Shown here: positions 1 through 64,000 of the stretch, in pieces
Layout: each line of letters starts with the position of its first letter
Numbering within the stretch: the stretch's first letter is position 1
Source of the DNA: Clostridia bacterium
GTDB lineage: Bacteria; Bacillota; Clostridia; RUG12999
Length of the DNA stretch: 64,000 bases
NCBI GenBank assembly: GCA_045580815.1
Contig: JAZNOL010000095.1
Location: forward strand, 6,697 to 70,696
Reading direction: 5' to 3'
Made by a program: the position numbers and the translations under genes
Notes under the pieces: generated by a model
Seen by the model: the letters and a program-made list of their open reading frames with translations, nothing else
Told to the model about the DNA's origin: nothing
The model's database searches: none

Positions 1-3000
1 TTCAAAAGGACTTTCATCAGTAAACGAAGCTGTTGCAACAGTTTCCCCATCAGAATTTTTTATTTCGCCTTTTACTGCATTTCCAATAACCGAAAGCTCA
101 AGCCGATACCATGCATTGCCCGAAATTTTGTCGCTGAAAGTTGTCTCAAAAACAGTTTTATTATCAACAACTTTTCTTAAAACAGGTGTGCCGTTATATA
201 TGGGGAATGACACCTCGTAATAATCCAGCTCATAATAATTTACCTTTGTGCGAAGTCCAAATATAAAATGACCGCTGTTTTCACGGTAAATATCAACACC
301 AACCGTCTGATTTTCTGCTGTGCTTGTATCGACAGTCAAATCTGTGCAGGAGGGGAAATTTATTCCGCAACCGTTGGCTTTAATAACACGGTTTTCTGCA
401 TTTGTCGGGTCAGAAGCAATCTGAATATAATTCTTATTTTCGTATCCGCCAAAAATATGAGAATTTCTCCAGTTACCGATTTGTGCTCCTTGTCCGTAAA
501 AAGGCTCTTCCATTAATTCATAATTTTCAAAATCATCACTGTAAACAGTTTTTTGCAAAAATTCCTCCGCATCGGGAACATAACCGTCAATAAACGAAGT
601 AACTTCATCAATTGAATTGAAATTTGACGATGCTGCGCCAAGTTTTTGTGCAAAAGCTGTTTTGTCAGGTATTTTATTGTAAAGTTTTCTGTTAAAACCT
701 ATGTAATATTCTTTTTCTGTTAAAATTTCATTTATTCTATCTGCTGTGTTTTTGCCTTTTAAAAACGCAAGTGTGCCCTCTTTTTCGTAAGTTTTCTTTA
801 AATCATCTGCATTTTTAAAAGTTTTTAAGCAAAGACTTTCGCATATTTCATCAAAATATTGTGCAAAAACGCCTTCAGCCGGAATAATTCCGAAACTGTC
901 TCCATATGCGGAAAGCACGGATTTTATTTCATCTTTATCTGCTGATTCAATCACAGCAACCATAATTTCACGTTTGGTGATTTCTTCAAGTTTTTCTGCT
1001 GTTTCAAAAACATCTCTACACTCCACTGGACTGTATGTAACGAGTTTCTGAGCAAGGCTTTCCAGCACATCGTCAGCAAGGTCTGTTATCTGATAATAGT
1101 CATATTCCATTATTCGCTCAGCCAACGTGGTAAGATATAGTTTCATTGCATCTTTATCTGCAGCACTGTTAAACGCATTAATCGCCGAAGAAACATATTC
1201 CTTATAATCGCTGTATTTTCCTGTGCGTTTTGCATAGTTTCTGCGGGTTTCTGCCTCTATGTTGGACAACACAAAATTGTCCGCATAAACCAATCCGGCA
1301 TCACCTGAAATATTAAGTGCAACACCGGTGTTGTTTCCCGAAAGCTCAAATGGAGTTTCGTCAAAGAAAATTCCTGACACCCAGTTTTGTGAATATTTTG
1401 TTCCTATACTGTAGGAAATCACATTTTTGTTCATGGTGATTTTTAAAGTATTATCGTCACCTGCTCGGTTTGTGCTGTTTACAAAGGTTTTTTCATATTT
1501 TATCTCGCCATTTTCCACCTTGCGGAACCTCGCTTTGGTATACTGCGGTTCAAGAAGAAGTTCATAATAAGACTTTTCTTTGTCGTGCACCATTGTACGA
1601 AGTCCGATATAAAATGCATAATTGCTCTGCGAAAACTGCACCTGTGCAAAATGCCGCGAATCAAGCTGCGTTCTGTCACCGCTAAAATTTATTGTTGATG
1701 TACAGCTTGGGTTTGCACCGCCGTTTGAAACAAGCACCATGTTTGTCTCATCTGCCGGGTCAACACCGCTTTTTATTTTTGTGCTGTCCCCGTAGCCTTT
1801 ATAAACCGACGATGTTCTCCAGTTGCCGACAGTTTTGTTCGGTCCTTTCAGAAAATCTCCCATCTCTTCATAGGTTTCCATATCGTCTGTAACAGCATAA
1901 ACCGCAGCATCATTTATCGCCGTCTCATTTTCTCGCTCAAGAGTCAGAAAAACAACGCTTTTTGCAGGCAGAACGAATGATGAAAAATCCACTTCGTTTT
2001 TTTCGGTTGTAGTGGAATAAATTGCATTTTCAGTATCTTTTCCCAGTATTTTTGCATTAATATCGTCTGCCGCAAACACAGTCTGAGAAGTAAGAGTATA
2101 TGCATTTTCAAAATCAAAATTAATATCTACATCATAATCGGCAGATTTGTTTGAAAGTGCAAGCTTGAGCTTTCCGTTTTCCTGCGACATTGCCAGAAGT
2201 GACACTTTATTTTTCAGCTCTGAGGGAAGATTTATATCGCTTTTTAAAACATAATCCCCCAGATTGTCACCAAAATCGTTATATAGCTTGCCAATGCCGG
2301 AGAGATACCATTTTTCTTCGTCCACACCTTTTCCGATAAAACCCCACTGTCCGTCAAGAGTGCCCGGATAACAGTAATAGTTTGCACCGGCAACATCACT
2401 GCGGTTATACATACGGATGAGAAAATCCGCAGTAGAAATGCAACCTGTCAGAGCATTTGTGTAACTTTCCACACCCACCTCTGACCATTTTGCCTGTTCA
2501 GTAATAACCAGTTTTATGCGGTTACTGCCCGTTATGTCCTGAATATCTGACGAAATCATATCAAGATATTTTTCCTGTATTGCCATTCCAACGCCGTCAT
2601 AGTACGCGTGATATGAGATATAGTCAATTTCTCCGCCAACTTCTTTTAAAATGGTTTTATGCCAGCTTCGCCATTCGTCCGATGTTACATTATATTCTAC
2701 CGGATAAGTTTTTCCGCAGGCAATAAATTTTGCGTCCGGATCTGCTTTTTTTATTTCTTTAATTGATGCTTTGATACGTTTGCAATATTCCTCTGCCGAA
2801 AGTGAGCCGTCAAGCTCATTTCCCAACTCATAAGCAAAAACATCAACAGGATTTTCAATGCCGCATTGAGCACGAAGTGCACCAAGCTTTGATGTTTTTG
2901 CATCACCTGTCATGAACTCTGCATACTCGCCGTTTAACTGCGGTGATTCATTGTAAACATTTATTCCTACAACAAATTTGCAGTTTTCATCTGCGGCAAG

Positions 3001-3408
3001 ACTTGATTTTATCCATTCAACAGGTCCGAAATTTATTTTATCTCCGGTAAAATACCACACACCGGGAGCTCCGGGTGTTTTTCTGTTTTCGTATTCACCA
3101 ACCGAATTTTTCCAGAAAAAATTATTCAGCGATGAGCCTGCCGTACGGGCAAGAGGCATATATTTTATGCCTGATATGCCCTTTGCAAATTCGTCCGATA
3201 TTTCAAGAGAAGTTTCGGATTTCATCATTTTGCTGTTGCCGGACGACCACTCACTGCCGACCCCTAAAATTTCGGGGTCGGCTTTGCGAATTACCGTACT
3301 TTCGGTTATAACAGCCGAGGCTTCAAGCAATTCTACGGCATTTGACGCATACGGAAATACACCAAATAAAACCGCTATCGCTAAAAACATCGCCGAATAT
3401 TTCTTCAT
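1..3408 (-). CDS. Giant secreted multidomain protein, partial (C-terminus lies beyond the window start). Signal peptide, a clan GH-A-like glycosidase domain, two LamG-like 'DDFExYE' modules and a helical 'KYSDY' module.
   Basis: The minus-strand frame is open from ATG 3408..3406 to position 1; an RBS AAGGAGTGG lies about 9 nt upstream on the minus strand. It is missing from the ORF track only because it has no in-window stop. My manual translation gives about 1135 aa. It begins MKKYSAMFLAIAVLFGVFPYASNA, a signal peptide. YELGNELDG and LVITEQ resemble the acid/base (NE) and nucleophile (TE) motifs of clan GH-A. Modules start at DDMETYEEMGDFLKGPNKTVGNWRTS and DDFENYELMEEPFYGQGAQIGNWRNS. Confidence 0.7.
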   Translation of the reverse strand, partial: MKKYSAMFLAIAVLFGVFPYASNAVELLEASAVITESTVIRKADPEILGVGSEWSSGNSKMMKSETSLEISDEFAKGISGIKYMPLARTAGSSLNNFFWKNSVGEYENRKTPGAPGVWYFTGDKINFGPVEWIKSSLAADENCKFVVGINVYNESPQLNGEYAEFMTGDAKTSKLGALRAQCGIENPVDVFAYELGNELDGSLSAEEYCKRIKASIKEIKKADPDAKFIACGKTYPVEYNVTSDEWRSWHKTILKEVGGEIDYISYHAYYDGVGMAIQEKYLDMISSDIQDITGSNRIKLVITEQAKWSEVGVESYTNALTGCISTADFLIRMYNRSDVAGANYYCYPGTLDGQWGFIGKGVDEEKWYLSGIGKLYNDFGDNLGDYVLKSDINLPSELKNKVSLLAMSQENGKLKLALSNKSADYDVDINFDFENAYTLTSQTVFAADDINAKILGKDTENAIYSTTTEKNEVDFSSFVLPAKSVVFLTLERENETAINDAAVYAVTDDMETYEEMGDFLKGPNKTVGNWRTSSVYKGYGDSTKIKSGVDPADETNMVLVSNGGANPSCTSTINFSGDRTQLDSRHFAQVQFSQSNYAFYIGLRTMVHDKEKSYYELLLEPQYTKARFRKVENGEIKYEKTFVNSTNRAGDDNTLKITMNKNVISYSIGTKYSQNWVSGIFFDETPFELSGNNTGVALNISGDAGLVYADNFVLSNIEAETRRNYAKRTGKYSDYKEYVSSAINAFNSAADKDAMKLYLTTLAERIMEYDYYQITDLADDVLESLAQKLVTYSPVECRDVFETAEKLEEITKREIMVAVIESADKDEIKSVLSAYGDSFGIIPAEGVFAQYFDEICESLCLKTFKNADDLKKTYEKEGTLAFLKGKNTADRINEILTEKEYYIGFNRKLYNKIPDKTAFAQKLGAASSNFNSIDEVTSFIDGYVPDAEEFLQKTVYSDDFENYELMEEPFYGQGAQIGNWRNSHIFGGYENKNYIQIASDPTNAENRVIKANGCGINFPSCTDLTVDTSTAENQTVGVDIYRENSGHFIFGLRTKVNYYELDYYEVSFPIYNGTPVLRKVVDNKTVFETTFSDKISGNAWYRLELSVIGNAVKGEIKNSDGETVATASFTDESPFE

Positions 3409-3437
3409 TTTACCACTCCTTGTGTTATCAAGGCTTA

Positions 3438-6400
3438 TTATTTTGTTGCTTCAAATATAATTTTTGCCGCCTGTGCTCTTGTAACAGCACCCGCCGGGTC
3501 AAATCTGCCGTCAGGCATACCGTTTACAATACCGTTTGCCTGCAAGTTTTTAACTGATGTAAACGCCCATTCTGATATAGATGCATCATCTGCAAAAACA
3601 GTAACACTTTCTTTTTCCAAAAGTTTATCTGTGCTGTTTAAGATACGGAACACCATAACGCTCATTTCTTCTCTTGTTATGGTCTTTTGGGGATTTGCAT
3701 ATCCGCCGTCGCCTTTAAGAACTCCGTTTTCATATGCTGCCATGATATATTCATAATACCAGTCGTTTTCCGCCACATCTTCAAAAACTTTTACTGTTTC
3801 CGCATCTTCCGGTGTGGCTTTTTCAAGGTTAAATGCGCACACAAGCATTTTTGCAAACTCTGCTCGTGTAACGTTTTTATCCGGTACAAATGTGCCGTTT
3901 TCATAACCGTTTATAATTTTTCTTGCAGAAAGCACACTAACGCTTTCATACGCCCAGTGCGACTGCTGTAAATCGCTGTAGGGGCTGGTTTCGCCTACCG
4001 GTTTTTGCGATTCTATAAACGCCGCAGTTCCGCTTGATGCAAAGCTACTGCCGCCACCGGCACCGCCGCCTCCACCGAAGCTGCCACCGCCACCGGAGCC
4101 GCCACCCGATTTTTCGGGTTCATAGCTGTCGATATAATCTTTAAGTTTGTCAATATCAGTTATGGTGTCTTTATCCCTTGCAATAGCATCATAAAGACTT
4201 CCTTTATCTGCTATATCAGCGTAGTTATCAGCATCATAGCCTATTGCCGCCGCATTGTCTTCAACAATTGAACGGTATTTAAGCACACTTTCGTTTTTAT
4301 CAAACGCAATAAACGCATATGCTTTTTCAAAAGCGGTTTTTACTTCCTCAAGTGATGTAAACGTACGTTTTTTCAGCGCATCATAGGTTTCTGTCTCGTA
4401 TGCCAAGAAATATTTGTTCTGCATATCAACGCCGTAATAATCGCTGTATTTTTCAAAACTGTCTTTAACTGCATCACCGGTTTCACGGTTTGATGCAAGT
4501 GCAACAACAGTTTCTTTTATAAGAGTATCAATAAGATTTTTAACATCTTCAATACCGATATTGCCCGAAGCATCACAAAAAGGTGTACCGTTAACAATTC
4601 TTTTTGCCATAAGGGTTAAATCACCCGGGATAATATCTGAAACCATATCGGCATCAAAATCGTTTATAACCGATATTTCGGTTTTTAAAACAGTTTCAAT
4701 GGTTGCACTGTCGTTCTCTTTAATTGCCTTATTGATTTTTTCAATAACAGGACGTTTTTCATCCAGATATTCCTGGGTTTTACCTGCGGCTTCGGCACTT
4801 GAAATTTCACCGGCAACCTGCACTTTGACACTTCTTGAATTGCCGTTTTCATCTTTTGCCGTGATAACGGCCGTTCCCTCACTACGCGACCGAAGAACAC
4901 CGTCTACAACAGTAGCCGCAATAGCGTTTCCGCTTTGGTAAGAAACTCCGTCTGTCTTATTGTTTATAACCGCAAACAGTTCTGTTTTGTCCCCTGCAAC
5001 AGTTTTTATTACATCTGTCGGGTCAGTTTCAATAAATGCCGCAACTTTTGAAATGTCTGCACCCTCAACATATACAAGACGATAAGGTTCTGCTGTTGTT
5101 CTGTTGATAAATTCGCAAATATTTCCGTTTATGTTTTCACTATTTGATGTTCCTATAAGGACTTTATCTGACAAATCTGCTTCGTTTGCAAGATAGAATT
5201 TTACATTCTCTGCAAAATTGCCGCTTGAATATGCTTTTATTTTTCTTATTACCTCGGTTTTGCCAAAGGCAATGCTGTAACCGCTATCTTCAGTTTTAAG
5301 CTCTTTATCAAAGGCAACATCATAATAAACCATGTCTTTGGGCAGAGTCTGTGATTCGGTATATACGTCAAAATCACGGTACTCAACATTATTCACATAC
5401 ACATCACCCTGATCGCCCTGACACATAAACTGCATGGTTGCACTGTTGCCCGTAAGGATATATGGCTGAGGATCAACGTAAACCCCTGTTTCGGTATTTC
5501 CGTTTACTGTAACACTGTAAACAATGTTGTTTCCTGCAACACCTACCGAAAATGTCATCCATGAACCTACCGGTGCTTTTAATTCCAAATCAGACTCATA
5601 CTTCACTTCATCATTTTGAACCTTGCGGAAAGTAAGTGTACTGTTTCCCTGCTGTTTTGTTGCAAGCTCATAATAACTTTTTTCGTCTGATGACACCGCT
5701 GTACGTATGCCAAATCTTGCCGAAACCGATTTGCCAAATATATCGGCTTTTCCATATGTATTTGAAGAAATTCCGTTTCGGTCTGCTATAAGATTGACAC
5801 ACGCATAATTGTTTGCACCATAACCTTTTACTAACATTACTCTGTCGTCTTCATATGAGTTTGCCGGATTGCCTGCAACACCGGTTGTCATATATATACC
5901 CTGCCAGCCGCTGCCACGGTAAACCGCCGAGGTTTTGAAATTATCGCCGATATACTGAACCGCCTCAGTGCGTTCATTCATTTTAAGCTCATAGCTGTCA
6001 ATATCATCGTAAAATGCAAATTTGTTACGCACGGGCGATACATAGGGTGCTTTGAAGCTGTCAATAAAATCTCTTAACTCTTCTAATGTTGTTATCTGTG
6101 ATTTATTATCCGAAATTGAATAATAAAGGTCTGATTTTTCGCCTATCGCATTATATTTGTTTACATCATAGCCTATAATGCCGGCATTCTTTTCTATTAT
6201 ATTTTTATAATCGGCAGATGTTTTTGCATCACCAAATCCACCCAGAACATATATTTTTTCTGCAAGGGAGGCAATCTGCAAAATATCCTCAAATGTCTGA
6301 CCGACAAAAGCTGATGATATTTCCGTTTTATATTTCAGATAATATTCTGATGTTATATCGATACCGTAAATATCAGAATATTTTTCGATTTTTTCAAGTA

Positions 6401-8006
6401 TTTTGTCTGTATCTGTTTCGCCGCTGATGTCTTCTACAGCAACCTCACGGCTGACAGCCGCTATGAGATTTTCTATATCTGCAACAGTAATATTTTCATT
6501 ACCGAATGTTTCACTGTCAAGAAGTCTTAAAGCAACGGCAGAAAGCTTGTCGCCACCAAAGGACAACAGAACAGCAGAATCAAAATCCAGAATTTTCGGC
6601 ATTTCATCGGTAAGTGCCGATTCCATTGCCATCTTATCATTATTTTTTATTGCTTCATTGATTGCATCAACAACGCTTTGTTTGGAAGCAATATATTCTT
6701 CTTCCGTTCCTTTATTTACTGCATTTTCAAGCTCCCCTATAACAGCAATGTCAACTGACAGATTATGTCCCGACGATGATGCAGTTATTTTTGTTTTACC
6801 TTTTTTTACGGGAACAACTTTTCCGTTTTCTGCTGTTACAACTGTTTTATCACTGCTTGTCCATGTTTCTGCGATGTCTGCACCGTCAATACGCGCAAGC
6901 AAATCCACGGTTTTTCCAAGTGCCACTGTAATTGTATCTGTCACTTCGCAGTAAATATCAATATTGCTGACATTTTCGCTGTCAACAAGCCAGTATTTAA
7001 ACGCACCTTTTGTTGTTTTATTTATGATCTCTGCACCGTAATCTGTCACTTCTTCTGCTGTTATTGTGCAGATTTCGGTTTTGTCTTCAAAATTATCGTC
7101 GTTTGAGCCGTAAAGTGTTTTACCCTCAAGATTTTCGTCTGAATAAACATGAATTTTTCTTGCAATCACTGCATTTTCTGCTTTCGCAAAAGCCACACCG
7201 TCTGGCATTTCAAAACCCGCCGCCGCATTGTAATACATCATGTTTTCGGGTTGCATACCTTCAGCGTAAAAATCAAATTCTCTGTATGTGATATTATCAT
7301 AGTAAACCCATGAGTCACCGGTTGATGCAAGCTGAACCTTTGTGTCTTTAACGGCAATTTCAAAAGGTGACGCATCTTTATAGGTTCCGGAATATGTATT
7401 TCCGTCGTATGTAACACTATAATTAATGTTATTACCCATAATTTTTGCCGACAGTGTCATCCATTTTGCAGATGCGATGTTTGGCATATCTGTCAAAGTA
7501 GACGAATATTTTTCCTCACCCTCAACAACTTTTCGAAATGTGATTTTTACCGCATGTTTAGGAATATACATTTCATAGTAGCTTTTTTCGTTGCTGCTTG
7601 TCATAAAGCGCACACCGTATGATGCATCGCCGTTTTTATTCGGAATATACATATCCGCTGAAAAAAGCATATCATTTTTTGCATCAGATGTATCGGCAAC
7701 AAGATTAAGACACGCCTGGTTGCCGGACCCAAAACTGCTCATTGCCATAACTTTTTCGCCGGCAATTGTGGGATTTTCTATTACCTGAACAGACATATAT
7801 CTGCCCTGCCAGCCGGAGCCTCTGTAAACCGAAGATTTTGAAAAATTACCAACGGTAAATACGCCTGCTGTATTTGCCACATCCATTATTTCGTAATCTT
7901 CAAAATCATCAAAAAAATTAAACATTTCGGCAGAGGCATTACACACTATTCCAAATGATGAAAGCAGCATCGCCGCCACAACAAGAACGGTTATAAATTT
8001 TTTCAT
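3438..8006 (-). CDS. S-layer-anchored giant surface protein, 1522 aa. Signal peptide, two LamG-like DDFEDYE modules, two Big_2-like segments, two helical KYSDY modules, a poly-Gly linker and a C-terminal SLH triplet.
   Basis: ORF track. The N-terminus MKKFITVLVVAAMLLSSFGIVCNASA is a signal peptide. The repeated modules begin FFDDFEDYEIMDVANTAGVFTVGNF and FYDDIDSYELKMNE...IGDNF. Big_2-like segments include VALGKTVDLLARIDGADIAETWTSSDKTVVTA. The linker reads GGGSGGGGSFGGGGGAGGGSS. The last 200 aa or so carry the SLH consensus (HWAYESVSVL..., VTRAEFAKMLV, DWYYEYIMAAYENGVLKG, GRFDPAGAVTRAQAAKII). Confidence 0.85.
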   Translation of the reverse strand: MKKFITVLVVAAMLLSSFGIVCNASAEMFNFFDDFEDYEIMDVANTAGVFTVGNFSKSSVYRGSGWQGRYMSVQVIENPTIAGEKVMAMSSFGSGNQACLNLVADTSDAKNDMLFSADMYIPNKNGDASYGVRFMTSSNEKSYYEMYIPKHAVKITFRKVVEGEEKYSSTLTDMPNIASAKWMTLSAKIMGNNINYSVTYDGNTYSGTYKDASPFEIAVKDTKVQLASTGDSWVYYDNITYREFDFYAEGMQPENMMYYNAAAGFEMPDGVAFAKAENAVIARKIHVYSDENLEGKTLYGSNDDNFEDKTEICTITAEEVTDYGAEIINKTTKGAFKYWLVDSENVSNIDIYCEVTDTITVALGKTVDLLARIDGADIAETWTSSDKTVVTAENGKVVPVKKGKTKITASSSGHNLSVDIAVIGELENAVNKGTEEEYIASKQSVVDAINEAIKNNDKMAMESALTDEMPKILDFDSAVLLSFGGDKLSAVALRLLDSETFGNENITVADIENLIAAVSREVAVEDISGETDTDKILEKIEKYSDIYGIDITSEYYLKYKTEISSAFVGQTFEDILQIASLAEKIYVLGGFGDAKTSADYKNIIEKNAGIIGYDVNKYNAIGEKSDLYYSISDNKSQITTLEELRDFIDSFKAPYVSPVRNKFAFYDDIDSYELKMNERTEAVQYIGDNFKTSAVYRGSGWQGIYMTTGVAGNPANSYEDDRVMLVKGYGANNYACVNLIADRNGISSNTYGKADIFGKSVSARFGIRTAVSSDEKSYYELATKQQGNSTLTFRKVQNDEVKYESDLELKAPVGSWMTFSVGVAGNNIVYSVTVNGNTETGVYVDPQPYILTGNSATMQFMCQGDQGDVYVNNVEYRDFDVYTESQTLPKDMVYYDVAFDKELKTEDSGYSIAFGKTEVIRKIKAYSSGNFAENVKFYLANEADLSDKVLIGTSNSENINGNICEFINRTTAEPYRLVYVEGADISKVAAFIETDPTDVIKTVAGDKTELFAVINNKTDGVSYQSGNAIAATVVDGVLRSRSEGTAVITAKDENGNSRSVKVQVAGEISSAEAAGKTQEYLDEKRPVIEKINKAIKENDSATIETVLKTEISVINDFDADMVSDIIPGDLTLMAKRIVNGTPFCDASGNIGIEDVKNLIDTLIKETVVALASNRETGDAVKDSFEKYSDYYGVDMQNKYFLAYETETYDALKKRTFTSLEEVKTAFEKAYAFIAFDKNESVLKYRSIVEDNAAAIGYDADNYADIADKGSLYDAIARDKDTITDIDKLKDYIDSYEPEKSGGGSGGGGSFGGGGGAGGGSSFASSGTAAFIESQKPVGETSPYSDLQQSHWAYESVSVLSARKIINGYENGTFVPDKNVTRAEFAKMLVCAFNLEKATPEDAETVKVFEDVAENDWYYEYIMAAYENGVLKGDGGYANPQKTITREEMSVMVFRILNSTDKLLEKESVTVFADDASISEWAFTSVKNLQANGIVNGMPDGRFDPAGAVTRAQAAKIIFEATK
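3441..4046 (-). other. SLH (S-layer homology) domain triplet of the 1522-aa protein
   Basis: Three W/F...G...G.F.P...VTRAE.A motifs follow the poly-Gly linker that is encoded around 4040..4110. Confidence 0.7.
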
Positions 8007-8023
8007 ATTTTCATCCGCCTTTC

Positions 8024-8704
8024 TTATAAATCAAGCATTTCAAATATTTTCAGTGACCGCAGACTGCTTACCATTTCTTTTGTGCTGCTGTAACCGAGTT
8101 TTCTTAAAATATTGCGTATCTGGGTATTGATTGTTACCATTTCAACATTACGTTTATCGGCTATTTCTTTACGTTTTACGCCGCTGTAAACCATTTTCAA
8201 AATCTCAAGCTCTGCATTTGTAAGGTTTGTTATTACCGAAACAATATACATGAGGCTACCTTGCTGTTTATGCATTTTTGAAAATTCGCCAAGAATTTTT
8301 TTGGCTATGTTGGGTCTTATAAAAATTTCGTTTTTATATACATTTCTGATTGAAGATATTATCTCCGAATCGGAAGCTGTTTTTACAATATAATCAACGG
8401 CACCCGCACCGTAGGATTTAAAAATAAGGTCATCCTCTTTATGAATTGTGATTGTAATAATCTTGATTTCGGGGTTTTTAACCAATATTTTTTCGGTAGC
8501 GGCAATGCCTGCTTCTTCACTTTCAAGCTGAATATCCATCAGAATTATATCGGGTTTCAGTTGTTCGGCAAGCGGTATAACCTCTGATGCACTGCCTGCT
8601 GTTGCCACAACCTGCATATCGTTCTGAGAGTTTATTATCTTTTCAAAGTGCCGGCAAATTTGCGGCATATCATCGCAAATAATAATTTTAATTTCACTCA
8701 TCAA
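8024..8704 (-). CDS. Two-component response regulator, NarL/LuxR (DegU-like) family
   Basis: The receiver domain reads IIICDDMP...ILMDIQL. The C-terminal LuxR-type HTH reads LTNAELEILKMVYSGVKRKEIADKRNVEMVTINTQIRNILRKL. The gene overlaps the upstream kinase gene by 11 nt, consistent with an operon. Confidence 0.88.
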   Translation of the reverse strand: MMSEIKIIICDDMPQICRHFEKIINSQNDMQVVATAGSASEVIPLAEQLKPDIILMDIQLESEEAGIAATEKILVKNPEIKIITITIHKEDDLIFKSYGAGAVDYIVKTASDSEIISSIRNVYKNEIFIRPNIAKKILGEFSKMHKQQGSLMYIVSVITNLTNAELEILKMVYSGVKRKEIADKRNVEMVTINTQIRNILRKLGYSSTKEMVSSLRSLKIFEMLDL

Positions 8705-10199
8705 GATCTATCTCCTTCATTGTCGGTAACAAAATCTGAAACTCGGTATATTTGCCTTCTTCACTTTCAACAAAAATAAGACCGTTGTGCGCCGAAAGCA
8801 CCTTATAAACATACGACAGCCCTATCCCCCAGCTTTTTGAGTTGTGCTTGGTGGAAAAAAGCGGTTTGAAAATTTTCTTCATATTTTTTCTCGGTATTCC
8901 GCAACCGTTATCACGGATTGATGTAAGAATCCAGTCGCTTTCACTTTTTACATAAATTTCTATACGCTTTTCCGATTCATTTTCTTCCACGGCTTCTATT
9001 GCGTTGTAAAGCATATTTTCAAACATTCTTGTTATATGCCTTTTATCGCACAAAACCTCAACTCTTTTTTCCGGAAAATCATACTCAACCTTTATATTGC
9101 GGTCAACAACCGTTAACTTAACTGCTTTTTCAATTCGCTCGCAAATATCCGCTTCTTCAATATTTATTTCAGATTCATTGAATACACTGAGCAGATTAGA
9201 GAGCGAATGTGCTGATTTTTCTGTGATTATCTGTAGTTCTTTAACATCCTCAAGTCCCTGTGGCGTGCCGTAATTTTCCTCAATCGATTCACTTAAAAAT
9301 TTAAGGCTGATAAGCACGTTTTTATATGAATGAAGCACGGGACGTATATCCGAAAACAGTAGTTTTGTTCGTTTTGAAATTGTCAGTTTCTTAAAAAAGT
9401 CCACACGCTCAAGCACGCGGAATTTTGCCAGCATAACAACAGTTCCTTCAAACAAAACAAGAACCGCAAAGGGGATTATTGTGTACATAACCTGCGAATA
9501 TCTCAAATATGCATTATTGAATTTAAGCAAATTTGTCAGATCAATAAGAGAAAATTCGAATGTACTGATAAACAGCATATAAATATAGAATACATTTATG
9601 AATGACAACACAATTACCATAACTGTTATTTTGTGCTTTTTGTACATGATGTTTGTGTTGTGATATTCCATAATAAACGTCACAATCGGATACAGTATGT
9701 AGAATATCACAATTGCATAGTTAAGATACCTGGCAACTTCTAAAACAGTAAACGCAACGGCACGTTCCGCATCATGCAAAGAATAATATACAAATGCATG
9801 CAGTTTGCGGCAAAATTCCGAAGAATTTACAATAAAAAACAACACCGCCGGAATCAGGCTTATCACATTTATAAGCACTCGTTTACCGTCTTTTTTTGTT
9901 GGTTCAAAAAACCTTGCAAACATCCACATTGCCAGCATATAAACGAATATGCCGAAATTCAGTATATTCACCGCTTCATAAAATCCAATTTTTCTGTTTG
10001 ACAGCCACATATAGATTTTATTTTCAAAATTAAAGAAAGCAGTTATAGCGGACATCTTGCTTACAAGCAGTATCATAGCAAGCATCATGCAAGCTATGCT
10101 GAAGCTCATAAGCACAAACACCCATGTATGACGGTTTTTATAGTTTATCGCCAGAAGTGCCACTGCAAATATAAACAAAAGTACGATTGCAACAATCAT
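8694..10199 (-). CDS. Sensor histidine kinase with a multi-pass membrane N-terminus, a LytS/YesM-type His_kinase box and a HATPase_c domain
   Basis: The first roughly 250 aa are hydrophobic, about 6-7 TM segments. The putative H-box RPVLHSYKNVLISLKFL resembles the PF06580 consensus (nPHFLfNtLnsI). The HATPase motifs are NMLYNAIEAV...DNGCGIP...GIGLSY. Confidence 0.8.
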   Translation of the reverse strand: MIVAIVLLFIFAVALLAINYKNRHTWVFVLMSFSIACMMLAMILLVSKMSAITAFFNFENKIYMWLSNRKIGFYEAVNILNFGIFVYMLAMWMFARFFEPTKKDGKRVLINVISLIPAVLFFIVNSSEFCRKLHAFVYYSLHDAERAVAFTVLEVARYLNYAIVIFYILYPIVTFIMEYHNTNIMYKKHKITVMVIVLSFINVFYIYMLFISTFEFSLIDLTNLLKFNNAYLRYSQVMYTIIPFAVLVLFEGTVVMLAKFRVLERVDFFKKLTISKRTKLLFSDIRPVLHSYKNVLISLKFLSESIEENYGTPQGLEDVKELQIITEKSAHSLSNLLSVFNESEINIEEADICERIEKAVKLTVVDRNIKVEYDFPEKRVEVLCDKRHITRMFENMLYNAIEAVEENESEKRIEIYVKSESDWILTSIRDNGCGIPRKNMKKIFKPLFSTKHNSKSWGIGLSYVYKVLSAHNGLIFVESEEGKYTEFQILLPTMKEIDLDE

Positions 10200-10257
10200 C
10201 CAAAAGACACCCTCTTTAAAATATAATATAAAGACAAATTTTTGCCCTATATATATT

Positions 10258-11100
10258 TTAACCTTTTACGGCACCATTTGCAAGACCTGAAACAAAATAT
10301 TTGTTTCCTATTGCATATACCACTAAAACAGGAAACATTGAAATTACAGAGCCTGCCATCATAAGATTCCACTGAGATGCCGATTCGCCCACATTTTTAA
10401 GTGCATAAAGTCCTGCTGAAAGTGTGCGCTGAGCCGGGTTGCTTATTGTAAAAATCATTGGCATGAGGGTTTCGTTCCATGAACTCTGAAACGCAAGTAT
10501 TCCTATTGTTGTAAGTACCGGTTGCAGAAGCGGAACAATAACTTTTAAAAATATTCCACCAAAGCCACATCCGTCAATTGTTGCCGCTTCGTCCATTTCT
10601 TTTGGAAGCGTATGTATAAACCCGCGGACAAGATATATTCCTGTTATGTTTATTCCAAAAGCCTTTATTACAAGAAGACCGGCAAGTGAGCCGCCAAGGC
10701 CCATACTTTTTACTATTTTTAAAAGCGGCACTGTTGTTGCACCACCCAGATTAACAAACATAAGTGCTGTTAATATTCCAAAAACTACTTTTTGTCCGGT
10801 AAAATGCCCTCTTGCAAAAACATATCCCCCAAGAGCAGTGCTCACAAGTTGAATAACAACTATACATGCTGAATAATAAATACTGTTCCACATAAGGGTT
10901 GGCACATGAAAGCTGTCGCTTTCCCAGGCTATCTTATAGTTTTCAAAGGTAAATATTTCAGGAAACAGTGATGCCGAGGTCATAATTTCCTGATTTGATT
11001 TGAATGATGCCAGAATCGTATAGACAAGCGGATACAAGGTTATAACAAGCACGCTTGTCAAAAACAGATAAGCAAGAGTTTTGGGTAAAATTTTTCTCAT
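10258..11100 (-). CDS. Carbohydrate ABC transporter permease (MalG-like)
   Basis: Six predicted TM segments; EAA-loop PKEMDEAATIDGCGFGGIFLKVIVP. Confidence 0.88.
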   Translation of the reverse strand: MRKILPKTLAYLFLTSVLVITLYPLVYTILASFKSNQEIMTSASLFPEIFTFENYKIAWESDSFHVPTLMWNSIYYSACIVVIQLVSTALGGYVFARGHFTGQKVVFGILTALMFVNLGGATTVPLLKIVKSMGLGGSLAGLLVIKAFGINITGIYLVRGFIHTLPKEMDEAATIDGCGFGGIFLKVIVPLLQPVLTTIGILAFQSSWNETLMPMIFTISNPAQRTLSAGLYALKNVGESASQWNLMMAGSVISMFPVLVVYAIGNKYFVSGLANGAVKG

Positions 11101-11112
11101 TTTCTTTTCCTC

Positions 11113-12045
11113 CTATGCTTCGCTGTTTTTACTTAATTTAAGATATATAAGTGACGTTGTTGCAAGCACCAATGACGTAATAACAGCCATTGCCGAGCCG
11201 TAGCCTATATTGCCGCCGTCCATAATAAAACCTGGCACAAGGTTTTTGAGAAGATGTGTCATAATAACCTCTGTTGAGCCGCCCGGACCGCCGTTTGTAA
11301 GCATAAGGATAAAATCACCTGTTGCCAGAGTTCCGTTTATTGCAAGCATTATGATAATTCTCATAACAGGCATTATCTGCGGAATGGTTATGCTGAAAAA
11401 TTGTCTGATGGGTCCTGCTCCGTCAAGAGAGGCACTTTCGTAAAGCTCTTCCGACACATTAGACATTGCCGACATAAAATAAAGAACGTTTATGCCAAAG
11501 GTATGCCAAACCGAGGCAACTACGATAACCGCCATTGCTGTTGCTTTTTCCGAAAACCAGCTGATGTTTTCTGTTATAAACCCTGCCGCTTTAAGCATAG
11601 AGTTTATAATTCCGAAATGCGAAAACATACTTGTGAACATTATGCCGACAATTGCCGCACTGATAATATTCGGCAAAAAATATATTGAACGGAAAAAACC
11701 CTTGAATTTTATTTTCCGGCTTAAAACCACTGCAAGAATAAGTGCAAGCGGTATTTCAATCGGAAGTTTGCAAACTGCAAACAAGAAAGTGTTTCCAAGT
11801 GCTTTCCAGTATCTGTCATCTACAGTAAACATTGTTATAAAGTTTTCCCAGCCGACAAACTTTGTTTCGGAGGGAACGCCCGTATAATAAAACCATGCAA
11901 GACGAACCGCCCATATAATGGGATAAAGTGTAAACACAAAAAAACCGATAATCTGCGGCGAAATCATTGCATACGCCGTCAGATCATGCTTTTGCTGAGA
12001 AGAGCCGAAATATTTTTTCTTTTTACTTTTTGTCGCAGTAGTCAT
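11113..12045 (-). CDS. Carbohydrate ABC transporter permease (MalF-like)
   Basis: TM-rich; EAA-loop YESASLDGAGPIRQFFSITIPQ. Confidence 0.88.
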   Translation of the reverse strand: MTTATKSKKKKYFGSSQQKHDLTAYAMISPQIIGFFVFTLYPIIWAVRLAWFYYTGVPSETKFVGWENFITMFTVDDRYWKALGNTFLFAVCKLPIEIPLALILAVVLSRKIKFKGFFRSIYFLPNIISAAIVGIMFTSMFSHFGIINSMLKAAGFITENISWFSEKATAMAVIVVASVWHTFGINVLYFMSAMSNVSEELYESASLDGAGPIRQFFSITIPQIMPVMRIIIMLAINGTLATGDFILMLTNGGPGGSTEVIMTHLLKNLVPGFIMDGGNIGYGSAMAVITSLVLATTSLIYLKLSKNSEA

Positions 12046-12072
12046 AACAGTCTTCCTTTCACTGCGCAGTTG

Positions 12073-12106
12073 TTACGGAGTGCCGCCGCAAAGCGGCACT
12101 CCGTAA
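12073..12106 (-). promoter_or_regulatory. Intra-operon stem-loop between the binding-protein and permease genes (14-bp stem, no U-run); candidate mRNA stabiliser or partial attenuator
   Basis: TTACGGAGTGCCGC-cgcaaa-GCGGCACTCCGTAA is perfectly palindromic. Confidence 0.45.
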
Positions 12107-12133
12107 ACTAAATTCAAATCAGTTGCAAAAAAC

Positions 12134-13516
12134 TTAATTTACAGGAACAAGAGAATTTTCTACAATATAATCTTCAAGTTTATATTTATCGCTGTTTTCT
12201 TCAAGCCATTTTGTTCTTGCCTCACCAACACGTGTTGTAAGGTCAGCAAGTGCATCATCAACGCTCACTTTTTCTGTCCAGATATCTTCAATAAATACCT
12301 GGTTGAAGTTTTTCTGACCGGTGAGTGTTGCTGTAGGTGATCTCCATGAAGGCACACTCACTTCTACAAGCTCACAGAATTCTTTCCAGCCTGTGGGAGC
12401 ATTTTCGCCAAGATCAACGTCTTTAACAATATTCCAGTCATAGGGAATTGATTTTCCGTCTTTATAAAGACCTGTCAGCACTTCTTCACTGTGAATCCAT
12501 TTGAATGCTTCCATAAGTCTTTCTTTATCTTTTGTTTCTGCCGATTTCTTGTTGATTGAAAGATAACCGTCAGAAGCCATTCTTGTTGCATAGCGCACGC
12601 CCTCTTTTGCTGTGGGAGCAGGTGCTACTGCCCAATCACATTTTGCCGGGAACTGGTCTGTATAAACGCCAACGTCATAAGAACCTGCAAATTTCATACC
12701 AACATTACCCTCTGCAAACTGTGCACGGCCGGGGTCGTTGTCAATACCCTCGGGGTCCGGATAATATGATTTGTCCGCTTTAATGCCCATATACATATCA
12801 ACAATCGGTTTATATCCCATATAATCGGTTGCGCCTGTTTCGGGATTAAAGTTCATATATCCCTGATTTGCCATACCCACAAACTCTATATCGCTGTCAA
12901 CAAACCACTTGTTTTTAAGCGGTAACATAATACCGTATTCCTGATTTTCGGGATGTGTGAGTTTTTTTGCATAGTCACGCACCTGGTCATATGTTTTGGG
13001 AGGTGTAGCCTCGCCGTTTTCATCAACAATACCGTATTTTTTAAACATATCCTTGTTATAAACCATACCAAATGTTGTTACATAAAACGGAACTCTGTAT
13101 GTTTTGCCCTCGTTCATATGTGTGCCTTCAACAAGTTTGCCTTCGTACTGTTTGATATATTCCGGACCACCGGGCATATCGTCAAGAGCTATTATTTTAT
13201 CCATCTCTGAATATTTTTTAACTGCCGCCGAGAAGAAATCAGGTGCATTGTCAGCTTCTATCGCCATTGTAACAGCTTCGCCGCTTGACTGAATCTGATA
13301 ATCAATTTTGATACCTTTTTCTTTACCTTCGCCCTCGTTATATTTGCTTACAAGAGCCTCCATTGTTGCTTTGGAGTGTGAATCGTTTGTCCACGCTGTA
13401 AATGTCCATGTGTCGCTGGATTTGTTGTAACCCGTATCATTGCCGCCGCAGGCACAAAGCGATGCCGCCATTGCAAGCGAAAGCGCTGCGCAAATAATTC
13501 TTTTGCCGTTTTTCAT
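12134..13516 (-). CDS. Extracellular solute-binding lipoprotein of the sugar ABC transporter
   Basis: Lipoprotein signal MKNGKRIICAALSLAMAASLCACGG; size and composition fit SBP family 1. No ABC ATPase gene is present in the cluster. Confidence 0.85.
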   Translation of the reverse strand: MKNGKRIICAALSLAMAASLCACGGNDTGYNKSSDTWTFTAWTNDSHSKATMEALVSKYNEGEGKEKGIKIDYQIQSSGEAVTMAIEADNAPDFFSAAVKKYSEMDKIIALDDMPGGPEYIKQYEGKLVEGTHMNEGKTYRVPFYVTTFGMVYNKDMFKKYGIVDENGEATPPKTYDQVRDYAKKLTHPENQEYGIMLPLKNKWFVDSDIEFVGMANQGYMNFNPETGATDYMGYKPIVDMYMGIKADKSYYPDPEGIDNDPGRAQFAEGNVGMKFAGSYDVGVYTDQFPAKCDWAVAPAPTAKEGVRYATRMASDGYLSINKKSAETKDKERLMEAFKWIHSEEVLTGLYKDGKSIPYDWNIVKDVDLGENAPTGWKEFCELVEVSVPSWRSPTATLTGQKNFNQVFIEDIWTEKVSVDDALADLTTRVGEARTKWLEENSDKYKLEDYIVENSLVPVN

Positions 13517-13541
13517 AATATTATCTCCTTTTTTTTATTTT

Positions 13542-13579
13542 ATTGCATCTGCCGCATATGCGGTTGCGGCAGATGCAAT
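13542..13579 (-). promoter_or_regulatory. Strong dyad stem-loop (15-bp stem) between the giant-protein gene and the binding-protein gene
   Basis: ATTGCATCTGCCGCA-tatgcggt-TGCGGCAGATGCAAT. It is flanked by T-runs on the plus strand and A-runs on the minus strand, so it is not a canonical terminator for the minus-strand operon. Confidence 0.45.
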
Positions 13580-13591
13580 TTTAATTTTTAA

Positions 13592-16500
13592 TTATTCTGT
13601 ATATGCAACTGCACTGCTCATCGGAGGAATAACAACTTTTTCGCCGTTGATAAATCCGTAAAGTGTTACAGTTTCACTTGGGTTGTAGATATAATCTTTG
13701 CCAACCTCAACATTTTTTGATGCCATGTAGTAGTCGTAAATATCAATAGTGGTTGCTCTCCACACATCGGGACGGTTAAATTTTGCACAAAAGGCATCAA
13801 AGTTTTTAACTACTTTTGCTGTGGGACCTGCATCAGGATTAGTTTCATCAGGTGCAACTTCTGCCGCATGTGTCCATACAGAGAACATAAGCAGTTCTTC
13901 GTTGTCTTCGGTATTCAGGAAAGTATTTACAACATCGTTGTGATAATCATACCAGAGTGCACTTTCGAGTGTGTATGTACATCTCCATTCCATCCAGTCT
14001 TCAGGCATTGAGAACGAGCTTGAAAAACCTACATGTCGTGCAGATACATAACCAAGCTCTCTGAGATAATCTTTAAGAGCTTCATATTCTTCTTCGCCAC
14101 GTGCTACAGGTGCCTGATAAGGCCACATAAAGTTTCTGGGTGTTACGCCGTATGCTTCAATCATTTTTTCGTGCTGTGATAAAATTGATTTTTTACAGTC
14201 TTCCAGAGTATATACCTCTGCATTACTCATTGCAATGTGTGAAGAATGGTTTGCAAGCTCGTGACCGTGTTCAAGTGCTGTGTTGTAAAACTCAGGCACG
14301 TTGTTGTATGCAAGGTTGAAGGTTCCTTTGATATCGTTTTTATCCATAATTTCCATTACACGTTTGTCAGGTTCAACAATACCGTCATCATAGTTGATGC
14401 TCATTGACTTATTTGTGAATGTGGGGTATGTAATGCGATATTCGTTAATTTCGCCTTTTTCATAAACTTTAGCCTGTGTAAGCGGTTTTACTCCTGCAAA
14501 AGAACCGTCCCAGCAGAGGAGTTTAAGTTTTTTGTAATCTGCCGGTGTTTCAATATCAAGCGTCATTGTGTCAACATTTGTGTTTGAATAAGGCAACTCA
14601 ACTTCTGATGCGCTGATGAGTTTGTCATTTTCTCCATAGAATGCCGCAATATATTTTGCGTTTTCGGTATAATAAGCACTGCCGAGGGTAATTTCAAGAC
14701 CGCCGCCGCTTGTATTAACCGAATATTCGCGGATAACATCCACATCAATACTTACAGAGTTACCTACTTCTGTTGCTGTTACTTTAACAGCACTGTCTGT
14801 TTCTTTTGAGGGAACAAGCTCGTTTCCTGATGCTGTAACGTATCCGTCCGCAGAATATGTCCAAACTGCCGCATCTGTATCGTAACTGTCAATTCTCGGA
14901 ACGAGATGCAGTTTTGAACCAATTCTCACATCAAGATTATCTACCTCGGTATAAACTTTGATTTCCGAAGCACTACCGCCATTTGAGGAAAGTTTGATGT
15001 ATCTGTAAAGGTTGTTTGTTTTTGTGTTTACTATTTCGCCGTCTTCGGTGATTTTTTCAAGATAATACCATGTTGCATTATCATCAGACACATACATATC
15101 AACTGTGCCATTTACGCCCGAAGCAACTACTTTTCTGATAATTCCGCTACGCTGCATATCAATAACAACATCACCTGCAAAAGTGTATAATGCATCGGTT
15201 TTGCCGTCATTAAGCACACCTGCGTTTGTATCTTCTGCATAAACAGGTTTGTTTGCTGTTGCGTTTTCATACATCATATTAACCGCTTCTTCTTTTTCGT
15301 CAATATATGTATCAACGCTGCCGGCAACCATGTTGTCATAATATGCCATATATCCGCTGTTGCTTGCAATTGCTATTCTGCCGTTTGTTTTAATGGGTGA
15401 GGGGTCATCATAGCTGCCTGCAAAAAGCACTTCTCCGCTATCCTTTTTAGTTACCGAATAAGTGATAACATTGCCTGATTTTCTCATTTCGAGAGTCACC
15501 CAGGTTAAGTTTATGGCAGGAATTTCAGATACTGAATCTATATAACTGTCTTCCTCTGTTTCCGCAACCTTATTAAAGCTTATTGTAATCGGATTATACG
15601 GATTTCCGGTGATTCTCAGGTCATAAAACACTGTTTCGCCGTCCTGAACAGACATTCTGATACCGGCAGATTTCACGCCCCAATGCGTCAATTTCATATC
15701 TGTTTTAAACATGAAATCTTTTTTCTCATCGGGTTTGAGTTTGAGGTTTGCAGTTCCCCAGCTGTTATTTGTGCCCATTTCCGCAAGCACGGTGTTGCCG
15801 TCGTCAAGAGTTATTGACTGCATGCTTACACCATCGTTCCAGCCTTTCCACTGGCTTGATGTTGACCAGTCGCCAACTTTTTTGCCCGGGCCGGTAAGTG
15901 CCGCTTCCATATTTTCATAGTCTTCAAAATCTTCTGTATAAAGAAGTGTAACAGGTTTGTTTGCTTCAACTTTTACTGAAAGTGATGCATCGCCGAATGA
16001 TGCGGTTGCTGTTGTAGTACCAAAACCGACTGCCTTTATGTATGCACCATCTGCCATAGCAACTTTGTCGTCACTTACTGACCATACACCGCCGTCAAAT
16101 TTATCTTCTCCGCCAAGACGGGGGTACAATTTAAGCACTGTTTCTTCATCAAGCTGATATGTTTTGGTAAGGTCTGCTTCATTAAGAATTTTAACGCCGT
16201 CAACAGTAAAATCATCGCCGCCGTGATTTACAATTATAACTGTTTTAGCCTGCTGAACTGCAGTTGTGTTAAGAATATTTCCCTCTGCTGACAGTTCGCC
16301 GAGCTTTGTCCATGTTGAAATACTGTTTTCAATTGATTCTGCAAGATAAACGCTTACCGCACTTGGTGTTTCAAGACCGTCAAGCATCACACGGCGTATT
16401 TTCTGTGCGTCTTCAAATGTGTATGTAACGTATTTGTACTCTGTGTTTGTTTCTACTGTTGCATCAGATGCAATATCCTGATACATTATTGTTGCCGGGT

Positions 16501-17935
16501 CTTCTTTTGCACCTACAAACGGGTCAACACTGCCTGCAACCATGTTGTCGTAATAGTTGGGCTGTCCGCTGTTGCTTGCAACAGAAATTCTTCCTGTTGT
16601 TTCAAGAGGTGACGGGTCGTTATAACTGCCTTCAAAAATCACTGTGCCGTCAGCTTTTTTTGCAACCGAATAATAGATAGTGTTTCCGGATTTTCTCAGT
16701 TCAACAGTTACCCATCCATCATTTATTGCCGCAATATTACTTTCTGAATATGTATATTCTGTTGCACTGTCTCCCGTAACCTTTAAAAAGCTCATTGTCA
16801 TGGGGTTATAGGGATTTGTGCCCATTCTGAGTGCGTAATACTTTTTCTGTGTGCTGTCAACGCAAATACGGATATCGTTATTTCTGTTTGACCAATGAGT
16901 GTACGCCAAGTCTGTTTTAAACATGAAATCCATATCGGGGTCAGCTTCAATGTTAAGTACTGATGCACCCCAGCTGCCATCTGTACCTCTTGCGGCAAGA
17001 ACGGTGTTGCCGTCATCAAGAGTAAGCGATTGCAACATTACGCCATCGTTCCAGCCTTTCCATGTGTTTGACGTTGTCCAGTCGCCGACTGTCTGGTTCG
17101 GACCTGTAAGTGCCGCTTCCATGTTTTCATAGTCTTCAAAATCTTCTCTATAAAGATTGTCCTCCGGCTCAACAATAACAGGTGCAACAGCACTGACTTC
17201 CATATTGTCATAATAGTTATAAATTCCGCTGTTGCTTGCAACAGAAATTTTCCCTGTTGTTGCAAGAGGTGCCAGGTCCACATAGTTTCCGCTGAACACT
17301 ACCACGCCGTCAGCTTTTTTCGTTACTGAATAACTGATTAAATTGCCGGTTTTTTTCAGTTCAAGAGTTACCCATGCATTATTTATTGCCGCAACATCGC
17401 TTTTTGAATATGTATATTCTGTTGCGGTGTCTCCCGTAACCTTGTGAAAACTCATTGTCATGGGGTTGTAGGGATTTGTGCCCATTCTGAGCGCGTAATA
17501 TGATGTTTCTTTTTCATTTACACATATGCGGATGTCATTATTCCGGCTATTCCAACCTGAATGTTTCATATCTGTTTTGAAAACAAAATCATCATTTGCA
17601 CCAATATTTTCAAGTTTCAGATTTGATGCACCCCAGCTGTTGTCTGTACCCATTGCCGCAAGAACGGTGTTGCCGTCGTCAAGAGTAATTGACTGCAATT
17701 TAAGACCGTCCTGCCAGCCTTTCCATACGGTTGATGTTGTCCAGTCGCCGACTGTCTGGCTCGGACCTGTAACCGGGTCTGTCATGTTTTCATAGTCTTC
17801 AAAATCTTCGGTATAAATAATACCTGTTGCATCAGTTTCGGTATCTGCGGCAAAAACCGAACCCGTTGCCATTGTTGCCGCAAGCATAAGCACAAAAAGC
17901 ACCAATGCCACAGCACGTTTAAATGTTTTTTTCAT
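13592..17935 (-). CDS. Secreted 1447-aa protein: three LamG-like DDFEDYENM modules, two discoidin-like plus Big_2-like segments and a C-terminal CE4 polysaccharide deacetylase domain
   Basis: Signal peptide MKKTFKRAVALVLFVLMLAATMATGSVFA. Three modules are about 80 % identical to one another (EDFEDYENM...VGDW...YYALRMGTNPYNPMTMSF.KVTGD). The CE4 motifs are present: SINYDDG (the TFDDG-like motif), HGHELANHS and MWPYQAP. Confidence 0.85.
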   Translation of the reverse strand: MKKTFKRAVALVLFVLMLAATMATGSVFAADTETDATGIIYTEDFEDYENMTDPVTGPSQTVGDWTTSTVWKGWQDGLKLQSITLDDGNTVLAAMGTDNSWGASNLKLENIGANDDFVFKTDMKHSGWNSRNNDIRICVNEKETSYYALRMGTNPYNPMTMSFHKVTGDTATEYTYSKSDVAAINNAWVTLELKKTGNLISYSVTKKADGVVVFSGNYVDLAPLATTGKISVASNSGIYNYYDNMEVSAVAPVIVEPEDNLYREDFEDYENMEAALTGPNQTVGDWTTSNTWKGWNDGVMLQSLTLDDGNTVLAARGTDGSWGASVLNIEADPDMDFMFKTDLAYTHWSNRNNDIRICVDSTQKKYYALRMGTNPYNPMTMSFLKVTGDSATEYTYSESNIAAINDGWVTVELRKSGNTIYYSVAKKADGTVIFEGSYNDPSPLETTGRISVASNSGQPNYYDNMVAGSVDPFVGAKEDPATIMYQDIASDATVETNTEYKYVTYTFEDAQKIRRVMLDGLETPSAVSVYLAESIENSISTWTKLGELSAEGNILNTTAVQQAKTVIIVNHGGDDFTVDGVKILNEADLTKTYQLDEETVLKLYPRLGGEDKFDGGVWSVSDDKVAMADGAYIKAVGFGTTTATASFGDASLSVKVEANKPVTLLYTEDFEDYENMEAALTGPGKKVGDWSTSSQWKGWNDGVSMQSITLDDGNTVLAEMGTNNSWGTANLKLKPDEKKDFMFKTDMKLTHWGVKSAGIRMSVQDGETVFYDLRITGNPYNPITISFNKVAETEEDSYIDSVSEIPAINLTWVTLEMRKSGNVITYSVTKKDSGEVLFAGSYDDPSPIKTNGRIAIASNSGYMAYYDNMVAGSVDTYIDEKEEAVNMMYENATANKPVYAEDTNAGVLNDGKTDALYTFAGDVVIDMQRSGIIRKVVASGVNGTVDMYVSDDNATWYYLEKITEDGEIVNTKTNNLYRYIKLSSNGGSASEIKVYTEVDNLDVRIGSKLHLVPRIDSYDTDAAVWTYSADGYVTASGNELVPSKETDSAVKVTATEVGNSVSIDVDVIREYSVNTSGGGLEITLGSAYYTENAKYIAAFYGENDKLISASEVELPYSNTNVDTMTLDIETPADYKKLKLLCWDGSFAGVKPLTQAKVYEKGEINEYRITYPTFTNKSMSINYDDGIVEPDKRVMEIMDKNDIKGTFNLAYNNVPEFYNTALEHGHELANHSSHIAMSNAEVYTLEDCKKSILSQHEKMIEAYGVTPRNFMWPYQAPVARGEEEYEALKDYLRELGYVSARHVGFSSSFSMPEDWMEWRCTYTLESALWYDYHNDVVNTFLNTEDNEELLMFSVWTHAAEVAPDETNPDAGPTAKVVKNFDAFCAKFNRPDVWRATTIDIYDYYMASKNVEVGKDYIYNPSETVTLYGFINGEKVVIPPMSSAVAYTE
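13945..14545 (-). other. CE4 (polysaccharide deacetylase) catalytic domain region of the 1447-aa protein
   Basis: The Asp motif YDDG, the His motif HGHELANHS and the RxPY-like WPYQAP occur in the expected order. Confidence 0.65.
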
Positions 17936-17979
17936 GGATTTCTCCTCCTTTAAATAATTTTTCGGTATATGCTATTTTA

Positions 17980-18008
17980 ATTATAATTCAACTTTAACAC
18001 AAAATCAA
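17980..18008 (-). promoter_or_regulatory. Candidate sigma-A promoter for the minus-strand operon (-10 TATAAT, 17-nt spacer, -35 TTGATT)
   Basis: Minus-strand read: TTGATT-ttgtgttaaagttgaat-TATAAT. Plus-strand coordinates are -10 at 17980..17985 and -35 at 18003..18008, about 45 nt upstream of the start codon at 17935. Confidence 0.5.
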
Positions 18009-18346
18009 TATGATAAATTATACTCATTTTTCAAAAATTTCCCCGAAAATCACTCTTAATTAGACCAAACTTGCAGACTGAGATAAAAAAAACATAATTA
18101 AGATTCTTTTTCTTCCATTATGAAAGCATTAAAATTGCTAAAAAAATTAAAAAACATGAAAAACACAAAGTGCCGTAAACCCTGATTATATACAGGGTTA
18201 CAGCACTTTCCTTAAATTACTAATTTCGGTGAGGCTCTGGGTAAATTACAGGAAGCCAAATGCAAAAAGAATCGCTTCTATATAAATAGATAATACCAGT
18301 CATAATCATCGGCAAATAAGCTTGTTAAACAACTACAGACACCAGC

Positions 18347-18417
18347 AAAATCCCCCCGTATAACGGCGGTTAGTCTTAGGACGAAGCCATCGAACGGGGG
18401 GATTTTTCTGAAATTTT
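18347..18417 (+). terminator. Terminator-like hairpin with an 8-bp G/C stem, large loop and U-run, inside the divergent regulatory region; related to the hairpin at 52842
   Basis: AAAATCCCCCCG-tataacggcggttagtcttaggacgaagccatcgaa-CGGGGGGATTTTT. Confidence 0.4.
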
Positions 18418-18516
18418 GTTAAAATGTCATGTGAATCTGTTCTCCATATTTTTCATTTACTTATAAAAACTCTCCTTTTAAGAGAATTCCAAAAATTTCA
18501 TTCTCTTAATTATATG

Positions 18517-18545
18517 TTGAAATCAAAAAATGTGTATGATATAAT
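18517..18545 (+). promoter_or_regulatory. Strong sigma-A promoter (-35 TTGAAA, 17-nt spacer, extended -10 TGaTATAAT) upstream of the XRE-fusion regulator and the plus-strand operon
   Basis: TTGAAA(18517..18522)-tcaaaaaatgtgtaTGa-TATAAT(18540..18545); the coding start is at 18662. Confidence 0.6.
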
Positions 18546-18661
18546 ACAGATATAAGGGTATTCCTTTCCTTATTATATCTACACGCTAAAAATGCAATTA
18601 ACAGCATTCTTCAAAAAAGAGAGTTTTAATAACAATTAACTACATAACGGAGAGAGTAACA

Positions 18662-19768
18662 ATGACAGACTACATAAACAATTTTTCAAACAATTTATAT
18701 ACTCACCGAAAAAGAATGGGACTGACCCAGCGTGAGCTTGGAGATATGCTTAACTTTTCCGAAAAAACTGTAAGCAAATGGGAAATTGGTGCATCTATTC
18801 CCGGAGCGGATGTTCTTTTGAAAATGTCCGAGATTTTTAACACATCAATAGACGCACTGCTCAAAAGCTCATTCAAACGGCTTTACCTCGGCATAGACGG
18901 CGGCGGCACAAAAACCGCTCTGGAACTTATGGACGAGTGCGGCAAGGTTGTTAGTTTTTTGGAAACCGATGGCTGTAATCCTTTTGATGTGGGTATGGAC
19001 GTATCTAAAAACATTTTAAGAAACGCAATACATAAAATCTGTGCAAAGGTAACCATGTCCGATGTTGTGACTTTTGCCGGAATTGCCGGTGGAATTTCCG
19101 GTAACAACAAGGCAATTTACGAAGACTTTTTTAAAGAGTTTAATTTTGCCGCTGCATACAACGGCAGTGATAACGAAAACGTTGTTTTTGCCGGACTTGG
19201 AACAGAGGATGGTATTGCCGTCATTATGGGAACGGGTGTTTGTGTTTACCGTGTGAAAAATGGTATTATGGACAGACTCTCTGGTTGGGGACATCTTATC
19301 GACGATGGCGGAAGCGCCTATAACATAGGCAGAGATGCACTTGCCGCAGTTTATGCTCAAAGTGACGGTACCGGTAAAAAGACACAGATTACAGATATAA
19401 TTCTTAATTCAAATGAAAATTTAAATACTATCCTCACCGATGTATATGCTCTTGGCAAAAAGAAGGTAGCATCTTATGCTCCCATGGTATTTGAAGCTGC
19501 AAAGCAGGGCGACGAAATTGCCTCAAAAATAATAACACGAAACATGAAAGTTGCAGCACACATTATTGAAACTGCTGCAAAACCTTTTGAGACCTCTCCT
19601 GTTCGCACAGTTATTGCCGGTGGACTTATAAAACAGCCGGAGCTTATAAATTATATTAAACAGGAGCTTAAAAATCCTGAAAAATTTGATATGTCCTATT
19701 TGAACGTTCCTCCCGTAAAAGGTGCAGTAATGCTTGCAAAATATAAGTGGAACAACGAAAATATATAA
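18662..19768 (+). CDS. Transcriptional regulator: N-terminal XRE-family HTH fused to a BadF/BadG/BcrA/BcrD-type ATPase domain (N-acetylglucosamine-kinase-like)
   Basis: HTH_3 motif: MGLTQRELGDMLNFSEKTVSKWEIGASIPGADVLLKMSEIF. The sugar-kinase phosphate-1 motif is LGIDGGGTKTAL, followed by an actin-fold ATPase region. Confidence 0.8.
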   Translation: MTDYINNFSNNLYTHRKRMGLTQRELGDMLNFSEKTVSKWEIGASIPGADVLLKMSEIFNTSIDALLKSSFKRLYLGIDGGGTKTALELMDECGKVVSFLETDGCNPFDVGMDVSKNILRNAIHKICAKVTMSDVVTFAGIAGGISGNNKAIYEDFFKEFNFAAAYNGSDNENVVFAGLGTEDGIAVIMGTGVCVYRVKNGIMDRLSGWGHLIDDGGSAYNIGRDALAAVYAQSDGTGKKTQITDIILNSNENLNTILTDVYALGKKKVASYAPMVFEAAKQGDEIASKIITRNMKVAAHIIETAAKPFETSPVRTVIAGGLIKQPELINYIKQELKNPEKFDMSYLNVPPVKGAVMLAKYKWNNENI

Positions 19769-19825
19769 AATCATTAAATTATTATTATGTCACATATAAC
19801 TATTATTTTCAAGGAGGCAGGCTAA

Positions 19826-22800
19826 ATGAAAAAAATTCTGACGTTCATTCTTCTGGCAGCTATTGCTTGCAGTCTGATGTCTGTTCCGGTATGTGCCGAC
19901 GGATTAGAAGAAAAAGTTTACGAACTTACTATACTTGACGAAGAACGCCAAACCATAAACGGGTGGGGTATTCATCTTACCGAAGGCGCTGATAAAACAA
20001 AATATTTTATGCAGGCTTCGTATGCTGCATCTACAAAAGAACTTGGTGCAACAATTAACAGGGCGTTCTGGGATCCCAATGAGGTTATGAATGAAGACGG
20101 CACTTTAAACGAAAAAGAAGCTGACAGATACTATTATAACCATATTTATCCGGCAATAGCCTGCGGAATTCCCGACTATGCAATGACTGTCGAAAGACCC
20201 GCGATACCTTTTGCTAATTTTGCACCAAACGGACGTGCGACCTATCCTGACGAAGAATCGGAAGATAAAATGGTTAAATTTGTTACCGATTATTTTCTTT
20301 ATATGAAAAGCAAAGGCTATGTTTTACCTGTAGCTTTTAATATAATGAACGAGCCGGCAAACTTCAAACGTTATGTCGTGGGTGAACAGTATGTGAGATT
20401 TATCAAAAAATATAAAAAATCATTTATCGAAAACGGGCTTGAAGAAATCAGACTTGTTGGTCCTGATGCCGCCGGGCTTGAATGGGTAGATGCGAACGTT
20501 GGCGAATCTCTTGCATATTTTGATGCAGACCCTGAGTATGCAGAAGCTCTTGACATCGTATCGTACCACGCTTACGGCAGCACTTTGCAGGAGGAAACTT
20601 CGCAGAAATTTGCAAAGGGTCTTGAAAAATATCCCGACAAAGAAGTCTGGCAGACTGAAATTTCTCAGCTTGTTTTGGGTGATGGCCTTAACAAGAAGTA
20701 TGAGAATTTCCGTTATTTTGCGGCAAACAATATGATTACTGCTCTTATTGCCGACATTGCATGGCTTCGTGTGAATACTTGGTTTTATTTTGATACGATA
20801 GACCGTTCTCACCGATTCCTTGAAGACGGTACAGCGTATTCAAACAACGCCATCCGACTTCTCACCTTCCTCGGTACAGGCTGGGGCACAAACACCTCAA
20901 CTTCGTTCTTGAAAACACCGCTTTACAACGCACTTCAACTGATATACAACAATGTTCCCGTAGGCTCTGTTGTTCACAGAGTTTATACAGACGACCCGGA
21001 GCATTATAACCGCGTTGCCAGCAAAGGCACTCTCGTTGCTTTTGACTGCGATGACCACACTGTACTTTTGGTTGTAAATACTACTAAAAACGAAAAAACC
21101 TACAATATCAACAACTTAAAAGGAAAAAGTGCAGAAATCAATACAATCTCACAGGATAATTCCGATACTGTTGTAAAAACAGGCAGAAATATTGTTGACG
21201 GAAGCATCAAAAACTTTGTTCTTAAACCCGACAGCATAAATATCATAGTTACAAAAAACGAAGACTTTGGCACTCCGGAAGTTACCATTGACAGCGACAA
21301 AGATATTTTTATTGTTGATGGCATCCGCAACTCCCGTAACGACAGCATTACTTTAGCAGGCAGTGTTGACGAACATGCAAAAGTTACAATAAATGGAAAA
21401 AGCGTTAAACTGGACAAAAACAACAAATTTGCTTATCCGGTAACGTTAAGCAATGGAGAAATATTTACAATTTCTGCTATAGACAAAGAAGGCAACAAAA
21501 GCAGTAAGGTTGTGGAATACAACTACAACCCTTCTTATACAGGGCTTAAACTTGAACAGCATCAGGCAAATATCACATCAAGCGAATATGTGATAAAAGG
21601 TATTGCCAACTGTAAATCCACCATTAGATGCGGCGAATTTTCAGTACAGACAAAGGACGATAACAGTTTTGAACTTAAAATTAAAGTCCCCGAAGGACAA
21701 AATGATTTTGAAGTTGTTGCCGTTGACGAAAACAACAACAAATCCGATGCATTGAAAGTATCAATCAACTGTGACTCTGTCGTTCCTGATATCAATCTTG
21801 AAACAAACGGCGGAACAACAAACTTAAGACGGTATGTTCTCAAAGGTAATGTAAGCGAAAAACTTTCTTCGCTTAAAGTAAACGGCGTTGATATTTCTGT
21901 TGATGAAAACCTTACTTTTTCTGATGCCGTGAAAGTTTCGGAGGGTACTAACACTCTCAAACTTACAGCAACTGACCTTATGGGAAATATTTCTGAAAAA
22001 GAAGTTTCGGTAGAATATACAAAAGATTCTTTCACACCTCACAAGGTTAACGGTACAGCATACACAAGATATGCCACATCGGGCGTAAAACTTGACGGTA
22101 AGCTTGAAGAAACCGATTGGAAACTTGACCTTATTGCCGACAAAGTGGTTGAAGGTAGCATGGATAATATTAATATTTTCGGCACTTTGTGGGATGAAGA
22201 AAATCTTTACATTGCCGCTAAAGTAAAAGACACCGATATACGTTTTGAAGACGTAAACCCATATCAAAACGACTGTGTCGAAATATTCCTTAACCCGTCA
22301 AACAATAAAGACGGTGCATTTGAGCCTCTTGACAGACAGTTGTGGTCAGCATATGTGGACAATGATAAATCTGTTCTTTACAAAAATAAATATCCGTTTA
22401 ACAGTGCGTGGAATTTCACAAAAGACGGATATACCGTTGAAATTGCTATTCCATGGAGTTCAATGGAACTTACTGCCTCGGACGGGCTTAAACTCGGTTT
22501 TGATTTAGCAGTAAACGACAATGACATCGGCGGAAACAAACGCCGCGGTGTTGCTACCTGGTGCGGAAGCAACCTCAACTACAACGACACAAGCATGTAC
22601 GGCACCCTTGTTTTAACAAAATCTTCGGATATAACTTATGAAGATACCGAAAGCGACTACACAGCCGCTCCAAAAGAACCGGTGGAAGCAGAGCATGTTG
22701 CGATTGATCTTAGCATTAACGGTACTAAAGTTGAAGGTGGCACAATTGCACTTTTAATCGGTGATAAACCGTATGTTACCTACAACGTGTTCAACAAACT

Positions 22801-23041
22801 GGGAATCGTTACAAGTTGGGGCGAATTTGACACCATTGATTATACTTATAACGGCAAAAAATATACGTTCTGGCCTGACCGTGATGCTGTTTACGTTAAC
22901 GACAAAGCTGTGGATGTTAAAGGCGACAAACCTTACAGATCGGACGATGAGCTTTATATTCCGGTTAAGTTTATGAACGAATATCTCGGAATCACAGCAG
23001 TTTACGATTCCACAACAAAAACAGTCAACATTACTGAATAA
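19826..23041 (+). CDS. Secreted 1071-aa glycoside hydrolase (clan GH-A, GH30/GH5-like) with Ig-like repeats, a CBM9-like module and a C-terminal copper-amine-oxidase-N-like domain
   Basis: Signal peptide MKKILTFILLAAIACSLMSVPVCADG. Catalytic motifs FNIMNEPANF (acid/base) and VWQTEIS (nucleophile). CBM9-like region DGKLEETDWK...IFGTLWDEENLYIAAKVKD...CVEIFLNP. C-terminal region LLIGDKPYVTYNV...DELYIPVKFMNEYLG. An RBS AAGGAGG lies 8 nt upstream. Confidence 0.82.
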   Translation: MKKILTFILLAAIACSLMSVPVCADGLEEKVYELTILDEERQTINGWGIHLTEGADKTKYFMQASYAASTKELGATINRAFWDPNEVMNEDGTLNEKEADRYYYNHIYPAIACGIPDYAMTVERPAIPFANFAPNGRATYPDEESEDKMVKFVTDYFLYMKSKGYVLPVAFNIMNEPANFKRYVVGEQYVRFIKKYKKSFIENGLEEIRLVGPDAAGLEWVDANVGESLAYFDADPEYAEALDIVSYHAYGSTLQEETSQKFAKGLEKYPDKEVWQTEISQLVLGDGLNKKYENFRYFAANNMITALIADIAWLRVNTWFYFDTIDRSHRFLEDGTAYSNNAIRLLTFLGTGWGTNTSTSFLKTPLYNALQLIYNNVPVGSVVHRVYTDDPEHYNRVASKGTLVAFDCDDHTVLLVVNTTKNEKTYNINNLKGKSAEINTISQDNSDTVVKTGRNIVDGSIKNFVLKPDSINIIVTKNEDFGTPEVTIDSDKDIFIVDGIRNSRNDSITLAGSVDEHAKVTINGKSVKLDKNNKFAYPVTLSNGEIFTISAIDKEGNKSSKVVEYNYNPSYTGLKLEQHQANITSSEYVIKGIANCKSTIRCGEFSVQTKDDNSFELKIKVPEGQNDFEVVAVDENNNKSDALKVSINCDSVVPDINLETNGGTTNLRRYVLKGNVSEKLSSLKVNGVDISVDENLTFSDAVKVSEGTNTLKLTATDLMGNISEKEVSVEYTKDSFTPHKVNGTAYTRYATSGVKLDGKLEETDWKLDLIADKVVEGSMDNINIFGTLWDEENLYIAAKVKDTDIRFEDVNPYQNDCVEIFLNPSNNKDGAFEPLDRQLWSAYVDNDKSVLYKNKYPFNSAWNFTKDGYTVEIAIPWSSMELTASDGLKLGFDLAVNDNDIGGNKRRGVATWCGSNLNYNDTSMYGTLVLTKSSDITYEDTESDYTAAPKEPVEAEHVAIDLSINGTKVEGGTIALLIGDKPYVTYNVFNKLGIVTSWGEFDTIDYTYNGKKYTFWPDRDAVYVNDKAVDVKGDKPYRSDDELYIPVKFMNEYLGITAVYDSTTKTVNITE
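22058..22616 (+). other. CBM9-like carbohydrate-binding module region
   Basis: DG.LDE.DW ... LYIAAKV.D ... D.VEIF.NP, the pattern typical of family 9 CBMs. Confidence 0.55.
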
Positions 23042-23058
23042 CAAGGAGGTTTATTCTT

Positions 23059-25932
23059 GTGAAAAACGTTTTAAAACGCTTATTTTCTCTGTTCACCATT
23101 GTTTGTGTTATTGCATCATGTGTCGCAATAACAGCCGCTGCCGAAGAGGTTTATGTAAACCCTATGAGCGGCACAGGCAATGTTACAACCACAAGTGCCA
23201 TTCTTACCAACGGCAGTTGGGATGACAAATGGTATGCCCGCGGTCTTTCAAACGGTGAGCTTACCACTGCCGACGGCAGATATCTTGTTGTAAAGGCAGC
23301 ACATACCGAAAGCGGAATACGCATTACAACAAACTATGCTATCTGCGGTCTCTGGCGATATGTGCCGGCGAGCACCTTTGAAGCAGGCAACACTTACAGA
23401 TTAAGAGCAACCTTCAGAATAAATTCTGACGGTAAAACAGGTTTTATATCCAATAATAAAGCAAATTTCAAACTGCGTCTTATGTATGACGGTACAAACC
23501 CTGTTTTTGAAAGTCAACGTCTCATAATTGACAAATGCGATGAGTTTGTTACACATACTCAGGAATTTGTAATGACCGAAGAAATGCTTGACGGTCACAC
23601 AAAAATGTATATGGACATAGATTGTCCGTCTTCCGGCTCTCTGTTTTCTGATGCAAACTTCCCTACCGGCAGAATTACAATGGATTTTCTTGAGTTTGTT
23701 ATTGAAAAAGCCGATATCTATACTGTTATCGGCAAAACAGAGCCTAATTCGACACTGACAGTTGAACTTAAACACAAATATGAAGAGCAGGTTTATTACA
23801 CAAAAGACGTAACAGCCGATGAAAACGGAAGATTTGAAACAGACATTGCTTTTTATCACAATATTGATGATTTTTATGTATGTGTAAAAGACGGAGAAAA
23901 CACATCTGTAAAAAGCATGAACACTTTCTTTGAAACAGATGGCAAAAAAATTGTTGAAACAGATTTTTTTGCAGATGTTCCCACAAATGGTGTGTATGTT
24001 AATGGGTTTACCGTAAACGGAGTTGCTTCACCTTTTAACAAAATCACTTTGCCTGAAACTGCAAAAACAGTTTCGGTTACAGCAAAAAGCATTGATTATG
24101 AAGGTGACTCCACATTAATCGGTGTTCTTTATGAAAACGGTAGTGCAAAAGAAATTGCCTGCGATGTTCAGTCGCTTATCCCCGGTGCAGACGGTAATTA
24201 TTCCATTTGTCTCGGTGAAGGCGGAGACGAAATCAGGTTCTTTCTTTTGGATTCAATTTCATCCATGAAGCTTTTAAGCCGCGAATATGTAATTGACACC
24301 AAAGGCACAACCGAAAAAAGATATAAAGCAAACGCATCCGTTACAACTGTTACATCCGATTTTAATCCCGTAACAGCAACGGCTGATATCACAAGAGACG
24401 GTGGGGACGGTACGGCAACTGTTGTTATAACAAAAAAAGATGTTGTTTTATCTGACATAACCGCCGATACAATAAACATCAATGTTGCCGCTGTTGTAAA
24501 CAGTGAATCTAATGTTACAAGTGTAAAAAAATCCACCGAAAAACCTGATGGTGAAACCTACAAATTCCCGGACGGTACATATACCGCATATGTTTCTGGC
24601 GTTAAAAACACACAAGACTATTCTTACACTACACCCGACACACTTTTAAATGCTTATTCAACTCTTAATGGTTCAAATGTTGATTTTGACAGTTTCGATG
24701 CATGTATATCCGATGCAAAATTAAAGCTTGACCTTTCGGAATACAACTCCCTTGGAAGCAACAAAAAATATGCAAAAGATGTGTTTATGAAAGTTAAAAC
24801 AGAAGACATATCGTCCGTAGGGCAAATACAGACGTTGCTTGATACATCGGTAAGCACCGTGCTTCTGTCAAGTGCTCCTACTGTATCCCTGATTGAAAAA
24901 TACGGAACCCTGTTAGGTTTTGATTCTGTTTTGCTTGAAGAATTCAAAACTGCTGACGAGGATGTTAAAACCGATACTGCATCTCTTATGAAAAGCAATG
25001 CTCATTCACTTGACAGCCTGACTGTAGAGCTTGTTAAAAACCGCTTTACAGACGGTTATGTTACGGCTATGATAAACAATGCCGAAACCTATGGCATGAT
25101 AAAACAGTTTATCTCTGATAATTATAAAAATTATATCAGTGTAAACCTCAACAAGCTTGAAGACAACGACGTAAACAGCGGTGATGTTTTTAAAGATATG
25201 TTGGATATGATTCCTTTTGACAGCATAAAAGATATTGAAGACAGCTATTCAGATGCTGTGGATGACAATACCAGCTCCTCCGGTGGCGGATTTGGCGGCG
25301 GAGGCGTCGGTGGCGGAGGCTTTGGTGCCTCCGGCAATATCAAAACCGAAACTATGAGCGCAATTGTTCCGGCAGAAGCTGTTATTTTTGAAAAAACCGC
25401 AACCTTTAAAGACGTAAACAAAGATTTTTGGGCATATGATTACATTGAAAATCTTGTAAATCTTGGAGTAATTTCAAAATCCGATAATTTCAGACCAAAC
25501 GACGATATAACCCGCGAAGAATTTGTTAAAATGGTTGTTGTGGCATTTTACGGCAGCCCCTCCGGTGGACTTGCAACATATACTGATGCCACCGCCGGCG
25601 CATGGTATTATCCTTATCTTGCAAAAGCTCAGGAACAACAGATAATCAGCGGAATGCCCGACGGCAGTTTTGGTGTTGGCGAAAAAATCACACGCCAGGA
25701 TATGGCTGTTATTATTGACAGAATAATTGGTAAAGACGATACTCCAAACACATTTGAATTTAGTGACGATGATGCAATTTCGTCTTATGCACGTGAAGCT
25801 GTATACAATATTTACAGCACAGGTGTTATCGGCGGATTTGAAGACAGCACTTTCAGACCGCAAAAAAATGCCACACGTGCTGAGTGTGCAAAAATAATTT
25901 CTCAGGCATCAACACTTAAAAATACACATTAA
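23059..25932 (+). CDS. Surface protein, 957 aa, GTG start; helical KYSDY-like module, poly-Gly linker and a C-terminal SLH triplet
   Basis: RBS AAGGAGG 9 nt upstream of GTG at 23059. Signal peptide MKNVLKRLFSLFTIVCVIASCVAITAAA. Linker SSSGGGFGGGGVGGGGFGASG. SLH motifs include FWAYDYIENLVNLGVISK..., ITREEFVKMVV, WYYPYLAKAQEQQIISGMPDGSF and ATRAECAKII. Confidence 0.85.
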   Translation: MKNVLKRLFSLFTIVCVIASCVAITAAAEEVYVNPMSGTGNVTTTSAILTNGSWDDKWYARGLSNGELTTADGRYLVVKAAHTESGIRITTNYAICGLWRYVPASTFEAGNTYRLRATFRINSDGKTGFISNNKANFKLRLMYDGTNPVFESQRLIIDKCDEFVTHTQEFVMTEEMLDGHTKMYMDIDCPSSGSLFSDANFPTGRITMDFLEFVIEKADIYTVIGKTEPNSTLTVELKHKYEEQVYYTKDVTADENGRFETDIAFYHNIDDFYVCVKDGENTSVKSMNTFFETDGKKIVETDFFADVPTNGVYVNGFTVNGVASPFNKITLPETAKTVSVTAKSIDYEGDSTLIGVLYENGSAKEIACDVQSLIPGADGNYSICLGEGGDEIRFFLLDSISSMKLLSREYVIDTKGTTEKRYKANASVTTVTSDFNPVTATADITRDGGDGTATVVITKKDVVLSDITADTININVAAVVNSESNVTSVKKSTEKPDGETYKFPDGTYTAYVSGVKNTQDYSYTTPDTLLNAYSTLNGSNVDFDSFDACISDAKLKLDLSEYNSLGSNKKYAKDVFMKVKTEDISSVGQIQTLLDTSVSTVLLSSAPTVSLIEKYGTLLGFDSVLLEEFKTADEDVKTDTASLMKSNAHSLDSLTVELVKNRFTDGYVTAMINNAETYGMIKQFISDNYKNYISVNLNKLEDNDVNSGDVFKDMLDMIPFDSIKDIEDSYSDAVDDNTSSSGGGFGGGGVGGGGFGASGNIKTETMSAIVPAEAVIFEKTATFKDVNKDFWAYDYIENLVNLGVISKSDNFRPNDDITREEFVKMVVVAFYGSPSGGLATYTDATAGAWYYPYLAKAQEQQIISGMPDGSFGVGEKITRQDMAVIIDRIIGKDDTPNTFEFSDDDAISSYAREAVYNIYSTGVIGGFEDSTFRPQKNATRAECAKIISQASTLKNTH
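25384..25929 (+). other. SLH domain triplet, C-terminal
   Basis: SLH consensus repeats after the Gly-rich linker. Confidence 0.7.
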
Positions 25933-25946
25933 AGATAGGTGAAATC

Positions 25947-28700
25947 ATGAAGAAAATAACATATGCAATTTTAATTTGCATGATTTTACAGCTTTTTTCG
26001 TTTGTCACTCTGGCAGATGACAATGCAGTAAAACCTGATTATTCTAAACAGATTTCAGTTATGTCTGCTTTGGAAATATTAGACACATCTTTGCAAAAGC
26101 AAAATCCTGATACCGAAATGACACGGGCAGAGTTTATAAGTGCAGTTATTCATCTTATTGGACTCAAACCTGATGATTTTTCAGCTACTCCCCGAGGATT
26201 TAACGACGTCACAGATAACACAGAGTTTTTTGTAGAAATAAATATGGCATATATGCTTGGTATCGTAAGAGGAAATGGCAGCGGATTGTTCTTCCCCACC
26301 GATAAAATCAGCATGAACGATGCAATTTCTGTTTTAATTAATGCCTTAGGATATGATGTGTTTGATGACGGAAAATCTACCGCCTTGTCTCATGCAATCG
26401 ACCTTAATCTTTTGAAAAACATAAGCTTCAACGGTGAAGGCGGTGTTACTGTCGGTCAGGGTGCAACACTTTTATACAATGCACTTGAAGTTGATGTTGC
26501 AACCTCTTATATGGCTGACGGCAAAGTTCGAATCAGTGTTTGCGAAGGCAGAAATGTTTTAAACGAATATTTAGGTATGGAATACGGCAGCGGTGTAATA
26601 ACCCAAAACGCCATAACTTCTCTTGATTCGTTTATGAAGAAACCAGCCTCAAAAACAAGTGTTGTTATAGACAATATTATTTTTGAAGTCGGAGAAACAG
26701 ATGCAGACAAGCTGCTTGGATACAATGTGCAGTATTATTACCGCCATGACATAGCTACCGGCGAGAATATTCTTGTTTATATACGACCTCACGGTAACAG
26801 GGTTGTGCAGGTTAATTCCGAAGAATTCCGCAGTTTTTCAGGAAACAAATTCAAATATTTTGAAATGTACAAATCATTTGGAACACAGTATAAGGAAGCG
26901 TCACTTACAATTTCATCCAAGGTGGATGTAACATATAACGGTGTCGCTTTCCCCACATATACAAATGACGACATACTGCTTAAAAACACATCCGGATACA
27001 ACGTGTTTATTGACAACAACAATGACTCAGTTATAGACGTTATTCACGTTAACCGGTGCGAAAACTATGTTGTTGATGTGGCTGTGCGTGATGATGAAAT
27101 CATTTATACTTCTGCTCCAAAGGACAAACTGGATTTTAGCATTTATGATACTGTTGAATTTTACCTTTCAAACGGCAAACAGGTTTCGATTGATGCGGTT
27201 TTGGCATCTGATGTTATGACAGTTATGGCATCAAAGAACAAATCCTATGCAAAAGTCATTTTAAGCTCCCATTCGCTTGATTTAACTGTTGTTGGCATAG
27301 ATGAAGAAGCAAACACAATAGCTTTTGACAACGGTCAGGAATATTATATGGACAAATCTTTTGTTCCATTTAAAGAGCTGGCAACAATCGGTCGCAGAGC
27401 ATCGTTTATGTTCGACTATCGTGGTAGACTTGCCGCACTTAACACCGACAATGTCGGTATGGAGCTGAAATATGCATATTTGTGCAAAGCCGCAATCAGC
27501 GGCAACATTGACAAAGAGGTTCAGCTTAAACTTTTAAACACAGTAAACGAAATAAACGTTTATACCCTACCACAGAAGCTTTCTTTCGACTCGCAGTCAA
27601 AAACTGCCGAAGAAGCATTTAATCTTTTGACTGATGTTGATGAAACCGGTGAGCGGTACACAAAAATGCAGATGATACGTTACCGTCTTAATTCAGACAA
27701 AACAAAAGTGGTTTATATTGATACATCAACAGAAACTGCTGAAGAAAACGGTATTTCATTAAAAATTGACACTTACAGTAACGTGGAGTTCGGTATTTCC
27801 TGGTCTATAACTCACAAAGCGGCGTTTGCAACGCCCGGTATTGTGCTTTGTATTCCTCAGGTTCCTGATGAGCTTGATGGAGTAAAGCTCCCCCGTTCTC
27901 TTGCAAACGATTTTTCCGACTCGGCATTCAGAGCAGGAGAAGAGGTGTGGAAATATCTGCCCAACCGCACAAGCAAAAAAGCAGATGTTATTGATCCTGA
28001 CGATGCCGGAATTGCAAACATTGTTGTTTGTTATTACGATTATCTTGAATCACCGCCCGAAGGTGGAATAAACGAAGCTGTGTCCCAAACACTGCGTTGC
28101 ATGGTTGACGAGGTAAGCGCCTGCCTTGCAGAAGACGGAATGCCTACTTTAAAACTGCAATATTTTGCAAACGGCGAAAAAAGCACAATTATTGCACGTA
28201 CACCTCAGGCTTTCAAAAAACCTGTTTATGATGCTGACGGCAATATTGTTCCCGGGCAGTTCAAAAACCTTGAAAAAGGCGATGTAATTTATCTTTATAG
28301 CGACTTCAAAGGCAGAGCAGAATCAGCTAAAGTGCTTTTTGATATATCACGTACCGACAACGGCAGATTTAATGCACCAAAACGTATATCAGACACTATA
28401 ACCGAATGCGGAATAGTATATTCTGCATCAGACCGAGGATTCAAACTGCTGGGTACACTTAAAAAAGATGCTCTTCCCTTTACCGGAAAAATTGAAGATA
28501 CCTTTGACATTTCACAGGCAAGAGTGCGAAAATACAGCGAATCAAAAGTATCTATCACGATTTATGACAGCGAAAACAACATTGTAAGAGCCGGCTCGAT
28601 TGCTGACATAAAAGGATATAAGGATTATCCCGATGACCCGTCTTTTGTTGTAAGTTTTGTTACCAACTACGAAACCGCCACTGTATTTATAATAGATTAG
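25947..28700 (+). CDS. SLH-domain surface protein, 917 aa (N-terminal SLH, uncharacterised body); paralog of the next gene
   Basis: Signal peptide plus SLH-like repeats (TEMTRAEFISAVIHLIGL, FFVEINMAYMLGIVRGNGSGLFFPTDKISMNDAISVLINALGY). It shares conserved blocks with 28714..31410, for example ASFMFDYRGRLAALNTDN against ASFLFDWRGNICGTYDD. Confidence 0.8.
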   Translation: MKKITYAILICMILQLFSFVTLADDNAVKPDYSKQISVMSALEILDTSLQKQNPDTEMTRAEFISAVIHLIGLKPDDFSATPRGFNDVTDNTEFFVEINMAYMLGIVRGNGSGLFFPTDKISMNDAISVLINALGYDVFDDGKSTALSHAIDLNLLKNISFNGEGGVTVGQGATLLYNALEVDVATSYMADGKVRISVCEGRNVLNEYLGMEYGSGVITQNAITSLDSFMKKPASKTSVVIDNIIFEVGETDADKLLGYNVQYYYRHDIATGENILVYIRPHGNRVVQVNSEEFRSFSGNKFKYFEMYKSFGTQYKEASLTISSKVDVTYNGVAFPTYTNDDILLKNTSGYNVFIDNNNDSVIDVIHVNRCENYVVDVAVRDDEIIYTSAPKDKLDFSIYDTVEFYLSNGKQVSIDAVLASDVMTVMASKNKSYAKVILSSHSLDLTVVGIDEEANTIAFDNGQEYYMDKSFVPFKELATIGRRASFMFDYRGRLAALNTDNVGMELKYAYLCKAAISGNIDKEVQLKLLNTVNEINVYTLPQKLSFDSQSKTAEEAFNLLTDVDETGERYTKMQMIRYRLNSDKTKVVYIDTSTETAEENGISLKIDTYSNVEFGISWSITHKAAFATPGIVLCIPQVPDELDGVKLPRSLANDFSDSAFRAGEEVWKYLPNRTSKKADVIDPDDAGIANIVVCYYDYLESPPEGGINEAVSQTLRCMVDEVSACLAEDGMPTLKLQYFANGEKSTIIARTPQAFKKPVYDADGNIVPGQFKNLEKGDVIYLYSDFKGRAESAKVLFDISRTDNGRFNAPKRISDTITECGIVYSASDRGFKLLGTLKKDALPFTGKIEDTFDISQARVRKYSESKVSITIYDSENNIVRAGSIADIKGYKDYPDDPSFVVSFVTNYETATVFIID

Positions 28701-28713
28701 GAGGAGAATTAAT

Positions 28714-31410
28714 ATGAATATAAAATTAAAATCACTCTTATATCTTGTTATTACAGTTGCAGTTTTAACCGCAAGTTTAAATACGCGGGTTTTTGCTAAA
28801 ATAGACCCTGCCGAAGTAATGTCACAGCTTGATATTATGGAAATTGGCGAAGAAAACCCGGAAATCACGCGCGGAGAAATGGCAACAGCACTTATCAACC
28901 TGATTATGGGTAAAAAGCAAAGTGAGCTTGTGTACAAAGATGTGTTTGCTGACGTAACCTACGGACACAAAGACAGTATCGGCATTTATGCTTCTTATGT
29001 TTTTGGCATAGTAAAGGGTGACACGGACGGCAATTTCAGACCTGATGATATTTTAACCTATGACGAAGCCGTGACTATGGTTGTGAATGTTTTAGGATAC
29101 AAAGAAATAGCCAATCAGACAAGCTATATGGCAACAGCTTACAGAATAGGACTTCTTAAAAATATCACTCCTCCCCAAAATGGCAAAATGACACAAAGCG
29201 ATGCATCAAGACTTATTTTCAACGCAATGGATATAAGCATGATGATAAGCTACATTGCCGATGGCGAAATAAAATACGAAACTGCCGCAGGCGACACTCC
29301 GCTTAAAGCATATCTGGGGCTTACTTACGGAAAAGGCGTTGTAACACGTTATTTAAACTCTACCACCTCAGAATCGCCGCAGAAAGGCACAAAAGAAGAT
29401 GAAGTTGTTATTGGAAACACCATCTTTAAAGCAGGTGATTTCAATTTTGTTGATAAACTTGGTTATTCTTTCGGGTACTATTACAAAGAAACAGACGGAA
29501 TAAAAACTCTTGTTTGCGTAGTTCCTCTTGATAATCAGGTTATCACGGTAAACAATCGGGATGTTGCAAAATGCGAGGATTACAGAGTTTCTTACTATGT
29601 GGACGAAACTTTAAAAAAGGCAAAATTTTCAAAATACACCGATGTTGTTATTGACGGAAAAGCAAAAATCGACTATTCTTTTGCCGACCTCGGTGCAAAA
29701 GACAACAGCGGAATTACAACATTTATTGACAATGACAACGACGGCACATACGATGTTATAATTATCACAAACCCCAAAAACCATGTGGTACACAGCATCG
29801 ATATGTACAACAAAATTATTTACACAAAAAATCTTGATGCAATCGACACTGAAAAATATGAGCACGTTTATATTTACAACAAGGACAGAAAAAAAGCTAC
29901 GCTTGAAGATATAAAAGAAAATGATGTTGTTTCTGTTGTTGCATCCGGAAATAGGCTTGAAATAACGGTTTCCGACATCAAAACCGAGGACGAAATTGAA
30001 AGTATTGACGACAAAAGCGTTACGCTTGCTTCCGGGAAAACTCATTTTACTGACCCGGATTTCAGAGCTGAAACAAACCTTATTCTCGGTAAAAAAGCCT
30101 CGTTTTTATTCGACTGGCGTGGTAATATCTGCGGAACATATGACGATGCGTTTAAATCACCGCGTGGTTATTTAAAAACCGTTGCTAAAGAAAGCGGTAT
30201 AAGCTCTGATGTAAAAGTCAAAATCTTTACTGCTGACGGAACCTTTATTGTTCTTAATGTGCCCAAAAACATATCGGTTGACGGCGAAAACATGTCAAGC
30301 GACGATTTTTATAAAACCTTTACGGCAATTGATACGGAAAACGGCGGCGAAACCTACACAAAAATGCAGGTTGTGGCATACGAAACAAATGCCGCAGGAG
30401 ACGGTCTTGTTAGGCTTGACACGGCAAAGCAGGGTAAATTTGAAAACGAAACCAACCTTAAGGTTGACAGCTTTAAAGACGAAACATGGTTATCCTCTCC
30501 ATATGGCATAAACACTTTGGACAGTACGGTTTCGTTTATGACAGATTCCACTGTTTTCTGCGTGCCTATGCTTTCATCATCGGCAGCTCCTTCTGATTCA
30601 AACAAATTTTCTGACGAAGATTTCCAAGTTATGAAGGGCACAGAAAAAATGTATGATTTTCAGATGACCAAACCACGTCTTGATGCTGTAGATACAGATG
30701 ACGGCGGCATTTCGGATATTATGGTTTACTATTATACATGGTCCGAAACCGTTAAAGAGGGCGGAAACTTCACAGATATAGGTAAATACAACGAATCTGT
30801 AATGGTCGAAAAAGTTTTTGATGTGTATGAAAACGGGAACACCGTAACAAAACTTTCATATTACTTTAAAGACGTAACATATACGGTTGAAGCCGTTGAT
30901 AAAAATGTGTTTATGAAACCTGTATATGACAAAAACGGCAAAAAAATAAATGGCAAATTCAAACCGCTTCACAAAGGCGATATCATAAGAATACGTACCG
31001 ATTTTAACGGCAGGGCAACAAATATTTATGTTGATTTGGATGTTGAGCGTAGCGACAACGGAATATTTGCAAGCTATACAGACAACTCATCCTTTGATGT
31101 TGGTATTCTTTACAAAAAAACAGGTATCGGCATGAAGCTTTTGACTACACTTAACAACAACCCGGCACCGTACAACCCATTAAAACCGCTGGAAACATTT
31201 GATGTAACCGATGTGCATGTGTGGCCATTCAGCAGTGGTACAACCGCACAAACCATTTTCTTTGCAACCTATGACAGAGAAACAGGTTCAATCACCAGAT
31301 CCGAATATGATGATTTGATTGATTGTGAAACGGATCCCGCAAACGCATCACTGGTGTTCATCAGAGTTACCAATAGATTTGCATCCAGGGTAATGTATAT
31401 TATAAAATGA
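28714..31410 (+). CDS. SLH-domain surface protein, 898 aa; tandem paralog of 25947..28700
   Basis: RBS AGGAGG. SLH-like N-terminus (ITRGEMATALINLIMG, YASYVFGIVKGDTDGNFRPDDILTYDEAVTMVVNVLGY). The C-terminal block KPVYDKNGKKINGKFKPLHKGDIIRIRTDFNGRA matches KPVYDADGNIVPGQFKNLEKGDVIYLYSDFKGRA in the upstream paralog. Confidence 0.8.
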   Translation: MNIKLKSLLYLVITVAVLTASLNTRVFAKIDPAEVMSQLDIMEIGEENPEITRGEMATALINLIMGKKQSELVYKDVFADVTYGHKDSIGIYASYVFGIVKGDTDGNFRPDDILTYDEAVTMVVNVLGYKEIANQTSYMATAYRIGLLKNITPPQNGKMTQSDASRLIFNAMDISMMISYIADGEIKYETAAGDTPLKAYLGLTYGKGVVTRYLNSTTSESPQKGTKEDEVVIGNTIFKAGDFNFVDKLGYSFGYYYKETDGIKTLVCVVPLDNQVITVNNRDVAKCEDYRVSYYVDETLKKAKFSKYTDVVIDGKAKIDYSFADLGAKDNSGITTFIDNDNDGTYDVIIITNPKNHVVHSIDMYNKIIYTKNLDAIDTEKYEHVYIYNKDRKKATLEDIKENDVVSVVASGNRLEITVSDIKTEDEIESIDDKSVTLASGKTHFTDPDFRAETNLILGKKASFLFDWRGNICGTYDDAFKSPRGYLKTVAKESGISSDVKVKIFTADGTFIVLNVPKNISVDGENMSSDDFYKTFTAIDTENGGETYTKMQVVAYETNAAGDGLVRLDTAKQGKFENETNLKVDSFKDETWLSSPYGINTLDSTVSFMTDSTVFCVPMLSSSAAPSDSNKFSDEDFQVMKGTEKMYDFQMTKPRLDAVDTDDGGISDIMVYYYTWSETVKEGGNFTDIGKYNESVMVEKVFDVYENGNTVTKLSYYFKDVTYTVEAVDKNVFMKPVYDKNGKKINGKFKPLHKGDIIRIRTDFNGRATNIYVDLDVERSDNGIFASYTDNSSFDVGILYKKTGIGMKLLTTLNNNPAPYNPLKPLETFDVTDVHVWPFSSGTTAQTIFFATYDRETGSITRSEYDDLIDCETDPANASLVFIRVTNRFASRVMYIIK

Positions 31411-31430
31411 GACTGATTTAACAAAAAATC

Positions 31431-31466
31431 TTTGACATTCCGCATAATGTCATATTATGATTTACC
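31431..31466 (+). promoter_or_regulatory. Candidate internal promoter (-35 TTGACA) overlapping a 6-bp inverted repeat CATAAT-gtcat-ATTATG
   Basis: TTGACAttccgcataatgtcatATTATGAT lies within the only sizeable gap (145 bp) of the plus-strand operon. Confidence 0.3.
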
Positions 31467-31555
31467 GCAATTTGTTATACAGCCTGATTTTAAAAGGGGG
31501 AATTTAAAAAATACTGATTTGGGTCTGAACTTAAAAACAAAAAATTTAAAAGGAG

Positions 31556-33241
31556 ATGTTTTCTTTGAAAAGTAAAGTTTTATCACTTGTTTTAGCTATT
31601 TCACTTGTTGCATTAACATCAGTGAATGTTTTTGCATCAACTGCTATTGAAAATGATTCATTCACATTTAACATTGTTGATTCTGCTGTTTGCGGCAACG
31701 ATGTTACAGACGGCACACAGCTTCCGACATGTAACGAAACTACACATTCTTATTACACATGGAATGTTGTAAGCAAATCAAATGAAGAAAATTTCAACAC
31801 AAATGCTGTTTACACAACCTACAACGGTAAAAAAGCCATTAAAGTTGAAGGTAACGGTATGCCTATTGAACTTCGCTATTATATTCCGGTTGCTGATTTA
31901 ATGCACTACGGACTTGGTTCATACACTTATCAGCCAAAATTTGTTTTGAGAAATCCCACAGCAGAGGCTGACCTGGTGGTTAAACCCACAACAGGCGAAA
32001 TTCTTGGTACAACACTTGTTGAATATATGCTTGGTGCACAGTGTATCAATACACTTGGTGCAACAAGAGACTATGCAATGTTTTATCAGACAAACACCTT
32101 TGCAAACGGTGAAGCAGCACCTACTGCTCTTCGCTACAGTATAACAGCAGCTTTTGGCGGAATAAGATTTACAGAACCTTTTAATGGTAATGTATCCGGC
32201 ACGGTTGACCCGGGTACTGCTAAAAAATATTCAAAGTTCTTTAATATGGAAAGAGACTGGTCTCTTATCGGAACTTATGTAAACGTAAAAATGACAGGTG
32301 TTACCGCCGGCACAACCTTGTATCTGCTTGAAGCTCCCTTTACCTGCACAGTTACAGAAGGTAAAAAAGTCATCGATATGAACATGAAAAGCGGCGAAGC
32401 AGAGACCTTAAACAGCGATGCTGATTTCACAGCAAGCTACTCTCTTGCAAACGTTTCAATGTTTACACATCACGCTGCTGTTGCTGCTTATAACAATGTA
32501 TGGCACAAATGGAACGGCAGAGCTTTCGGTGGCACAATTTCAAGAGGAACAGACGGCACTCTTGAAATTACAAATACCGCAACAAACACCATACCGCCTG
32601 TTGTTTATCAGAACCTGCCCGGTTTTGACGCAGAAAAACAGTATGCGATGCAGGTACGTATGAAAGTTGACACTTCTGCTACCGATGAAGACTATGTTCT
32701 GCCCGAACTTTATATGTTTGCCGGCAAAAACTGGGGTACAGACAATTGGAATTTAAAATATGCCGAAATTTCCGAAAATGACGGAGAATATGTTACATAC
32801 ACTTGTGTATTTGATAAAGGTTTACTTAAAGATGCCAACTCCGACAGAAGTGTAATAGGTATTATTCTTGCAAACGAGAGTGAATCTTTCCTTAGCATCA
32901 TAAGTGCCGGTGCAGCAAAATTCACTATTGACAGCATAGATGTTTATGAATCTGATGCAGAAGGCAACAGACTTGTTCTTGCAAATGCCGCTGTTACAGC
33001 AGCTAACCTTGACACAGACGATATGCCTCTCACATATATTGTTGCCGGCTATAACGCCGACGGAAGCCTTGCAGGTGCACCTGTTATCGAAACAAAGACA
33101 GTTGCAGGCGGTACAACAGAAACATTTAACACTGATATTGCAAGCTTCACAACATATGACAATGTTAAACTTTTTGCCTGGAAAGGTATTGGCGATTTAG
33201 TTCCCTACTGCGCATCCGTAAACGATATTATATCACAGTAA
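31556..33241 (+). CDS. Secreted hypothetical protein, 561 aa, with a C-terminal KLxxWxG small domain
   Basis: ORF track. The signal peptide (LKSKVLSLVLAISLVALTSVNVFAS) suggests a TTG start at 31565, 9 nt after RBS AAAGGAG. No recognisable catalytic motif. The C-terminal region ...YDNVKLFAWKGIGDLVPY is shared with two other proteins of the locus. Confidence 0.7.
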   Translation: MFSLKSKVLSLVLAISLVALTSVNVFASTAIENDSFTFNIVDSAVCGNDVTDGTQLPTCNETTHSYYTWNVVSKSNEENFNTNAVYTTYNGKKAIKVEGNGMPIELRYYIPVADLMHYGLGSYTYQPKFVLRNPTAEADLVVKPTTGEILGTTLVEYMLGAQCINTLGATRDYAMFYQTNTFANGEAAPTALRYSITAAFGGIRFTEPFNGNVSGTVDPGTAKKYSKFFNMERDWSLIGTYVNVKMTGVTAGTTLYLLEAPFTCTVTEGKKVIDMNMKSGEAETLNSDADFTASYSLANVSMFTHHAAVAAYNNVWHKWNGRAFGGTISRGTDGTLEITNTATNTIPPVVYQNLPGFDAEKQYAMQVRMKVDTSATDEDYVLPELYMFAGKNWGTDNWNLKYAEISENDGEYVTYTCVFDKGLLKDANSDRSVIGIILANESESFLSIISAGAAKFTIDSIDVYESDAEGNRLVLANAAVTAANLDTDDMPLTYIVAGYNADGSLAGAPVIETKTVAGGTTETFNTDIASFTTYDNVKLFAWKGIGDLVPYCASVNDIISQ

Positions 33242-33247
33242 TGCAGG

Positions 33248-33280
33248 TTTATCCGGGGATTTTCTAAATCCCCGGATAAA
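33248..33280 (+). promoter_or_regulatory. Intra-operon stem-loop (12-bp stem) without a clear U-run
   Basis: TTTATCCGGGGA-ttttctaaa-TCCCCGGATAAA. Confidence 0.4.
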
Positions 33281-33313
33281 TTAAACTTAACAAGAAAGAC
33301 GGAGATACGCTCT

Positions 33314-36300
33314 ATGCACAAATTTAAACTTTTAATTTTTTCGTTTCTTATTTTTGTTATGACTTTCGGCACATACTCTCTTGTTGATGCTGCCGAAACA
33401 AAATTGCCCGAAGCAGACGGATATACCGAATTCTGCTTTTTTTCGCAAGGAAAATATTCAAACATCAGCCACAGCCATCATACCTCAGGGCTTAATTTTA
33501 CAAGAACAACAGCATTTGGCGGCGTTACATCAAAACAGTCTATTTTTATGACTTATTCAGAAAAAAGAGAAGATTTTGCATATTACAATTTTGGTATGTT
33601 ACGCCTCACCCTTCCCGATCCCGAAAATTATGCAATAAGTCTTTATTATAAACACCTTGGCACTACCGACAAACTCCGTATAGGTCTGCGTTGCTACGGA
33701 ATCGAAGCAGATGCAAACAATGACGTAACGGATTCAGGATACATATATTTAAATATTTCAGATGTTCCCGGTTTTGACAAAACAAAAACCGGTTGGCAAA
33801 AAATTGTAATTCCTTTCAATTACCTCAAAGAGTACGGCACTTTTGACGGTGATTTGTTCAGCAACAGTATAACCGAATTTAACTGGAAAAGAATAAGAGA
33901 CATTGCTTTTGTGTTACCTACTGACGGTATGACTGTCGGCACAGGCATTGGTGCTTTTGATGATATAAAAATTACAGAATATATTGACAAACCTCAAAAC
34001 TTCAAAAATTCCACAACTCAGTCCGGATGCCTGGTATCATTTGACCCGCCTGCCGGCAGTGTATGCGAAATCACCGGCTATGATATTTACAGAGAAACTA
34101 TCAGCATGAGCAAAAAAGTTTTGACAGCCGGCGAAGGATATTTTCTTGAAAAAGACAACAACCTCGCCCATTTTGAAACTCTTGATGCAAGCAAAACACA
34201 TTTTAGCGATACTAAACTCAGTGACGACAAAATGTATGTTTATTATATACAGACTCTCGGTGAGCGTGACGGCACATTATACCGTTCAATCCCTGCTGTT
34301 GAAATTGTTTCGGTTTTTGACTCTTCGGCACAAATTACAACCGACACAGCATTAACTTCGCCAAAAGACGTTTTTATTGTAACAAACGAAGCAGTATCAA
34401 CTGTTGTGTGGGATTGTGACGACACTCCCGACCGTTATTATATAACAAAAAACGGCAGTTTCTGCGGCAAAACAACAACAAATTATTATATTGATAAAAA
34501 CTATTCTGCCGGCGATGTTTACACCGTCAGCGCATTTTATTCGCATTCAAACAAGCTTTCGGATGCCATAACTGCACAAAACCGCAGTATTGAAACCAAG
34601 CTTGTCATAGACAGTTATAAATTTACCGATACTTCAGGCAACGAAGTTTCTGTTTCGGGAAATTCCGATGACATAAAAAACTGCGTAATAAACACATCCA
34701 ACTTTACAGGCAATCCTACAGGTGCTAAAGTAATTGTTGCAGTTTATGAAAACAGCACATTAAACGAGGTTTATTCTTTCACAAAAGAAATTCAGCCCGG
34801 AGAAACAGAATTCAGCCTTCCTGTAAACCTGCGTACTCTTACACCGACCGAATACAAACTTAAACTTATGATGTGGGACGGGTTTGGCAATCTTATTCCA
34901 ATTGCCGATGCGAAAGAAAATGTTTATCCTGCCAATGCAACAGAGTTAAACAAATATGAAATAAACGTCACGGACGAAACACGACAAACCATGCGTGCAT
35001 TCGGTTTTTCGCCCACACTAAACTTCATATCAACCGCTGACGGCTTTGATAATTCTTTTGGGTTTAAAAATCATCAGGCACTGGCAGATGTACTTATCAA
35101 AGAATCGGGAATCAGCATGGCACGCCATTTTGTAAAATCCGAGTCTATGAACTTTGACGGCAGTATTAATCATGAAATTTTCAAGGATGTTACCGATTTT
35201 ATTGATTATATTACGAAAAACGGACTCGAAACCTATATGCTTACATTTACCGGTCCAAGACTTGACTGGTGCCTAATAGACCCTGAAGAAACAAACCCGT
35301 CGCTTGATTTCATTTTCCTCGAAGAATATGAGGACGTTTACTGCCGGGCAATGGTAAACCAGATGATTTATCTGCGTGACAACGGTTACACAATGCCTGT
35401 GGCAATTTCTCCTTACAATGAACCCACAAACGGCAACATTCATCCTCTTCTTTTCCACGAGCAGTATTCAAGAATTGTTATAACCTTACGCAACAAACTT
35501 GACGAAGCGGGATTTGATGATTTGCCGATTATAGGCTTTGAAACTGCCAACTACACAGGCTTACAGCAAATTACCGGACGTTCACAGTCAAGCGACACTT
35601 CCTTCAGTTTCAGCCAGGTTGAAAAAATTCCCGGTTATAAAGATGCTGTTGACATAGTCGGTGTTCACTCATATGGTTCATCAGGTCAAAAGCCCGGTGA
35701 CATTGCTCTTTTTGCAAATTCTTTCCCCGAAAAAGAGCGTTGGATGACCGAAACCTCATTTGACGATATAACAGGTGAAGGTATTGACAATTCAAACCGC
35801 AATGTAGAAGCACTCAAAAAGCAAATGCAAGTGTTTGCCGGTGACGTTCAATGGGGCAGACACAATGTATGGCTCTATTGGCTTGGCACATATTATGCAA
35901 TAGTTCCTTCGCAAAACGATGTCCCTGTTTACATTGACAGAAATAACGAGCGGGTATATCAGTCACTTGTTTTTGCTACTCCCGGCAGTAACAGAATTTA
36001 CAGAAGCAATTTGTACTACGCACTTTCGACCATATTCCGAAATGTAAAACCCGGTTCTGTTGTAAAAGGTGTGGAAACAACATGTCCCACTCTTGTAAAC
36101 GAGTCAGGATACAGAGCCGATATTGCGGCATTTGAACACGAAAACGGCAGTCTTGTTATGCTTGTAAACGACTCCGACAATGACATGACAATGAATTTTA
36201 GCGGTCTTAAAGGCGAAATAGCTTCTGCATACAGTGTGCGTGACAGCCGTGAGGGTATTACAAAACTTTGCACAAAAACAGTAACAAACAGCAATATTTC

Positions 36301-36379
36301 CGAAGTATTTGTTCCTGCAAACAGTGTTGTTTTTGTTGTTTCGGGAACGGATAACACTCTCAAGAGTGTTGATTGGTAA
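33314..36379 (+). CDS. Secreted 1021-aa glycoside hydrolase (clan GH-A, GH30/GH5-like catalytic domain at the C-terminus) with N-terminal beta-sandwich and FN3-like regions and the KLxxWDG small domain
   Basis: Signal peptide MHKFKLLIFSFLIFVMTFGTYSLVDA. Catalytic motifs AISPYNEPTNG (acid/base) and RWMTETSF (nucleophile). Small domain YKLKLMMWDGFGNLIPI. Confidence 0.8.
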   Translation: MHKFKLLIFSFLIFVMTFGTYSLVDAAETKLPEADGYTEFCFFSQGKYSNISHSHHTSGLNFTRTTAFGGVTSKQSIFMTYSEKREDFAYYNFGMLRLTLPDPENYAISLYYKHLGTTDKLRIGLRCYGIEADANNDVTDSGYIYLNISDVPGFDKTKTGWQKIVIPFNYLKEYGTFDGDLFSNSITEFNWKRIRDIAFVLPTDGMTVGTGIGAFDDIKITEYIDKPQNFKNSTTQSGCLVSFDPPAGSVCEITGYDIYRETISMSKKVLTAGEGYFLEKDNNLAHFETLDASKTHFSDTKLSDDKMYVYYIQTLGERDGTLYRSIPAVEIVSVFDSSAQITTDTALTSPKDVFIVTNEAVSTVVWDCDDTPDRYYITKNGSFCGKTTTNYYIDKNYSAGDVYTVSAFYSHSNKLSDAITAQNRSIETKLVIDSYKFTDTSGNEVSVSGNSDDIKNCVINTSNFTGNPTGAKVIVAVYENSTLNEVYSFTKEIQPGETEFSLPVNLRTLTPTEYKLKLMMWDGFGNLIPIADAKENVYPANATELNKYEINVTDETRQTMRAFGFSPTLNFISTADGFDNSFGFKNHQALADVLIKESGISMARHFVKSESMNFDGSINHEIFKDVTDFIDYITKNGLETYMLTFTGPRLDWCLIDPEETNPSLDFIFLEEYEDVYCRAMVNQMIYLRDNGYTMPVAISPYNEPTNGNIHPLLFHEQYSRIVITLRNKLDEAGFDDLPIIGFETANYTGLQQITGRSQSSDTSFSFSQVEKIPGYKDAVDIVGVHSYGSSGQKPGDIALFANSFPEKERWMTETSFDDITGEGIDNSNRNVEALKKQMQVFAGDVQWGRHNVWLYWLGTYYAIVPSQNDVPVYIDRNNERVYQSLVFATPGSNRIYRSNLYYALSTIFRNVKPGSVVKGVETTCPTLVNESGYRADIAAFEHENGSLVMLVNDSDNDMTMNFSGLKGEIASAYSVRDSREGITKLCTKTVTNSNISEVFVPANSVVFVVSGTDNTLKSVDW

Positions 36380-36393
36380 AAGGAGGCACATTC

Positions 36394-38673
36394 ATGAGCA
36401 TTGCAAAAGTAGAAAATTACAACGGATATCCGGCGATTATGGTAGACGGTGTTGCATATCCACCGATGATGGCGACTATCCGCACTAATATGAAAGACCA
36501 TATTAAAATTGACCGGGAATATATAAGAGAGCTTGGCAAAGCAGGAATTAAAATATTTTTTGTTATCTGTGATACAGAATGGCTTAAACCCGGCGCATTC
36601 GAGCTTTTCAAAGAAGAAGCCGAAGCAATTTTAGCCGAAGTTCCCGATGCCTATCTTGTACCAAGAATAGGGCTTCATCCGCCTATGTGGTGGCTTGAAG
36701 AAAATCCCGACGAGCTTGTGAGATATTCTGACGGTTCGCTTCGCCCAATGCTTCTTTACACCGAGTCGTATGTGGCAGACATTCCGGCATCGTATTCTCT
36801 TTGCTCTGAAAAATGGCGTCAGGATGCCGGCAAAGCCCTTTCTGAAATCTATGATAAAATTGAGACTCTCCCCTATGCTGACAGAATTATCGGCTATTTT
36901 CTTGCGGCAGGCAATACCTCCGAATGGTACTACGGTGCCGCTGATGACCAGAGTGAGCATAAGGAAAGAGGTGCATGTAGCGATATAAGTGATGCTTTTA
37001 AACAGTATTTTTCAAAATATCTTAAAGAAACCTATAAAACAGAAGATGCTTTAAAAAAAGCATGGAAAGACGAAACCGCAACCTTTGAAAATCCGGGGAT
37101 TGCTGATTTTGACAGCCGTTTTTTTATACTTGATGTCAGCAAAAGCCTTACAAACCCACCTCATCTTTATTCAACGGACGATAAGCCGGCTCCGGTCTCA
37201 AACGGAACAAACATAGGCGAATTTTTAGATATAAACAACTATCGCAAAACCTTTGACTATTTCAGAGCATGGCACACCGGCACGGCAGATTCGGTTATTT
37301 ATTTTGCCGATATTATTAAAAAGAAATCAAAAGATAAATTAGTAGGTGCTTTTTACGGTTCTTTCGGTTGCACAGACTATCTTTATTGCGGCACTGCCGG
37401 TGGTTCACTTAAAATTTTAGATTCTGACGTTGTGGATTTTCTTGCGGCTCCCGGTGTGTATGAAAACCGTCAGCCCGGAGGATTTACAGGTCAGCGTGAA
37501 ATGGTAGATTCTTTCAGATTGCGTAATCGTATGTTTATCGTTGAGGAGGACACCAGAACTCACAACGAAAACAGGTTTTTCCAGAGATGCAACGAGCTAT
37601 ATACCGCCGAAGATACCATAAATATTATGAAACGTGATTTTGGTAGAAATATTTGTGAAGATATTCAGGCGTGGTGGTTTGACCAGCTTATCGGTGGAAA
37701 AAGATATAAAGATCCCAAGGTTTATGAGCTTATAAAAAAACAGCAGGAAATTGCAAAAAAAGCATACGAAAAAGACCGAACAAAGCACAGCGACATTGCT
37801 TTTATTTATGACGAAGAAAGTATTGCTTTTTCTTCGCAGAAACTGTCGTTTGATGCTATTGAGCTTATGCGGGATTATGAAATTTCAAAAATCGGCACAT
37901 CTGTAGACCAGTACTATCACAACGATTTTGCAAATCCTGATATGCCGTCATACAAACTTTATGTGTTCTGCAACGTTTATTCACTGACAGACGAAGAACG
38001 CAAAGCAATAATAAACAAACTAAAAAAAGACAACGCTGTTGCTCTGTGGATGTATGCACCCGGCATTGTAAATTTGGATAAGGAAAAACCGTTTGATGTC
38101 GACAATCTTTCGGATCTTATCGGTATAAAAACCAAAATGTGCGTTGACGATATTATGTCAAAAATCAAGTTTGATGGTGAGCCGCACAAGCTCGCAGAAA
38201 ATATTGACCGCGGCGAAATTCACGGTTTCAACTACAATCTGCAAAAAGGCGTGACGGCTCCGTCAATGAGTGCAACACCGACGTTTTTGTATCCGTATTT
38301 TTACACTGATGATGACGAAGCAACGGTTCTCGCCCATTATCTTGAAACCGGCGAAGGTGCATTTTCGGTAAAAGAGCAGGACGGTTGGACTTCTGTTTTT
38401 TGCGGAAGTAAAATTTTAAGCTGTGACATATTTCGCGAAGTTGCAAAATATGCCGGATGTCATATATTTAACGACCGGAGTGATGTTGTTTATGCAAGCA
38501 GAAACTATATAACAATACATGCGTCAACATCCGGCACTAAAATATTGAATTTCCCGTTCAAATGCCGCGCCTACGAAGTATATGAAGAAAAGCTCTACGG
38601 TGAAAATACTGATAAAATTGAATTCTCGATGCTTAAAGGCGAAACAAAAATGTTTGAGCTTGTTAAAGAGTAA
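36394..38673 (+). CDS. Leaderless (probably cytoplasmic) 760-aa glycoside-hydrolase-like protein, family unassigned
   Basis: An internal ATG at 36394 sits 7 nt after RBS AAAGGAGG and avoids overlap with the upstream gene; the ORF track start is 36373. There is no signal peptide. Candidate catalytic Glu contexts are GNTSEWYYG and MFIVEEDTRTHNE. The family call is inference only. Confidence 0.55.
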   Translation: MSIAKVENYNGYPAIMVDGVAYPPMMATIRTNMKDHIKIDREYIRELGKAGIKIFFVICDTEWLKPGAFELFKEEAEAILAEVPDAYLVPRIGLHPPMWWLEENPDELVRYSDGSLRPMLLYTESYVADIPASYSLCSEKWRQDAGKALSEIYDKIETLPYADRIIGYFLAAGNTSEWYYGAADDQSEHKERGACSDISDAFKQYFSKYLKETYKTEDALKKAWKDETATFENPGIADFDSRFFILDVSKSLTNPPHLYSTDDKPAPVSNGTNIGEFLDINNYRKTFDYFRAWHTGTADSVIYFADIIKKKSKDKLVGAFYGSFGCTDYLYCGTAGGSLKILDSDVVDFLAAPGVYENRQPGGFTGQREMVDSFRLRNRMFIVEEDTRTHNENRFFQRCNELYTAEDTINIMKRDFGRNICEDIQAWWFDQLIGGKRYKDPKVYELIKKQQEIAKKAYEKDRTKHSDIAFIYDEESIAFSSQKLSFDAIELMRDYEISKIGTSVDQYYHNDFANPDMPSYKLYVFCNVYSLTDEERKAIINKLKKDNAVALWMYAPGIVNLDKEKPFDVDNLSDLIGIKTKMCVDDIMSKIKFDGEPHKLAENIDRGEIHGFNYNLQKGVTAPSMSATPTFLYPYFYTDDDEATVLAHYLETGEGAFSVKEQDGWTSVFCGSKILSCDIFREVAKYAGCHIFNDRSDVVYASRNYITIHASTSGTKILNFPFKCRAYEVYEEKLYGENTDKIEFSMLKGETKMFELVKE

Positions 38674-38822
38674 AATATGGTTTTTTATGCAAACACTTTG
38701 ACCGGCTACCACACATACACACCGACAAAGCCTAACATTAAAATTGCAAAAAGAACAAATTTTATATGAATACATCATAACCATCTGCAAATGAACGCAT
38801 TAAATAACAGTTAATACTAAAA

Positions 38823-38866
38823 AGACACCATTTTCCCCAGGAGAAGAAACGGTGTCTTTTGTTTAT
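38823..38866 (+). terminator. Probable rho-independent terminator of the plus-strand operon
   Basis: AGACACC...GGTGTCT stem followed by TTTTGTTTAT. Confidence 0.5.
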
Positions 38867-38923
38867 ATTGTTATTCCTCAACATATCGCAGAATTTGCAA
38901 AATCAGACCAAATAAGAAAAACC

Positions 38924-38952
38924 TTGACAAATCACTTTCGTTATTGTAAAAT
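38924..38952 (+). promoter_or_regulatory. Candidate sigma-A promoter of the VanY-like gene (-35 TTGACA, 17 nt, -10 TAAAAT)
   Basis: TTGACA(38924..38929)-aatcactttcgttattg-TAAAAT(38947..38952). Confidence 0.35.
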
Positions 38953-38970
38953 ATAATACGGGTGATTTAA

Positions 38971-40197
38971 ATGAAAAAATGTTTATTAATGATAGTACTT
39001 ATTCTCTGTATTGCTATATCGCAGGTCAGTGCAAAAGAGTGCAGCACAGTCACAATCATAACAAACTACGGCACAACTGTTATTGACGATGGTTTGTATA
39101 CCGACAATGGTCAAAACTATCTGTCTCTTACCGATATCTGCGAAGCATTGGGTTCGGTTGTTTATCAAAACACCTTGGACAACAGTTTTTTTATTATTTC
39201 CCGCGACAGCGATATAATAACTCATACTCCGTCCACCAACTCATTTGTATTTAACGGCAACGAATTTTTTACCGAGTACTCATCTTTTTCTGATAAATTG
39301 CATGGTGCTTTTGTTCCTACAAGTATGATTGAGCAAATATTTGGCGTAACAGTTTCGCATGAAGAAAACGGAGCATTTATCTATCGCACGCTCGATTCAA
39401 ACTACTACCACACACTTATCGGCAAATTGTTAAATTACTGCCTTGCCGACGATTTTTATCCGGAAAACTTTATTCGCTATTACAAATATTACAGCAATCA
39501 CCCTACAACGGATCCGGGAGCAGTAATATGCAGAGTAAATATCGGGCTTGACAAAAATCATCATGACGATGCAATTCTAATAAACAATCCCAATACAAAT
39601 ACTGTGCTGGTAAACAAGCTTAACCGGTTGCCTTCTAATTACACACCGCAAAATCTTGTTACTGTTGAAAGACCATACAGCTCTGGCAGAAATCATATAC
39701 TGAATTCCGAAGCATTTGACCATTACAAAGAAATGTACAATGCCGCTGCAAAAGAAGGCTTATATCCAAAAATAATTTCTTCTTACCGAACTGAAAGTCA
39801 GCAACGCAGTTTGTATAATTCATACACTGTACGATATGGCTCAGGTCATGCGCAGAAATATTCCGCCCAGCCCGGATACTCAGAGCACCAGACCGGACTT
39901 GCGGTGGATATAAACAGCCTTTACACATCCTTTGAAAACTCAAAAGAATATGCATGGCTTAAAAACAATGCGCACAAATTCGGATTTATAGAACGGTATC
40001 CCAAAAACAAAGAATTTATCACTGGATATGCTTACGAACCCTGGCATTACCGATATGTAGGCGTTGATGTTGCAACTGTTATTCATCAGCAAAACATCAC
40101 TTATGAAGAATATTATGCCACATATATCTATAATTCACCATATACCATTGATAAAGACCGCACCTGGGCAAATGTTGTTGTAAAGTTTTACAGATAA
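38971..40197 (+). CDS. Secreted D-alanyl-D-alanine carboxypeptidase, VanY / peptidase M15B family, with an N-terminal copper-amine-oxidase-N-like domain
   Basis: Signal peptide MKKCLLMIVLILCIAISQVSA. M15B motifs SEHQTGLAVDIN and EPWHYRYVG. N-terminal domain: TVTIITNYGTTVIDDGLYTDNGQNYLSL. Confidence 0.8.
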   Translation: MKKCLLMIVLILCIAISQVSAKECSTVTIITNYGTTVIDDGLYTDNGQNYLSLTDICEALGSVVYQNTLDNSFFIISRDSDIITHTPSTNSFVFNGNEFFTEYSSFSDKLHGAFVPTSMIEQIFGVTVSHEENGAFIYRTLDSNYYHTLIGKLLNYCLADDFYPENFIRYYKYYSNHPTTDPGAVICRVNIGLDKNHHDDAILINNPNTNTVLVNKLNRLPSNYTPQNLVTVERPYSSGRNHILNSEAFDHYKEMYNAAAKEGLYPKIISSYRTESQQRSLYNSYTVRYGSGHAQKYSAQPGYSEHQTGLAVDINSLYTSFENSKEYAWLKNNAHKFGFIERYPKNKEFITGYAYEPWHYRYVGVDVATVIHQQNITYEEYYATYIYNSPYTIDKDRTWANVVVKFYR

Positions 40198-40207
40198 TAA
40201 CTGACAA

Positions 40208-40246
40208 ACAAGCCACCGCTGTAAAGTGATGGCTTGTTTTTATTTG
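40208..40246. terminator. Bidirectional rho-independent terminator between convergent genes
   Basis: ACAAGCCA-ccgctgtaaagtga-TGGCTTGT followed by TTTTATTTG. Confidence 0.55.
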
Positions 40247-40254
40247 CTATTAAA

Positions 40255-40617
40255 TCATTTTATCGGCTGATAAAGACCTGCTGTTTCTTTGTTTCTGTAC
40301 TCATGCTTTTCGTAATATCCGATTAAAACTCCGTCATCATCCCGAAGAGCTACCATATACACATCCTTATTTTCCTCGTCGTTACGGTATGTATATATAA
40401 TATTATTTTTATTGCTTTCTTTAAACCAAGAAATTACTTTTTCAATTTTCTCATTTGCTTGTGGCGGATGACAATTTTTTATGCTGCTACCCGTCAAATC
40501 TTTATGATAATGTTTTATCGATGACGGATTCATATACACAATAATATCATCCATATTACATACCACAACAGGAGCAATATCTTGCTCAAGTATGCTTTTG
40601 AATAATTTATTTATCAT
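40255..40617 (-). CDS. Small PAS-like cytoplasmic protein (about 120 aa)
   Basis: The internal Met (MINKLFKSILEQ...) is taken as the start because the 171-aa ORF-track model overlaps the downstream flavoprotein gene by about 119 nt. The PAS-like call is tentative. Confidence 0.45.
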   Translation of the reverse strand: MINKLFKSILEQDIAPVVVCNMDDIIVYMNPSSIKHYHKDLTGSSIKNCHPPQANEKIEKVISWFKESNKNNIIYTYRNDEENKDVYMVALRDDDGVLIGYYEKHEYRNKETAGLYQPIK

Positions 40618-40651
40618 GTTATCCCTCCCTTTGTAGGCAACGTTATTGCCG

Positions 40652-41299
40652 CTAATTTTTAGCCATTTCTGCTCCGAGCAAAAATGCTTTTTGCTGTTCA
40701 CTCGGAAATACTGTTTCTCGTCTGAGTTTTTTTTCGTCTGCATCAAATAATGTCCAATTGAATTTTTCATAATTATTCACCTGAAGTGTGTTGCCGCATA
40801 TCATAATCTTTGTCGGTCCCAAAAAACTATTTAACGTGTTTTGATATTTTGACACCACTTCATCATAACCGATTTGCGGATAAATTTCTTCGGATGAATT
40901 GCTGGTCATAATAAAAAGAACAGGAATTTTATGTTTGTTACAATTCATTTGCTCGGTTTTGTATGTAATTGACTGAAAAATTAATCGTTCGTAAAGAGCA
41001 CGGAACCCTGCTGAAGCTTCACCCAAATAATTAGGTGTTCCGACAATCAACCCGTCTGCACCGCGAATATCTTCAAGCACAGCTGTAAGACCGTCTTTAC
41101 AAATGCATTTACCATAATATTCCGGCGTTTTACACCCAAAACAAGATATGCATCCCGTAAATTTGTCCAGTTTATAAATATGAATCACCTTTACCTCTGC
41201 CCCCTCTGATTCTGCACCTTTTGCAGCTTCTTTAATCAATGTGGCAGTATTCCAATCTGTACGTGGACTTGCATTTACAGCTATAATTTTCTTTTTCAT
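40652..41299 (-). CDS. Iron-sulfur flavoprotein / NAD(P)H-dependent FMN reductase family
   Basis: MKKKIIAVNASPRTDWNTA (flavodoxin-like NADPH-FMN reductase motif) plus the Cys cluster CISCFGCK...CIC. Confidence 0.75.
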   Translation of the reverse strand: MKKKIIAVNASPRTDWNTATLIKEAAKGAESEGAEVKVIHIYKLDKFTGCISCFGCKTPEYYGKCICKDGLTAVLEDIRGADGLIVGTPNYLGEASAGFRALYERLIFQSITYKTEQMNCNKHKIPVLFIMTSNSSEEIYPQIGYDEVVSKYQNTLNSFLGPTKIMICGNTLQVNNYEKFNWTLFDADEKKLRRETVFPSEQQKAFLLGAEMAKN

Positions 41300-41358
41300 A
41301 TTGATACCTCATTACTCATTTATAACATTTTTATTATATCATATTTATGGTTGAAATG

Positions 41359-42213
41359 TCAATATTCAGGCAAAAAAGAGTTTTCTCTCTGTTTTACAAT
41401 TTCACTCAATTTTTGTTTATTGCTTTTCATGTAATCAAGAATTTTTATAATTCCTCCTATCGCGTCCGGTTTACACCTCTTGTCTGTTAATACGCACATA
41501 ACCTGCCTTTCAACCATTATGCAAAGCCTGTCAAATTCCCTTTCACATATTATTTCACCGTTTTCGTCTGCCAAAATCGCCGTTTCCCCTTCAGCTCCAA
41601 TAATAATACCAATATCATATCCGCCATTTTTTACAGTTTTTCCAAATTGCACCAATATGGCTTGGTTATTTTTAGAAATCTTTTCTGTATAAAACGAATA
41701 TTCGCAATCCAACTCTGCAAGCAAATTCTTGGTGGTTTCACGCACTGATGTGTTTTTTGCCGAAACAAGAATTTTATATCCAAGCCGTATGTTTTCGCAT
41801 TCTTTTACAACCTGTCTTTCATAATGAAATTTATATCCGAGCATGGGCACAATTGTACACGCCGGAAATGTGGCTTCAACCTCCGTTTTTCCTCCGCAGA
41901 AATCCGAATTTTTGCCGTTTTCATCAATAAACGTCATGCAAATATTACTATCCTCGTTTATATAAATATGCACTCCTCCCGACGCACAGTATGTTCTTAC
42001 GGCACACCTTGTTATAAACTGCGGCTGATTTTTAAAATACATACACTGTCTGTTTGAAAACGCTATTGCCGATGCACACAGTGCCGCAGTTGCCGAAGAA
42101 AAGTTGTCATTATCATGACTTAAAACAATTTTTCCGTCTGTCCGGTTTGCAAATTTTTTACATAAATCAAAAATTTTTTCTGCAGGGTTGCTGTAAACAT
42201 CTTTTTGCGTCAT
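41359..42213 (-). CDS. Hypothetical protein, 284 aa
   Basis: ORF track only; no motif recognised. Confidence 0.45.
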   Translation of the reverse strand: MTQKDVYSNPAEKIFDLCKKFANRTDGKIVLSHDNDNFSSATAALCASAIAFSNRQCMYFKNQPQFITRCAVRTYCASGGVHIYINEDSNICMTFIDENGKNSDFCGGKTEVEATFPACTIVPMLGYKFHYERQVVKECENIRLGYKILVSAKNTSVRETTKNLLAELDCEYSFYTEKISKNNQAILVQFGKTVKNGGYDIGIIIGAEGETAILADENGEIICEREFDRLCIMVERQVMCVLTDKRCKPDAIGGIIKILDYMKSNKQKLSEIVKQRENSFLPEY

Positions 42214-42359
42214 GGTTTCTTCTCTCCCATAGATAAATTTGTATAGATATTATTGACTTGAGGCGTTTAAATTTATACATTTATTAGCTTGACGTTTTAA
42301 ATATATAATGTTATAATATAAAATGATATAGTTTTTAATAAAACAAAGGAGGCTTTTTT

Positions 42360-44630
42360 ATGATAAAACAACTTAGCAGTCATTACCTTATTAACGGCGC
42401 AGACCTTGTTGAAAACACCTTCGGATGCGATGAAGTTTTAAAATCAAAATACGGCAAAGACTGTGCAAATGCCGAAAAAGGCACAATGGCTTATTCAATT
42501 CTTACAGCACACAATACATCGGGAAATGATGAAAAACTCAAAATAAAATTTGATGCAATGGCATCACATGACATTACATATGTCGGCATCATTCAGACAG
42601 CACGTGCAAGTGGGCTTGAAAAGTTCCCTATTCCCTACGTTCTGACAAACTGCCATAACAGCCTTTGTGCTGTTGGCGGCACAATCAATGAGGATGACCA
42701 TATGTTCGGTCTTTCTGCCGCTAAAAAATACGGTGGAATCTATGTTCCTGCACATCAGGCAGTTATTCACCAATATATGCGTGAACAGTTTGCATCCTGC
42801 GGAAAAATGATTCTCGGTTCTGACAGCCACACACGTTACGGTGCAATCGGAACAATGGCAATAGGCGAAGGCGGTCCTGCGCTTGTAAAACAGCTTCTTG
42901 AAAAAACCTACGATATAGACTATCCCGAAGTTGTTGCAATTTATTTAACCGGTAAACCGGCTCCCGGCGTTGGTCCTCAGGACGTTGCACTTGCAATTAT
43001 CGGCAACGTATTCAAAAACGGTTTTGTTAAAAATAAGGTTATGGAATTTGTTGGTCCCGGCATTGAAAACCTCAGCATGGAATTCCGTATTGGCATTGAC
43101 GTTATGACAACAGAGACAACCTGTCTGTCATCTATCTGGGCAACAGACGATAAAACTGAAAAATATCTTGAAATTCATGGCAGAAAAGACGGATACAAAA
43201 AACTCTCTCCTGCTGATGTTGCACTTTATGACAGTGTGCTGACAGTTGACCTGTCAACAATCCGTCCCATGATTGCAATGCCCTTCCACCCCAGCAACAC
43301 TTATACTATTGAAGAGCTTAACAATAACACAGCAGATATTCTTCATGCTGTTGAAGAGTCTGCAAAACAGCAGCTTGACGCACCGAACATTGATTTTAAA
43401 CTTACAGACAAAATTAAAAACGGACGTCTCATGATTGACCAGGGTGTTATTGCCGGTTGTGCAGGCGGCACTTTTGAAAACCTTTGTGCGGCAGCTGATA
43501 TTCTGGGTGGAAAAAGCATAGGCAATGACGAGTTTGCACTCAGCGCATACCCCTCAAGCCAACCTGTTTATATGCAGCTCATTAAAAACGGATGTGCGGC
43601 GGCACTTATGGCATCCGGCACAACACTTCGTACAGCATTCTGCGGTCCCTGCTTCGGTGCAGGCGACGTTCCGGCAAACGGTGCACTCAGCATACGTCAC
43701 TCCACAAGAAACTTCCCCAACCGCGAGGGCTCAAAACCCGGTCAGGGTCAGATTTCTTCTGTTGCTCTTATGGACGCACGTTCAATTGCGGCAACAGCGG
43801 CAAATGGCGGTGTGCTTACTCCGGCAACCGACCTTGATGTTAACTATAAAGATTATGGCTATGAATTTGATGATACAATTTATAAAAACCGTATTTATTC
43901 CGGTTTTGGCAAAGCTGACGAATCACTTTCGCTGAAATTCGGTCCCAACATTGCTGACTGGCCGGAAATGTCCGAGCTCACTGACGATGTTATTTTGAAA
44001 GTTGTATCTGAAATTCATGACCCCGTTACAACAACAGACGAGCTTATCCCCTCCGGTGAAACTTCGTCATACCGTTCAAATCCGCTTAAGCTTGCTGAGT
44101 TTGCACTTTCAAGAAAAGACCCGCAATATGTTGCACGTGCAAAAGAAGTTCAGTCGTTTGAAACTGCACGCAGAAACGGTGAAACCGTAACCGGTCTTGA
44201 TGATATTTACTCTGCAATTTCAGGTAATTTCTCCGGATTTTCCGCAAAAAACACATCAATCGGCAGCACAATTTTTGCTAAAAAGCCCGGTGACGGCTCT
44301 GCCCGTGAACAGGCTGCATCCTGCCAGAAAGTTCTTGGCGGTTTTGCTAACATTGCAAATGAATACGCAACAAAACGTTACAGAAGCAACCTTATAAACT
44401 GGGGTATGCTCCCATTTCTTATTGATGAGGGCGAGCTTCCGTTTGCTCTTGGTGATTTCATCTATATTCCCGGCATAAAAAATGCGATTGAAAACGCCGC
44501 AACAGAGGTTGATGCTTACGTTGTAACAAGCGGTATGAAAAAATTCACATTAAAACTTTCGCCCATGACAGATGACGAGCGAAAAATCATTCTTGCAGGC
44601 TGTCTGATTAATTTTTACAGAAAAAATTAA
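42360..44630 (+). CDS. acn: Aconitate hydratase (aconitase family)
   Basis: Aconitase motifs GSDSHT and CGPCFGAG (Fe-S ligands); 756 aa. Confidence 0.85.
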
Positions 44631-44766
44631 AAAAATTTGAAATTTTTTCAAAAAACACTTGCATTATACAAAATTTTGTGTTATAATAAGAAATTGAGAG
44701 TGCGCATATTCTGCGCCAAACGAAAAAGAAAACGCAGGCTGTCACGTCTGCTTACGGAGGTTTATT

Positions 44767-45180
44767 ATGGAAACAGCTAAATTAATAGTAGGTATAGTTC
44801 ATATTGTACTTTCTGTTATTATTATTGCACTCATTCTTTTACAGTCAGGTAAACAGGCAGGTCTTCCCGGTGCGGTAGGCGGTGCTGCTGATTCATTCTT
44901 CGGCAAGAACAAAAGCAGAACAATGGACGCAATGCTCGCTCGTCTTACAAAGATTTGCGCTGTAGGTTTTCTTATCACTTCTTTATTCCTTGCTTACGGT
45001 GATGCTGTTGTTAACAAAAGCACCAACGCAGGGGCAGATGCTAACGCAACAAACATCGAGCTTGTTGATGATGTAACAGAATCCATTGACCCCGAGGTCG
45101 TTGTTGATGAAAACGCATCCGCTGAAGCAGAAAACCCCGAAGAAGCACCCGCAGATGAAAATGCAGGTGCCGCTGAATAA
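44767..45180 (+). CDS. secG: Preprotein translocase subunit SecG with an acidic C-terminal extension
   Basis: IIALILLQSGKQAGLPGAVGGA is the SecG signature (LLQ.GKg.G); two TM helices. Confidence 0.65.
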   Translation: METAKLIVGIVHIVLSVIIIALILLQSGKQAGLPGAVGGAADSFFGKNKSRTMDAMLARLTKICAVGFLITSLFLAYGDAVVNKSTNAGADANATNIELVDDVTESIDPEVVVDENASAEAENPEEAPADENAGAAE

Positions 45181-45190
45181 TTGATTTTTA

Positions 45191-45220
45191 AAAACATCGG
45201 CTTTTGCCGATGTTTTTTTT
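45191..45220 (+). terminator. Rho-independent terminator after secG
   Basis: AAAACATCGGC-tttt-GCCGATGTTTTTTTT. Confidence 0.6.
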
Positions 45221-45296
45221 AAAAATAATATGATAAACTTGATTTGATGGCAATTTTGCCTTTAAATAAAAAAATTTACATAGGAGTTGTTTTATC

Positions 45297-46802
45297 ATGA
45301 GCAAAAACACAGACGCAATTTATGACGCAAAAACCCTTGGCGGCGGCAAAATGCTTGTTCTCGGATTTCAGCACATGTTCGCTATGTTTGGCGCAACAGT
45401 ACTCGTCCCGCTTTTAACAGGTCTTGACATCGCCACAACCCTTCTTATGGCAGGTCTTGGTACACTTTTGTTCCATCTTCTTGCCAAAGGTCAGGTTCCC
45501 GCATTTTTAGGTTCATCCTTTGCTTTTCTCGGCGGATATGGTGCAGTTGCACCCATTGCCGGCAGTAACGGTATGACACAAGCACAGCTTCTCCCCTATG
45601 CTTGTCTCGGTGTTGCTTGTGCAGGTCTTGTTTACCTTGTTCTTGCAGCTCTTATTAAAGCAGTGGGCATCAAAAAAGTTATGAAATTTTTCCCGCCTGT
45701 TGTAACAGGTCCTATTATAATCGCAATTGGTCTTGGTCTTGCAGGCAGTGCAGTAAACAACTGTACAACAAACTGGCTCATCGCATTTATTGCTCTTGCA
45801 ATTGTTATTATTTTCAACATCTGGGGCAAAGGCATGGCTAAAATTATTCCGATTCTTTTAGGTGTTCTCGGTTCCTGTGCAATCGCAGCAATTATAGCAC
45901 TTATTTTCGGTTCACCGGATGCAGGTTATGTAAACTATACAATTGACGGTGTTGCTTCAAAACAGTGGATGTTAGCATCTGAATTTGATGCGTTTATAGC
46001 AAACCTTGCTCCGGGTGCAGAACAGGTTTATACACAAACTTTTATTTCCATCAATAACATGGAAAGCCTGCAGCTTTTCTCAGTAGATGCACTCAACCAG
46101 CTTAAAACTGCAGCATGGTTTGGACTTCCTGTGAAATGGGAAGGAACTGTTTTTGGCGGTATTGACTGGTCAAACACATCACTTATAATCAGCTCAATCA
46201 TTGCAATTGTTCCGATTTCACTTGCAACAATGATGGAACACATTGGCGATATTTCCGCTATCTCTTCAACAGTTGGCAAAAACTTTATCGGCAAACCCGG
46301 TCTTCACAGAACACTCACCGGCGATGGTCTTGCAACAGCACTGTCTGCACTTTTTGGCGGACCTGCTAACACAACATACGGCGAAAACACAGGCGTGCTT
46401 GCACTTTCAAAAGTGTATGACCCCAAAGTTGTGAGAATTGCCGCTTACCTTGCAGTTATTCTTTCGTTCTCACCTAAATTTGCCGCTCTTGTTAACCTTA
46501 TTCCCACAGCGGTAATCGGTGGTATTTCATTTATTCTTTACGGTATGATTTCTGCAATCGGTGTAAGAAACGTTGTTGAAAACAAGGTTGACTTCACAAA
46601 GAGCCGTAACCTTATTATTGCAGCAGTTATTCTTGTTTGTGCACTTGGTCTTGGCAGTGCGGCAACATTCTCAATCGGTGCTGTTACAATTTCACTTTCA
46701 GCTCTTGCTGTTGCTTCAATTGCAGGTATTGTTCTTAATGCAATTCTTCCCGGAAAAGACTTTGATTTTAAAGAAACCGTTGAAGAATCAACTAATGCGT
46801 AA
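45297..46802 (+). CDS. Nucleobase:cation symporter-2 (uracil/xanthine permease) family transporter
   Basis: LVLGFQHMFAMFGATVLVPLLTG is the NCS2 signature; multi-TM. Confidence 0.82.
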   Translation: MSKNTDAIYDAKTLGGGKMLVLGFQHMFAMFGATVLVPLLTGLDIATTLLMAGLGTLLFHLLAKGQVPAFLGSSFAFLGGYGAVAPIAGSNGMTQAQLLPYACLGVACAGLVYLVLAALIKAVGIKKVMKFFPPVVTGPIIIAIGLGLAGSAVNNCTTNWLIAFIALAIVIIFNIWGKGMAKIIPILLGVLGSCAIAAIIALIFGSPDAGYVNYTIDGVASKQWMLASEFDAFIANLAPGAEQVYTQTFISINNMESLQLFSVDALNQLKTAAWFGLPVKWEGTVFGGIDWSNTSLIISSIIAIVPISLATMMEHIGDISAISSTVGKNFIGKPGLHRTLTGDGLATALSALFGGPANTTYGENTGVLALSKVYDPKVVRIAAYLAVILSFSPKFAALVNLIPTAVIGGISFILYGMISAIGVRNVVENKVDFTKSRNLIIAAVILVCALGLGSAATFSIGAVTISLSALAVASIAGIVLNAILPGKDFDFKETVEESTNA

Positions 46803-46821
46803 GCTTTAAATGTTAAAAACT

Positions 46822-46860
46822 AAGGCTGTGACAAAATCACTTGTCACAGCCTTTTTTATT
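46822..46860. terminator. Bidirectional terminator between the permease gene and the arsR-family gene
   Basis: GGCTGTGACAA-aatcac-TTGTCACAGCC followed by TTTTTTATTT. Confidence 0.6.
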
Positions 46861-46870
46861 TGAATTTTAA

Positions 46871-47188
46871 TTAAAGCAAAACAACGTCTATTGCTCTTTT
46901 TTCTAAAACGGTCTCTTTTTCAGCCGGAATAAATTCTTCTATATATGCACCTGCCTGCAAAGCACCGTCATAGCTTATAGAATAATACGTCTGTTTTCCG
47001 CTTTTGCGACACTTAACAATACCACATTCACAAAGAATTTTCATGTGATGAGAAAGAGTTGACTGACCTATAGAAACATTTTTTAGTATGTCTGTTGCAC
47101 AGATTTCTTTTTCTTTTATAAGCATTAAAATTTCAAGCCTGTTTTCGTCGCCAAGTGCTTTAAACAGTTTTGCAGCTTCTGTGTTCAT
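46871..47188 (-). CDS. ArsR/SmtB family transcriptional regulator
   Basis: LFKALGDENRLEILMLI ... STLSHHMKIL, the winged-HTH ArsR signature. Confidence 0.85.
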   Translation of the reverse strand: MNTEAAKLFKALGDENRLEILMLIKEKEICATDILKNVSIGQSTLSHHMKILCECGIVKCRKSGKQTYYSISYDGALQAGAYIEEFIPAEKETVLEKRAIDVVLL

Positions 47189-47353
47189 TTAGTCAAATCT
47201 CCTTTCTTCCAAAATAAGTCACAAATAATATTATAGCACTTTTAAACTGATTTGTCAAGAAATTATTTTAAAGCACGTTTACACATTGTTTTATTGACTT
47301 TTATTTATCATTGTGATAAAATAATAGTAACAATATAATCGGGAGATGTAATC

Positions 47354-48730
47354 ATGGCAGATATGAAAGTTTGCCCGAAAAACGATTTTTCAAAAGGTCC
47401 TGTCTGGAAATGTATCGTTGCACAGGCAGTACCTCTTACAATAGCACAAATTGTCCAGCTTCTTTATAATGTGGTAGACAGAATTTATATAGGTCATATG
47501 GAAACCGGAAACAGCCTTGCATTAACAGGAATCGGGCTGACATTTCCGGTTACAACTCTTATTATGGCGTTTACGGCATTATTCGGCATAGGCGGTGTTC
47601 CGCTTTTTGCCATAGAACGCGGTGCAAAAAACGAAGAAAAAGCCTCAAAAATTCTGGGCAATTCCTTTTCGCTTCTACTTCTTTGTGCCGCCATTTTGAC
47701 CATTATAGGATACATTTTTTCAAAACCTATACTGTTTGCTTTCGGGGCAAGTGAAGAATCGTTTGTTTATGCAAACGAATATTTGAGAATTTATCTTGCC
47801 GGCACAGTATTTTCAATGCTCGCAATCGGTCTAAACGGATATATAAATGCTCAGGGATTTCCAAAAACAGGCATGCTTTCGGTGGTTATCGGAGCAGTAA
47901 CAAATATTATTCTTGACCCGATATTTATTTTCGGGCTTAGTATGGGAGTTTCGGGTGCGGCACTGGCAACCGTAATCAGCCAGATAATTTCTGCCGCTTG
48001 GGTTTTAAGCTTTTTATTTAGCAAAAAAGCACTCATTCCTCTTAAAGCAAAATGCATGAAAATAAATTCCGGTATAACTAAAAGCATTTTCAAACTCGGC
48101 ACTGCAAATTTTGTAATGCAGGGCACAAATTTTCTTGTTCAGGTTGCCTGCAACTCTACTTTACAGTCTTTTGGCGGAGACACCTATGTTGGCATCATGA
48201 CCGTGCTAAACTCAATACGCGAAATGCTGATGCTTCCGGTAAGCGGAATTATAAACGGTGCACAACCGGTTATCAGTTTTAATTATGGTGCAAAAAAATA
48301 CGACCGTGTTAAATCGGGAATCCGTTTCAACACGGCTGTCGGTTCAGTATACACACTTGCAGCATGGCTTTTGATTGTGATGTTTCCAAAATTCTGGCTT
48401 GGCATTTTTTCTGACGATTTGCAGATGATACACGCAGGTGTACATATGCTCGAAATATATTTTTTTGGTTTTGTTTTCATGGCGTTTCAGTTTGCCGGGC
48501 AGTCCACATTTCAGGCACTTGGCGACGCAAAACACGCAATTTTCTTTTCACTTTTGCGAAAAGCAATTATTGTTGTGCCGCTCACTCTCATTTTACCGCA
48601 AGTCGGCTTTGGAGTTGCAGGAGTGTTTCTGGCAGAGCCCATATCAAACCTCATAGGAGGATTATCCTGCTATCTTACCATGCGGTTTACGGTGTATAAA
48701 AATCTTAAAAATGCCGTTTCCGATTTATAA
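47354..48730 (+). CDS. MATE family multidrug/oligosaccharidyl-lipid efflux transporter
   Basis: Twelve TM segments; MATE-like repeats GIGLTFPVTTL and GVSGAALATVISQ. Confidence 0.82.
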   Translation: MADMKVCPKNDFSKGPVWKCIVAQAVPLTIAQIVQLLYNVVDRIYIGHMETGNSLALTGIGLTFPVTTLIMAFTALFGIGGVPLFAIERGAKNEEKASKILGNSFSLLLLCAAILTIIGYIFSKPILFAFGASEESFVYANEYLRIYLAGTVFSMLAIGLNGYINAQGFPKTGMLSVVIGAVTNIILDPIFIFGLSMGVSGAALATVISQIISAAWVLSFLFSKKALIPLKAKCMKINSGITKSIFKLGTANFVMQGTNFLVQVACNSTLQSFGGDTYVGIMTVLNSIREMLMLPVSGIINGAQPVISFNYGAKKYDRVKSGIRFNTAVGSVYTLAAWLLIVMFPKFWLGIFSDDLQMIHAGVHMLEIYFFGFVFMAFQFAGQSTFQALGDAKHAIFFSLLRKAIIVVPLTLILPQVGFGVAGVFLAEPISNLIGGLSCYLTMRFTVYKNLKNAVSDL

Positions 48731-48739
48731 ACAAAACAA

Positions 48740-49537
48740 TTATCTGTTGTTCATATGTGTGTTATAGTATTGGTTGCGAAATTTTGCCGGGCTTAAATTT
48801 TCGTGATACACAAAAAACTTTATAAACAGATTTTCCGACAAAAAACCCAGTTCATACGAAATTTCTTTAACCGACATAGAAGTTGTCAGAAGCAGGTCTT
48901 TTGCAAAGTTTACTTTTTCGGCTGCGATATATTCTTTAAGCCCCATGCTCAGTTTTTTCTTAAACAGTTTACCTATATAATCAGGATTATATCCGAAATA
49001 ATCTGCAATCTGCGAAACAGTAACACCGTTTTTCAAATTAATCCGTATATACTCGCAAATTTTGCTCAAAAGTGCGTTATTCTCGGTAGGTTGAGGATTG
49101 CATATGCGCAAAAACTCCTGCAAAATTACCAATGCAAGTGAATCGGCTTCCTGTTTTTGACAGGAATCGCTGTTTGAAATATGAAGCAGTTTTTTCATAA
49201 GGAATTTTATGTCGTGATAATCGTTTTTACAGTATAATTTATGAGGAATGTCAATGTCGGTGTAAAAATGAAGCCAGTAAAACGAAACATCGGAAGTGTT
49301 TTTCTGAAATCCCCTGTGAAATTTACCCGGCTGAAGCAGAAAAATGCTGTTTGGCGAAAGCTCATAACAAACACCGTCCTCTTCCAGAAAAACCGTGCCG
49401 CCAAGCACAAAAATCAGTTCATAGCTGTCAATGGTGCGTGCCGGATGAATCCACTTGCCGTCCGAATGGAATTCCCCGATAATTTCATATTGAAAAAATT
49501 TGTTGTTTTGTAATTTTATCATGTCGGATTTTCTCAC
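48740..49537 (-). CDS. AraC family transcriptional regulator (cupin sensor plus AraC HTH); divergent to the GH127 gene
   Basis: C-terminal HTH: GVTVSQIADYFGYNPDYIGKLFKKKLSMGLKEYI... Confidence 0.85.
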   Translation of the reverse strand: MRKSDMIKLQNNKFFQYEIIGEFHSDGKWIHPARTIDSYELIFVLGGTVFLEEDGVCYELSPNSIFLLQPGKFHRGFQKNTSDVSFYWLHFYTDIDIPHKLYCKNDYHDIKFLMKKLLHISNSDSCQKQEADSLALVILQEFLRICNPQPTENNALLSKICEYIRINLKNGVTVSQIADYFGYNPDYIGKLFKKKLSMGLKEYIAAEKVNFAKDLLLTTSMSVKEISYELGFLSENLFIKFFVYHENLSPAKFRNQYYNTHMNNR

Positions 49538-49631
49538 TTTATCTCAAAGTTTAGGTATTGAAAATATCTTTGTTTTTTATTATACTAAATATAAAGCAAA
49601 ATGTCAATAACCAAACTTGCAGGGAGGATTT

Positions 49632-51449
49632 ATGATGAAAGAAATTAAAAAAATCGGATTTTCGGATATTAAAATTACCGGCGGATTCTGGAAAGAAAAG
49701 CAGCGCATGGTGAAGGATGTTACAATTGATGCGGTTTATAACCGTTTTAAAGAAACCGGCAGATTTGATGCCTTTAAATGCACATGGAAAGAGGGCGACC
49801 CGATAAAACCGCATATTTTCTGGGATTCGGACGTTGCAAAATGGATAGAGGGCGTGAGCTACTGTCTTATGGAAAAACGTGATGAGCGTCTTGAAAGCAT
49901 CATTGAAGAAGTTATTGATAATATTATAAAAAACAGCGACGAAAACGGATATTTCAACAGTTATTTTCTTGTTACAGAACAGGACAAGCGGTTTAAAGTC
50001 CGCAACATGCACGAGCTTTATTGTTTCGGTCATCTGATTGAGGCGGCGGTTGCATATTATAATGCAACAGGAAAAGACAGATTTTTAAAAGCGATATGCC
50101 GCTATGCGGATTATGTTGAGAAAGTTTTCAAAATTGAAAAAAGTGCCGGGTTTATTACTCCCGGTCATCCGGAGCTTGAGCTTGCACTTATAAAGCTTTA
50201 TGAAGCAACAGGTGAAAAACGTTATTTTGACCTTGCTGCTTATTTTATAGATGAGCATGGCAATAATGACCGTGACGATGTGCTTTACGAGGGAAGCAGA
50301 AAAGAAGTAAACCAGGATGAAATGCCGCTTAAAGACAGAGATACTCTTGAAGGGCACAGCGTGCGTGCACTTTATCTGCTTAGCGGTGCGGCTGATGTTG
50401 CAAAAATCCGCAAGGATAAGCAGCTTTTTGATGCCTGCCGCAGAACTTTTGACACTACGGTTAACAAAAGAATGTACATCACCGGTGGTGTTGGCTCAAC
50501 TCATATAGGAGAAGCGTTTACCATTGATTATGATTTGCCGTCAAGAACAGCATATGCCGAAACCTGTGCCGCAATTGCTCTTGCGATGTTTGCAGGACGT
50601 ATGCAGAACGCAGAAATAAACTCCGTATATGCTGACACGGTTGAGCGGGTTATTTATAACGGATTTTTATCCGGAGTTTCTATGAAAGGCAATGCATTTT
50701 TTTATGAAAATCCGTTGGAAATTGACCCGGATTTCAACGTGGTTGACACAAGCAGCAACAACAAGCGCCGCTATCCCATAACACAACGTAAAGAAGTTTT
50801 TGACTGTTCCTGCTGTCCGCCCAACGTGGTGCGGTTTATTCCGTCAATTTCGGGATTTATGTACGGTTATACCGATGATACTTTGTATATCCATCAGTAT
50901 ATGGAGTCCGATGCAGATTGCGACGGTATGAAAATTGTGCAAAAAACCGATTATCCCTCAACAGGAAATGTTAAAATTATTGCCCGCACAGGCAAGAAAA
51001 CAGCTCTTCGTATTCCCGGCTGGTGCAGAAACTTTTCTCTTGACAGAGAATATACAATGGAAAATGGATATGCAATAATAGACGGCGACGGCGAAATAAA
51101 TATCACATTTGATATGACCGTAAATGTAATGCGTGCAAATCCGAATGTTCATGATATATGCGGAAAGGTTGCTGTTATGAGAGGACCCGTTGTTTACTGT
51201 GCAGAAGGTATTGACAACGGCAAAAATGTCAAAGACATAAGAATTTCTCCTTATGGAGAATTTAAAGAAGTCCACACAGAATTTTTGCTTCCCGGTCTTG
51301 TTACAACAGGCTATAAACAACCGGAAACAGATAGTCTGTATTATCTTGCCGGGGATAACCGGAAGGAAGTGCAGCTTACTTTGATTCCATATTATGCCTT
51401 TGCAAACAGAGGCGAAAGCGAAATGCACGTGTGGCTTTTGGAAAAATAA
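49632..51449 (+). CDS. Glycoside hydrolase family 127 (beta-L-arabinofuranosidase, HypBA1-like)
   Basis: The E-T-C and C-C zinc-site motifs of GH127 are present (AYAETCAAIA and FDCSCCPPNVVRF). The start is taken at ATG 49632 (MMKEIKK), 4 nt after RBS AGGGAGG; the ORF track begins at 49617. Confidence 0.78.
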   Translation: MMKEIKKIGFSDIKITGGFWKEKQRMVKDVTIDAVYNRFKETGRFDAFKCTWKEGDPIKPHIFWDSDVAKWIEGVSYCLMEKRDERLESIIEEVIDNIIKNSDENGYFNSYFLVTEQDKRFKVRNMHELYCFGHLIEAAVAYYNATGKDRFLKAICRYADYVEKVFKIEKSAGFITPGHPELELALIKLYEATGEKRYFDLAAYFIDEHGNNDRDDVLYEGSRKEVNQDEMPLKDRDTLEGHSVRALYLLSGAADVAKIRKDKQLFDACRRTFDTTVNKRMYITGGVGSTHIGEAFTIDYDLPSRTAYAETCAAIALAMFAGRMQNAEINSVYADTVERVIYNGFLSGVSMKGNAFFYENPLEIDPDFNVVDTSSNNKRRYPITQRKEVFDCSCCPPNVVRFIPSISGFMYGYTDDTLYIHQYMESDADCDGMKIVQKTDYPSTGNVKIIARTGKKTALRIPGWCRNFSLDREYTMENGYAIIDGDGEINITFDMTVNVMRANPNVHDICGKVAVMRGPVVYCAEGIDNGKNVKDIRISPYGEFKEVHTEFLLPGLVTTGYKQPETDSLYYLAGDNRKEVQLTLIPYYAFANRGESEMHVWLLEK

Positions 51450-51473
51450 ATTTATTTAGAAACAGGTGTTTTT

Positions 51474-52280
51474 ATGCTTATTGATTTTCACACACACGTA
51501 TTTCCCGAAAAAATTGCCGCACGGTCTTTAGAAGTACTTAAAGCAGGCATTTTAAAATGCGAGGGCATACATGCGACAGCTTATACTGACGGTACAGTTG
51601 TCGGTATACAAAAATCAATGACCGAAACTGGCGTTGATTTAAGCATTACTATGCCAATTGCAACAAAACCGTCACAGACAGAGTCCATAAACAATTTCGC
51701 AAAAACGGTTTGTTGCGGAAATATAATTTCTTTTGCAACGCTCCATCCTCAAAATGAGGATATTGACAAAATTATGGAAAATGTTGCACGGTCGGGATTT
51801 AAAGGTATAAAGCTGCATCCGGAATTTCAGCAGACCTATATTGATAGTCCGGAGACAATAAAAATTTTTGAAAAAGCCGAGAAACTAAGGCTTTATACGG
51901 TTATTCACTCCGGTGCGGATATAGGGCTTAAGCCACCGGTTCACTGCACTCCCGACAGACTTAAAAATGTGCTTGAATATGTCAGCGGAAAATACATAAT
52001 CGCCGCTCACATGGGTGCATTCCGTATGTGGGATGATGTTGAAAAACATCTGGTGGGAACAGAAATAAATTTTGATACGGCATTTCTTAACGGATATATC
52101 AATCCCGAACAATATAAACGAATAATCAAAAACCACGGGGCAGATAAAATACTTTTTGGCAGCGATTTGCCCTGGGAAAATCCGATTGATACTTTAAATG
52201 GACTTAAATACTTAAACCTTGATAATGAGGAGCTTGAAAAAATCACCCATAAAAACGCAGAAAAAATTCTCGGATTATAG
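51474..52280 (+). CDS. Amidohydrolase-2 / TIM-barrel metal-dependent hydrolase
   Basis: MLIDFHTHVFPEKIA is the His-x-His metal motif; 25-nt gap after the GH127 gene. Confidence 0.7.
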   Translation: MLIDFHTHVFPEKIAARSLEVLKAGILKCEGIHATAYTDGTVVGIQKSMTETGVDLSITMPIATKPSQTESINNFAKTVCCGNIISFATLHPQNEDIDKIMENVARSGFKGIKLHPEFQQTYIDSPETIKIFEKAEKLRLYTVIHSGADIGLKPPVHCTPDRLKNVLEYVSGKYIIAAHMGAFRMWDDVEKHLVGTEINFDTAFLNGYINPEQYKRIIKNHGADKILFGSDLPWENPIDTLNGLKYLNLDNEELEKITHKNAEKILGL

Positions 52281-52342
52281 GTTATATTTTTTGAGGTAAA
52301 ATCATATACATTGTCATAAATAAATTCAGTAGGTGATGTATT

Positions 52343-52828
52343 TTGACAAGTAGCATTGATTTTATGCCGCTTATTTTAGAAAATCCCCTGGCAATTGCCA
52401 AGATTGCAGGAAGTCCTGATTATCCCGATATAAACGGAATTGTGCAGTTTTATCAGACGAATGCAGGAGTTATTGTTGCCGCTCGTGTGCAAGGTCTTCC
52501 CAATCCTGACGACGAATGTAACAGTCCTGTTTTTGCAATTCATATTCATGAAGGCGAAAGATGCAGCGGAAATGAAACCGATTATTTTGCCGATGCAAAA
52601 ACCCATTATAACCCCGACGGCTGCCCTCATCCGTATCATGCAGGAGATATGCCTCCCCTTTTCGGTTGTAAAGGATTTGCATTTTCGGTGTTTTTGACCG
52701 ACAGATTTTCGGTTGATGAGATTTTTAAAAAAACAGTTGTAATTCACTCAAATCCGGATGATTTTTCATCGCAACCTGCAGGCAACTCAGGAACAAAAAT
52801 TGCCTGCGGGGTAATAGAAAACGTTTAA
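52343..52828 (+). CDS. sodC: Cu/Zn superoxide dismutase-like protein lacking a signal peptide
   Basis: All Cu/Zn ligand contexts are conserved: FAIHIHEGERCSG, AKTHYNPDGCPHPYHAGD, VVIHSNPDD and the C-terminal KIACGVIE. The usual Arg is replaced, giving GTKIACG. Confidence 0.65.
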   Translation: MTSSIDFMPLILENPLAIAKIAGSPDYPDINGIVQFYQTNAGVIVAARVQGLPNPDDECNSPVFAIHIHEGERCSGNETDYFADAKTHYNPDGCPHPYHAGDMPPLFGCKGFAFSVFLTDRFSVDEIFKKTVVIHSNPDDFSSQPAGNSGTKIACGVIENV

Positions 52829-52841
52829 TTTCAATAAATAT

Positions 52842-52870
52842 CCCCCGTATAACGGGGGTATTTCATTTTC
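52842..52870 (+). terminator. Rho-independent terminator (first of two) after the sodC-like gene
   Basis: CCCCCGT-ataa-CGGGGG followed by TATTTCATTTT. Confidence 0.6.
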
Positions 52871-52894
52871 GGGCATAGCCCTACCCATTACTGG

Positions 52895-52918
52895 CTGCGC
52901 ACAAGTGCGCCTTTTTAT
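52895..52918 (+). terminator. Second terminator hairpin
   Basis: GCGCAC-aa-GTGCGC followed by CTTTTTATT. Confidence 0.5.
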
Positions 52919-52959
52919 TGACCTGCCAGCCATGCGATTGTTACTTACTACCCATAAAC

Positions 52960-53215
52960 GGGTTGTTGTTTTGCAGGCTTCCCCTTGAGAGGAGGCTGTC
53001 GAGCATTGCGAGACTGATGAGGTGTAGCCGCTTTTACGGCGTATTTTATAATAACGGATTTCTTTGAAATTCTACACCTCATCCTAGTTTTGCTCCGCAA
53101 AACCCACCTGTCTCGCTATGGCTCGGTCACACACGGCTCTGACAGTTCCCCGCACTGTCATTCACTACCGTGTGAGCTTCGCCCCTCAAGGGGAAGGCTT
53201 ATGAGCAACAATAGT
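52960..53215. repeat. GC-rich imperfect long inverted repeat / candidate structured RNA element
   Basis: Nested dyads: GGCTTCCCCTTGAGAGG against CCCCTCAAGGGGAAGGC, GATGAGGTGTAG (53017..) against CTACACCTCATC (53071..), and GGTCACACACGG against CCGTGTGAGC. Local GC is clearly above the flanking sequence. No ORF of 60 aa or longer is present. Confidence 0.45.
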
Positions 53216-53335
53216 TTTAAGCTAAATTCTAGTTCGCAACAAATTTTTATTTTATTAAAAATTTAATTTTTTTCCACTCATCGGTTAACCTTTTTTGAAC
53301 CACGCGACTATCGCCTGTTTTCGTTATACAAAACG

Positions 53336-53372
53336 ACAGGGACGGAAAAACCGTCCCTGTTATTTATTTTTT
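53336..53372. terminator. Bidirectional terminator at the end of the SLH-protein gene
   Basis: ACAGGGACGG-aaaaa-CCGTCCCTGT with a T-run on the plus strand and CGTTTTGT on the minus strand. Confidence 0.55.
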
Positions 53373-54668
53373 CGCACTGTTTATTAAATCCATAATTCCG
53401 GCAAGTTCATAATATCTTAAAACATTCTCTTTATATTGTATTGTATCAATTAATACATCTTCGTATGTCAAATCTGAATCTTCGTTGATTTTATGTGCAT
53501 AGCGATAAAAAATTTCATTATTACCATCAAGTTTTGTTTCTGTTACACCTATGTAGTTCACTGCCGTCATATTTAAAAGGCGGTCAAGAAGAATGTAGAA
53601 ATCTTCTCTGTCAAGTTCTTTGTCCGGGTTATAATAAAAAGAGTCCGACTTTTTTACAACGCCGTTTTCGATGGCAAGAAGATAAACATCTTCGATACTG
53701 TCTTCTGACAAAGCTGTTCCATATGTAATCTGCATTATCAAGTTTACAAATTCATTTGATTTTACAATCATATCAGGACATACGTACTTGTTTTCCCCCT
53801 GTACAATACTATTTGCACCAATATAGTTATACAGTATAAGTGCATATCCGTAAACGTCAAATTCTTGTGTCTTTTTCAAATCTTCTGCAATGGGTACAAG
53901 CGATGTTCCTAATCCGATATTTGCATATACAGCATATTCACTTGTTGTACCGACTAATTTAGCAAGAGAAATCACCATTTCGCGACGTGTAATAAAATCA
54001 TCCGAAAAACTTTCATTAATTATCCCATAGTTTTTAAGTTTTTCCTCAATGTCATTAATATTATGAGTTTTAGGAAAAATCTCGTACATTCTCATAACAG
54101 TTACTATAGCTTCCTGTTTAGTTGTGTTATCTTTCGGATTAAAATAACCGCTTTCATCTCCGTGCATAATGTTAAGTTTTTGCATAGCAACAACTGCATC
54201 AACAGCCCAATCCGAAATGTCAGCAACATCTTTATATTCAGAAATCTCTTTTTCAAAATCCGCATTTTGTCCTGTAATCTTGTAAATATTATATAAAATC
54301 ACAGAAAGTTCTTCACGCGTTATGTTATCATAGGGCATAAATAAATTTTCACCTTTGCCCTTCACTATACCATTTTGAAATAAATATAAAATGCTTTCAT
54401 CTTCTGTGTCATAAAACGGGGTTTTTGTTGATACATCAGGTAAAATATCAACGCCTTTTGCTTTTATCATATTACATGCCAATTCACAAAATTCAATACG
54501 CGATATTTTTTTAGTATATCCGGAGGCAATGTCGCCGGCTAAAATTCCTGTATCAACGGCATTTTCCACTATTTCAACTGCCCACTCAGACGGAACATCT
54601 GCAGCATAGCATACAGCCATATTTAATGTAACTGCCACAACTAACAACCATATCAAAAATTTCTTCAT
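53364..54668 (-). CDS. SLH-domain surface protein, 434 aa
   Basis: Signal peptide MKKFLIWLLVVAVTLNMAVCYA. SLH-like repeats (WAVEIVENAVDTGILAG..., ITREELSVILYN, WAVDAVVAMQKLNIMHGDESGYFNP...TKQEAIVTVMRMY). Confidence 0.7.
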   Translation of the reverse strand: MKKFLIWLLVVAVTLNMAVCYAADVPSEWAVEIVENAVDTGILAGDIASGYTKKISRIEFCELACNMIKAKGVDILPDVSTKTPFYDTEDESILYLFQNGIVKGKGENLFMPYDNITREELSVILYNIYKITGQNADFEKEISEYKDVADISDWAVDAVVAMQKLNIMHGDESGYFNPKDNTTKQEAIVTVMRMYEIFPKTHNINDIEEKLKNYGIINESFSDDFITRREMVISLAKLVGTTSEYAVYANIGLGTSLVPIAEDLKKTQEFDVYGYALILYNYIGANSIVQGENKYVCPDMIVKSNEFVNLIMQITYGTALSEDSIEDVYLLAIENGVVKKSDSFYYNPDKELDREDFYILLDRLLNMTAVNYIGVTETKLDGNNEIFYRYAHKINEDSDLTYEDVLIDTIQYKENVLRYYELAGIMDLINSAKK

Positions 54669-54792
54669 GGTTTACCTCCTTTAACCCTCGGTTTTTATTT
54701 ATTATATCATAAATTGCCGGCTCTGTCAACAAAACAAAGCCGGCAATTTTATAGGATAATAAACCAAATACGTGTTATAGTTTTTAGAAATT

Positions 54793-56262
54793 TTATCTAC
54801 GCAATCTTCCCCTGCCTAAAAATTCTTTAATTTTTTTGAAACTAAACGGTATAAACGGATAAAAGTATCCGCTTCCGTCCACAGCCTTAATGCTTGCTGT
54901 AAATATGAAAAAGCCGACTATGCTTATACCAAGCCCCCAAAGTCCGAAAAGCTGTACCATACACAGCATCACAATACGAATAAATTTAAGGGCATAACCG
55001 AACTCAAAATTCGGATATACATACAGTGCAATTGCCAAAAACGCCATATAGAAAATTGTTTCTGCCGTAAGCCAGCCTGAGGAAACAGCATACTCCCCTA
55101 TAAGCAAAGCACCAACAATACTAAGCGAGCCACCCAGCGAGCTTGGAGTGTTAAGAGTGGAAATACGCACCACCTCAAGCACAAATTCCATCACCAGCAG
55201 TTGCACAAAAATAGGCACCTTAAACTCGCTGTTTATCCGTAGTATTTCAAGCCAGCCCGGAATCTGCTCCGGGTTGTTCATATAATACAGCCATATGGGC
55301 GTGAACACCACCGAAAACACAAGCAGCAAGGTTTTTACAATTCTATAATAAAACGCTGTAATCGGGCGAAAATAATAGTCGTTTGCATCACGCAGAAAAT
55401 CTATAAAATGCGTTGGCAGAATCATCGCCGAGGATGAGTTGTCAATAAGCAGAACGATGCCGCCCTGAAGTATTGCCGCACTGGTTTCATCAGGCCTTTC
55501 GCTGTAACGCACAACCGGATAGGGATTGTACCATTTTGGCGGAAAAAGTGCTTCGGAAAGGGTTTCCTGGTTCATTGTAAGTGCCTGAATGTCTATTGAC
55601 TCAAGTTTATTTTTCAGTTCTTTTAAAAACTTTTTATCACAAAGGTTGTCCATGTAACACACAACAATGTCGGATTTCGATTGTTTTCCTACTAAAAACC
55701 GTTCCATACAAAGCTGTTCGGAACGTATTCTTCGACGGACAAGAGCCGAGTTGAATATAGAAATTTCAACAAATCCGTCATGTGACCCACGCACAACCTT
55801 GTCTTTTTCCGGTTCGGTTGTGTCACGTTGCGGAAAACTTTTTGCATCAATGACAAAAACCGTGTCGATTTTATCAACAAAAAGTACCAGTGACCCAAGC
55901 ATCAGTGCATACGCCGAGCTTTCAAGGTCTTTTCCCGTCGCAATTTCCACAAAAGGAATGTTTGACATAAGCATATCGTTTTCGGTGAAAATCTGCCCAG
56001 GCTGCACTTTTTTATCCATCATGGAACGCAGAATCTGCGTTGATGTCTGTGCACTGGAATTGCCGTCTATAAGGAACATACCGGCTTTCTGATTCCCTAT
56101 TTTAAATGACCGGAAAATCATATCAAAGTTTTTATCGAATTTTACAAATTCTTTGAAATTCTTTACATTTTCATTTAAATCTGCGGTTATATTCATAAAA
56201 GCATACTGCCTTTCTGATATTTTTTGCAAATAGTATTTATTTTTATCTGCAAAAATATTCAT
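54793..56262 (-). CDS. GerA-family spore germination protein (GerxA / SpoVAF-like)
   Basis: Soluble N-domain followed by C-terminal TM helices; conserved GerA-family blocks (LIDGNSSAQTSTQILRSMMDKKV, IVLLIDNSSSAMILP). Confidence 0.78.
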   Translation of the reverse strand: MNIFADKNKYYLQKISERQYAFMNITADLNENVKNFKEFVKFDKNFDMIFRSFKIGNQKAGMFLIDGNSSAQTSTQILRSMMDKKVQPGQIFTENDMLMSNIPFVEIATGKDLESSAYALMLGSLVLFVDKIDTVFVIDAKSFPQRDTTEPEKDKVVRGSHDGFVEISIFNSALVRRRIRSEQLCMERFLVGKQSKSDIVVCYMDNLCDKKFLKELKNKLESIDIQALTMNQETLSEALFPPKWYNPYPVVRYSERPDETSAAILQGGIVLLIDNSSSAMILPTHFIDFLRDANDYYFRPITAFYYRIVKTLLLVFSVVFTPIWLYYMNNPEQIPGWLEILRINSEFKVPIFVQLLVMEFVLEVVRISTLNTPSSLGGSLSIVGALLIGEYAVSSGWLTAETIFYMAFLAIALYVYPNFEFGYALKFIRIVMLCMVQLFGLWGLGISIVGFFIFTASIKAVDGSGYFYPFIPFSFKKIKEFLGRGRLRR

Positions 56263-56334
56263 ATGGCGTATGCTTTTAAATTGATATTTTGTTTTAAAAG
56301 TGAAGATTTTTTATTCATGCCGTTTCACGGCATC

Positions 56335-56395
56335 CCCCATCAGTCACGCCTGTGCATGACAGCTTCCCCCAAGGCGAAGCCTTATCGCAAGCAAA
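56335..56395. repeat. Short GC-rich repeat related to the 53140..53215 element
   Basis: CAGCTTCCCCCAAGGCGAAGCCTTATCGCAAGC is about 70-80 % identical to GAGCTTCGCCCCTCAAGGGGAAGGCTTATGAGCAAC. It lies directly 3' of the stop of the 56396..57082 gene. Confidence 0.4.
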
Positions 56396-57082
56396 TCACA
56401 GACACACAAAAAACTCTCCGCTTTCGTCTATTCCCATACAAATTGCTTTATACATAATTTTACCATCATCAATTTTAAATGTTTTTTCTTCCATTTTGCC
56501 AAAGGGGTTCGTGATGTTTTTCAAAACCGGCACAGCTACAGCAATATAATGCACGCCATCCTCGTCACATACGCCCAGCATATAATGACCGCCGCTGTTT
56601 ATACTTCGGTACACATTTTCAAACGACATGACATATTTCATGATTTTATAGTTACAGGGCATAACATAACCGTTTATTTTTTGCCACAAAAAATCCATAT
56701 TTAGAAAATTATCAAAGGTAAACACAGTTTTTCTGTCAAAATAATTTTCGGATTTTTCACTTTTTTCGAGTTTTGCTTTAGGCTGGAAAAACTCTTCGCT
56801 ACCCATACAGCGTTCACCCCACATTTCAACTGTTCCCGTTCCGCTTTTTCTGTTTTTCCGGACTATTGCCAGAGCACTGGTATTTCTTTCTTTTGCAGGT
56901 AGTCTTCCACAATTTTCCGAGAGCTTTCCCAAATATGAAAGTCTGCCGTCACATGAAGCAAACACATCAAAATATTCCTCTTGTGACAGGGAATTTGTCG
57001 GATTTATCTTTATTTCGGCAACGCCGTTTTTAATTAATGCTGTTCCGCCGCCTTTTCCAGTAAATACAAATTTTTTATCCAT
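56396..57082 (-). CDS. Hypothetical protein, 228 aa, between the GerA-family gene and cwlD
   Basis: ORF track; no motif recognised. Gene order places it in a sporulation/germination neighbourhood. Confidence 0.45.
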   Translation of the reverse strand: MDKKFVFTGKGGGTALIKNGVAEIKINPTNSLSQEEYFDVFASCDGRLSYLGKLSENCGRLPAKERNTSALAIVRKNRKSGTGTVEMWGERCMGSEEFFQPKAKLEKSEKSENYFDRKTVFTFDNFLNMDFLWQKINGYVMPCNYKIMKYVMSFENVYRSINSGGHYMLGVCDEDGVHYIAVAVPVLKNITNPFGKMEEKTFKIDDGKIMYKAICMGIDESGEFFVCL

Positions 57083-57100
57083 ACCACATTCCGTTTCTTT

Positions 57101-57817
57101 TTAATTTTTCTGTAAATAAAACTTGTTTATACCGCTGAAAACAGCCGCTGCGATTTTTTGCTGATAGTCGTCGGTTTTAAGCCGTGCAAGGTCTTTTTCG
57201 TTTGACAAAAATCCACATTCCACCACAACAGAGGGAATCGAAGTATCACTTAAAATAAAAATATTTTTTGACCCGTCTTTTGCCACTCTGGTATTTTCCG
57301 GGTCATAAGTTTTCACTTCTGACTGGATTAAATCTGCAAGAGTTTTTGACTCCGGTGGTGATGCGGAATAAAACACCTGCGTTCCGAAATACTGTGGGTC
57401 GGTAAAGGTATTCATGTGAATGCTCACAAAAGCCTCCACCTTTAAATCATCTGTAATCAACTTGCGGTTTGCCAGGTCGGCAACCTTTCTCTCCCCTTTT
57501 GCAGCATCTTCGGGCGTGCTGAGGGATTCGTCATCACTGCGTGTCATAAAAACCGTGCAACCACTCATTTCAAGCAGTTTTTGAAGTTTAAGTGCAACCT
57601 GCAAATTCAAATCCTTTTCAACAGTGCCGTCACTTCCTACGGCACCGCCATCCTCCCCACCGTGTCCGGGGTCAATTATAATTACACGGTTTGAAGAGGG
57701 CATTGCCGATGCAGGCTCGCTCCAGCCAATTCCAGATGCCGCAAGAAAAACCGCTGAAATTGTCAAAATACTGATTACTGCAAAAATTGCTGTTTGTTTG
57801 CGTATTACAAAAATCAT
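57101..57817 (-). CDS. cwlD: N-acetylmuramoyl-L-alanine amidase, amidase_3 family (CwlD-like germination-specific amidase)
   Basis: N-terminal TM/signal segment; motifs VIIIDPGHGGEDGGAVG and VSIHMNTF; about 238 aa, as in CwlD. Confidence 0.7.
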   Translation of the reverse strand: MIFVIRKQTAIFAVISILTISAVFLAASGIGWSEPASAMPSSNRVIIIDPGHGGEDGGAVGSDGTVEKDLNLQVALKLQKLLEMSGCTVFMTRSDDESLSTPEDAAKGERKVADLANRKLITDDLKVEAFVSIHMNTFTDPQYFGTQVFYSASPPESKTLADLIQSEVKTYDPENTRVAKDGSKNIFILSDTSIPSVVVECGFLSNEKDLARLKTDDYQQKIAAAVFSGINKFYLQKN

Positions 57818-57943
57818 ACCAACACCTCACTAAAATTTATGCCGAAGGGTCGTGCGAAATTACAAAACAATAAATTTTTGATAAAATTTATAAAAAACCC
57901 TTTTATTTGACAGCTGTTTGTGATATAATAATAATATATAGTT

Positions 57944-59662
57944 TTGCAAATCAAAAAAACAACGTCTGGAGGAATAGTTTTGAAGGATAAGGCACAGTCG
58001 ATTCTGAAAGGGTCACTTATACTTCTTATAGCTAACTTTACTGTTAAGCTTATCGGTGCAGCTTTTAAGATACCGCTTACCAATCTTATCGGCAACGAAG
58101 GTATGGGATATTTCAACTCTGCATACAGTATTTATTCTGGGCTTTTTGTAATTGCCACAGCCGGACTTCCTGTAGCAGTTTCAAAAATGGTTTCCGAAAG
58201 TGTTGCCGAAAATCGTCTGCGCGATACAAAACGAATTTTTAGCATCGCTTACATAATGTTTTTGATAATTGGATTAATCGGCACTTCTGCACTGTTTTTT
58301 GGTGCAGATGCATATGCCGCAACAACAAAATATATTGACGCAAACATTGCTATACGCACTATTGCGCCGGCGATTTTGCTGGTTTCGTTAATGTCGGTTT
58401 ATCGTGGATTTTTCCAGGGAATGCGTAATATGTATCCTACTGCCATAAGCGAAGTAATTGAAGCTTTGGGCAAGCTTTTGATAGGTTATGTTGCCGCATA
58501 TCTGCTTATTGGCAAAGGACGCCACATGGCGGCGGCAGGTGCTATTTTTGGTGTAACTGCCGGAGCATTTTTGGCTCTTGCTGTTATTATGCTCATATAT
58601 CAGAACAACAAAAAATCAATTTATTCGGGTATTGAAAATGCTCCCGAAGCACGAAGCGTAAAAACCATAACAATAAAACTTTTAACAATTGCCGTACCTG
58701 TTACAATAAGTGCTTCTGTATTTACACTTACAAATTTAATTGACAGCATTTTTATAGGCCGCAATCTTGAATCAATAAATCATCTGCTTGTAAATACTCC
58801 GCTGATGCAACAGGTTATTGCAGAAACTCCCGAATACATAAATATACCCATTGCCGAATTGACCGACAAGGTGCATACCATTTTGTACGGCATATACACA
58901 GGTAAAGCTGTTGTTTTATACAACATGCCACCAACTCTTGTTATGGCACTTTGTATGTCGCTTGTTCCTGCCATTTCACGTGCTGTTGCACAAAAAGACA
59001 GTCCCCTTGTAAAATCAACTACAACACAATCCCTGCGCACGGTAATGCTTTTTGCAGTTCCCTGCAGTGTGGGATTGCTGGTATTAGCTGAACCTGCTTT
59101 AGTTCTTCTTTACGGCACAAACGATGCAACAACTCTGTTACAGCTTATTGCTCCGGCGGTTACCTTTGTATCAATGGTTCTTGTTACAAATTCTATTTTA
59201 CAGGCAACAGGACATGTCATGGTTCCGGTTGCAAATATTGCAATAAGCGGTATTGTCAAGCTTGTTATAAACATATCTCTTGTAAGCAACCCTGCAATCA
59301 ACATAAACGGAGCACCCATAGGCACTACTGCATGTTATTTCACATATATGGCACTCAATCTCATTTATGTACGCAAGGTTACAAAAGCTGACATCGGGTT
59401 TGGATTCTGGATAAAACCCATTGTTTCCGGGCTTGTTATGGCTGTTACCGGATGGCTTGCTTACAGTTTACTTGGCAATGTTATAGATGCAAGTTCGCGC
59501 CTTAACGCTGCAATTTTGTTTGTTGCATGCGGTGCAGTTTCAGGTATTGCATATTTTATTGCAATGCTTATTGTAGGAGGAATTAAAAAAGATGACGTTC
59601 TTGTTCTTCCCAAAGGTGAAAAAATTGCAACGCTTTTAGCACGGTTAAAACTTCTTAAATAA
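57944..59662 (+). CDS. MOP-superfamily polysaccharide/lipid-II flippase (SpoVB / MurJ-like)
   Basis: Twelve to fourteen TM helices with Wzx/MurJ-like composition. The likely true start is TTG 57980, 6 nt after RBS GGAGGA (57968..57973), giving MKDKAQSILKGS... Confidence 0.75.
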   Translation: MQIKKTTSGGIVLKDKAQSILKGSLILLIANFTVKLIGAAFKIPLTNLIGNEGMGYFNSAYSIYSGLFVIATAGLPVAVSKMVSESVAENRLRDTKRIFSIAYIMFLIIGLIGTSALFFGADAYAATTKYIDANIAIRTIAPAILLVSLMSVYRGFFQGMRNMYPTAISEVIEALGKLLIGYVAAYLLIGKGRHMAAAGAIFGVTAGAFLALAVIMLIYQNNKKSIYSGIENAPEARSVKTITIKLLTIAVPVTISASVFTLTNLIDSIFIGRNLESINHLLVNTPLMQQVIAETPEYINIPIAELTDKVHTILYGIYTGKAVVLYNMPPTLVMALCMSLVPAISRAVAQKDSPLVKSTTTQSLRTVMLFAVPCSVGLLVLAEPALVLLYGTNDATTLLQLIAPAVTFVSMVLVTNSILQATGHVMVPVANIAISGIVKLVINISLVSNPAININGAPIGTTACYFTYMALNLIYVRKVTKADIGFGFWIKPIVSGLVMAVTGWLAYSLLGNVIDASSRLNAAILFVACGAVSGIAYFIAMLIVGGIKKDDVLVLPKGEKIATLLARLKLLK

Positions 59663-59669
59663 CGTATAT

Positions 59670-59705
59670 AAAAAAGGCTCTCGCATTAAATAGCAAGAGC
59701 CTTTA
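59670..59705. terminator. Bidirectional terminator between the spoVB-like gene and rapZ
   Basis: GGCTCTCGC-attaaata-GCAAGAGCC followed by TTTATTTATTGTTTTT. Confidence 0.5.
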
Positions 59706-59706
59706 T

Positions 59707-60564
59707 TTATTGTTTTTGACAGTCTCTGTGATCCGTCACAACATTATATTCTTTTTTTAGCAAAAAATCTTTAAGTGCCTCTGCAACTGTCACACTGCGG
59801 TGTTTTCCGCCTGTACAGCCTATTGCAATAACAAGCTGATGTTTACCCTCTTCAATGTAATGGGGCAGAAGAAACTCAATCATATCATTGAGCTTTTCGA
59901 TAAACACATTTGTCTGCTCAAAACTGCACACATAGTCGCTGACCTCTTTATCAAGCCCGGTTTTTGGTTTAAGTTCGGGAATATAAAAAGGATTGGGCAA
60001 AAAACGCACATCAAAAAGCAAATCTGCATCTGTAGGGATTCCGTATTTAAACCCAAAAGACATGACGTTTACAACAATGTTTTTAAAAGGCACTTCGCCC
60101 ATTGAAATTGTGTAAATTTCGTCACGAAGCTGAGCGGTTTTCAGTTTTGTTGTGTCAATAACATAATCGGCACGTTTTTTAACCTCGCTAAGCAGCCCGC
60201 GTTCACGCAAAATACCCTCAAGCAGACGGTCGCCGCCCGAAAGCGGATGGCTGCGGCGTGTTTCTTTATATCGTTTTACCAAGGTTTCGTCGCTTGAATC
60301 GAGGAACAGAATTTCATATTCAACACCGATTTTTGCAAGGTCGTCAAGAGAATCAAACAAACTGTTAAACATCTCTCCGCCACGCAGGTCAATCACGAGA
60401 GCAACCTGTTTCATGGCTGTGCTTGACCTTTTGCAAACGTCTGCAAAAGGAGAAAGAAGCGCCGGCGGCATATTGTCAACGCAGTAATAACCGATATCTT
60501 CAAGCACTTTAATCACGCTTGTTTTTCCTGCGCCGGACATGCCGGTTATAATTAAAAACTTCAC
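59707..60564 (-). CDS. rapZ: RNase adapter protein RapZ (YvcJ family P-loop protein)
   Basis: MKFLIITGMSGAGKTS is the Walker A motif; C-terminal GCTGGKHRS. Confidence 0.85.
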   Translation of the reverse strand: MKFLIITGMSGAGKTSVIKVLEDIGYYCVDNMPPALLSPFADVCKRSSTAMKQVALVIDLRGGEMFNSLFDSLDDLAKIGVEYEILFLDSSDETLVKRYKETRRSHPLSGGDRLLEGILRERGLLSEVKKRADYVIDTTKLKTAQLRDEIYTISMGEVPFKNIVVNVMSFGFKYGIPTDADLLFDVRFLPNPFYIPELKPKTGLDKEVSDYVCSFEQTNVFIEKLNDMIEFLLPHYIEEGKHQLVIAIGCTGGKHRSVTVAEALKDFLLKKEYNVVTDHRDCQKQ

Positions 60565-60593
60565 AAAATGCGCTTCCTTTCTTTTTGAAAAAT

Positions 60594-61499
60594 TTATTTT
60601 TCCGGAATATATTTTACTTCTGTTTGCAAATCAACGCCAAATTTTTCTTTAACGGTTTTTTGTATATGTGCAATAAGGTCAAGAACATCCTGCGCTGTTG
60701 CGTCTCCGGTGTTTATAACAAAACCGCTGTGCTTTTCGGAAACTTCTGCACCGCCTATGCGAAAGCCTTTTAAATTGCAGTCTTCAATAAGCTTGCCGGC
60801 AAAATGCCCCTCGGGACGTTTAAACGTACTGCCTGCACTTGGAAAATTCAGCGGCTGCTTATCACGGCGGCGCTGGTTAAGCTCACCGCAAAGAGCGGTT
60901 ATTTCTTCTTTGCATCCGCATTTTAATTCAAACTGTGCAGAAAGTATTAATCCGCCGTTTTGCTGAAAAATACTGCTTCTGTACCCGAATTTACATTCTT
61001 CGTTTGAAAAAGTTTTTATCTGTCCGTCTTCGGTTAAAAATGTTACCGATGAAATAACATCCTTGAGCTCGCCGCCGTATGCACCGGCGTTCATGAATAT
61101 ACCGCCGCCAAGAGTGCCCGGAATGCCAGAGGCAAATTCCAATCCGCAAAGAGCACTGTTTGTTGCGGCAGATGCCACTGAAGAAAGCATTGCACCTGCA
61201 CCGGCTGTGATTTTGCAACCATCAACTTTAATATTATCAAGTCTGGCGGTGGAAACAACAACTCCACGTATACCCTTGTCATCAACAAGCACATTTGAAC
61301 CGTTGCCAAGGATAACAATGCGTGCTTTTTCACTTTTGCAAAGTGCGATCACGTCACGCAGAGCTTCGGCAGTTTCAGGAAACACCATAACATCTGCATT
61401 TCCGCCTATTTTAAAGGTGGTGTGTTTTTTCATGGGTTCATCTGTCAGAACATTTTTGTCGTTGCAAATGCTTTTTAATTTCTCAGTTAAAACGGACAT
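60594..61499 (-). CDS. murB: UDP-N-acetylenolpyruvoylglucosamine reductase
   Basis: FAD-binding motifs FKIGGNADVMVFPE and ILGNGSNVLV; the C-terminal domain is conserved. Confidence 0.88.
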   Translation of the reverse strand: MSVLTEKLKSICNDKNVLTDEPMKKHTTFKIGGNADVMVFPETAEALRDVIALCKSEKARIVILGNGSNVLVDDKGIRGVVVSTARLDNIKVDGCKITAGAGAMLSSVASAATNSALCGLEFASGIPGTLGGGIFMNAGAYGGELKDVISSVTFLTEDGQIKTFSNEECKFGYRSSIFQQNGGLILSAQFELKCGCKEEITALCGELNQRRRDKQPLNFPSAGSTFKRPEGHFAGKLIEDCNLKGFRIGGAEVSEKHSGFVINTGDATAQDVLDLIAHIQKTVKEKFGVDLQTEVKYIPEK

Positions 61500-61526
61500 C
61501 GGATAAACCTCCGCCTTTCGGTAATA

Positions 61527-62468
61527 TTATTTGCCAAGGAATGCCGCACCGATAATGCCGGCATCGTTGCCAAGCTGTGCAATAGCGATTTCTGTGCGTG
61601 AAATATCGTTTAAACCGTAGGTTTCATCAAGACAGAATTTTTTGATGGGGTCAAGCAGATAGTCGCCCTCTTTGCAGATTCCACCGCCGATAACAAGAAG
61701 CTCCGGCTGGAAAATATTAATCATGTTTGCAATACCTACAGCAACGTGTTTGATGTAATAGTTAACAACTTTAAGACCGGACTCGTCGCCCTGTTTTGCT
61801 GCAACAAACGCAGTTTTGCCGCTTACTTTGTCAAGGCAACCATCTGTCATATCAAACATTGCAGATTTTGTGTTGTTGGCAATTTCACGGCGTGTCTGGC
61901 GGATAAGTGCAGTTGCAGAAGCATATGCTTCCCAGCAACCTTTTCTGCCGCATGAACACTGCTCGCCGTCAGCAACAATAACTGTGTGGCCAAGCTCGCC
62001 TGCCGCACCGTTGGGACCTGAATAGATTTTTCCGTCAATAATAACACCGCCACCGACGCCTGTGCCGAGTGTAATTGCAACAAAGCATTTCATGGGTTTG
62101 CCGATTTTGTAATATTCGGCAAGAGCTGCAACGTTTGCGTCGTTTTCAATGTAAACGGGTTTGTCAATATATTTCTGGATTTCTTTGCGAACAGGTGTGT
62201 TGTGGAAATGCAGATTGTTTGCATAAACAACAACGCCGTTTTCGCTGTCGCATGTGCCGGGGCTGCCCACACCAATTGATTTGATGTCGTCCATAGAAAG
62301 TCCGGCATCTTTTACAACTTTGATGCAAAGCTGAGCAACATCTTTAAAAATTTCTGTGTAATCACGGTCTGCACCTGTGGGCACAGAATCTTTGTGAATA
62401 ATGTCACCTGCATCGTTTACTACACCGACAGCAATGTTTGTGCCGCCGAGGTCTACTCCTAAGTACAT
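61527..62468 (-). CDS. glcK: ROK-family glucokinase
   Basis: MYLGVDLGGTNIAVGVV, and the ROK zinc motif CSCGRKGCWE. Confidence 0.82.
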   Translation of the reverse strand: MYLGVDLGGTNIAVGVVNDAGDIIHKDSVPTGADRDYTEIFKDVAQLCIKVVKDAGLSMDDIKSIGVGSPGTCDSENGVVVYANNLHFHNTPVRKEIQKYIDKPVYIENDANVAALAEYYKIGKPMKCFVAITLGTGVGGGVIIDGKIYSGPNGAAGELGHTVIVADGEQCSCGRKGCWEAYASATALIRQTRREIANNTKSAMFDMTDGCLDKVSGKTAFVAAKQGDESGLKVVNYYIKHVAVGIANMINIFQPELLVIGGGICKEGDYLLDPIKKFCLDETYGLNDISRTEIAIAQLGNDAGIIGAAFLGK

Positions 62469-62483
62469 AAAAATACCTCCAAA

Positions 62484-63221
62484 TTATAATGTAATTTTAT
62501 TTTTAAGCGGTCTGCCGTTTAAATAGTTAAGCAGTCGCTCTTGTGAACTGTTTACAATAAGCTCTTGTGGATAATCTGTTTGTTTGACAAGCTGTATGCC
62601 GGTTTCAAATTTGCCAATAAGAGAAGCATGATGAGCATCGCTTGACAGCATAATGTGAACATCATATTTTTTGCACATTTCAAGAACAGGCAAAAATACA
62701 TCTGCATAAGATTTATCCCTTGCAAAGGATAGCTCGTTAATTTCAATTATTTTGTTATGCTTTGCGGCGGTTTTTATAACCGGCTCAATATAAATCTCGT
62801 GCCCATAACGCAAAAGATGTCCCAGTGCATCAATATACGGATTTTCAAGGGCACGTATGTATGCATTTGTATAATCAGATTTGTTATACCTTTGCGGCAT
62901 ACCTGTGAGTTCGGTGTGCATACTTGCTATAACAAAATCAAGTCTTTGCAAAAGAAAATCAGGCAAATCGGGGTTGCCGAAAGGGGCGGTAAGACCGGTT
63001 TCGGCACCTTTTAAAATGCGCACACCGTGAAGATGTGACGGAACAACGTGCATATTGAAAAAATGCGAAATTTTAGGTGCGTCGGCTGTTGCCGGTCCGT
63101 GCTCGGTTAAAGCAATGCATTTTAAATTTTTTTCTTCTGCGGCAAGTGCAATTTCATCAATTGAACTGTATGCATGTACGCAAGATGAATTGTGCATATG
63201 AAGGTCTGCAATAAATTCCAT
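62484..63221 (-). CDS. PHP-domain phosphoesterase
   Basis: DLHMHNSSCVHAYSSIDEIALAAEEKNLKCIALTEHGP is a PHP His-cluster motif. Confidence 0.7.
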   Translation of the reverse strand: MEFIADLHMHNSSCVHAYSSIDEIALAAEEKNLKCIALTEHGPATADAPKISHFFNMHVVPSHLHGVRILKGAETGLTAPFGNPDLPDFLLQRLDFVIASMHTELTGMPQRYNKSDYTNAYIRALENPYIDALGHLLRYGHEIYIEPVIKTAAKHNKIIEINELSFARDKSYADVFLPVLEMCKKYDVHIMLSSDAHHASLIGKFETGIQLVKQTDYPQELIVNSSQERLLNYLNGRPLKNKITL

Positions 63222-63225
63222 TTTC

Positions 63226-64000
63226 TTAATTATCCTCCATCATGCTTTCGGTAAGTCGCTGGTTAAGTTCCTGTGCGGCGCTGATGCCCATGCGCTTTTG
63301 CCTGTTGTTCATGGCGGCAACTTCTAAAATAACCGCAAGGTTTCTGCCTCGTTTTACAGGAATGGTAATCTGCGGAACCTTTACGCCCAAAATGTCGGTG
63401 TATTCGTTTTCAAGACCGAGACGGTCGTATTCTATGCCGCTTCTCCACTGTTCAAGATTAACAACAAGGTCAACGTTTTCTGTATCTTTAACAGCACCCA
63501 TACCGAAGATGTTTTTCACGTTCACAATACCAATGCCTCGAAGCTCGATAAAGTGCTGAATAATTTTCGGTGACGATGCTACAAGTGTACGATTTGAAAC
63601 CTTTTTGATTTCAACGGCATCATCCGCAACAAGACGGTGACCACGCTTTAAAAGCTCAATTGCGGTTTCACTTTTGCCTACACCGCTTTCGCCGATAATG
63701 AGAATACCCTCACCGTAAATTTCAACAAGCACGCCGTGACGTGTGATTCTTGGTGCAAGCCATACGTTAAGGTTGGATATAACCTCACTCATAAAACGGC
63801 TTGTGGAAAGGTCGGTACGCAAAAGAGGAATGTCATATTTTTCCGCAGCGGCAACAAGCTCGGGATGCGGTGTCATCCCGCGGCAGATAACAGCCATCGG
63901 GAATTTTTTTGAAAACAGCTTATCAAGGCATTTTGCACGTGCATCGGGCTCCATGGTTTCAAGATAAGTCATTTCGACCTTGCCTATGACCTCAATACGT
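63226..64000 (-). CDS. hprK: HPr kinase/phosphorylase, partial (N-terminus beyond the window end)
   Basis: HGVLVEIYGEGILIIGESGVGKSETAIELLKRGHRLVADDAVEIK, the P-loop and HprK signature. The frame stays open upstream of the annotated Met to position 64000. Confidence 0.85.
   Translation of the reverse strand, partial: RIEVIGKVEMTYLETMEPDARAKCLDKLFSKKFPMAVICRGMTPHPELVAAAEKYDIPLLRTDLSTSRFMSEVISNLNVWLAPRITRHGVLVEIYGEGILIIGESGVGKSETAIELLKRGHRLVADDAVEIKKVSNRTLVASSPKIIQHFIELRGIGIVNVKNIFGMGAVKDTENVDLVVNLEQWRSGIEYDRLGLENEYTDILGVKVPQITIPVKRGRNLAVILEVAAMNNRQKRMGISAAQELNQRLTESMMEDN

Follow-up and report, generated by a model that had tools for sequence, protein, structure and literature searches.

Organization of a 40-kb locus with two divergent gene sets

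The window analyzed here is a stretch of 64,000 nucleotides from a Clostridia bacterium (contig JAZNOL010000095.1). Its first 40,200 positions carry two divergent gene sets encoding 10 large proteins (gA to gJ), 9 of which are secreted. They also encode a sugar ABC importer, a histidine kinase paired with a LuxR-type regulator, and a regulator in which XRE is fused to a sugar kinase. This layout corroborates the initial annotation, which had described large secreted proteins in a locus of approximately 40 kb with two divergent operons, and its assignments of the ABC importer, the two-component system, and the fusion regulator (XRE with BcrAD_BadFG/ROK) were borne out by Pfam matches throughout. 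The features are as follows:

1-3408, minus: gA, secreted, more than 1136 aa, C-terminus beyond the window edge
3438-8006, minus: gB, secreted, 1522 aa, without catalytic domain
8024-8704, minus: response regulator, receiver and LuxR/GerE HTH (Pfam: Response_reg 6.7e-22, GerE 5.3e-10)
8694-10199, minus: histidine kinase, HATPase_c 1.4e-19, multi-pass membrane N-terminus
10258-11100 and 11113-12045, minus: ABC permeases of the BPD_transp_1 type (Pfam)
12134-13516, minus: solute-binding lipoprotein (SBP), Pfam SBP_bac_1 2.8e-25, lipobox LCAC
13542-13579: perfect 15-bp palindromic hairpin in the gC/SBP gap, possible terminator or attenuator
13592-17935, minus: gC, secreted, 1447 aa
17936-18661: divergent control region, 726 bp between the two gene sets
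18008-17980, minus: promoter-like site towards gC, in the control region
18343-18410: strong hairpin followed by a U-run (dG -37.6 kcal/mol, z -5.85)
18517-18545, plus: promoter-like site towards XRE-BadF, 11/12 with extended TG
18662-19768, plus: XRE-BadF (Pfam: HTH_3 9.7e-12, BcrAD_BadFG 2.4e-28)
19826-23041, plus: gD, secreted enzyme, 1071 aa
23059-25932, plus: gE, secreted, 957 aa
25947-28700, plus: gF, secreted, 917 aa
28714-31410, plus: gG, secreted, 898 aa, N-terminal SLH (24.6 bits)
31432-31461: promoter-like site upstream of gH
31556-33241, plus: gH, secreted, 561 aa
33314-36379, plus: gI, secreted, 1021 aa
36394-38673, plus: gJ, 759 aa, no leader peptide
38924-38952: promoter-like site upstream of VanY, 11/12
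38971-40197, plus: VanY/LdcB-type peptidoglycan carboxypeptidase, secreted (VanY 1.7e-39), with a Cu_amine_oxidN1 domain

Gaps within each gene set are mainly 13-90 bp, and the histidine kinase gene overlaps the response-regulator gene. Judged from spacing alone, the genes of each set would be co-transcribed, while sub-operons are suggested by the hairpin at 13542 and by promoter-like sites that lie inside the plus-strand set, at 31432 and 38924. The importer comprises the SBP and two permeases, and the locus itself lacks a gene for the ATPase. XRE-BadF joins an XRE-type HTH to a BadF/NagK-like sugar-kinase fold and is either a regulator or a kinase-regulator; its closest named match is the N-acetylglucosamine kinase NagK_SO3507 (2.1e-32, under the cutoff of that model).

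Pfam matches above threshold cover approximately 900 of the 10,289 residues of the locus proteins (about 9%), in keeping with the earlier remark that most of the protein mass belongs to unassigned modules. The present analysis raises the assigned share to roughly 33%, and undescribed modules make up about two thirds of the protein mass. Among these are what is probably a novel glycosidase family and two surface proteins, anchored to the wall, that form a conserved pair.

At the right-hand border, the VanY gene is set off by a gap of 298 bp and has a promoter-like site (11/12) ahead of it, and its membership of the locus is therefore doubtful; it is also absent from the syntenic ABC loci. The gene directly after the locus encodes an aconitase. 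An AraC-GH127 pair (48740-51449) had been cited as nearby substrate evidence but is not adjacent and should be discounted in that respect: it lies 8.5 kb from the locus behind housekeeping genes, the intervening genes encoding an FMN reductase, the aconitase, SecG, a uracil/xanthine permease, and MatE. Genes for Amidase_3, MurB, and a flippase of the SpoVB/MurJ type also occur in the window, at a distance of over 15 kb and with unrelated genes in between.

Catalytic domains distant from characterized enzymes

The gA/gB/gC set has three repeat modules (A, X, and B) in common, which were delimited by local HMM iteration; modules A and B have no Pfam or PDB match. In gA, a domain at approximately 30-500 is followed by module A (506-711), module B (736-943), and a second module A (956-1136+). 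The N-terminal domain is a divergent GH51-like catalytic domain of clan GH-A: it matches the arabinofuranosidase structure 2y2w (1.6e-10) and, far under the cutoff of the model, NCBIfam ArfA (8.6e-15), and the catalytic motifs GNE198 and ITE303 can be read from the sequence. The C-terminus of gA is outside the window.

gB consists of two copies of an A-X-B unit (A, 31-238 and 665-873; X, 239-441 and 874-1081; B, 442-652 and 1084-1296), a Gly-rich linker, and a triple SLH at 1336-1522 (Pfam 2e-39; 1.5e-14 against the SLH of Sap). In gC, modules A (41-244 and 262-464), X-like (465-665), A (666-868), and X-like (869-1070) precede a C-terminal CE4 (NodB) domain at approximately 1165-1440 that contains the YDDG motif. 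Its Pfam core at 1174-1275 (Polysacc_deac_1, 2.1e-10) scores 41 bits (cutoff, 23.1), confirming the CE4 deacetylase proposed earlier; the top named matches are peptidoglycan GlcNAc deacetylases and are very weak (E 0.002 to 0.014).

gD comprises a GH30-like domain (24-480), Ig-like domains, two Glucodextran_B-like domains, a CBM9 (774-932; 1.8e-29, and 3.9e-19 against PDB 1i82), and a Cu_amine_oxidN1 domain (964-1069), so that the CBM9-like module of the initial annotation stands. gI carries a distant GH30 domain at its C-terminal side (540-1014), while its N-terminal 540 aa are without a family match. The two catalytic domains are paralogs (25% identity, 1.7e-35), both with NEP and TE motifs (NEP153 and TE255 in gD). 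Single sequences did not reach the Pfam GH30 models and gave only a weak GH59 match. The family profile, however, aligns with GH30 structures from end to end (5cxp, 9.6e-36; 7n6h, 3e-33; 4fmv, 3.5e-33; 4ckq, 1e-29) and also 1nof and 3gtn, and the clan GH-A signature residues (R56, N152-E153, H225, Y227, W252, and E255) are all invariant in the family. Thus, the GH30-like glycosidases noted before are supported, and gD and gI are, on the basis of this profile, distant GH30 relatives nearest to xylanases. Their clade is small, with 254 representatives at E <= 1e-3 among 1.84 billion.

The earlier leaderless glycosidase-like protein corresponds to gJ, whose start (ATG at 36394) agrees with the N-terminus of its family. 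The sequence has no Pfam, NCBIfam, or PDB match, but its AF2 model (pLDDT 91) matches GH42 in Foldseek with E down to 4e-25, a TM of about 0.6, and 10-14% identity. The model comprises a TIM barrel, a middle domain, and a beta-sandwich; the invariant Glu177 and Glu384, after strands beta-4 and beta-7, are candidate catalytic residues. gJ is thus predicted to be a cytoplasmic GH42-fold enzyme. It belongs to a large family without annotation, with more than 635 homologs at 50-62% identity.

With gA, gD, gI, and gJ, the locus encodes clan GH-A glycosidases as claimed, although they number 4 rather than two or three. Enzyme specificity cannot be transferred from the matches, since the catalytic domains are far from characterized enzymes (approximately 1e-10 for gA, and by profile only for gD and gI).

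SLH anchors reside on non-catalytic proteins

SLH domains occur in only 4 proteins of the locus, gB, gE, gF, and gG, and none of these has a recognizable catalytic domain; conversely, the enzymes with visible ends (gC, gD, and gI) lack SLH. The view of SLH-anchored mosaic enzymes did not hold up in this respect. In gE, approximately 750 aa, beta-rich and then helical, are followed by a Gly-rich linker and a triple SLH (779-951; Pfam SLH 5.6e-34), and no family was found outside the SLH. gF starts with a triple SLH (33-180), followed by approximately 735 aa of small OB-like beta-barrel domains in which no catalytic fold was detected. Its paralog gG (30% identity over 893 aa) likewise combines a triple-SLH anchor with a chain of small beta-barrels. 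Pfam and further profile searches gave no assignable family for gH.

gF-like genes recur elsewhere among genes for polysaccharide lyase-like beta-helix proteins, GDSL esterases, GH88, GH2, GH31, GH4, and GH130, accompanied by sugar ABC importers. The gF-like gene and a preceding gene for a protein with C-terminal SLH form a conserved surface gene pair amid variable enzymes.

Gene order in related loci

Syntenic loci were recovered with the SBP as seed (37-57% identity), and 10 related loci with more than 5 kb of sequence were counted. The gene-order comparison suggested at the outset was positive: ABC and two-component genes adjoin homologs of gA, gC, gD, gE, or gF in 9 of the 10 loci, and therefore the clustering is not by chance. 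One locus, L098, keeps the order SBP-permease-permease-gD-gE-gF (gD, 35% over 970 aa; gE, 29% over 679 aa; gF, 27% over 597 aa), with the gE homolog in the same position as in the window. gD homologs also occur in L101 and L103, those of L098 and L101 being full-length at 34-35% identity. L092, L095, and L097 have tandem gA-like genes next to SBP homologs (29-31% over approximately 500 aa), and a gC-like CE4 homolog (30% over 282 aa) is directly upstream of the SBP in L091. The histidine kinase-response regulator pair adjoins SBP homologs in 8 loci, and permease homologs are found at E 1e-85 to 1e-108. Accessory genes include GH31, GH4, GH36-like, GH130, GH10-like, and CBM4_9.

The gJ/XRE-BadF pair is absent from all syntenic ABC loci, and the locus in the window is therefore a mosaic. 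XRE-BadF orthologs (1e-53 to 1e-59) adjoin gJ homologs in 7 other loci. Among 80 gJ loci, neighbors are of the MurQ type in 8, the XRE-BadF type in 7, and GNAT in 13. In other genomes, the pair forms a cassette with the MurNAc-6-phosphate etherase MurQ, which exceeds the TIGR00274 equivalog cutoff (320 versus 302 bits), and a 386-aa GNAT; MurQ and GNAT are both absent from the window.

Comparison with known systems

The overall design is already known and is that of Gram-positive, SLH-type polysaccharide utilization, as in the regulons of Paenibacillus sp. JDR-2 for xylan, beta-glucan, and starch (PMC4765114). Both have large multimodular secreted proteins, CBMs, and triple SLH at the cell surface, with an adjacent importer (SBP and two permeases), intracellular glycosidases, and divergent regulators. 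In Paenibacillus, however, the SLH is on the enzyme itself (GH10, GH16, and GH13), whereas here the SLH proteins and the gC/gD/gI enzymes are separate, the catalytic domains stand far from curated families, and the majority of modules lack an assignment. The Paenibacillus surface enzyme Xyn10A1 carries a CBM9, as does gD.

In the gpPULs of gut Firmicutes (Roseburia and Eubacterium), genes for glycoside hydrolases are co-located with those of a carbohydrate ABC transporter and of a transcriptional regulator, and all three are together in the present locus. gpPULs are small, contain well-annotated CAZy families, and are usually without SLH proteins; the present locus, in contrast, spans approximately 40 kb with 10 giant or large proteins and a Pfam coverage of about 9%. 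With Sus-like PULs of Bacteroidota, it shares a functional logic in which the glycan is bound and cleaved at the surface, imported, and hydrolyzed internally, with a sensor of its own, and the C-terminal-SLH/gF-like pair amid variable enzymes resembles the SusC/D pair, a role that we infer. Unlike those systems, it has no outer membrane, TonB-dependent transporter, or SusD fold, and import is by an ABC system. As previously stated, no locus protein has a Pfam match to SusC/D, cohesin, or dockerin.

At the level of single enzymes, gD and gI share with GH30 xylanases of subfamilies 7 and 8 (5cxp, 4fmv, 4ckq, 1nof, 3gtn) a TIM barrel with a side beta-domain as well as the NEP acid/base and TE nucleophile motifs. 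The predicted model of gJ, at 10-14% identity, shares its three-domain fold with GH42 beta-galactosidases, GH35 GlmA, and the GH164 beta-mannosidase, but its genomic partners (MurQ, BadF-type kinase fusion, GNAT, and GH88) differ from theirs.

Proposed function and alternative readings

The locus is probably a genuine polysaccharide-harvesting gene cluster, and its host is a rarely sampled spore-forming Clostridium-like bacterium. Secreted enzymes, wall-anchored proteins, importer, regulators, and a cytoplasmic glycosidase are all present, which upholds the polysaccharide-utilization logic proposed initially. We consider it probable that this Gram-positive polysaccharide-utilization locus of a spore-forming member of the Clostridia works as follows. 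Two divergent transcription units would start from the 726-bp control region. A complex heteropolysaccharide would be attacked and de-esterified outside the cell by gA (GH51-like), gD and gI (GH30), and gC (CE4 deacetylase/esterase), while the non-catalytic gB, gE, gF, and gG would be pinned to the cell wall through their SLH domains. With the help of the repeats A, X, and B, these proteins probably keep the polymer close to the cell, and they may do so for the enzymes as well. Oligosaccharides would be captured by the SBP lipoprotein, imported through the two permeases with an ATPase encoded elsewhere, and hydrolyzed by gJ in the cytoplasm. Expression would be controlled by the membrane histidine kinase/LuxR pair and the XRE-sugar-kinase fusion, the latter probably sensing a released sugar.

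As substrate, we tentatively prefer an acetylated plant hemicellulose of the xylan/arabinoxylan type, because the GH30 profile is nearest to xylanases, gD carries a CBM9, and plant-glycan-type genes occur in syntenic loci. The original hemicellulose guess thereby gained some support, as did its amino-sugar alternative. An amino-sugar-containing microbial or host glycan is our second choice, a doubtful one, supported because XRE-BadF and gJ form a cassette with MurQ in other genomes; this pairing with MurQ and GNAT points away from xylan. Spelled out as the harvest of chitin/chitosan, of a host glycan, or of peptidoglycan and other material from bacterial walls or capsules, such a reading appears unlikely. 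The polymer would be N-deacetylated by the CE4 domain, VanY would trim peptide stems, and oligosaccharides would be imported. In the cytoplasm, gJ would serve as an exo-beta-hexosaminidase or glucosaminidase, and GlcNAc or MurNAc would be sensed by the NagK-like part of the XRE fusion. The kinase match of XRE-BadF fits this, and precedents exist in GlmA, an exo-beta-glucosaminidase described as homologous to GH35 and GH42 (PMC6566704), and in MupG, a cytoplasmic muramidase with its gene beside murQ (PMC6262408). However, no muramidase, glucosaminidase, or chitinase (GH18, 19, 20, 23, 25, or 73) is recognizable in the locus, MurQ and GNAT are missing from the window, the secreted enzymes are similar to GH30 xylanases and GH51 enzymes and include a CBM9, and syntenic loci contribute enzymes of the plant-glycan type. 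The resemblance of the CE4 domain to peptidoglycan deacetylases, which would favor an amino sugar, is very weak, and VanY, which adjoins the locus, is apparently under its own promoter.

It is very improbable that the locus is mainly cell-envelope machinery, with gF and gG as an S-layer or S-layer-associated lattice, gB and gE as accessory wall proteins, and CE4, VanY, and the glycosidases remodeling the cell's own peptidoglycan or secondary cell-wall polymer while the ABC system recycles the products. The gJ-MurQ link is compatible with wall recycling, and Amidase_3, MurB, and the flippase are encoded within the window, but these wall-synthesis genes are distant, with unrelated genes between, and domains such as CBM9 and the GH30- and GH51-like ones typically serve the breakdown of exogenous glycans. 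Compared with Sap and EA1 of Bacillus anthracis and SpaA of Paenibacillus alvei, there is no sequence similarity beyond the SLH domain, and unlike these, gF-like genes recur in catabolic, glycan-utilization loci, always after the gene for a C-terminal-SLH protein.

Gene organization of the locus

The best-supported model for the two divergent gene sets at window positions 1-40200 is a Gram-positive polysaccharide-utilisation locus (gpPUL). They encode ten large proteins (gA to gJ), a sugar ABC importer, a two-component system, an XRE-type regulator fused to a BadF/NagK-like sugar-kinase fold (XRE-BadF), and a VanY protein, arranged as follows.

Genes and promoter-like sites of the locus (window coordinates)
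13592-17935, minus strand: gC, first in transcription order, 1447 aa
12134-13516, minus strand: solute-binding lipoprotein (SBP) of the importer, lipobox present
11113-12045 and 10258-11100, minus strand: two permeases
8694-10199, minus strand: histidine kinase (HK)
8024-8704, minus strand: LuxR-type response regulator (RR)
3438-8006, minus strand: gB, 1522 aa
1-3408, minus strand: gA, last in order, >1136 aa, C-terminus beyond the window
18662-19768, plus strand: XRE-BadF fusion
19826-23041, plus strand: gD
23059-25932, plus strand: gE
25947-28700, plus strand: gF
28714-31410, plus strand: gG
31556-33241, plus strand: gH
33314-36379, plus strand: gI
36394-38673, plus strand: gJ
38971-40197, plus strand: VanY
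18517-18545, plus strand: promoter-like site (11/12, with extended TG), edge of the divergent region
18008-17980, minus strand: promoter-like site, edge of the divergent region
31432-31461: promoter-like site (11/12) ahead of gH
38924-38952: promoter-like site (11/12) ahead of VanY

Every large protein of the locus but gJ carries a leader peptide. Intergenic gaps inside each divergent set are mostly 13-90 bp, and the 726-bp divergent region (17936-18661) is flanked by the best promoter-like sites. Based on this spacing, the promoter-like sites and the conserved synteny described below, the genes would be co-transcribed within each set and co-regulated. The gap between gC and the SBP gene contains a perfect 15-bp hairpin, and Rfam returned no RNA family anywhere in the window. 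Another, strong hairpin (18343-18410; dG -37.6 kcal/mol, z -5.85) lies in the divergent region upstream of the XRE-BadF promoter-like site. It has 17-nt G/C-rich arms with 94% complementarity and a U-run behind them, and thereby resembles an intrinsic terminator or insulator, although no gene precedes it.

Searches against Pfam and NCBIfam confirmed the ABC and two-component parts and identified the XRE-BadF regulator as HTH_3 plus BcrAD_BadFG/ROK, while the VanY protein combines a VanY domain with Cu_amine_oxidN1 (residues 38-134). As the initial annotation had proposed, most of the protein mass lies outside named families: Pfam matches above threshold cover about 900 of the 10,289 residues (~9%) of the ten large proteins, and gA, gH, gI and gJ are devoid of any Pfam match. 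Isolated segments (repeat modules A, X and B, gE, the C-terminal part of gF, gH, and the N-terminal part of gI) likewise gave nothing useful in Pfam at E-values up to 1, the sole exception being a weak Big_2 match in module X.

SLH proteins and repeat modules

In Pfam and NCBIfam searches, gB and gE end in a triple SLH domain, by which SLH-anchored surface proteins are defined; gG, and marginally gF, carry SLH at the N-terminus. The window contains neither csaB nor secondary cell-wall polymer genes. The earlier description of the enzymes themselves as SLH-anchored did not hold, since gC, gD and gI lack SLH, gD ending in Cu_amine_oxidN1 instead, and the four SLH proteins have no recognisable catalytic domain. 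The latter (gB, gE, gF and gG) look like anchors, binders or scaffolds. gF and gG are paralogous (30% identity over 893 aa), and the gF family has few members, as even a profile search yields about 16 full-length clusters. An outer-membrane beta-barrel of the OmpM/SlpA type known from diderm Firmicutes was considered for gF and rejected, as its model shows small domains in a chain and spore genes are present in the host; whole-chain Foldseek matches of gF to DDB1 (TM 0.07-0.08) were dismissed as noise.

Cu_amine_oxidN1 recurs on secreted proteins without SLH, namely gD, VanY, L104:2618-6343, L099:18992-21338 and L005:190-5814 (L-numbers designate related loci in other genomes), and two of its bearers in L104 are GH10-like giants. 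The domain may offer another means of wall association or docking.

Three repeat modules were delimited in gA, gB and gC by local HMM iteration and BLAST. Module A (~205 aa, seven copies) starts with F-x-D-D-F-E-D-Y-E, module X spans ~200 aa with a weakly Big_2-like second half, and module B (~210 aa, three copies) has a helical look from its sequence. Accordingly, gB reads as A-X-B twice followed by SLH, gC as A, A-X, A-X followed by CE4, and gA as a GH51-like domain followed by A-B-A and more. Modules A and B have no Pfam match at E-values up to 1, a profile of the seven A copies matched no PDB sequence, and a scan of the metagenome collection with the gC copies of module A returned no relatives. 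An eye-level guess from the sequence would make module A ConA/LamG-like.

Extracellular enzymes

Residues 76-276 of gA partially match GH51 arabinofuranosidases (PDB 2y2w, 1.6e-10; NCBIfam ArfA, 8.6e-15, 54.6 bits versus a cutoff of 625), with GNE198 and ITE303 at the positions expected for the clan GH-A acid/base and nucleophile. gC contains a CE4 (NodB homology) domain at residues 1174-1275 (41.1 bits versus a Pfam cutoff of 23.1; 43.1 bits for the isolated C-terminal part). By eye, the YDDG motif is present, and the His pair (HELANH/HSSH) is non-canonical relative to the H-S/T-x-x-H spacing. gD carries a CBM9 module (103.4 bits versus a Pfam cutoff of 23.4; PDB 1i82, 3.9e-19), two Glucodextran_B-like domains, and Cu_amine_oxidN1 at residues 964-1069.

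Furthermore, gD 24-480 is paralogous to gI 540-1014 (25% identity, 1.7e-35), and both contain NEP and TE motifs, corresponding to the clan GH-A pair of an acid/base after beta-4 (NEP) and a nucleophile after beta-7 (TE). The single sequences score below the Pfam GH30 models and give a weak GH59 match (21.9-23.9 bits versus a cutoff of 27). An exhaustive profile search found 254 representatives of this clade at E <= 1e-3 among 1.84 billion, and R56, N152-E153, H225, Y227, W252 and E255 are invariant in a 36-sequence alignment. The profile of these 36 sequences aligns with entire GH30 structures (1e-35 to 1e-27), with xylan-active subfamilies in the top ranks (5cxp, 9.6e-36; 7n6h, 3e-33; 4fmv, 3.5e-33; 4ckq, 1e-29; 1nof; 3gtn) and glucosylceramidases far lower (~1e-5). 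The full-length match and the invariant residues argue that the catalytic domains of gD and gI are distant GH30 relatives that are probably active. The comparison of this clade covered Pfam, NCBIfam and PDB, and a newly established CAZy family may already include it.

The leaderless protein gJ and its genomic neighbourhoods

gJ has no sequence match in Pfam (Glyco_hydro_42 included), NCBIfam or PDB. Its family is nevertheless well conserved: a single search retrieved >635 homologs (50-62% identity), none of them named, and 227 loci were found across 185,579 species genomes, mostly from ruminant and human gut Clostridia and also from Oligosphaera ethanolica and a Phycisphaerae MAG. The AlphaFold (AF2) model (pLDDT 91, pTM 0.93) comprises a TIM barrel, a middle domain and a beta-sandwich, and Foldseek relates it to GH42 beta-galactosidases (E 4e-25, TM ~0.6, 10-14% identity), with further fold matches to a GH35 beta-1,2-glucosyltransferase and a GH164 beta-mannosidase. 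E177 and E384 are invariant and follow strands 167-171 (beta-4) and 380-385 (beta-7) of the model, on which basis we infer that they could form the catalytic pair. gJ may be the founder of an undescribed GH family with a GH42-like fold, a novelty that is relative to Pfam, NCBIfam and PDB, as a newly established CAZy family may already include gJ.

Orthologs of the XRE-BadF regulator (1e-53 to 1e-59) adjoin gJ orthologs in 7 of 80 gJ loci, where the usual order is regulator, MurQ (above the TIGR00274 equivalog cutoff), gJ and a 386-aa GNAT protein. The window contains neither MurQ nor GNAT; relative to a MurNAc catabolic cassette of the MurK/MurQ type, the BadF-type fusion is present and MurQ is absent. 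Moreover, gJ and the regulator occur in none of the loci related through the ABC importer. Together, these two absences indicate that the plus-strand unit is a mosaic, in which the conserved regulator/gJ pair brackets a conserved gD-gE-gF block.

In gut Clostridia, the XRE-BadF/NagK-like regulator, MurQ, the gJ-family protein and the 386-aa GNAT (Acetyltransf_9) form a four-gene cassette without a transporter (L022, L023/L086, L020, L056, L063), which may represent an undescribed route for MurNAc-containing disaccharides. Members of the gJ family could be cytoplasmic exo-beta-hexosaminidases or glucosaminidases, and in other Clostridia the family could complete a MurK-MurQ-GNAT recycling of (de-N-acetylated) muropeptide sugars.

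Another SLH-based locus type is centred on gJ homologs (L061, L062, L064). It runs from AraC through a CBM4_9 protein, one or two N-terminal-SLH proteins (750 aa) and a C-terminal-SLH protein (296 aa) to gJ, and continues with an alpha/beta-hydrolase esterase (206 aa), a protein without family (880-959 aa), the SBP, a pair of permeases and, last, an SLH+Big_2 protein.

Conservation of the SLH pair and the ABC/two-component core

The regulator/gJ pair is one of three independent neighbourhood signals, the others being an SLH pair and an ABC/two-component core. In all eight loci with a visible gene upstream of a gF-like gene (the window, L004, L005, L087, L088, L089, L098 and L099), the gene directly ahead encodes a triple SLH at or near the C-terminus, and the N-terminal parts of these upstream proteins are variable. 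The second member of the pair, the gF-like protein, combines an N-terminal triple SLH with a chain of OB-like barrels. The surroundings include beta-helix lyase-like proteins, GDSL esterases, GH88, GH2, a DUF1080-type domain, SBP/permease sets and an HK/AraC pair. The pair may be a dedicated wall-anchored glycan-capture apparatus and, in that case, would mark a class of clostridial PULs as SusC/D marks those of Bacteroidota.

A scan seeded with the SBP recovered relatives at 37-57% identity. Conserved synteny, which had been set beforehand as the test on which the locus could fail, came out in its favour: of the 10 loci exceeding 5 kb, 9 have SBP-permease-permease next to homologs of secreted proteins from the window; an HK-LuxR pair is also present in eight of the ABC-related loci. 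L098 retains the order SBP, permease, permease, gD (35% over 970 aa), gE (29% over 679 aa) and gF (27% over 597 aa). Homologs of gD and gE occur in L101 (gD, 34% over 1010 aa), a gD homolog in L103, gF-like proteins in L099 and L104, tandem gA-like genes in L092, L095 and L097 (29-31% over ~500 aa), and a gC-like CE4 protein directly upstream of the SBP in L091. Accessory genes encode GH31, GH4, melibiase-like, GH130 and CBM4_9 proteins as well as two giant GH10-like proteins with Cu_amine_oxidN1.

Between the permease and the gA-like genes of L092 (8497-12925) lie two neighbouring proteins without family (600 and 867 aa), which are internally duplicated mutual relatives (43-49% identity); at this position, L095 and L097 share a different conserved protein, again without family (36% identity; 508 and 538 aa).

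Substrate and proposed mechanism

The CE4 family includes acetylxylan esterases, and we count the domain in gC towards a hemicellulose of the xylan type. The ranking of xylanases first by the GH30 profile, the match of the gD CBM9 to a Thermotoga xylanase module, the GH51-like domain of gA, and the plant-glycan type of the accessory enzymes in syntenic loci point in the same direction, so that we tentatively favour this substrate at somewhat less than even odds. An amino-sugar-containing glycan is a less likely candidate, for which several features speak: the NagK-like domain of the regulator, the pairing of gJ with MurQ and GNAT elsewhere, the GH88-like neighbour in five gJ loci, weak peptidoglycan-deacetylase matches of the gC CE4 domain, and the adjacent VanY gene. 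Precedents exist in GlmA, a GH35/GH42-like exo-beta-glucosaminidase (PMC6566704), MupG, a cytoplasmic muramidase encoded beside murQ (PMC6262408), and NamZ, likewise cited as a muramidase (PMC8054146), but gJ falls outside all three families; its assignment to MupG or NamZ was rejected as gJ lacks any Pfam match. The probability that is left falls to some other heteropolysaccharide.

For the gpPUL model, secreted GH51-like, GH30-like and CE4 enzymes would act at the cell surface, on a polymer that would be held there by modules A, X and B and by the SLH proteins that lack a recognisable catalytic domain. Oligosaccharides would then enter through the ABC system and be hydrolysed by gJ in the cytoplasm, with expression presumably under the two sensory systems. 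Of this scheme, the identities, motifs, folds and synteny are established, and the binding roles, the co-transcription and the substrate are inferred.

Comparison with known systems

In Paenibacillus sp. JDR-2, surface-anchored multimodular SLH/CBM proteins, an ABC importer, intracellular glycosidases and divergent regulators have been described (PMC4765114), and the overall design of the locus is thus already established. Moreover, the co-location of enzyme, carbohydrate transporter and regulator that defines a gpPUL is found here, with GH51-like, two GH30-like, GH42-fold and CE4 enzymes, the SBP and two permeases, and HK/RR and XRE-BadF. Given both the precedent and this fit, the concept of the locus is not new. 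It differs from Sus-like PULs of Bacteroidota in that no locus protein has a Pfam match to SusC (TonB-dependent transporter) or SusD and the host is a spore-former (GerA), and from cellulosomes, with their cohesin scaffoldins and dockerin enzymes, in that Cohesin and Dockerin had no match at E <= 0.01 in locus proteins.

What is new is that catalysis and SLH anchoring reside on separate proteins, that a conserved SLH protein pair recurs among variable enzymes, and that the locus contains a small GH30-related clade and a GH51-like clade, gJ with its large unannotated GH42-fold family and recurrent MurQ link, three repeat modules, and several large regions without family. That the SLH-pair capture apparatus and the gJ-founded GH family would both prove to be new kinds of component we consider doubtful as a joint reading.

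Surface glycan handling without cellulosomes is poorly described in Gram-positive anaerobes, above all in Clostridia of the gut and of bioreactors that have not been cultured. The locus and its relatives supply testable parts (the GH30-related and GH51-like clades, the gJ family, the three modules and the SLH pair); assigning activities to them would improve CAZyme annotation of metagenomes and might expose a missing step of amino-sugar or muropeptide catabolism in Clostridia.

Surroundings of the locus

Directly downstream, the locus is followed by an aconitase gene. An AraC-GH127 pair had been cited as nearby evidence, but it lies at 48740-51449, beyond FMN reductase, aconitase, SecG, permease and MatE genes, and was rejected as part of the locus because housekeeping and other genes intervene. 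At 48740-52280, genes for a GH127 beta-L-arabinofuranosidase-family protein and an amidohydrolase diverge from AraC (minus strand) and form with it a separate small sugar unit 8.5 kb off the locus; an AraC+GH127 pair also occurs near the gJ homolog in L001. The remaining window genes (GerA, Amidase_3, SpoVB/MurJ-like flippase, RapZ, MurB, ROK kinase and HprK) show that the DNA is chromosomal and comes from a spore-forming Firmicute. At 90% clustering, each of the ten window proteins checked stands in a singleton or near-singleton cluster.

Outside the locus, 53364-54668 (minus strand) encodes a further SLH protein of 434 aa with two Pfam SLH stretches, the best at residues 145-188; the rest of it has no family assignment. 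A 284-aa ORF (41359-42213) has a sub-threshold PGM_PMM_II match only, and a 171-aa ORF (40255-40770) overlapping the FMN reductase gene is probably spurious. Finally, a Cu/Zn superoxide dismutase (Sod_Cu, 1.5e-22) is encoded at 52343-52828 in this apparently anaerobic spore-former.

Follow-up and report, generated by a model that had tools for sequence, protein, structure and literature searches.

Our question concerned a family-less protein module that recurs in a 64-kb stretch of DNA (hereafter the window): what kind of domain is it, and what does it do for the secreted proteins that carry it? Three copies (A, B, and C) are found in a 1447-residue multidomain protein encoded at 13592..17935 (−), as seen from its ORF, its translation, and an HMM scan. 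The module, we find, most likely represents a new offshoot of the known sugar-binding modules and serves to keep enzymes and surface proteins attached to a plant or host glycan.

The module is ∼213–215 residues long. Module A comprises residues 38–250 (17186..17824, −), module B residues 258–470 (16526..17164, −), and module C residues 662–874 (15314..15952, −), all delineated by module HMM scan and copy comparison. All three match the profile at E = 1e-40 to 1e-44. A scan of all six frames of the window with this HMM returned exactly seven copies (3 + 2 + 2) and none beyond these. The diverged copies are located as the original prediction had it, two in the gene 3438..8006 (−) and two in the gene 1..3408 (−), the last one being cut by the window edge. 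The repeat is visible at the DNA level: a 23-mer quoted as shared occurs exactly at 15912, 17124, and 17787, and a 24-mer at 17073 and 17736 (0 occurrences in 100 shuffles in either case), and shadow ORFs on the plus strand (15711, 16899, and 17526) are present and mutually similar. The repeat is real, yet it had been overstated. The copies were called near-identical, but share only 68% (A/B), 60% (B/C), and 56% (A/C) of their residues and 75.5, 69, and 67% of their nucleotides, respectively (range 67–76%), with dS values of 0.65–0.98. They were also called tandem, which is correct for A and B but not for C, separated from B by 191 residues that hold F5/8-type-C-like and Big_2-like domains. 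An assembly artefact is ruled out; the copies differ at one-quarter to one-third of their nucleotides and keep the reading frame.

The dS values (Nei-Gojobori) also bear on the age of the repeat, which had been attributed to recent duplication or concerted evolution. With synonymous divergence this high, the duplication is old. Recent gene conversion was likewise rejected on these values, and the exact shared blocks fall on the best-conserved motifs, EDFEDYENM and QTVGDWTT. A, B, and C are mutual nearest relatives (the next relative is at about 31% identity), and their dN/dS ratios are 0.35–0.43. As judged from these comparisons, they are a lineage-specific trio that was duplicated long ago and is under purifying selection. 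The four other copies in the window (D–G) are older than the trio. The proposal that recombination between the repeats alters their number is weak, with exact runs common to the copies of at most 23–27 nt embedded in sequence of 67–76% identity. We expect strains to differ only rarely in copy number.

The absence of a family, claimed at the outset, is borne out: the window copies lack significant Pfam, NCBIfam, or PDB-sequence matches. The suggested link to DUF1080 is the best lead available, but it is marginal and brings no established function with it. A profile built from 46 family members and searched against PDB sequences with hmmsearch returned only the CBM66 of Bacillus subtilis (PDB IDs 4b1l, 4azz, and 4b1m; E = 0.017–0.024). 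CBM66 and DUF1080 are the same domain (PMC5673643). The corresponding Pfam model, PF06439, is matched by 2 of 48 family proteins at E ≤ 0.1 (best E = 2.4e-8); one of the two, P0011, scores 28.4 bits over a gathering threshold of 26.8, reached only by summing sub-threshold stretches, and has no phmmer match among PDB sequences. No window module attains this threshold, and neither the seven modules nor their whole proteins match PF06439 even at E ≤ 10. An hhalign comparison with a single 106-residue CBM66 fragment (E = 0.004, probability 8%) is uninformative, and a search with that fragment yielded just five short levanase fragments, too few for a DUF1080 profile. Other weak matches that recur among the relatives (BT_3657-like_N, GH43_C2, and Bac_rhamnosid) are ConA-like as well. 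The C-terminal lectin domain of GH59 (PF21708) is matched by 1 of 48 relatives, and a whole-protein search gave 16.2 bits (E = 0.011) against a threshold of 27 bits.

A structure model of module B predicts a ConA-like β-sandwich that can be superposed on BsCBM66. The predicted fold is a jelly-roll of two antiparallel sheets with about 6–8 strands each, as in clan CL0004, and its best structural matches are non-catalytic domains. The module is about 50 residues longer than CBM66/PF06439 (3keto-disac_hyd) and is marked by a signature of its own: DDF-x-x-Y at the N terminus, then W29, D85, and D183-x-x-P, and F-D-N at the C terminus. It also differs in forming arrays of as many as six copies and in the gene cassette that encodes it. 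Neither of the ligands known for CBM66, the ends of fructans and xanthan treated with lyase, is supported here. In GH59, one lectin domain packs against the catalytic barrel; the present modules stand in series, with no GH59 domain involved. Two further ConA-like domains, CBM2 of the phage J-1 Dit protein and the GH43 C-terminal domain (PF17851), have no significant sequence similarity to the module and occur in different contexts, a phage baseplate and a single domain on a GH43 propeller, respectively.

In the 1447-residue protein, the domain order is signal peptide, A, B, X1-Big2, C, X2-Big2, Z, and CE4 deacetylase. The X1 and Big_2-like pair (residues 471–661; 15953..16525, −) is 24% identical to the X2 and Big_2-like pair that follows module C (residues 875–1060; 14756..15313, −). 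X1 is F5/8-type-C-like; the homologous region of the relative P0016 is annotated F5_F8_type_C. The Z domain (residues 1061–1165; 14441..14755, −) has no family and is ∼95 residues long. By phmmer it recurs near the C terminus of many family proteins (P0003, P0005, P0007, P0010, P0012, P0016, and others). The C-terminal domain (13595..14416, −) is a divergent CE4 polysaccharide deacetylase: Polysacc_deac_1 (PF01522) matches residues 1174–1275 at E = 2e-10, or 5e-11 with the C-terminal fragment alone, and scores 41–43 bits against a cut-off of 23.1. The Asp-Asp and His-His motifs for metal binding and catalysis can be seen in the translation (YDDG and GHELANHSSH), and there are weak PDB matches to the CE4 enzyme of Clostridium thermocellum (2c71) and to a peptidoglycan GlcNAc deacetylase. 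Deacetylase activity is predicted but not assured, given an atypical His spacing and a likewise atypical R-x-P-Y motif (MWPY).

The genes downstream resemble a sugar uptake locus, all on the minus strand. The gene for an ABC sugar solute-binding lipoprotein (SBP_bac_1; 12134..13516; Pfam and synteny) follows the module gene after a gap of 75 nt. Between the two lies a palindrome with a 15-bp stem (13542..13579); it was rejected as an operon terminator, since the transcribed (−) strand continues from it into an A-run and has no U-tail. Next come two ABC permease ORFs (10258..12045), at the position of BPD_transp_1 in syntenic loci, and ORFs for a histidine kinase and a GerE/LuxR-type response regulator (8024..10199), assigned from HATPase_c and Response_reg/GerE in those loci. 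The gene 3438..8006 encodes a 1522-residue SLH-anchored surface protein (Pfam SLH, E = 2e-39) with modules D (7272..7928) and E (5367..6026), which match the family HMM at E = 1e-53 and 2.5e-48. Both are followed by X-Big2 and a ∼200-residue helical region, and the protein has an internal duplication (31% identity over 411 residues). The gene 1..3408, cut by the window edge, encodes an N-terminal TIM-barrel-like glycosidase domain (weak ASD1_dom match) and modules F (1255..1905) and G (1..555, truncated). All three module proteins have signal-peptide-like N termini.

Beyond the window, the family is very small, forming 73 clusters among 1.84 billion representatives, with 124 full-length copies in 70 proteins (1–6 each, mostly in N-terminal arrays). 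None of these proteins has a name, and most come from gut Clostridia metagenomes. The module is fused to CE4, GDSL lipases/esterases, DUF4886, F5/8-type-C, Big_2, and SLH domains. The gene order (module protein, SBP, two permeases, histidine kinase, response regulator, SLH-module protein, and GH-module protein) is kept in loci L005 and L007, and locus L010 of Ructibacterium gallinarum DSM 107454 has a weak copy of the module. The three closest SBP orthologues (56–67% identity) each have a three-module gene that ends 60–230 nt upstream, and genes for GH95, melibiase, GH31, GH28, and GH2 lie nearby. The module is absent from 38 of 38 loci with distant SBPs (Rhizobium and others). Scanning the whole 1447-residue protein against genome contigs of GTDB representatives gave no relative. 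A homologue search in a protein collection returned nothing for the CE4 domain and nothing for the seven-module alignment, although that collection includes the window proteins. The locus is like Gram-positive polysaccharide utilization loci with multimodular SLH-anchored CAZymes, in that it brings together secreted CAZymes, an ABC importer whose SBP is a lipoprotein, a two-component regulator, and binding proteins anchored by SLH domains. It differs in that current family models miss nearly all of its catalytic and binding domains, and the substrate cannot be read from annotation.

In the interpretation that we favor, the module binds carbohydrate as a lectin-like, non-catalytic domain with a ConA-like β-sandwich and is a distant, as yet unmodelled relative of CBM66/DUF1080. 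We hold this to be probable, though well short of certain. In its favor, the only PDB match is CBM66, the module occurs in multiple copies on secreted fusion proteins, the context is one of SBPs and glycosidases, and dN/dS is low. The repeat, the predicted fold, the lack of a database family, the domain partners, and the conserved order of genes are what we observe. What we infer is that the module binds carbohydrate, that its copies are multiplied for the sake of avidity, and that the ligand is probably a glycan of plant walls or of the host that carries acetyl groups. The modules would be exported on proteins with Sec signals, and in arrays of one to six copies weak binding at single sites could sum to an avid hold on a polymeric glycan. 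They may thereby target and retain on the substrate the CE4 deacetylase described here, GDSL/SGNH esterases elsewhere, a glycosidase, and SLH-anchored surface proteins. Breakdown products would then pass to the ABC importer encoded immediately downstream, with the neighboring two-component system controlling the cassette. A more specific version is tentative and somewhat doubtful: the module would found a CBM family apart from CBM66, bind a probably acetylated dietary or host glycan, and mark a conserved uptake cassette of uncultured gut Clostridia (MAGs from Hadza humans, deer, goat, and chicken), the multi-module protein acting in extracellular glycan capture that feeds the ABC importer. CAZy grants CBM status on demonstrated carbohydrate binding. 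Secreted CAZymes commonly carry lectin-like modules in tandem, and general principles are unaffected by our finding. The surface proteome of uncultured fiber-degrading gut Clostridia is in large part without families, and the module is a clean, testable example with a sharp signature, a confident fold prediction, ∼130 copies in ∼70 proteins worldwide, and a cassette beside an ABC importer. Its ligand, once defined, would annotate the whole cassette and point to the glycan on which these organisms specialize; enzyme engineering could gain another CBM family or a CBM66 of new specificity.

Could the module instead be an enzyme? Several conserved residues stand out among 129 highly diverged copies, namely Arg-99 (83%), Lys-128 (83%), Tyr-109 (71%), Tyr-110 (94%), Asp-183 (88%), and Asp-206 (87%), and this pattern of charged and aromatic residues could just as well belong to an active site or bind a metal. 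In module B, positions R99, K128, Y109/Y110, D85, and D183 correspond to R356, K385, Y366/Y367, D342, and D440 of the whole protein. The active site of a ConA-fold enzyme, either DUF1080-related (3-keto-glycoside hydrolase/hydratase type) or GH16/PL7/PL14-like, would in that case be built from the conserved Arg, Tyr, Lys, and Asp. We consider this very improbable. The consensus Glu-111 is replaced by Ala, Ala, and Asp in A, B, and C, the conserved His/Gln of PL7 and the Glu-x-Asp-x-x-Glu motif of GH16 are absent from the module, and its nearest structural matches lack catalytic function. Up to six copies per protein, fused to bona fide esterases and SLH anchors, are the habit of a CBM rather than of a catalytic domain.

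The same conservation can be read as structural, as the most strongly conserved positions sit in predicted β-strands and are possibly core residues. The module might accordingly be a ligand-free spacer or stalk, whose repeats just push the enzymes outward from the cell. However, the Big_2 domains, helical regions, and Gly-rich linkers of the same proteins already do that job, and the dN/dS ratios, together with surface-type charged residues that are kept down to about 20% identity, point to a specific role, making a mere spacer a poor candidate. Binding to the cell's own envelope, to a partner protein, or to a surface polysaccharide of another cell, as in phage receptor-binding modules, would make the module a device for anchoring or adhesion rather than a substrate-targeting CBM. 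We regard this as unlikely, if less so than the spacer: the SLH-anchored paralogue already has its anchor and still bears two modules, and loci rich in glycosidases and sugar importers fit nutrient glycans. An envelope or adhesion role would remain carbohydrate binding by the same fold.

The ORF at 13592..17935 (minus strand), whose translation is a 1447-aa protein, contains a genuine homologous repeat. Protein-level comparison defines three modules on the minus strand, A (aa 38-250, 17186..17824), B (aa 258-470, 16526..17164) and C (aa 662-874, 15314..15952), and a repeat search reported families of direct repeats, each in three copies 68-82% identical, whose starts lie 1212 and 660 nt apart. 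The copies had been described as near-identical and tandem. The first term overstates pairwise identities of 68% (A/B), 60% (B/C) and 56% (A/C) in protein and 75.5, 69 and 67%, respectively, in DNA, where the longest exact runs are 23-27 nt. The second holds for A and B, which adjoin, but not for C, which lies 191 aa further along, past F5/8-type-C-like and Big_2-like domains. The two oligonucleotides quoted in the original prediction, whose translations EDFEDYENM and QTVGDWTT are the best-conserved peptides, match exactly within a few bases of where they had been placed and are absent from shuffled sequence; on the plus strand, the pseudo-ORFs at 15711, 16899 and 17526 are present as antisense shadows of the repeat. 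In a six-frame scan of the window, a family HMM recovers these three copies and the predicted diverged ones, two (D and E) in an SLH-anchored protein (3438..8006, minus strand) and two (F and G, the latter truncated at the window edge) in a glycosidase-like protein (1..3408, minus strand), and none beyond these seven.

No Pfam-A or NCBIfam model matches the modules significantly, and solid domain matches across the three proteins are limited to CE4 (Polysacc_deac_1, aa 1174-1275 of the 1447-aa protein, E = 2e-10) and SLH. When 1.84 billion cluster representatives were searched exhaustively with HMMER, just 73 proteins scored E ≤ 1e-3, and iteration from these yielded 124 full-length copies in 70 proteins (1-6 each), placed mostly as N-terminal arrays right behind the signal peptide. 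The clusters derive from NCBI MAGs and ENA, JGI and Logan metagenomes, and all those looked up are unnamed. With a profile built from the seven window copies, no credible match to PDB sequences emerged; a 46-member profile hit a single PDB domain, the CBM66 of levanase SacC (E = 0.017), in an alignment spanning the core strands GIRF, YYEL and F-KV-NG. A Pfam scan of 48 full-length family proteins recorded recurrent weak matches to PF06439 (3keto-disac_hyd/DUF1080; 2/48, best E = 2.4e-8), BT_3657-like_N (3/48), GH43_C2 (2/48) and Bac_rhamnosid (2/48), all of them ConA-like families. One relative, P0011, scores 28.4 bits against PF06439 (cut-off 26.8).

We obtained AlphaFold2 models of module B from a 7-sequence alignment (pLDDT 78, pTM 0.82) and from 46 diverse family members (pLDDT 86.5, pTM 0.87). 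Both are all-beta with 15 strands, and the model resembles thrombospondin and ERGIC-53 lectin domains and phage receptor-binding domains, in agreement with Foldseek matches to legume lectins, BoNT Hcn and GH16 (E ∼1e-6 to 1e-5). The ConA/LamG-like fold guessed from the sequence stands, and so does the DUF1080 lead. The window copies themselves do not qualify as PF06439 members, and hhalign against one single CBM66 fragment gave an uninformative 8% probability. DUF1080 and CBM66 are one domain under two names (PMC5673643), and the ligands known for CBM66 are the ends of fructan chains and xanthan treated with lyase (PMC11002231; PMC6560043). The module is a distinct, unmodelled sequence family within the ConA-like superfamily, closest to CBM66/DUF1080: genuine, rare, without annotation, and of the same general type as the well-known lectin-like CBMs of secreted CAZymes. 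It merits a Pfam or CAZy entry but would not surprise a specialist.

Positions conserved over 129 copies (module B numbering) form a signature of D7-D8-F9-x-x-Y12, W29, S32, G37 and D85 in the N-terminal part; G97-I-R99-F, E106, Y109-Y110-E-L and F-x-K128-V-x-x-G132 in the center; and W151, I163-x-W165, G179-x-x-x-D183-x-x-P186 and F205-D206-N207 toward the C terminus. R99, Y109/E111 and F126/K128 fall on three successive predicted strands, and the i, i+2 spacing of the two pairs would place them with R99 on one sheet face, plausibly a putative binding cleft. Loop insertions make module length vary from ∼205 to 290 aa, a pattern common in domains whose specificity is tuned by loops.

Fusion partners among the 48 proteins are SLH (7/48), GDSL esterases (4/48), F5/8-type-C (4/48), Big_2 (4/48), CE4 (2/48) and DUF4886 (1/48). 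The simplest interpretation is that the module binds glycans and is not catalytic; its multivalent arrays would keep esterases, a glycosidase and S-layer-anchored proteins attached to a polymeric substrate, the products of which could enter via the adjacent ABC importer. Rival readings are a catalytic module, as in the DUF1080, GH16 or PL enzymes that share the fold; binding to cell envelopes or proteins, in the manner of phage receptor-binding modules; and a passive spacer. Copy numbers, fusion partners and the pattern of conservation fit each of these less well than they fit glycan binding. For a glycan-binding module, the predominance of esterases among the partners suggests an acetylated polysaccharide as candidate ligand, and the neighboring GH families suggest plant-wall or host glycans.

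The original prediction inferred recent duplication or concerted evolution, with repeats prone to recombinational change in copy number. Nei-Gojobori dS is 0.65 (A/B), 0.76 (B/C) and 0.98 (A/C), with dN/dS of 0.35-0.43, and dS for the D/E pair of the neighboring gene is saturated at about 4. Codon choice agrees at 63-75% of identically conserved residues, where codon usage predicts 46-48%. The closest relatives of A, B and C are one another (next best match anywhere ∼31%), whereas a positional orthologue of each of D, E, F and G exists in other organisms' proteins (41-52% identity). The F5/8-type-C-like/Big_2-like pairs following B and C share just 24% identity, which argues that the modules were duplicated or homogenized independently of their flanks. 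The event took place within the present lineage but is ancient rather than recent, and no evidence of ongoing concerted evolution was found. With exact blocks of 23-27 nt in 67-76% identical DNA, the copies should be poor recombination substrates, contrary to the proposed instability.

The module-CE4 gene is followed in a minus-strand cassette by genes for an SBP_bac_1 solute-binding lipoprotein (SBP), two permeases, a histidine kinase, a GerE-type response regulator, the SLH-anchored protein with modules D and E, and the glycosidase-like protein with F and G, with intergenic distances between −10 nt (an overlap) and 88 nt. On the divergent side lie an HTH-BadF/BadG-type sugar-kinase-like protein, a GH59-like enzyme with CBM9 and several SLH proteins. 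Between the module-CE4 and SBP genes, the 75-nt gap holds a palindrome (13542..13579; perfect 15-bp stem with 8 G-C pairs, 8-nt loop), followed by an A-run on the transcribed minus strand (a T-run on the plus strand), which may be an mRNA-processing or -stabilizing hairpin or a terminator of antisense transcription.

The cassette recurs in another Clostridia MAG (GCA_045603225.1, loci L005/L007), with a 3-module protein, SBP, two permeases, histidine kinase, response regulator, SLH-module and GH-module proteins, then GH31 and GH28. At L001 and L003 the module protein lies immediately upstream of SBP, with GH95 and melibiase close by, and at L006 SBP and permeases precede an SLH-module protein, with GH2 downstream. 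When an SBP alignment was scanned against GTDB representative genomes, the three closest orthologues (56-67% identity; Clostridia MAGs, two from Hadza gut samples) all had, upstream of the SBP gene, a gene with three modules whose end lies 60-230 nt away. Modules occurred within 10 kb at six of the ∼40%-identical SBP loci and at 0/38 loci with remote SBPs, such as those of Rhizobium. The six include Ructibacterium gallinarum DSM 107454, the sole cultured, named organism in which a copy was seen and a possible experimental handle; its weak copy (E = 5e-8; L010 19325..21331, NZ_JADCKB010000021.1) lies ∼8 kb downstream of a 43%-identical SBP gene.

The predicted CE4 domain (13595..14416, minus strand) is very divergent: its His-His motif, GHELANHSSH, is one residue short of usual, R-x-P-Y appears as MWPY, and neither a word-index search nor the PDB gave a close relative (best 2c71, E = 1e-3). 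Upstream of it, a ∼95-aa domain without a Pfam match (14441..14755, aa 1061-1165; motif …YIAAFYGENDKLISA…KLLCWDG…KPL…) recurs near the C terminus of many SLH-less family proteins (P0010, P0012, P0016, P0003, P0005, P0007, P0038) and could serve in anchoring or docking. An apparently helical region of ∼200 aa, with no Pfam family, follows each unit of module, F5/8-type-C-like and Big_2-like domains in 3438..8006 (minus strand, aa 430-660 and 1075-1300; 31% identity over 411 aa including flanks) and is single in 1..3408 (minus strand, aa 719-951; 23-26%). Three successive large ORFs at 31556..38673 (plus strand; 561, 1021 and 766 aa) lack any Pfam match at E ≤ 1e-5, and relaxing the limit to E ≤ 0.5 brings up nothing but noise. 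In two different surface proteins, encoded at 3438..8006 (minus strand, ∼aa 1300-1325) and 23059..25932 (plus strand), the SLH triplets come after long linkers rich in Gly and Ser (GGGSGGGGSFGGGGGAGGGSS and similar). The N-terminal ∼500 aa of the edge-cut gene (1909..3408, minus strand) resemble a clan-A TIM-barrel glycosidase (…FAYELGNELD…VITEQAKW…), with a sub-threshold match to ASD1_dom (GH51-like, E = 0.003); the domain is conserved in the relatives P0003 and P0005-P0007 and thus possibly represents an unclassified GH family.

Follow-up and report, generated by a model that had tools for sequence, protein, structure and literature searches.

An XRE-type helix-turn-helix (HTH) head joined to a sugar-kinase-like domain is encoded just upstream of a 19-kb operon in a Clostridia bacterium. 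Is this protein an enzyme, a regulator, or both, and which genes does it control? A first-pass annotation had proposed that it is the master regulator and sugar sensor of the locus, working by the logic of the ROK repressors from a divergent promoter hub. We know of no account of how the catabolism of peptidoglycan sugar (MurNAc) is regulated in Clostridia. We therefore asked what the protein, here called HTH-MurK, is likely to sense and to control, using the window, which is the whole 64-kb stretch of DNA analyzed, together with related loci.

RESULTS

HTH-MurK is an intact fusion of an XRE head and an ASKHA kinase domain

The HTH-murK gene has a ribosome-binding site (GGAGAG) 7 to 12 nt 5' of its ATG, and its product is an XRE HTH joined to a full-length BadF/NAGK-type ASKHA kinase domain (Table 1). 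Both domains had been claimed earlier, and both exceeded their Pfam cutoffs: HTH_3 at aa 15 to 65 (45.2 bits; cutoff, 23) and BcrAD_BadFG (PF01869) at aa 76 to 359 (99.8 bits; cutoff, 31.5; profile positions 1 to 271 of 271). The Pfam search found neither HTH_6 nor SIS, the domains of MurR/RpiR regulators, in HTH-MurK. The NCBIfam equivalog NagK_SO3507 (NF046058) scored 112.8 bits, below its cutoff of 370. The PDB sequence matches of the head were ImmR and the P22 C2 repressor. The best PDB match was MurK 8zo3 (E value of 5e-20), and identity to characterized MurK proteins is about 18 to 26%, too low for pocket residues to reveal the substrate. The AF2 model of HTH-MurK has a pLDDT of 92.9. 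Foldseek matched it to S. tokodaii hexokinase, C. acetobutylicum MurK, and human NAGK (2e2n, 8zo3, and 2ch5; E values of 1e-16 to 3e-19; target-normalized TM scores of 0.69 to 0.86). The full PF01869 profile and these structural matches bear out the proposed BadF/NAGK sugar-kinase fold. A frameshift or two-ORF artifact is ruled out by the unbroken reading frame and by the same fusion in more than 100 clusters. We also rejected a phage repressor or toxin-antitoxin antitoxin, because the protein has only generic HTH similarity to these and the neighborhood holds no phage or toxin-antitoxin genes.

The kinase motifs are LGIDGGGTKT (aa 76 to 85), S169-D170, GTG (aa 190 to 192), GWG (aa 208 to 210), GGS (aa 216 to 218), and AGGL (aa 319 to 322). 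An alignment of 34 homologues shows no variation in the phosphate-1, catalytic Asp, phosphate-2, GWG, or adenosine motif. The catalytic Asp (D170) aligns with D103 of C. acetobutylicum MurK. It is directly preceded by a small residue, Ser169, whose counterpart in T. forsythia MurK is T94 (PMC10465942). Together with the linkage to murQ, this residue hints only indirectly at ATP-dependent phosphorylation of MurNAc at O6. The kinase domain has a dN/dS of 0.095, equal to the value in a pair that retains murQ. Because all motifs are intact and the fused relatives are the sole kinase beside murQ (see below), HTH-MurK probably phosphorylates MurNAc/GlcNAc in addition to acting as a regulator. Its ligand is likely MurNAc (or GlcNAc, or their 6-phosphates). 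GlcNAc was on the earlier list of candidate ligands; xylose and oligosaccharides, also on that list, are not the likely ligands.

The fused family is a partner of murQ

The best 120 homologues all have both domains, at lengths of 361 to 410 aa, and 101 of the 150 best representatives (50% identity clusters) are fused. The homologues come from uncultured Clostridia, Eubacteriales, and Oscillospiraceae metagenome-assembled genomes from gut and rumen. A metagenome scan returned mostly distant, unfused kinases. The HTH head is the most constrained part of the protein (dN/dS of 0.028 against the nearest relative). Its recognition helix reads SEKTVSKWE, and R16, Q23, K35, S38, W40, and E41 are invariant in the 34 homologues. 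The catalytic motifs are degenerate in 18 of the 101 fused representatives but in none of the 42 unfused ones (P = 0.0017). Therefore, the fused family is able to act as pure regulators.

Among 23 related loci, at least 18, including that of a relative with 80% identity, have the fused gene abutting or, often, overlapping murQ, the gene for MurNAc-6-P etherase, and no other kinase gene lies next to murQ there. The murQ genes of these loci exceed the TIGR00274 equivalog cutoff. The HTH-MurK family is widespread in Clostridia and seems to autoregulate its operon.

murQ has been lost from the window

A tblastn search found no murQ in the 64-kb window. In a blastn comparison with the nearest relative (L169), homology is confined to positions 18465 to 18546 and 18641 onward. 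Between these segments, a window-specific leader replaces murQ and its own leader, and neither tblastn nor blastn found murQ remnants in this leader or in the rest of the window. The window has thus lost the murQ gene that lay between the kinase gene and the conserved promoter. The comparison points to control of murQ-murK as the ancestral role of the promoter and regulator. With murQ missing from the 64 kb, MurNAc-6-P would lack a local sink, and the window protein might be only a sensor.

A palindrome at a fixed distance from the promoter is the predicted operator

The extended -10 element (TGATATAAT) lies at 18537 to 18545, exactly where it had been reported. The HTH-murK promoter is 87 to 89% identical to the promoter 5' of murQ in the nearest relative (L169-171). 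Promoter and O1 together are better conserved than the coding sequence (87 to 89% versus 77%). Across the family, the promoters are near consensus (10 to 11.5 of 12), and an extended -10 is often present.

The exact pattern AHTCTC-N7-GAGADT has a single match in the window, O1. When up to one mismatch is allowed, the 64 kb contain five palindromes against 0.75 expected, and two of the five lie in the HTH-murK intergenic region. O1 and O2 are 137 bp apart; O2 is not conserved in L169. Of 22 upstream regions from the family, 7 carry the palindrome (0.00 in shuffles), and it has no match in 1.51 Mb of nonfused loci, unfused murK-murQ operons included. Its distance from the -35 hexamer is constant, at 27 to 29 nt, in 9 to 11 loci, the window among them. 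A CTCT half-site is similarly placed at the -35 in five loci (L169, L087, L001, L085, and L005). The operator variants covary with variants of the recognition helix, and O1 precedes HTH-murK even in loci without murQ (the window and L172). The canonical palindrome is absent from about half of the family upstream regions, which belong to the more divergent members. Three loci that share the recognition helix (L086, L007, and L089) also have no detectable O1. A role for O1 as a hairpin in RNA or as a terminator was rejected: its fold (-2.4 kcal/mol) is no better than shuffles, and the sequence is conserved, not just the pairing. We suggest that O1 is probably an operator and that HTH-MurK very probably binds the palindrome at its own promoter.

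Table 1. Features of the HTH-murK locus (window coordinates)
Feature	Coordinates	Strand	Details
Promoter-like site for divergent 1447-aa gene (13592..17935)	17980..18008	-	TTGATT-17-TATAAT; 10/12
Second hairpin	18167..18209		-20.4/-25.5 kcal/mol, z about -6; U-run after it on minus strand
Bidirectional terminator-like hairpin 5' of O1	18343..18410		-36.3/-37.3 kcal/mol, z = -5.7/-6.4 (two strands)
O1, predicted operator, 19-bp palindrome	18469..18487		ACTCTCCTTTTAAGAGAAT (AHTCTC-N7-GAGADT); 29 nt 5' of -35, centered near -73
Extra half-site adjoining -35 hexamer	18500..18510	+	ATTCTCTTAAT; spotted by eye, weaker evidence
Sigma-A-type promoter	18517..18545	+	TTGAAA-17-TGaTATAAT; scan score 11/12 plus TG
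Window-specific leader in place of murQ and its leader	18547..18640	+	about 880 bp in nearest relative
O2, second operator-like palindrome	18606..18624		ATTCTTCAAAAAAGAGAGT; 1 mismatch; between -10 and start codon
HTH-murK gene	18662..19768	+	single uninterrupted ORF, 368 aa, ATG start
XRE-type HTH head, aa 1-72	18662..18877	+	HTH_3; five helices at aa 4-67 in AF2 model
ASKHA kinase domain, aa 73-368	18878..19765	+	motifs intact
Spacer to next gene, 57 bp	19769..19825	+	fold -1.4 kcal/mol, worse than shuffles
19-kb operon, seven genes for giant secreted/SLH/CBM9 proteins	19826..38673	+	Pfam; gaps of 13-17 bp within 19826..31410
Last operon gene, 766-aa cytoplasmic GH42-like glycosidase candidate	36373..38673	+	murQ-associated family
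Intrinsic-terminator-like hairpin and U-run, operon end	38820..38866	+	-15.9 kcal/mol, z = -2.8, then UUUUGUUU

The intergenic region is not a compact divergent hub

Both promoter-like sites of the proposed hub are present. However, a compact hub is unsupported, because the promoters are about 510 bp apart with two strong hairpins between them, and a hub role is unsupported because the divergent promoter has no operator. The operator pattern is missing at that minus-strand promoter and elsewhere in the 64 kb beyond O1 and O2. Promoter-like sites across the region number 11, against 6.8 ± 2.2 in shuffles, which is only a modest excess. The terminator-like G/C hairpin, first placed at 18347 to 18417, is real. 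On both strands, runs of A and U border its 13-bp G/C-rich stem, and the hairpin matched no Rfam family. A riboswitch or small RNA in the 726-bp intergenic region was rejected, since Rfam at an E value of ≤1 returned only a chance snoRNA match. No credible small ORF was found in this region.

The 19-kb operon is probably transcribed from the HTH-murK promoter

As first described, the operon begins 57 bp after HTH-murK. Neither a terminator nor a plus-strand promoter-like site is present in the spacer, and there is no structure across 19760 to 19830. Because no terminator follows the gene, transcription from the HTH-murK promoter probably continues into the 19-kb operon, and the seven downstream genes are probably cotranscribed with HTH-murK. 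A terminator-like hairpin lies only at the operon end, at about 38820 to 38866. Lack of a terminator before the operon agrees with the idea of a master regulator. However, control would act via cotranscription only, with the operator pattern solely at the regulator's own promoter. A promoter-like site also lies inside the operon (31432 to 31461) and could drive its distal half independently; no RNA structure was found at 31405 to 31470.

Pfam, NCBIfam, and PDB sequence searches with the giant downstream proteins were mostly empty. The 766-aa protein had no sequence match in any of the three. Its AF2 model (pLDDT, 88; pTM, 0.92) matched GH42 β-galactosidases in Foldseek (E value of 1e-24). Homologues of this protein are encoded next to murQ/HTH-murK in eight other fused loci and in a murQ-murR operon.

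DISCUSSION

The best explanation, which we hold with moderate confidence, is that HTH-MurK is a bifunctional MurK-type kinase and autoregulator that senses MurNAc and controls the downstream operon by cotranscription. MurK of T. forsythia forms a two-fold dimer, and MurNAc makes the two N-domains close concentrically, moving by 12 degrees and as much as 6.9 Å (PMC10465942). HTH-MurK may likewise dimerize via its kinase C-domains, as the solved MurK kinases do. The dimer would offer two HTH heads to O1, with weaker sites at the -35 and at O2. Sugar would close the kinase N-domains, and the heads, tethered by a linker of about six residues, would change their head-to-head geometry and hence the occupancy of the operator. 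In the ancestral unit, this would control murQ-murK and the conversion of MurNAc to MurNAc-6-P and then to GlcNAc-6-P and D-lactate. In the window, the promoter would read on into the giant surface and secreted protein operon that ends in the murQ-associated GH42-like enzyme.

The direction of control is the closest question. In trigger enzymes such as PutA, BirA, and NadR, which carry DNA-binding domains, the enzyme acts as a repressor. Alternatively, a sugar-bound HTH-MurK dimer at O1 could recruit RNA polymerase in a class-I manner, and we give this somewhat less than an even chance. Strict phasing like that of O1 to the -35 is typically seen when an activator contacts RNA polymerase, and a center near -73 suits a class-I activator better than a repressor. 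However, promoters so near consensus should need no activator, extra half-sites lie beside or over the -35, spacer, or leader, and the precedent of the trigger enzymes also counts against activation. If anything, we favor repression that is relieved by the substrate.

HTH-MurK could instead be a pure sensor-regulator, its kinase domain serving as an effector pocket for sugar, and perhaps ATP, without kinase flux at least in this organism. The missing murQ and the catalytically dead fused representatives fit this idea. So does BzdR, an XRE head with a kinase fold that acts nonenzymatically (PMC3602430). However, no catalytic or ATP motif is missing from the window protein, its kinase domain is under constraint as strong as that of murQ-linked relatives, and murQ may lie elsewhere in the genome, our view being limited to 64 kb. 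We consider the pure sensor unlikely. It is less likely still that O1 is bound by a different, unlinked regulator while HTH-MurK binds elsewhere. The assignment of O1 to HTH-MurK is a prediction, and the three loci that share the helix with no detectable O1 would suit such a regulator, but O1 follows the fused gene and not murQ (compare the window and L172 with the unfused murK-murQ loci), and operator and helix vary together. Finally, an ordinary kinase with a vestigial HTH, or an annotation artifact, can be set aside: some unfused kinases do reach 49% identity with the kinase domain, but the architecture and length recur in more than 100 clusters, the head is the most constrained part with a nearly invariant recognition helix, and the cognate palindrome occurs solely with fused genes.

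We return to the bifunctional kinase and autoregulator and its known counterparts. HTH-MurK belongs to the same BadF/NAGK ASKHA subfamily as MurK of C. acetobutylicum (8zo3) and T. forsythia (8oqw and 8ow9). It shares their motifs and catalytic Asp, and its relatives share the partnership with murQ; MurK, too, is a dimer with sugar-induced closure. Unlike HTH-MurK, the characterized MurK proteins have no DNA-binding domain, and unlike MurK, the window copy has no adjacent murQ. MurR, an RpiR-type protein, regulates murQ and MurNAc catabolism, a role that HTH-MurK appears to take on itself. However, MurR is an unrelated HTH_6 and SIS protein that senses MurNAc-6-P.

The likeness to ROK repressors (NagC, Mlc, XylR, and Lmo0178) proposed in the first-pass annotation holds for the logic of a conserved sugar-kinase-fold fusion. 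It does not extend to a degenerate domain: ROK repressors are catalytically inactive, whereas HTH-MurK keeps its catalytic and ATP motifs. The ROK model (PF00480) scored 31.8 bits at aa 260 to 338, versus 99.8 bits for BcrAD_BadFG. The Zn-binding CxCGxxGC of ROK proteins is absent from HTH-MurK, whose cysteines are C93, C105, C127, and C194. The ROK head is a winged HTH, in contrast to the five-helix XRE head, and the structural match is limited to the kinase core (rmsd of about 12 Å overall).

BzdR of Azoarcus is the textbook example of an enzyme that recruited a DNA-binding domain; like HTH-MurK, it has an XRE head, a short linker, and a kinase-derived domain, and it regulates a catabolic operon (PMC3602430). 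The HTH head matched the BzdR-type model PRK08154 weakly (E value of 0.14). However, the BzdR effector domain has a P-loop shikimate-kinase fold that has lost its activity, whereas HTH-MurK is an ASKHA protein with its catalytic residues kept. As in the trigger enzymes, one polypeptide would catalyze a pathway step and regulate pathway genes, although the folds and pathways are unrelated. Our literature search found no BadF-type sugar kinase described as a trigger enzyme. It also found no publication on the HTH-MurK fusion, although it covered few subscription journals.

HTH-MurK is a new form of the enzyme-turned-regulator theme. If our reading is true, a kinase with its own DNA-binding head would replace MurR and supply a ready MurNAc biosensor whose operator is defined. 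Both the operator and the promoter are predicted with enough precision for direct testing. The family is a natural test of the idea that an enzyme recruits a DNA-binding domain and then loses catalysis, since unfused, fused-active, and fused-dead stages coexist; this model has hitherto been supported mainly by engineered BzdR chimeras. More tentatively, the family may be a living series from enzyme to transcription factor, running from unfused MurK through fused, intact kinase-autoregulators to fused, dead sensors. In the intact forms, the open and closed cycle of the kinase dimer would gate DNA binding, so that transcription would report MurNAc flux rather than mere presence. In the window, this circuit would have been rewired to the 19-kb surface operon and the GH42-like enzyme, with murQ lost, coupling the sensing of cell wall sugar to foraging for bacterial cell wall glycan in a gut Clostridium. 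The operon of uncharacterized giant surface proteins and the large, domain-less, murQ-linked GH42-like family point to unexplored scavenging of cell wall glycans by gut and rumen Clostridia.

Domain structure and fold of HTH-MurK

The first-pass annotation had read HTH-murK as an XRE-HTH fused to a BadF-type domain. A Pfam scan bore this out: the ORF is single and unbroken, and both domains scored above their cut-offs, HTH_3 at aa 15 to 65 with 45.2 bits (cut-off 23) and BcrAD_BadFG at aa 76 to 359 with 99.8 bits (cut-off 31.5), the latter over its full length (profile positions 1 to 271 of 271). None of the curated NCBIfam models claimed the protein; NagK_SO3507 reached 113 bits against a cut-off of 370. 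Among solved structures, the closest in sequence is C. acetobutylicum MurK, a MurNAc/GlcNAc kinase (8zo3, E 5e-20), followed by S. tokodaii hexokinase and human NAGK. For the N terminus, the matches are XRE repressors, ImmR and P22 C2 among them.

The AlphaFold2 model, built with 34 homologues, is confident (pLDDT 92.9, pTM 0.79). It has a five-helix head (residues 4 to 67), a short linker, and an ASKHA fold from residue 74. Foldseek against the PDB again returned the NAGK/MurK/hexokinase group (TMt 0.69 to 0.86). The motifs LGIDGGGTKT, GTG, GWG, GGS..N, and AGGL and the catalytic D170, which aligns with D103 of 8zo3, are invariant in the 34 aligned homologues. The residue preceding D170 is a small Ser, equivalent to T94 of T. 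forsythia MurK, which is among the positions that make room for the lactyl ether (PMC10465942). This Ser weakly supports MurNAc as the substrate.

Family breadth and catalytic state

A search of 5.8 billion proteins with HTH-MurK gave 1922 matches. The best 120 of these all have both domains, at 361 to 410 aa and 44 to 80% identity; they come from Clostridia MAGs, and those with a name carry no label beyond "XRE family transcriptional regulator" or "hypothetical." The genomes with matches belong to uncultured gut and rumen bacteria of the Eubacteriales, Oscillospiraceae, and Clostridia. When 1.84 billion 50%-identity representatives were searched exhaustively with HMMER, 323 matched at E ≤ 1e-30, and the best 150 included 101 fused and 42 kinase-only proteins.

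Among these best 150, the catalytic motifs were intact in all 42 unfused proteins but in 83 of the 101 fused ones. The 18 degenerate cases were all fused (Fisher p = 0.0017); their changes include N, S, L, or I in place of D170 and scrambling of DxGxT. Therefore, the family comprises unfused kinases, fused intact kinases (the class of HTH-MurK itself), and fused pseudo-kinases. This is sequence evidence that regulation in the family may be a function separate from catalysis. Apparent pseudo-kinase regulators, with DxGxT scrambled and/or the catalytic Asp replaced, include the representatives P0247, P0257, P0288, P0310, P0313, P0323, P0326, P0344, P0351, and P0358, among others.

Association with murQ and its loss in the window

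For six different homologues, all contigs that were looked up place the fused gene directly against, or overlapping, a SIS/GKRP_SIS_N gene, and two further homologues have the same arrangement. These neighbors scored 324 to 342 bits against TIGR00274 (cut-off 302), the equivalog of N-acetylmuramic acid 6-phosphate etherase (MurQ). By tblastn, murQ lies within 81 nt of the fused gene in at least 18 of 23 informative fused loci, in both gene orders, and it also adjoins the kinase-only relatives of Acutalibacteraceae. The two-gene murQ modules contain no kinase gene other than the fused one, so its product must presumably supply MurNAc-6-P in the normal case.

No murQ was detectable anywhere within the 64-kb window. 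In the nearest relative (L169 to L171 among the fetched loci; 80% aa identity), murQ is 1 nt upstream of the fused gene. Two blocks of DNA homology connect the loci: window 18465 to 18546 matches L169 379 to 460, the promoter 5' of murQ, at 87 to 89% identity, and window 18641 to 19780 matches L169 1319 to 2463 at 77%. Thus, the window retains the murQ-operon promoter and the kinase gene, and a 94-bp leader (18547..18640) replaces the approximately 880 bp of leader and murQ of L169. Homology stops 12 bp past the HTH-murK stop codon; beyond this point a convergent lipase gene and a terminator follow in L169, and the giant 19-kb operon in the window. Judged from these alignments, the window copy has lost murQ. 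Its dN/dS against the nearest relative is 0.079 (HTH 0.028, kinase 0.095), indistinguishable from the 0.081 of a pair that both retain murQ, these being rough values with saturated synonymous sites.

A predicted operator upstream of HTH-murK

The recognition helix SEKTVSKWE hardly varies; for this reason we compared the regions upstream of the operons and found a 19-bp palindrome, AHTCTC-N7-GAGADT. It occurs exactly once in the window, as O1, and with up to one mismatch five times (0.75 expected). The second intergenic match, O2, lies 137 bp from O1, between the -10 element and the start codon. Among 174 fetched loci, nine have the exact palindrome, all of the fused family and each just upstream of a murQ/HTH-murK operon; the sole extra exact match is a second one in L001 (8004 to 8022), within an upstream gene. 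Exact sites occurred in 7 of 22 distinct upstream regions (0.00 in shuffles) and in none of 1.51 Mb of non-fused loci, which include unfused murK-murQ operons.

The palindrome stands 27 to 29 nt upstream of a near-consensus -35/-10 pair (10 to 11.5 of 12) in the window, L169, L001, L085, L087, L088, L005, L172, and L174. In L002 and L008 the left arm is degenerate, and with these two counted the composite of right arm, 27 to 29 nt, and promoter occurs in 11 of the 22 regions, against a background of 0.0015 per 400 nt. In L174, a changed helix (SNKAVSSWE) accompanies a changed palindrome (AATCTA..TAGATT), and members with more divergent helices are without the canonical palindrome. O1 does not fold as RNA (-2.4 kcal/mol). 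It follows the fused gene and not murQ, since the window and L172 have O1 but no murQ. O1 is very probably the operator of HTH-MurK, and the gene is very probably autoregulated.

Features of the HTH-murK region (window coordinates)
Feature	Position	Strand	Remarks
1447-aa secreted protein	13592..17935	-	three copies of a ~230-aa repeat, then C-terminal CE4 polysaccharide-deacetylase domain
Promoter-like site, 1447-aa gene	18008..17980	-	divergent; promoter scan
Hairpin	18167..18209		z ~ -6
G/C hairpin	18343..18410	both	-36 kcal/mol, z = -5.7
O1, predicted operator	18469..18487		exact; ACTCTCCTTTTAAGAGAAT
Sigma-70-type promoter	18517..18545	+	TTGAAA-17-TATAAT, upstream TG; 11/12, best match in region
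O2, operator-like palindrome	18606..18624		1 mismatch
HTH-murK	18662..19768	+	368 aa, ATG start, ribosome-binding site GGAGAG
917-aa protein	25947..28700	+	
Promoter-like site	31432..31461	+	TTGACA-18-TATGAT; 11/12, near-consensus; in 145-bp gap before 31556
561-aa protein	31556..33241	+	
1021-aa protein	33314..36379	+	
GH42-like last gene	36373..38673	+	766 aa; no signal peptide by eye
Terminator-like hairpin and U-run	~38820..38866	+	3' of last gene
Promoter-like site, VanY gene	38924..38952		
VanY-type D-Ala-D-Ala carboxypeptidase	38971..40197	+	
PAS-domain ORF	40255..40770	-	
FMN reductase ORF	40652..41299	-	
Amidase_3 N-acetylmuramoyl-L-alanine amidase	57101..57817	-	

The plus and minus promoters, the 57-bp gap to the next plus-strand gene, and the G/C hairpin of the first-pass annotation are all present. 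Its "divergent promoter hub" holds as to divergence; "hub" is too strong, with the promoters about 510 bp apart and two strong hairpins between them. Both hairpins (z ~ -6) lie inside the 726-bp intergenic region, and the stretch between them yielded neither a credible gene nor an Rfam family. Their role may be to insulate the divergent units, or they may be the trace of a lost gene. In L001, a leader of about 275 nt (8880..9179) between the O1-controlled promoter and murQ forms several hairpins, for example GGGGGTGTCAACCCC and GACGACATGTGCGTC, and could hold an additional RNA-level control element.

Proposed mechanism and direction of control

Solved MurK is a two-fold dimer held via its C-domain; in T. 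forsythia MurK, MurNAc makes both N-domains close concentrically, by 12 degrees and up to 6.9 Å (PMC10465942). In the AlphaFold2 model, about six residues join the HTH head to the moving N-domain. In the simplest mechanism, the spacing of the two HTH heads would depend on whether the kinase dimer is open or closed, and this spacing would determine their fit to the 6-N7-6 palindrome.

We give slightly better than even chances to HTH-MurK being a substrate-relieved repressor. Repression is favored by the near-consensus promoters and by extra half-sites against the -35 (window 18500..18510, L087, L169, and L001), in the spacer (L088, L005, and L172), or in the leader (window O2 and L087). Somewhat under half of the weight goes to class-I activation from O1, to which its strict positioning at -73 would be suited.

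The downstream operon and its GH42-like last gene

Between the HTH-murK stop codon and the next gene, we found no terminator or stable structure (-1.4 kcal/mol) and no plus-strand promoter-like site. The genes that follow are tightly packed, with 13- to 17-bp gaps, up to 31410. The distal three genes may also be expressed independently, from the promoter-like site that precedes them.

Sequence searches of Pfam, NCBIfam, and the PDB gave no match for the 766-aa product of the last gene. Its fold was predicted confidently (pLDDT 88, pTM 0.92) and has a three-domain GH42-like architecture (Foldseek E 1e-24 at 10 to 14% identity). The family is large and well conserved, with 619 matches and 50 to 62% identity among the best 120 of them. 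Homologues adjoin murQ/HTH-murK in L001, L006, L010, L012, L020, L085, L172, and L174, and one lies within a murQ-murR(RpiR)-X operon in L177. In L001, SLH giants similar to window genes 23059, 25947, and 28714 stand just upstream of the GH42-like gene and operator. We consider the 766-aa protein a candidate glycosidase of the cytoplasm, acting on di- or oligosaccharides that contain MurNAc; the conserved E184 and E391 could be its catalytic pair.

Since this gene family neighbors murQ/HTH-murK, the window transcription unit has a member of the MurNAc module at each end. These two ends support a functional link between regulator and operon, probably through read-through from the regulated promoter. 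The first-pass annotation called HTH-MurK the obvious candidate for master regulator of the locus; in the 64-kb window the palindrome is found neither at the divergent promoter nor near the ABC transporter and two-component genes, so a role over the whole neighborhood is not supported.

The 917-, 561-, and 1021-aa operon proteins had no meaningful family match, and two of the three had no curated match; the 917-aa protein gave only a sub-threshold GatD_N match. For the 917- and 1021-aa proteins there was no meaningful PDB sequence match. Neighbors of the three genes encode SLH, CBM9, Glucodextranase-B, and Cu_amine_oxidN1 modules.

Surrounding region

Each repeat of the 1447-aa protein opens YTEDFEDYENM...VGDW.TS..WKGW, and its CE4 domain is weakly similar to peptidoglycan GlcNAc deacetylase. 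The VanY-type and Amidase_3 enzymes are compatible with a regional peptidoglycan-processing theme. The PAS-domain and FMN reductase ORFs overlap by about 120 nt, possibly because of a frameshift or a wrongly assigned start.

Comparison with known systems

Systems already known include ROK repressors, BzdR, MurR, and trigger enzymes with DNA-binding domains. The first-pass annotation proposed ROK-repressor logic in another fold. HTH-MurK might indeed work in a ROK-like manner; however, it is not a ROK protein, as it lacks the zinc motif of that family and has an XRE head in place of a winged helix. Foldseek matched ROK repressors, for example Mlc and Lmo0178, via the kinase core only (rmsd ~12 Å). 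BzdR joins an XRE head to a dead shikimate-kinase domain, and the route proposed for its becoming a regulator (PMC3602430) is paralleled by the unfused, fused-intact, and fused-dead classes of the HTH-MurK family. In the full-text literature, with most subscription journals outside coverage, we found neither an XRE-BadF/MurK fusion nor an AHTCTC-N7-GAGADT operator described.

The work was computational and covered 64 kb of this genome; substrate, DNA binding, direction of control, and co-transcription are inferred. Genes for MR_MLE (L-Ala-D/L-Glu epimerase-like), short-chain dehydrogenase, and beta-lactamase-fold proteins recur in L002 (7889..9845) and L175 (2341..7978), adjoining HTH-murK-murQ or the GH42-like gene. 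They hint at a broader murein-peptide and sugar catabolic regulon. The HTH-MurK family is real, sizeable, widespread, and experimentally tractable.
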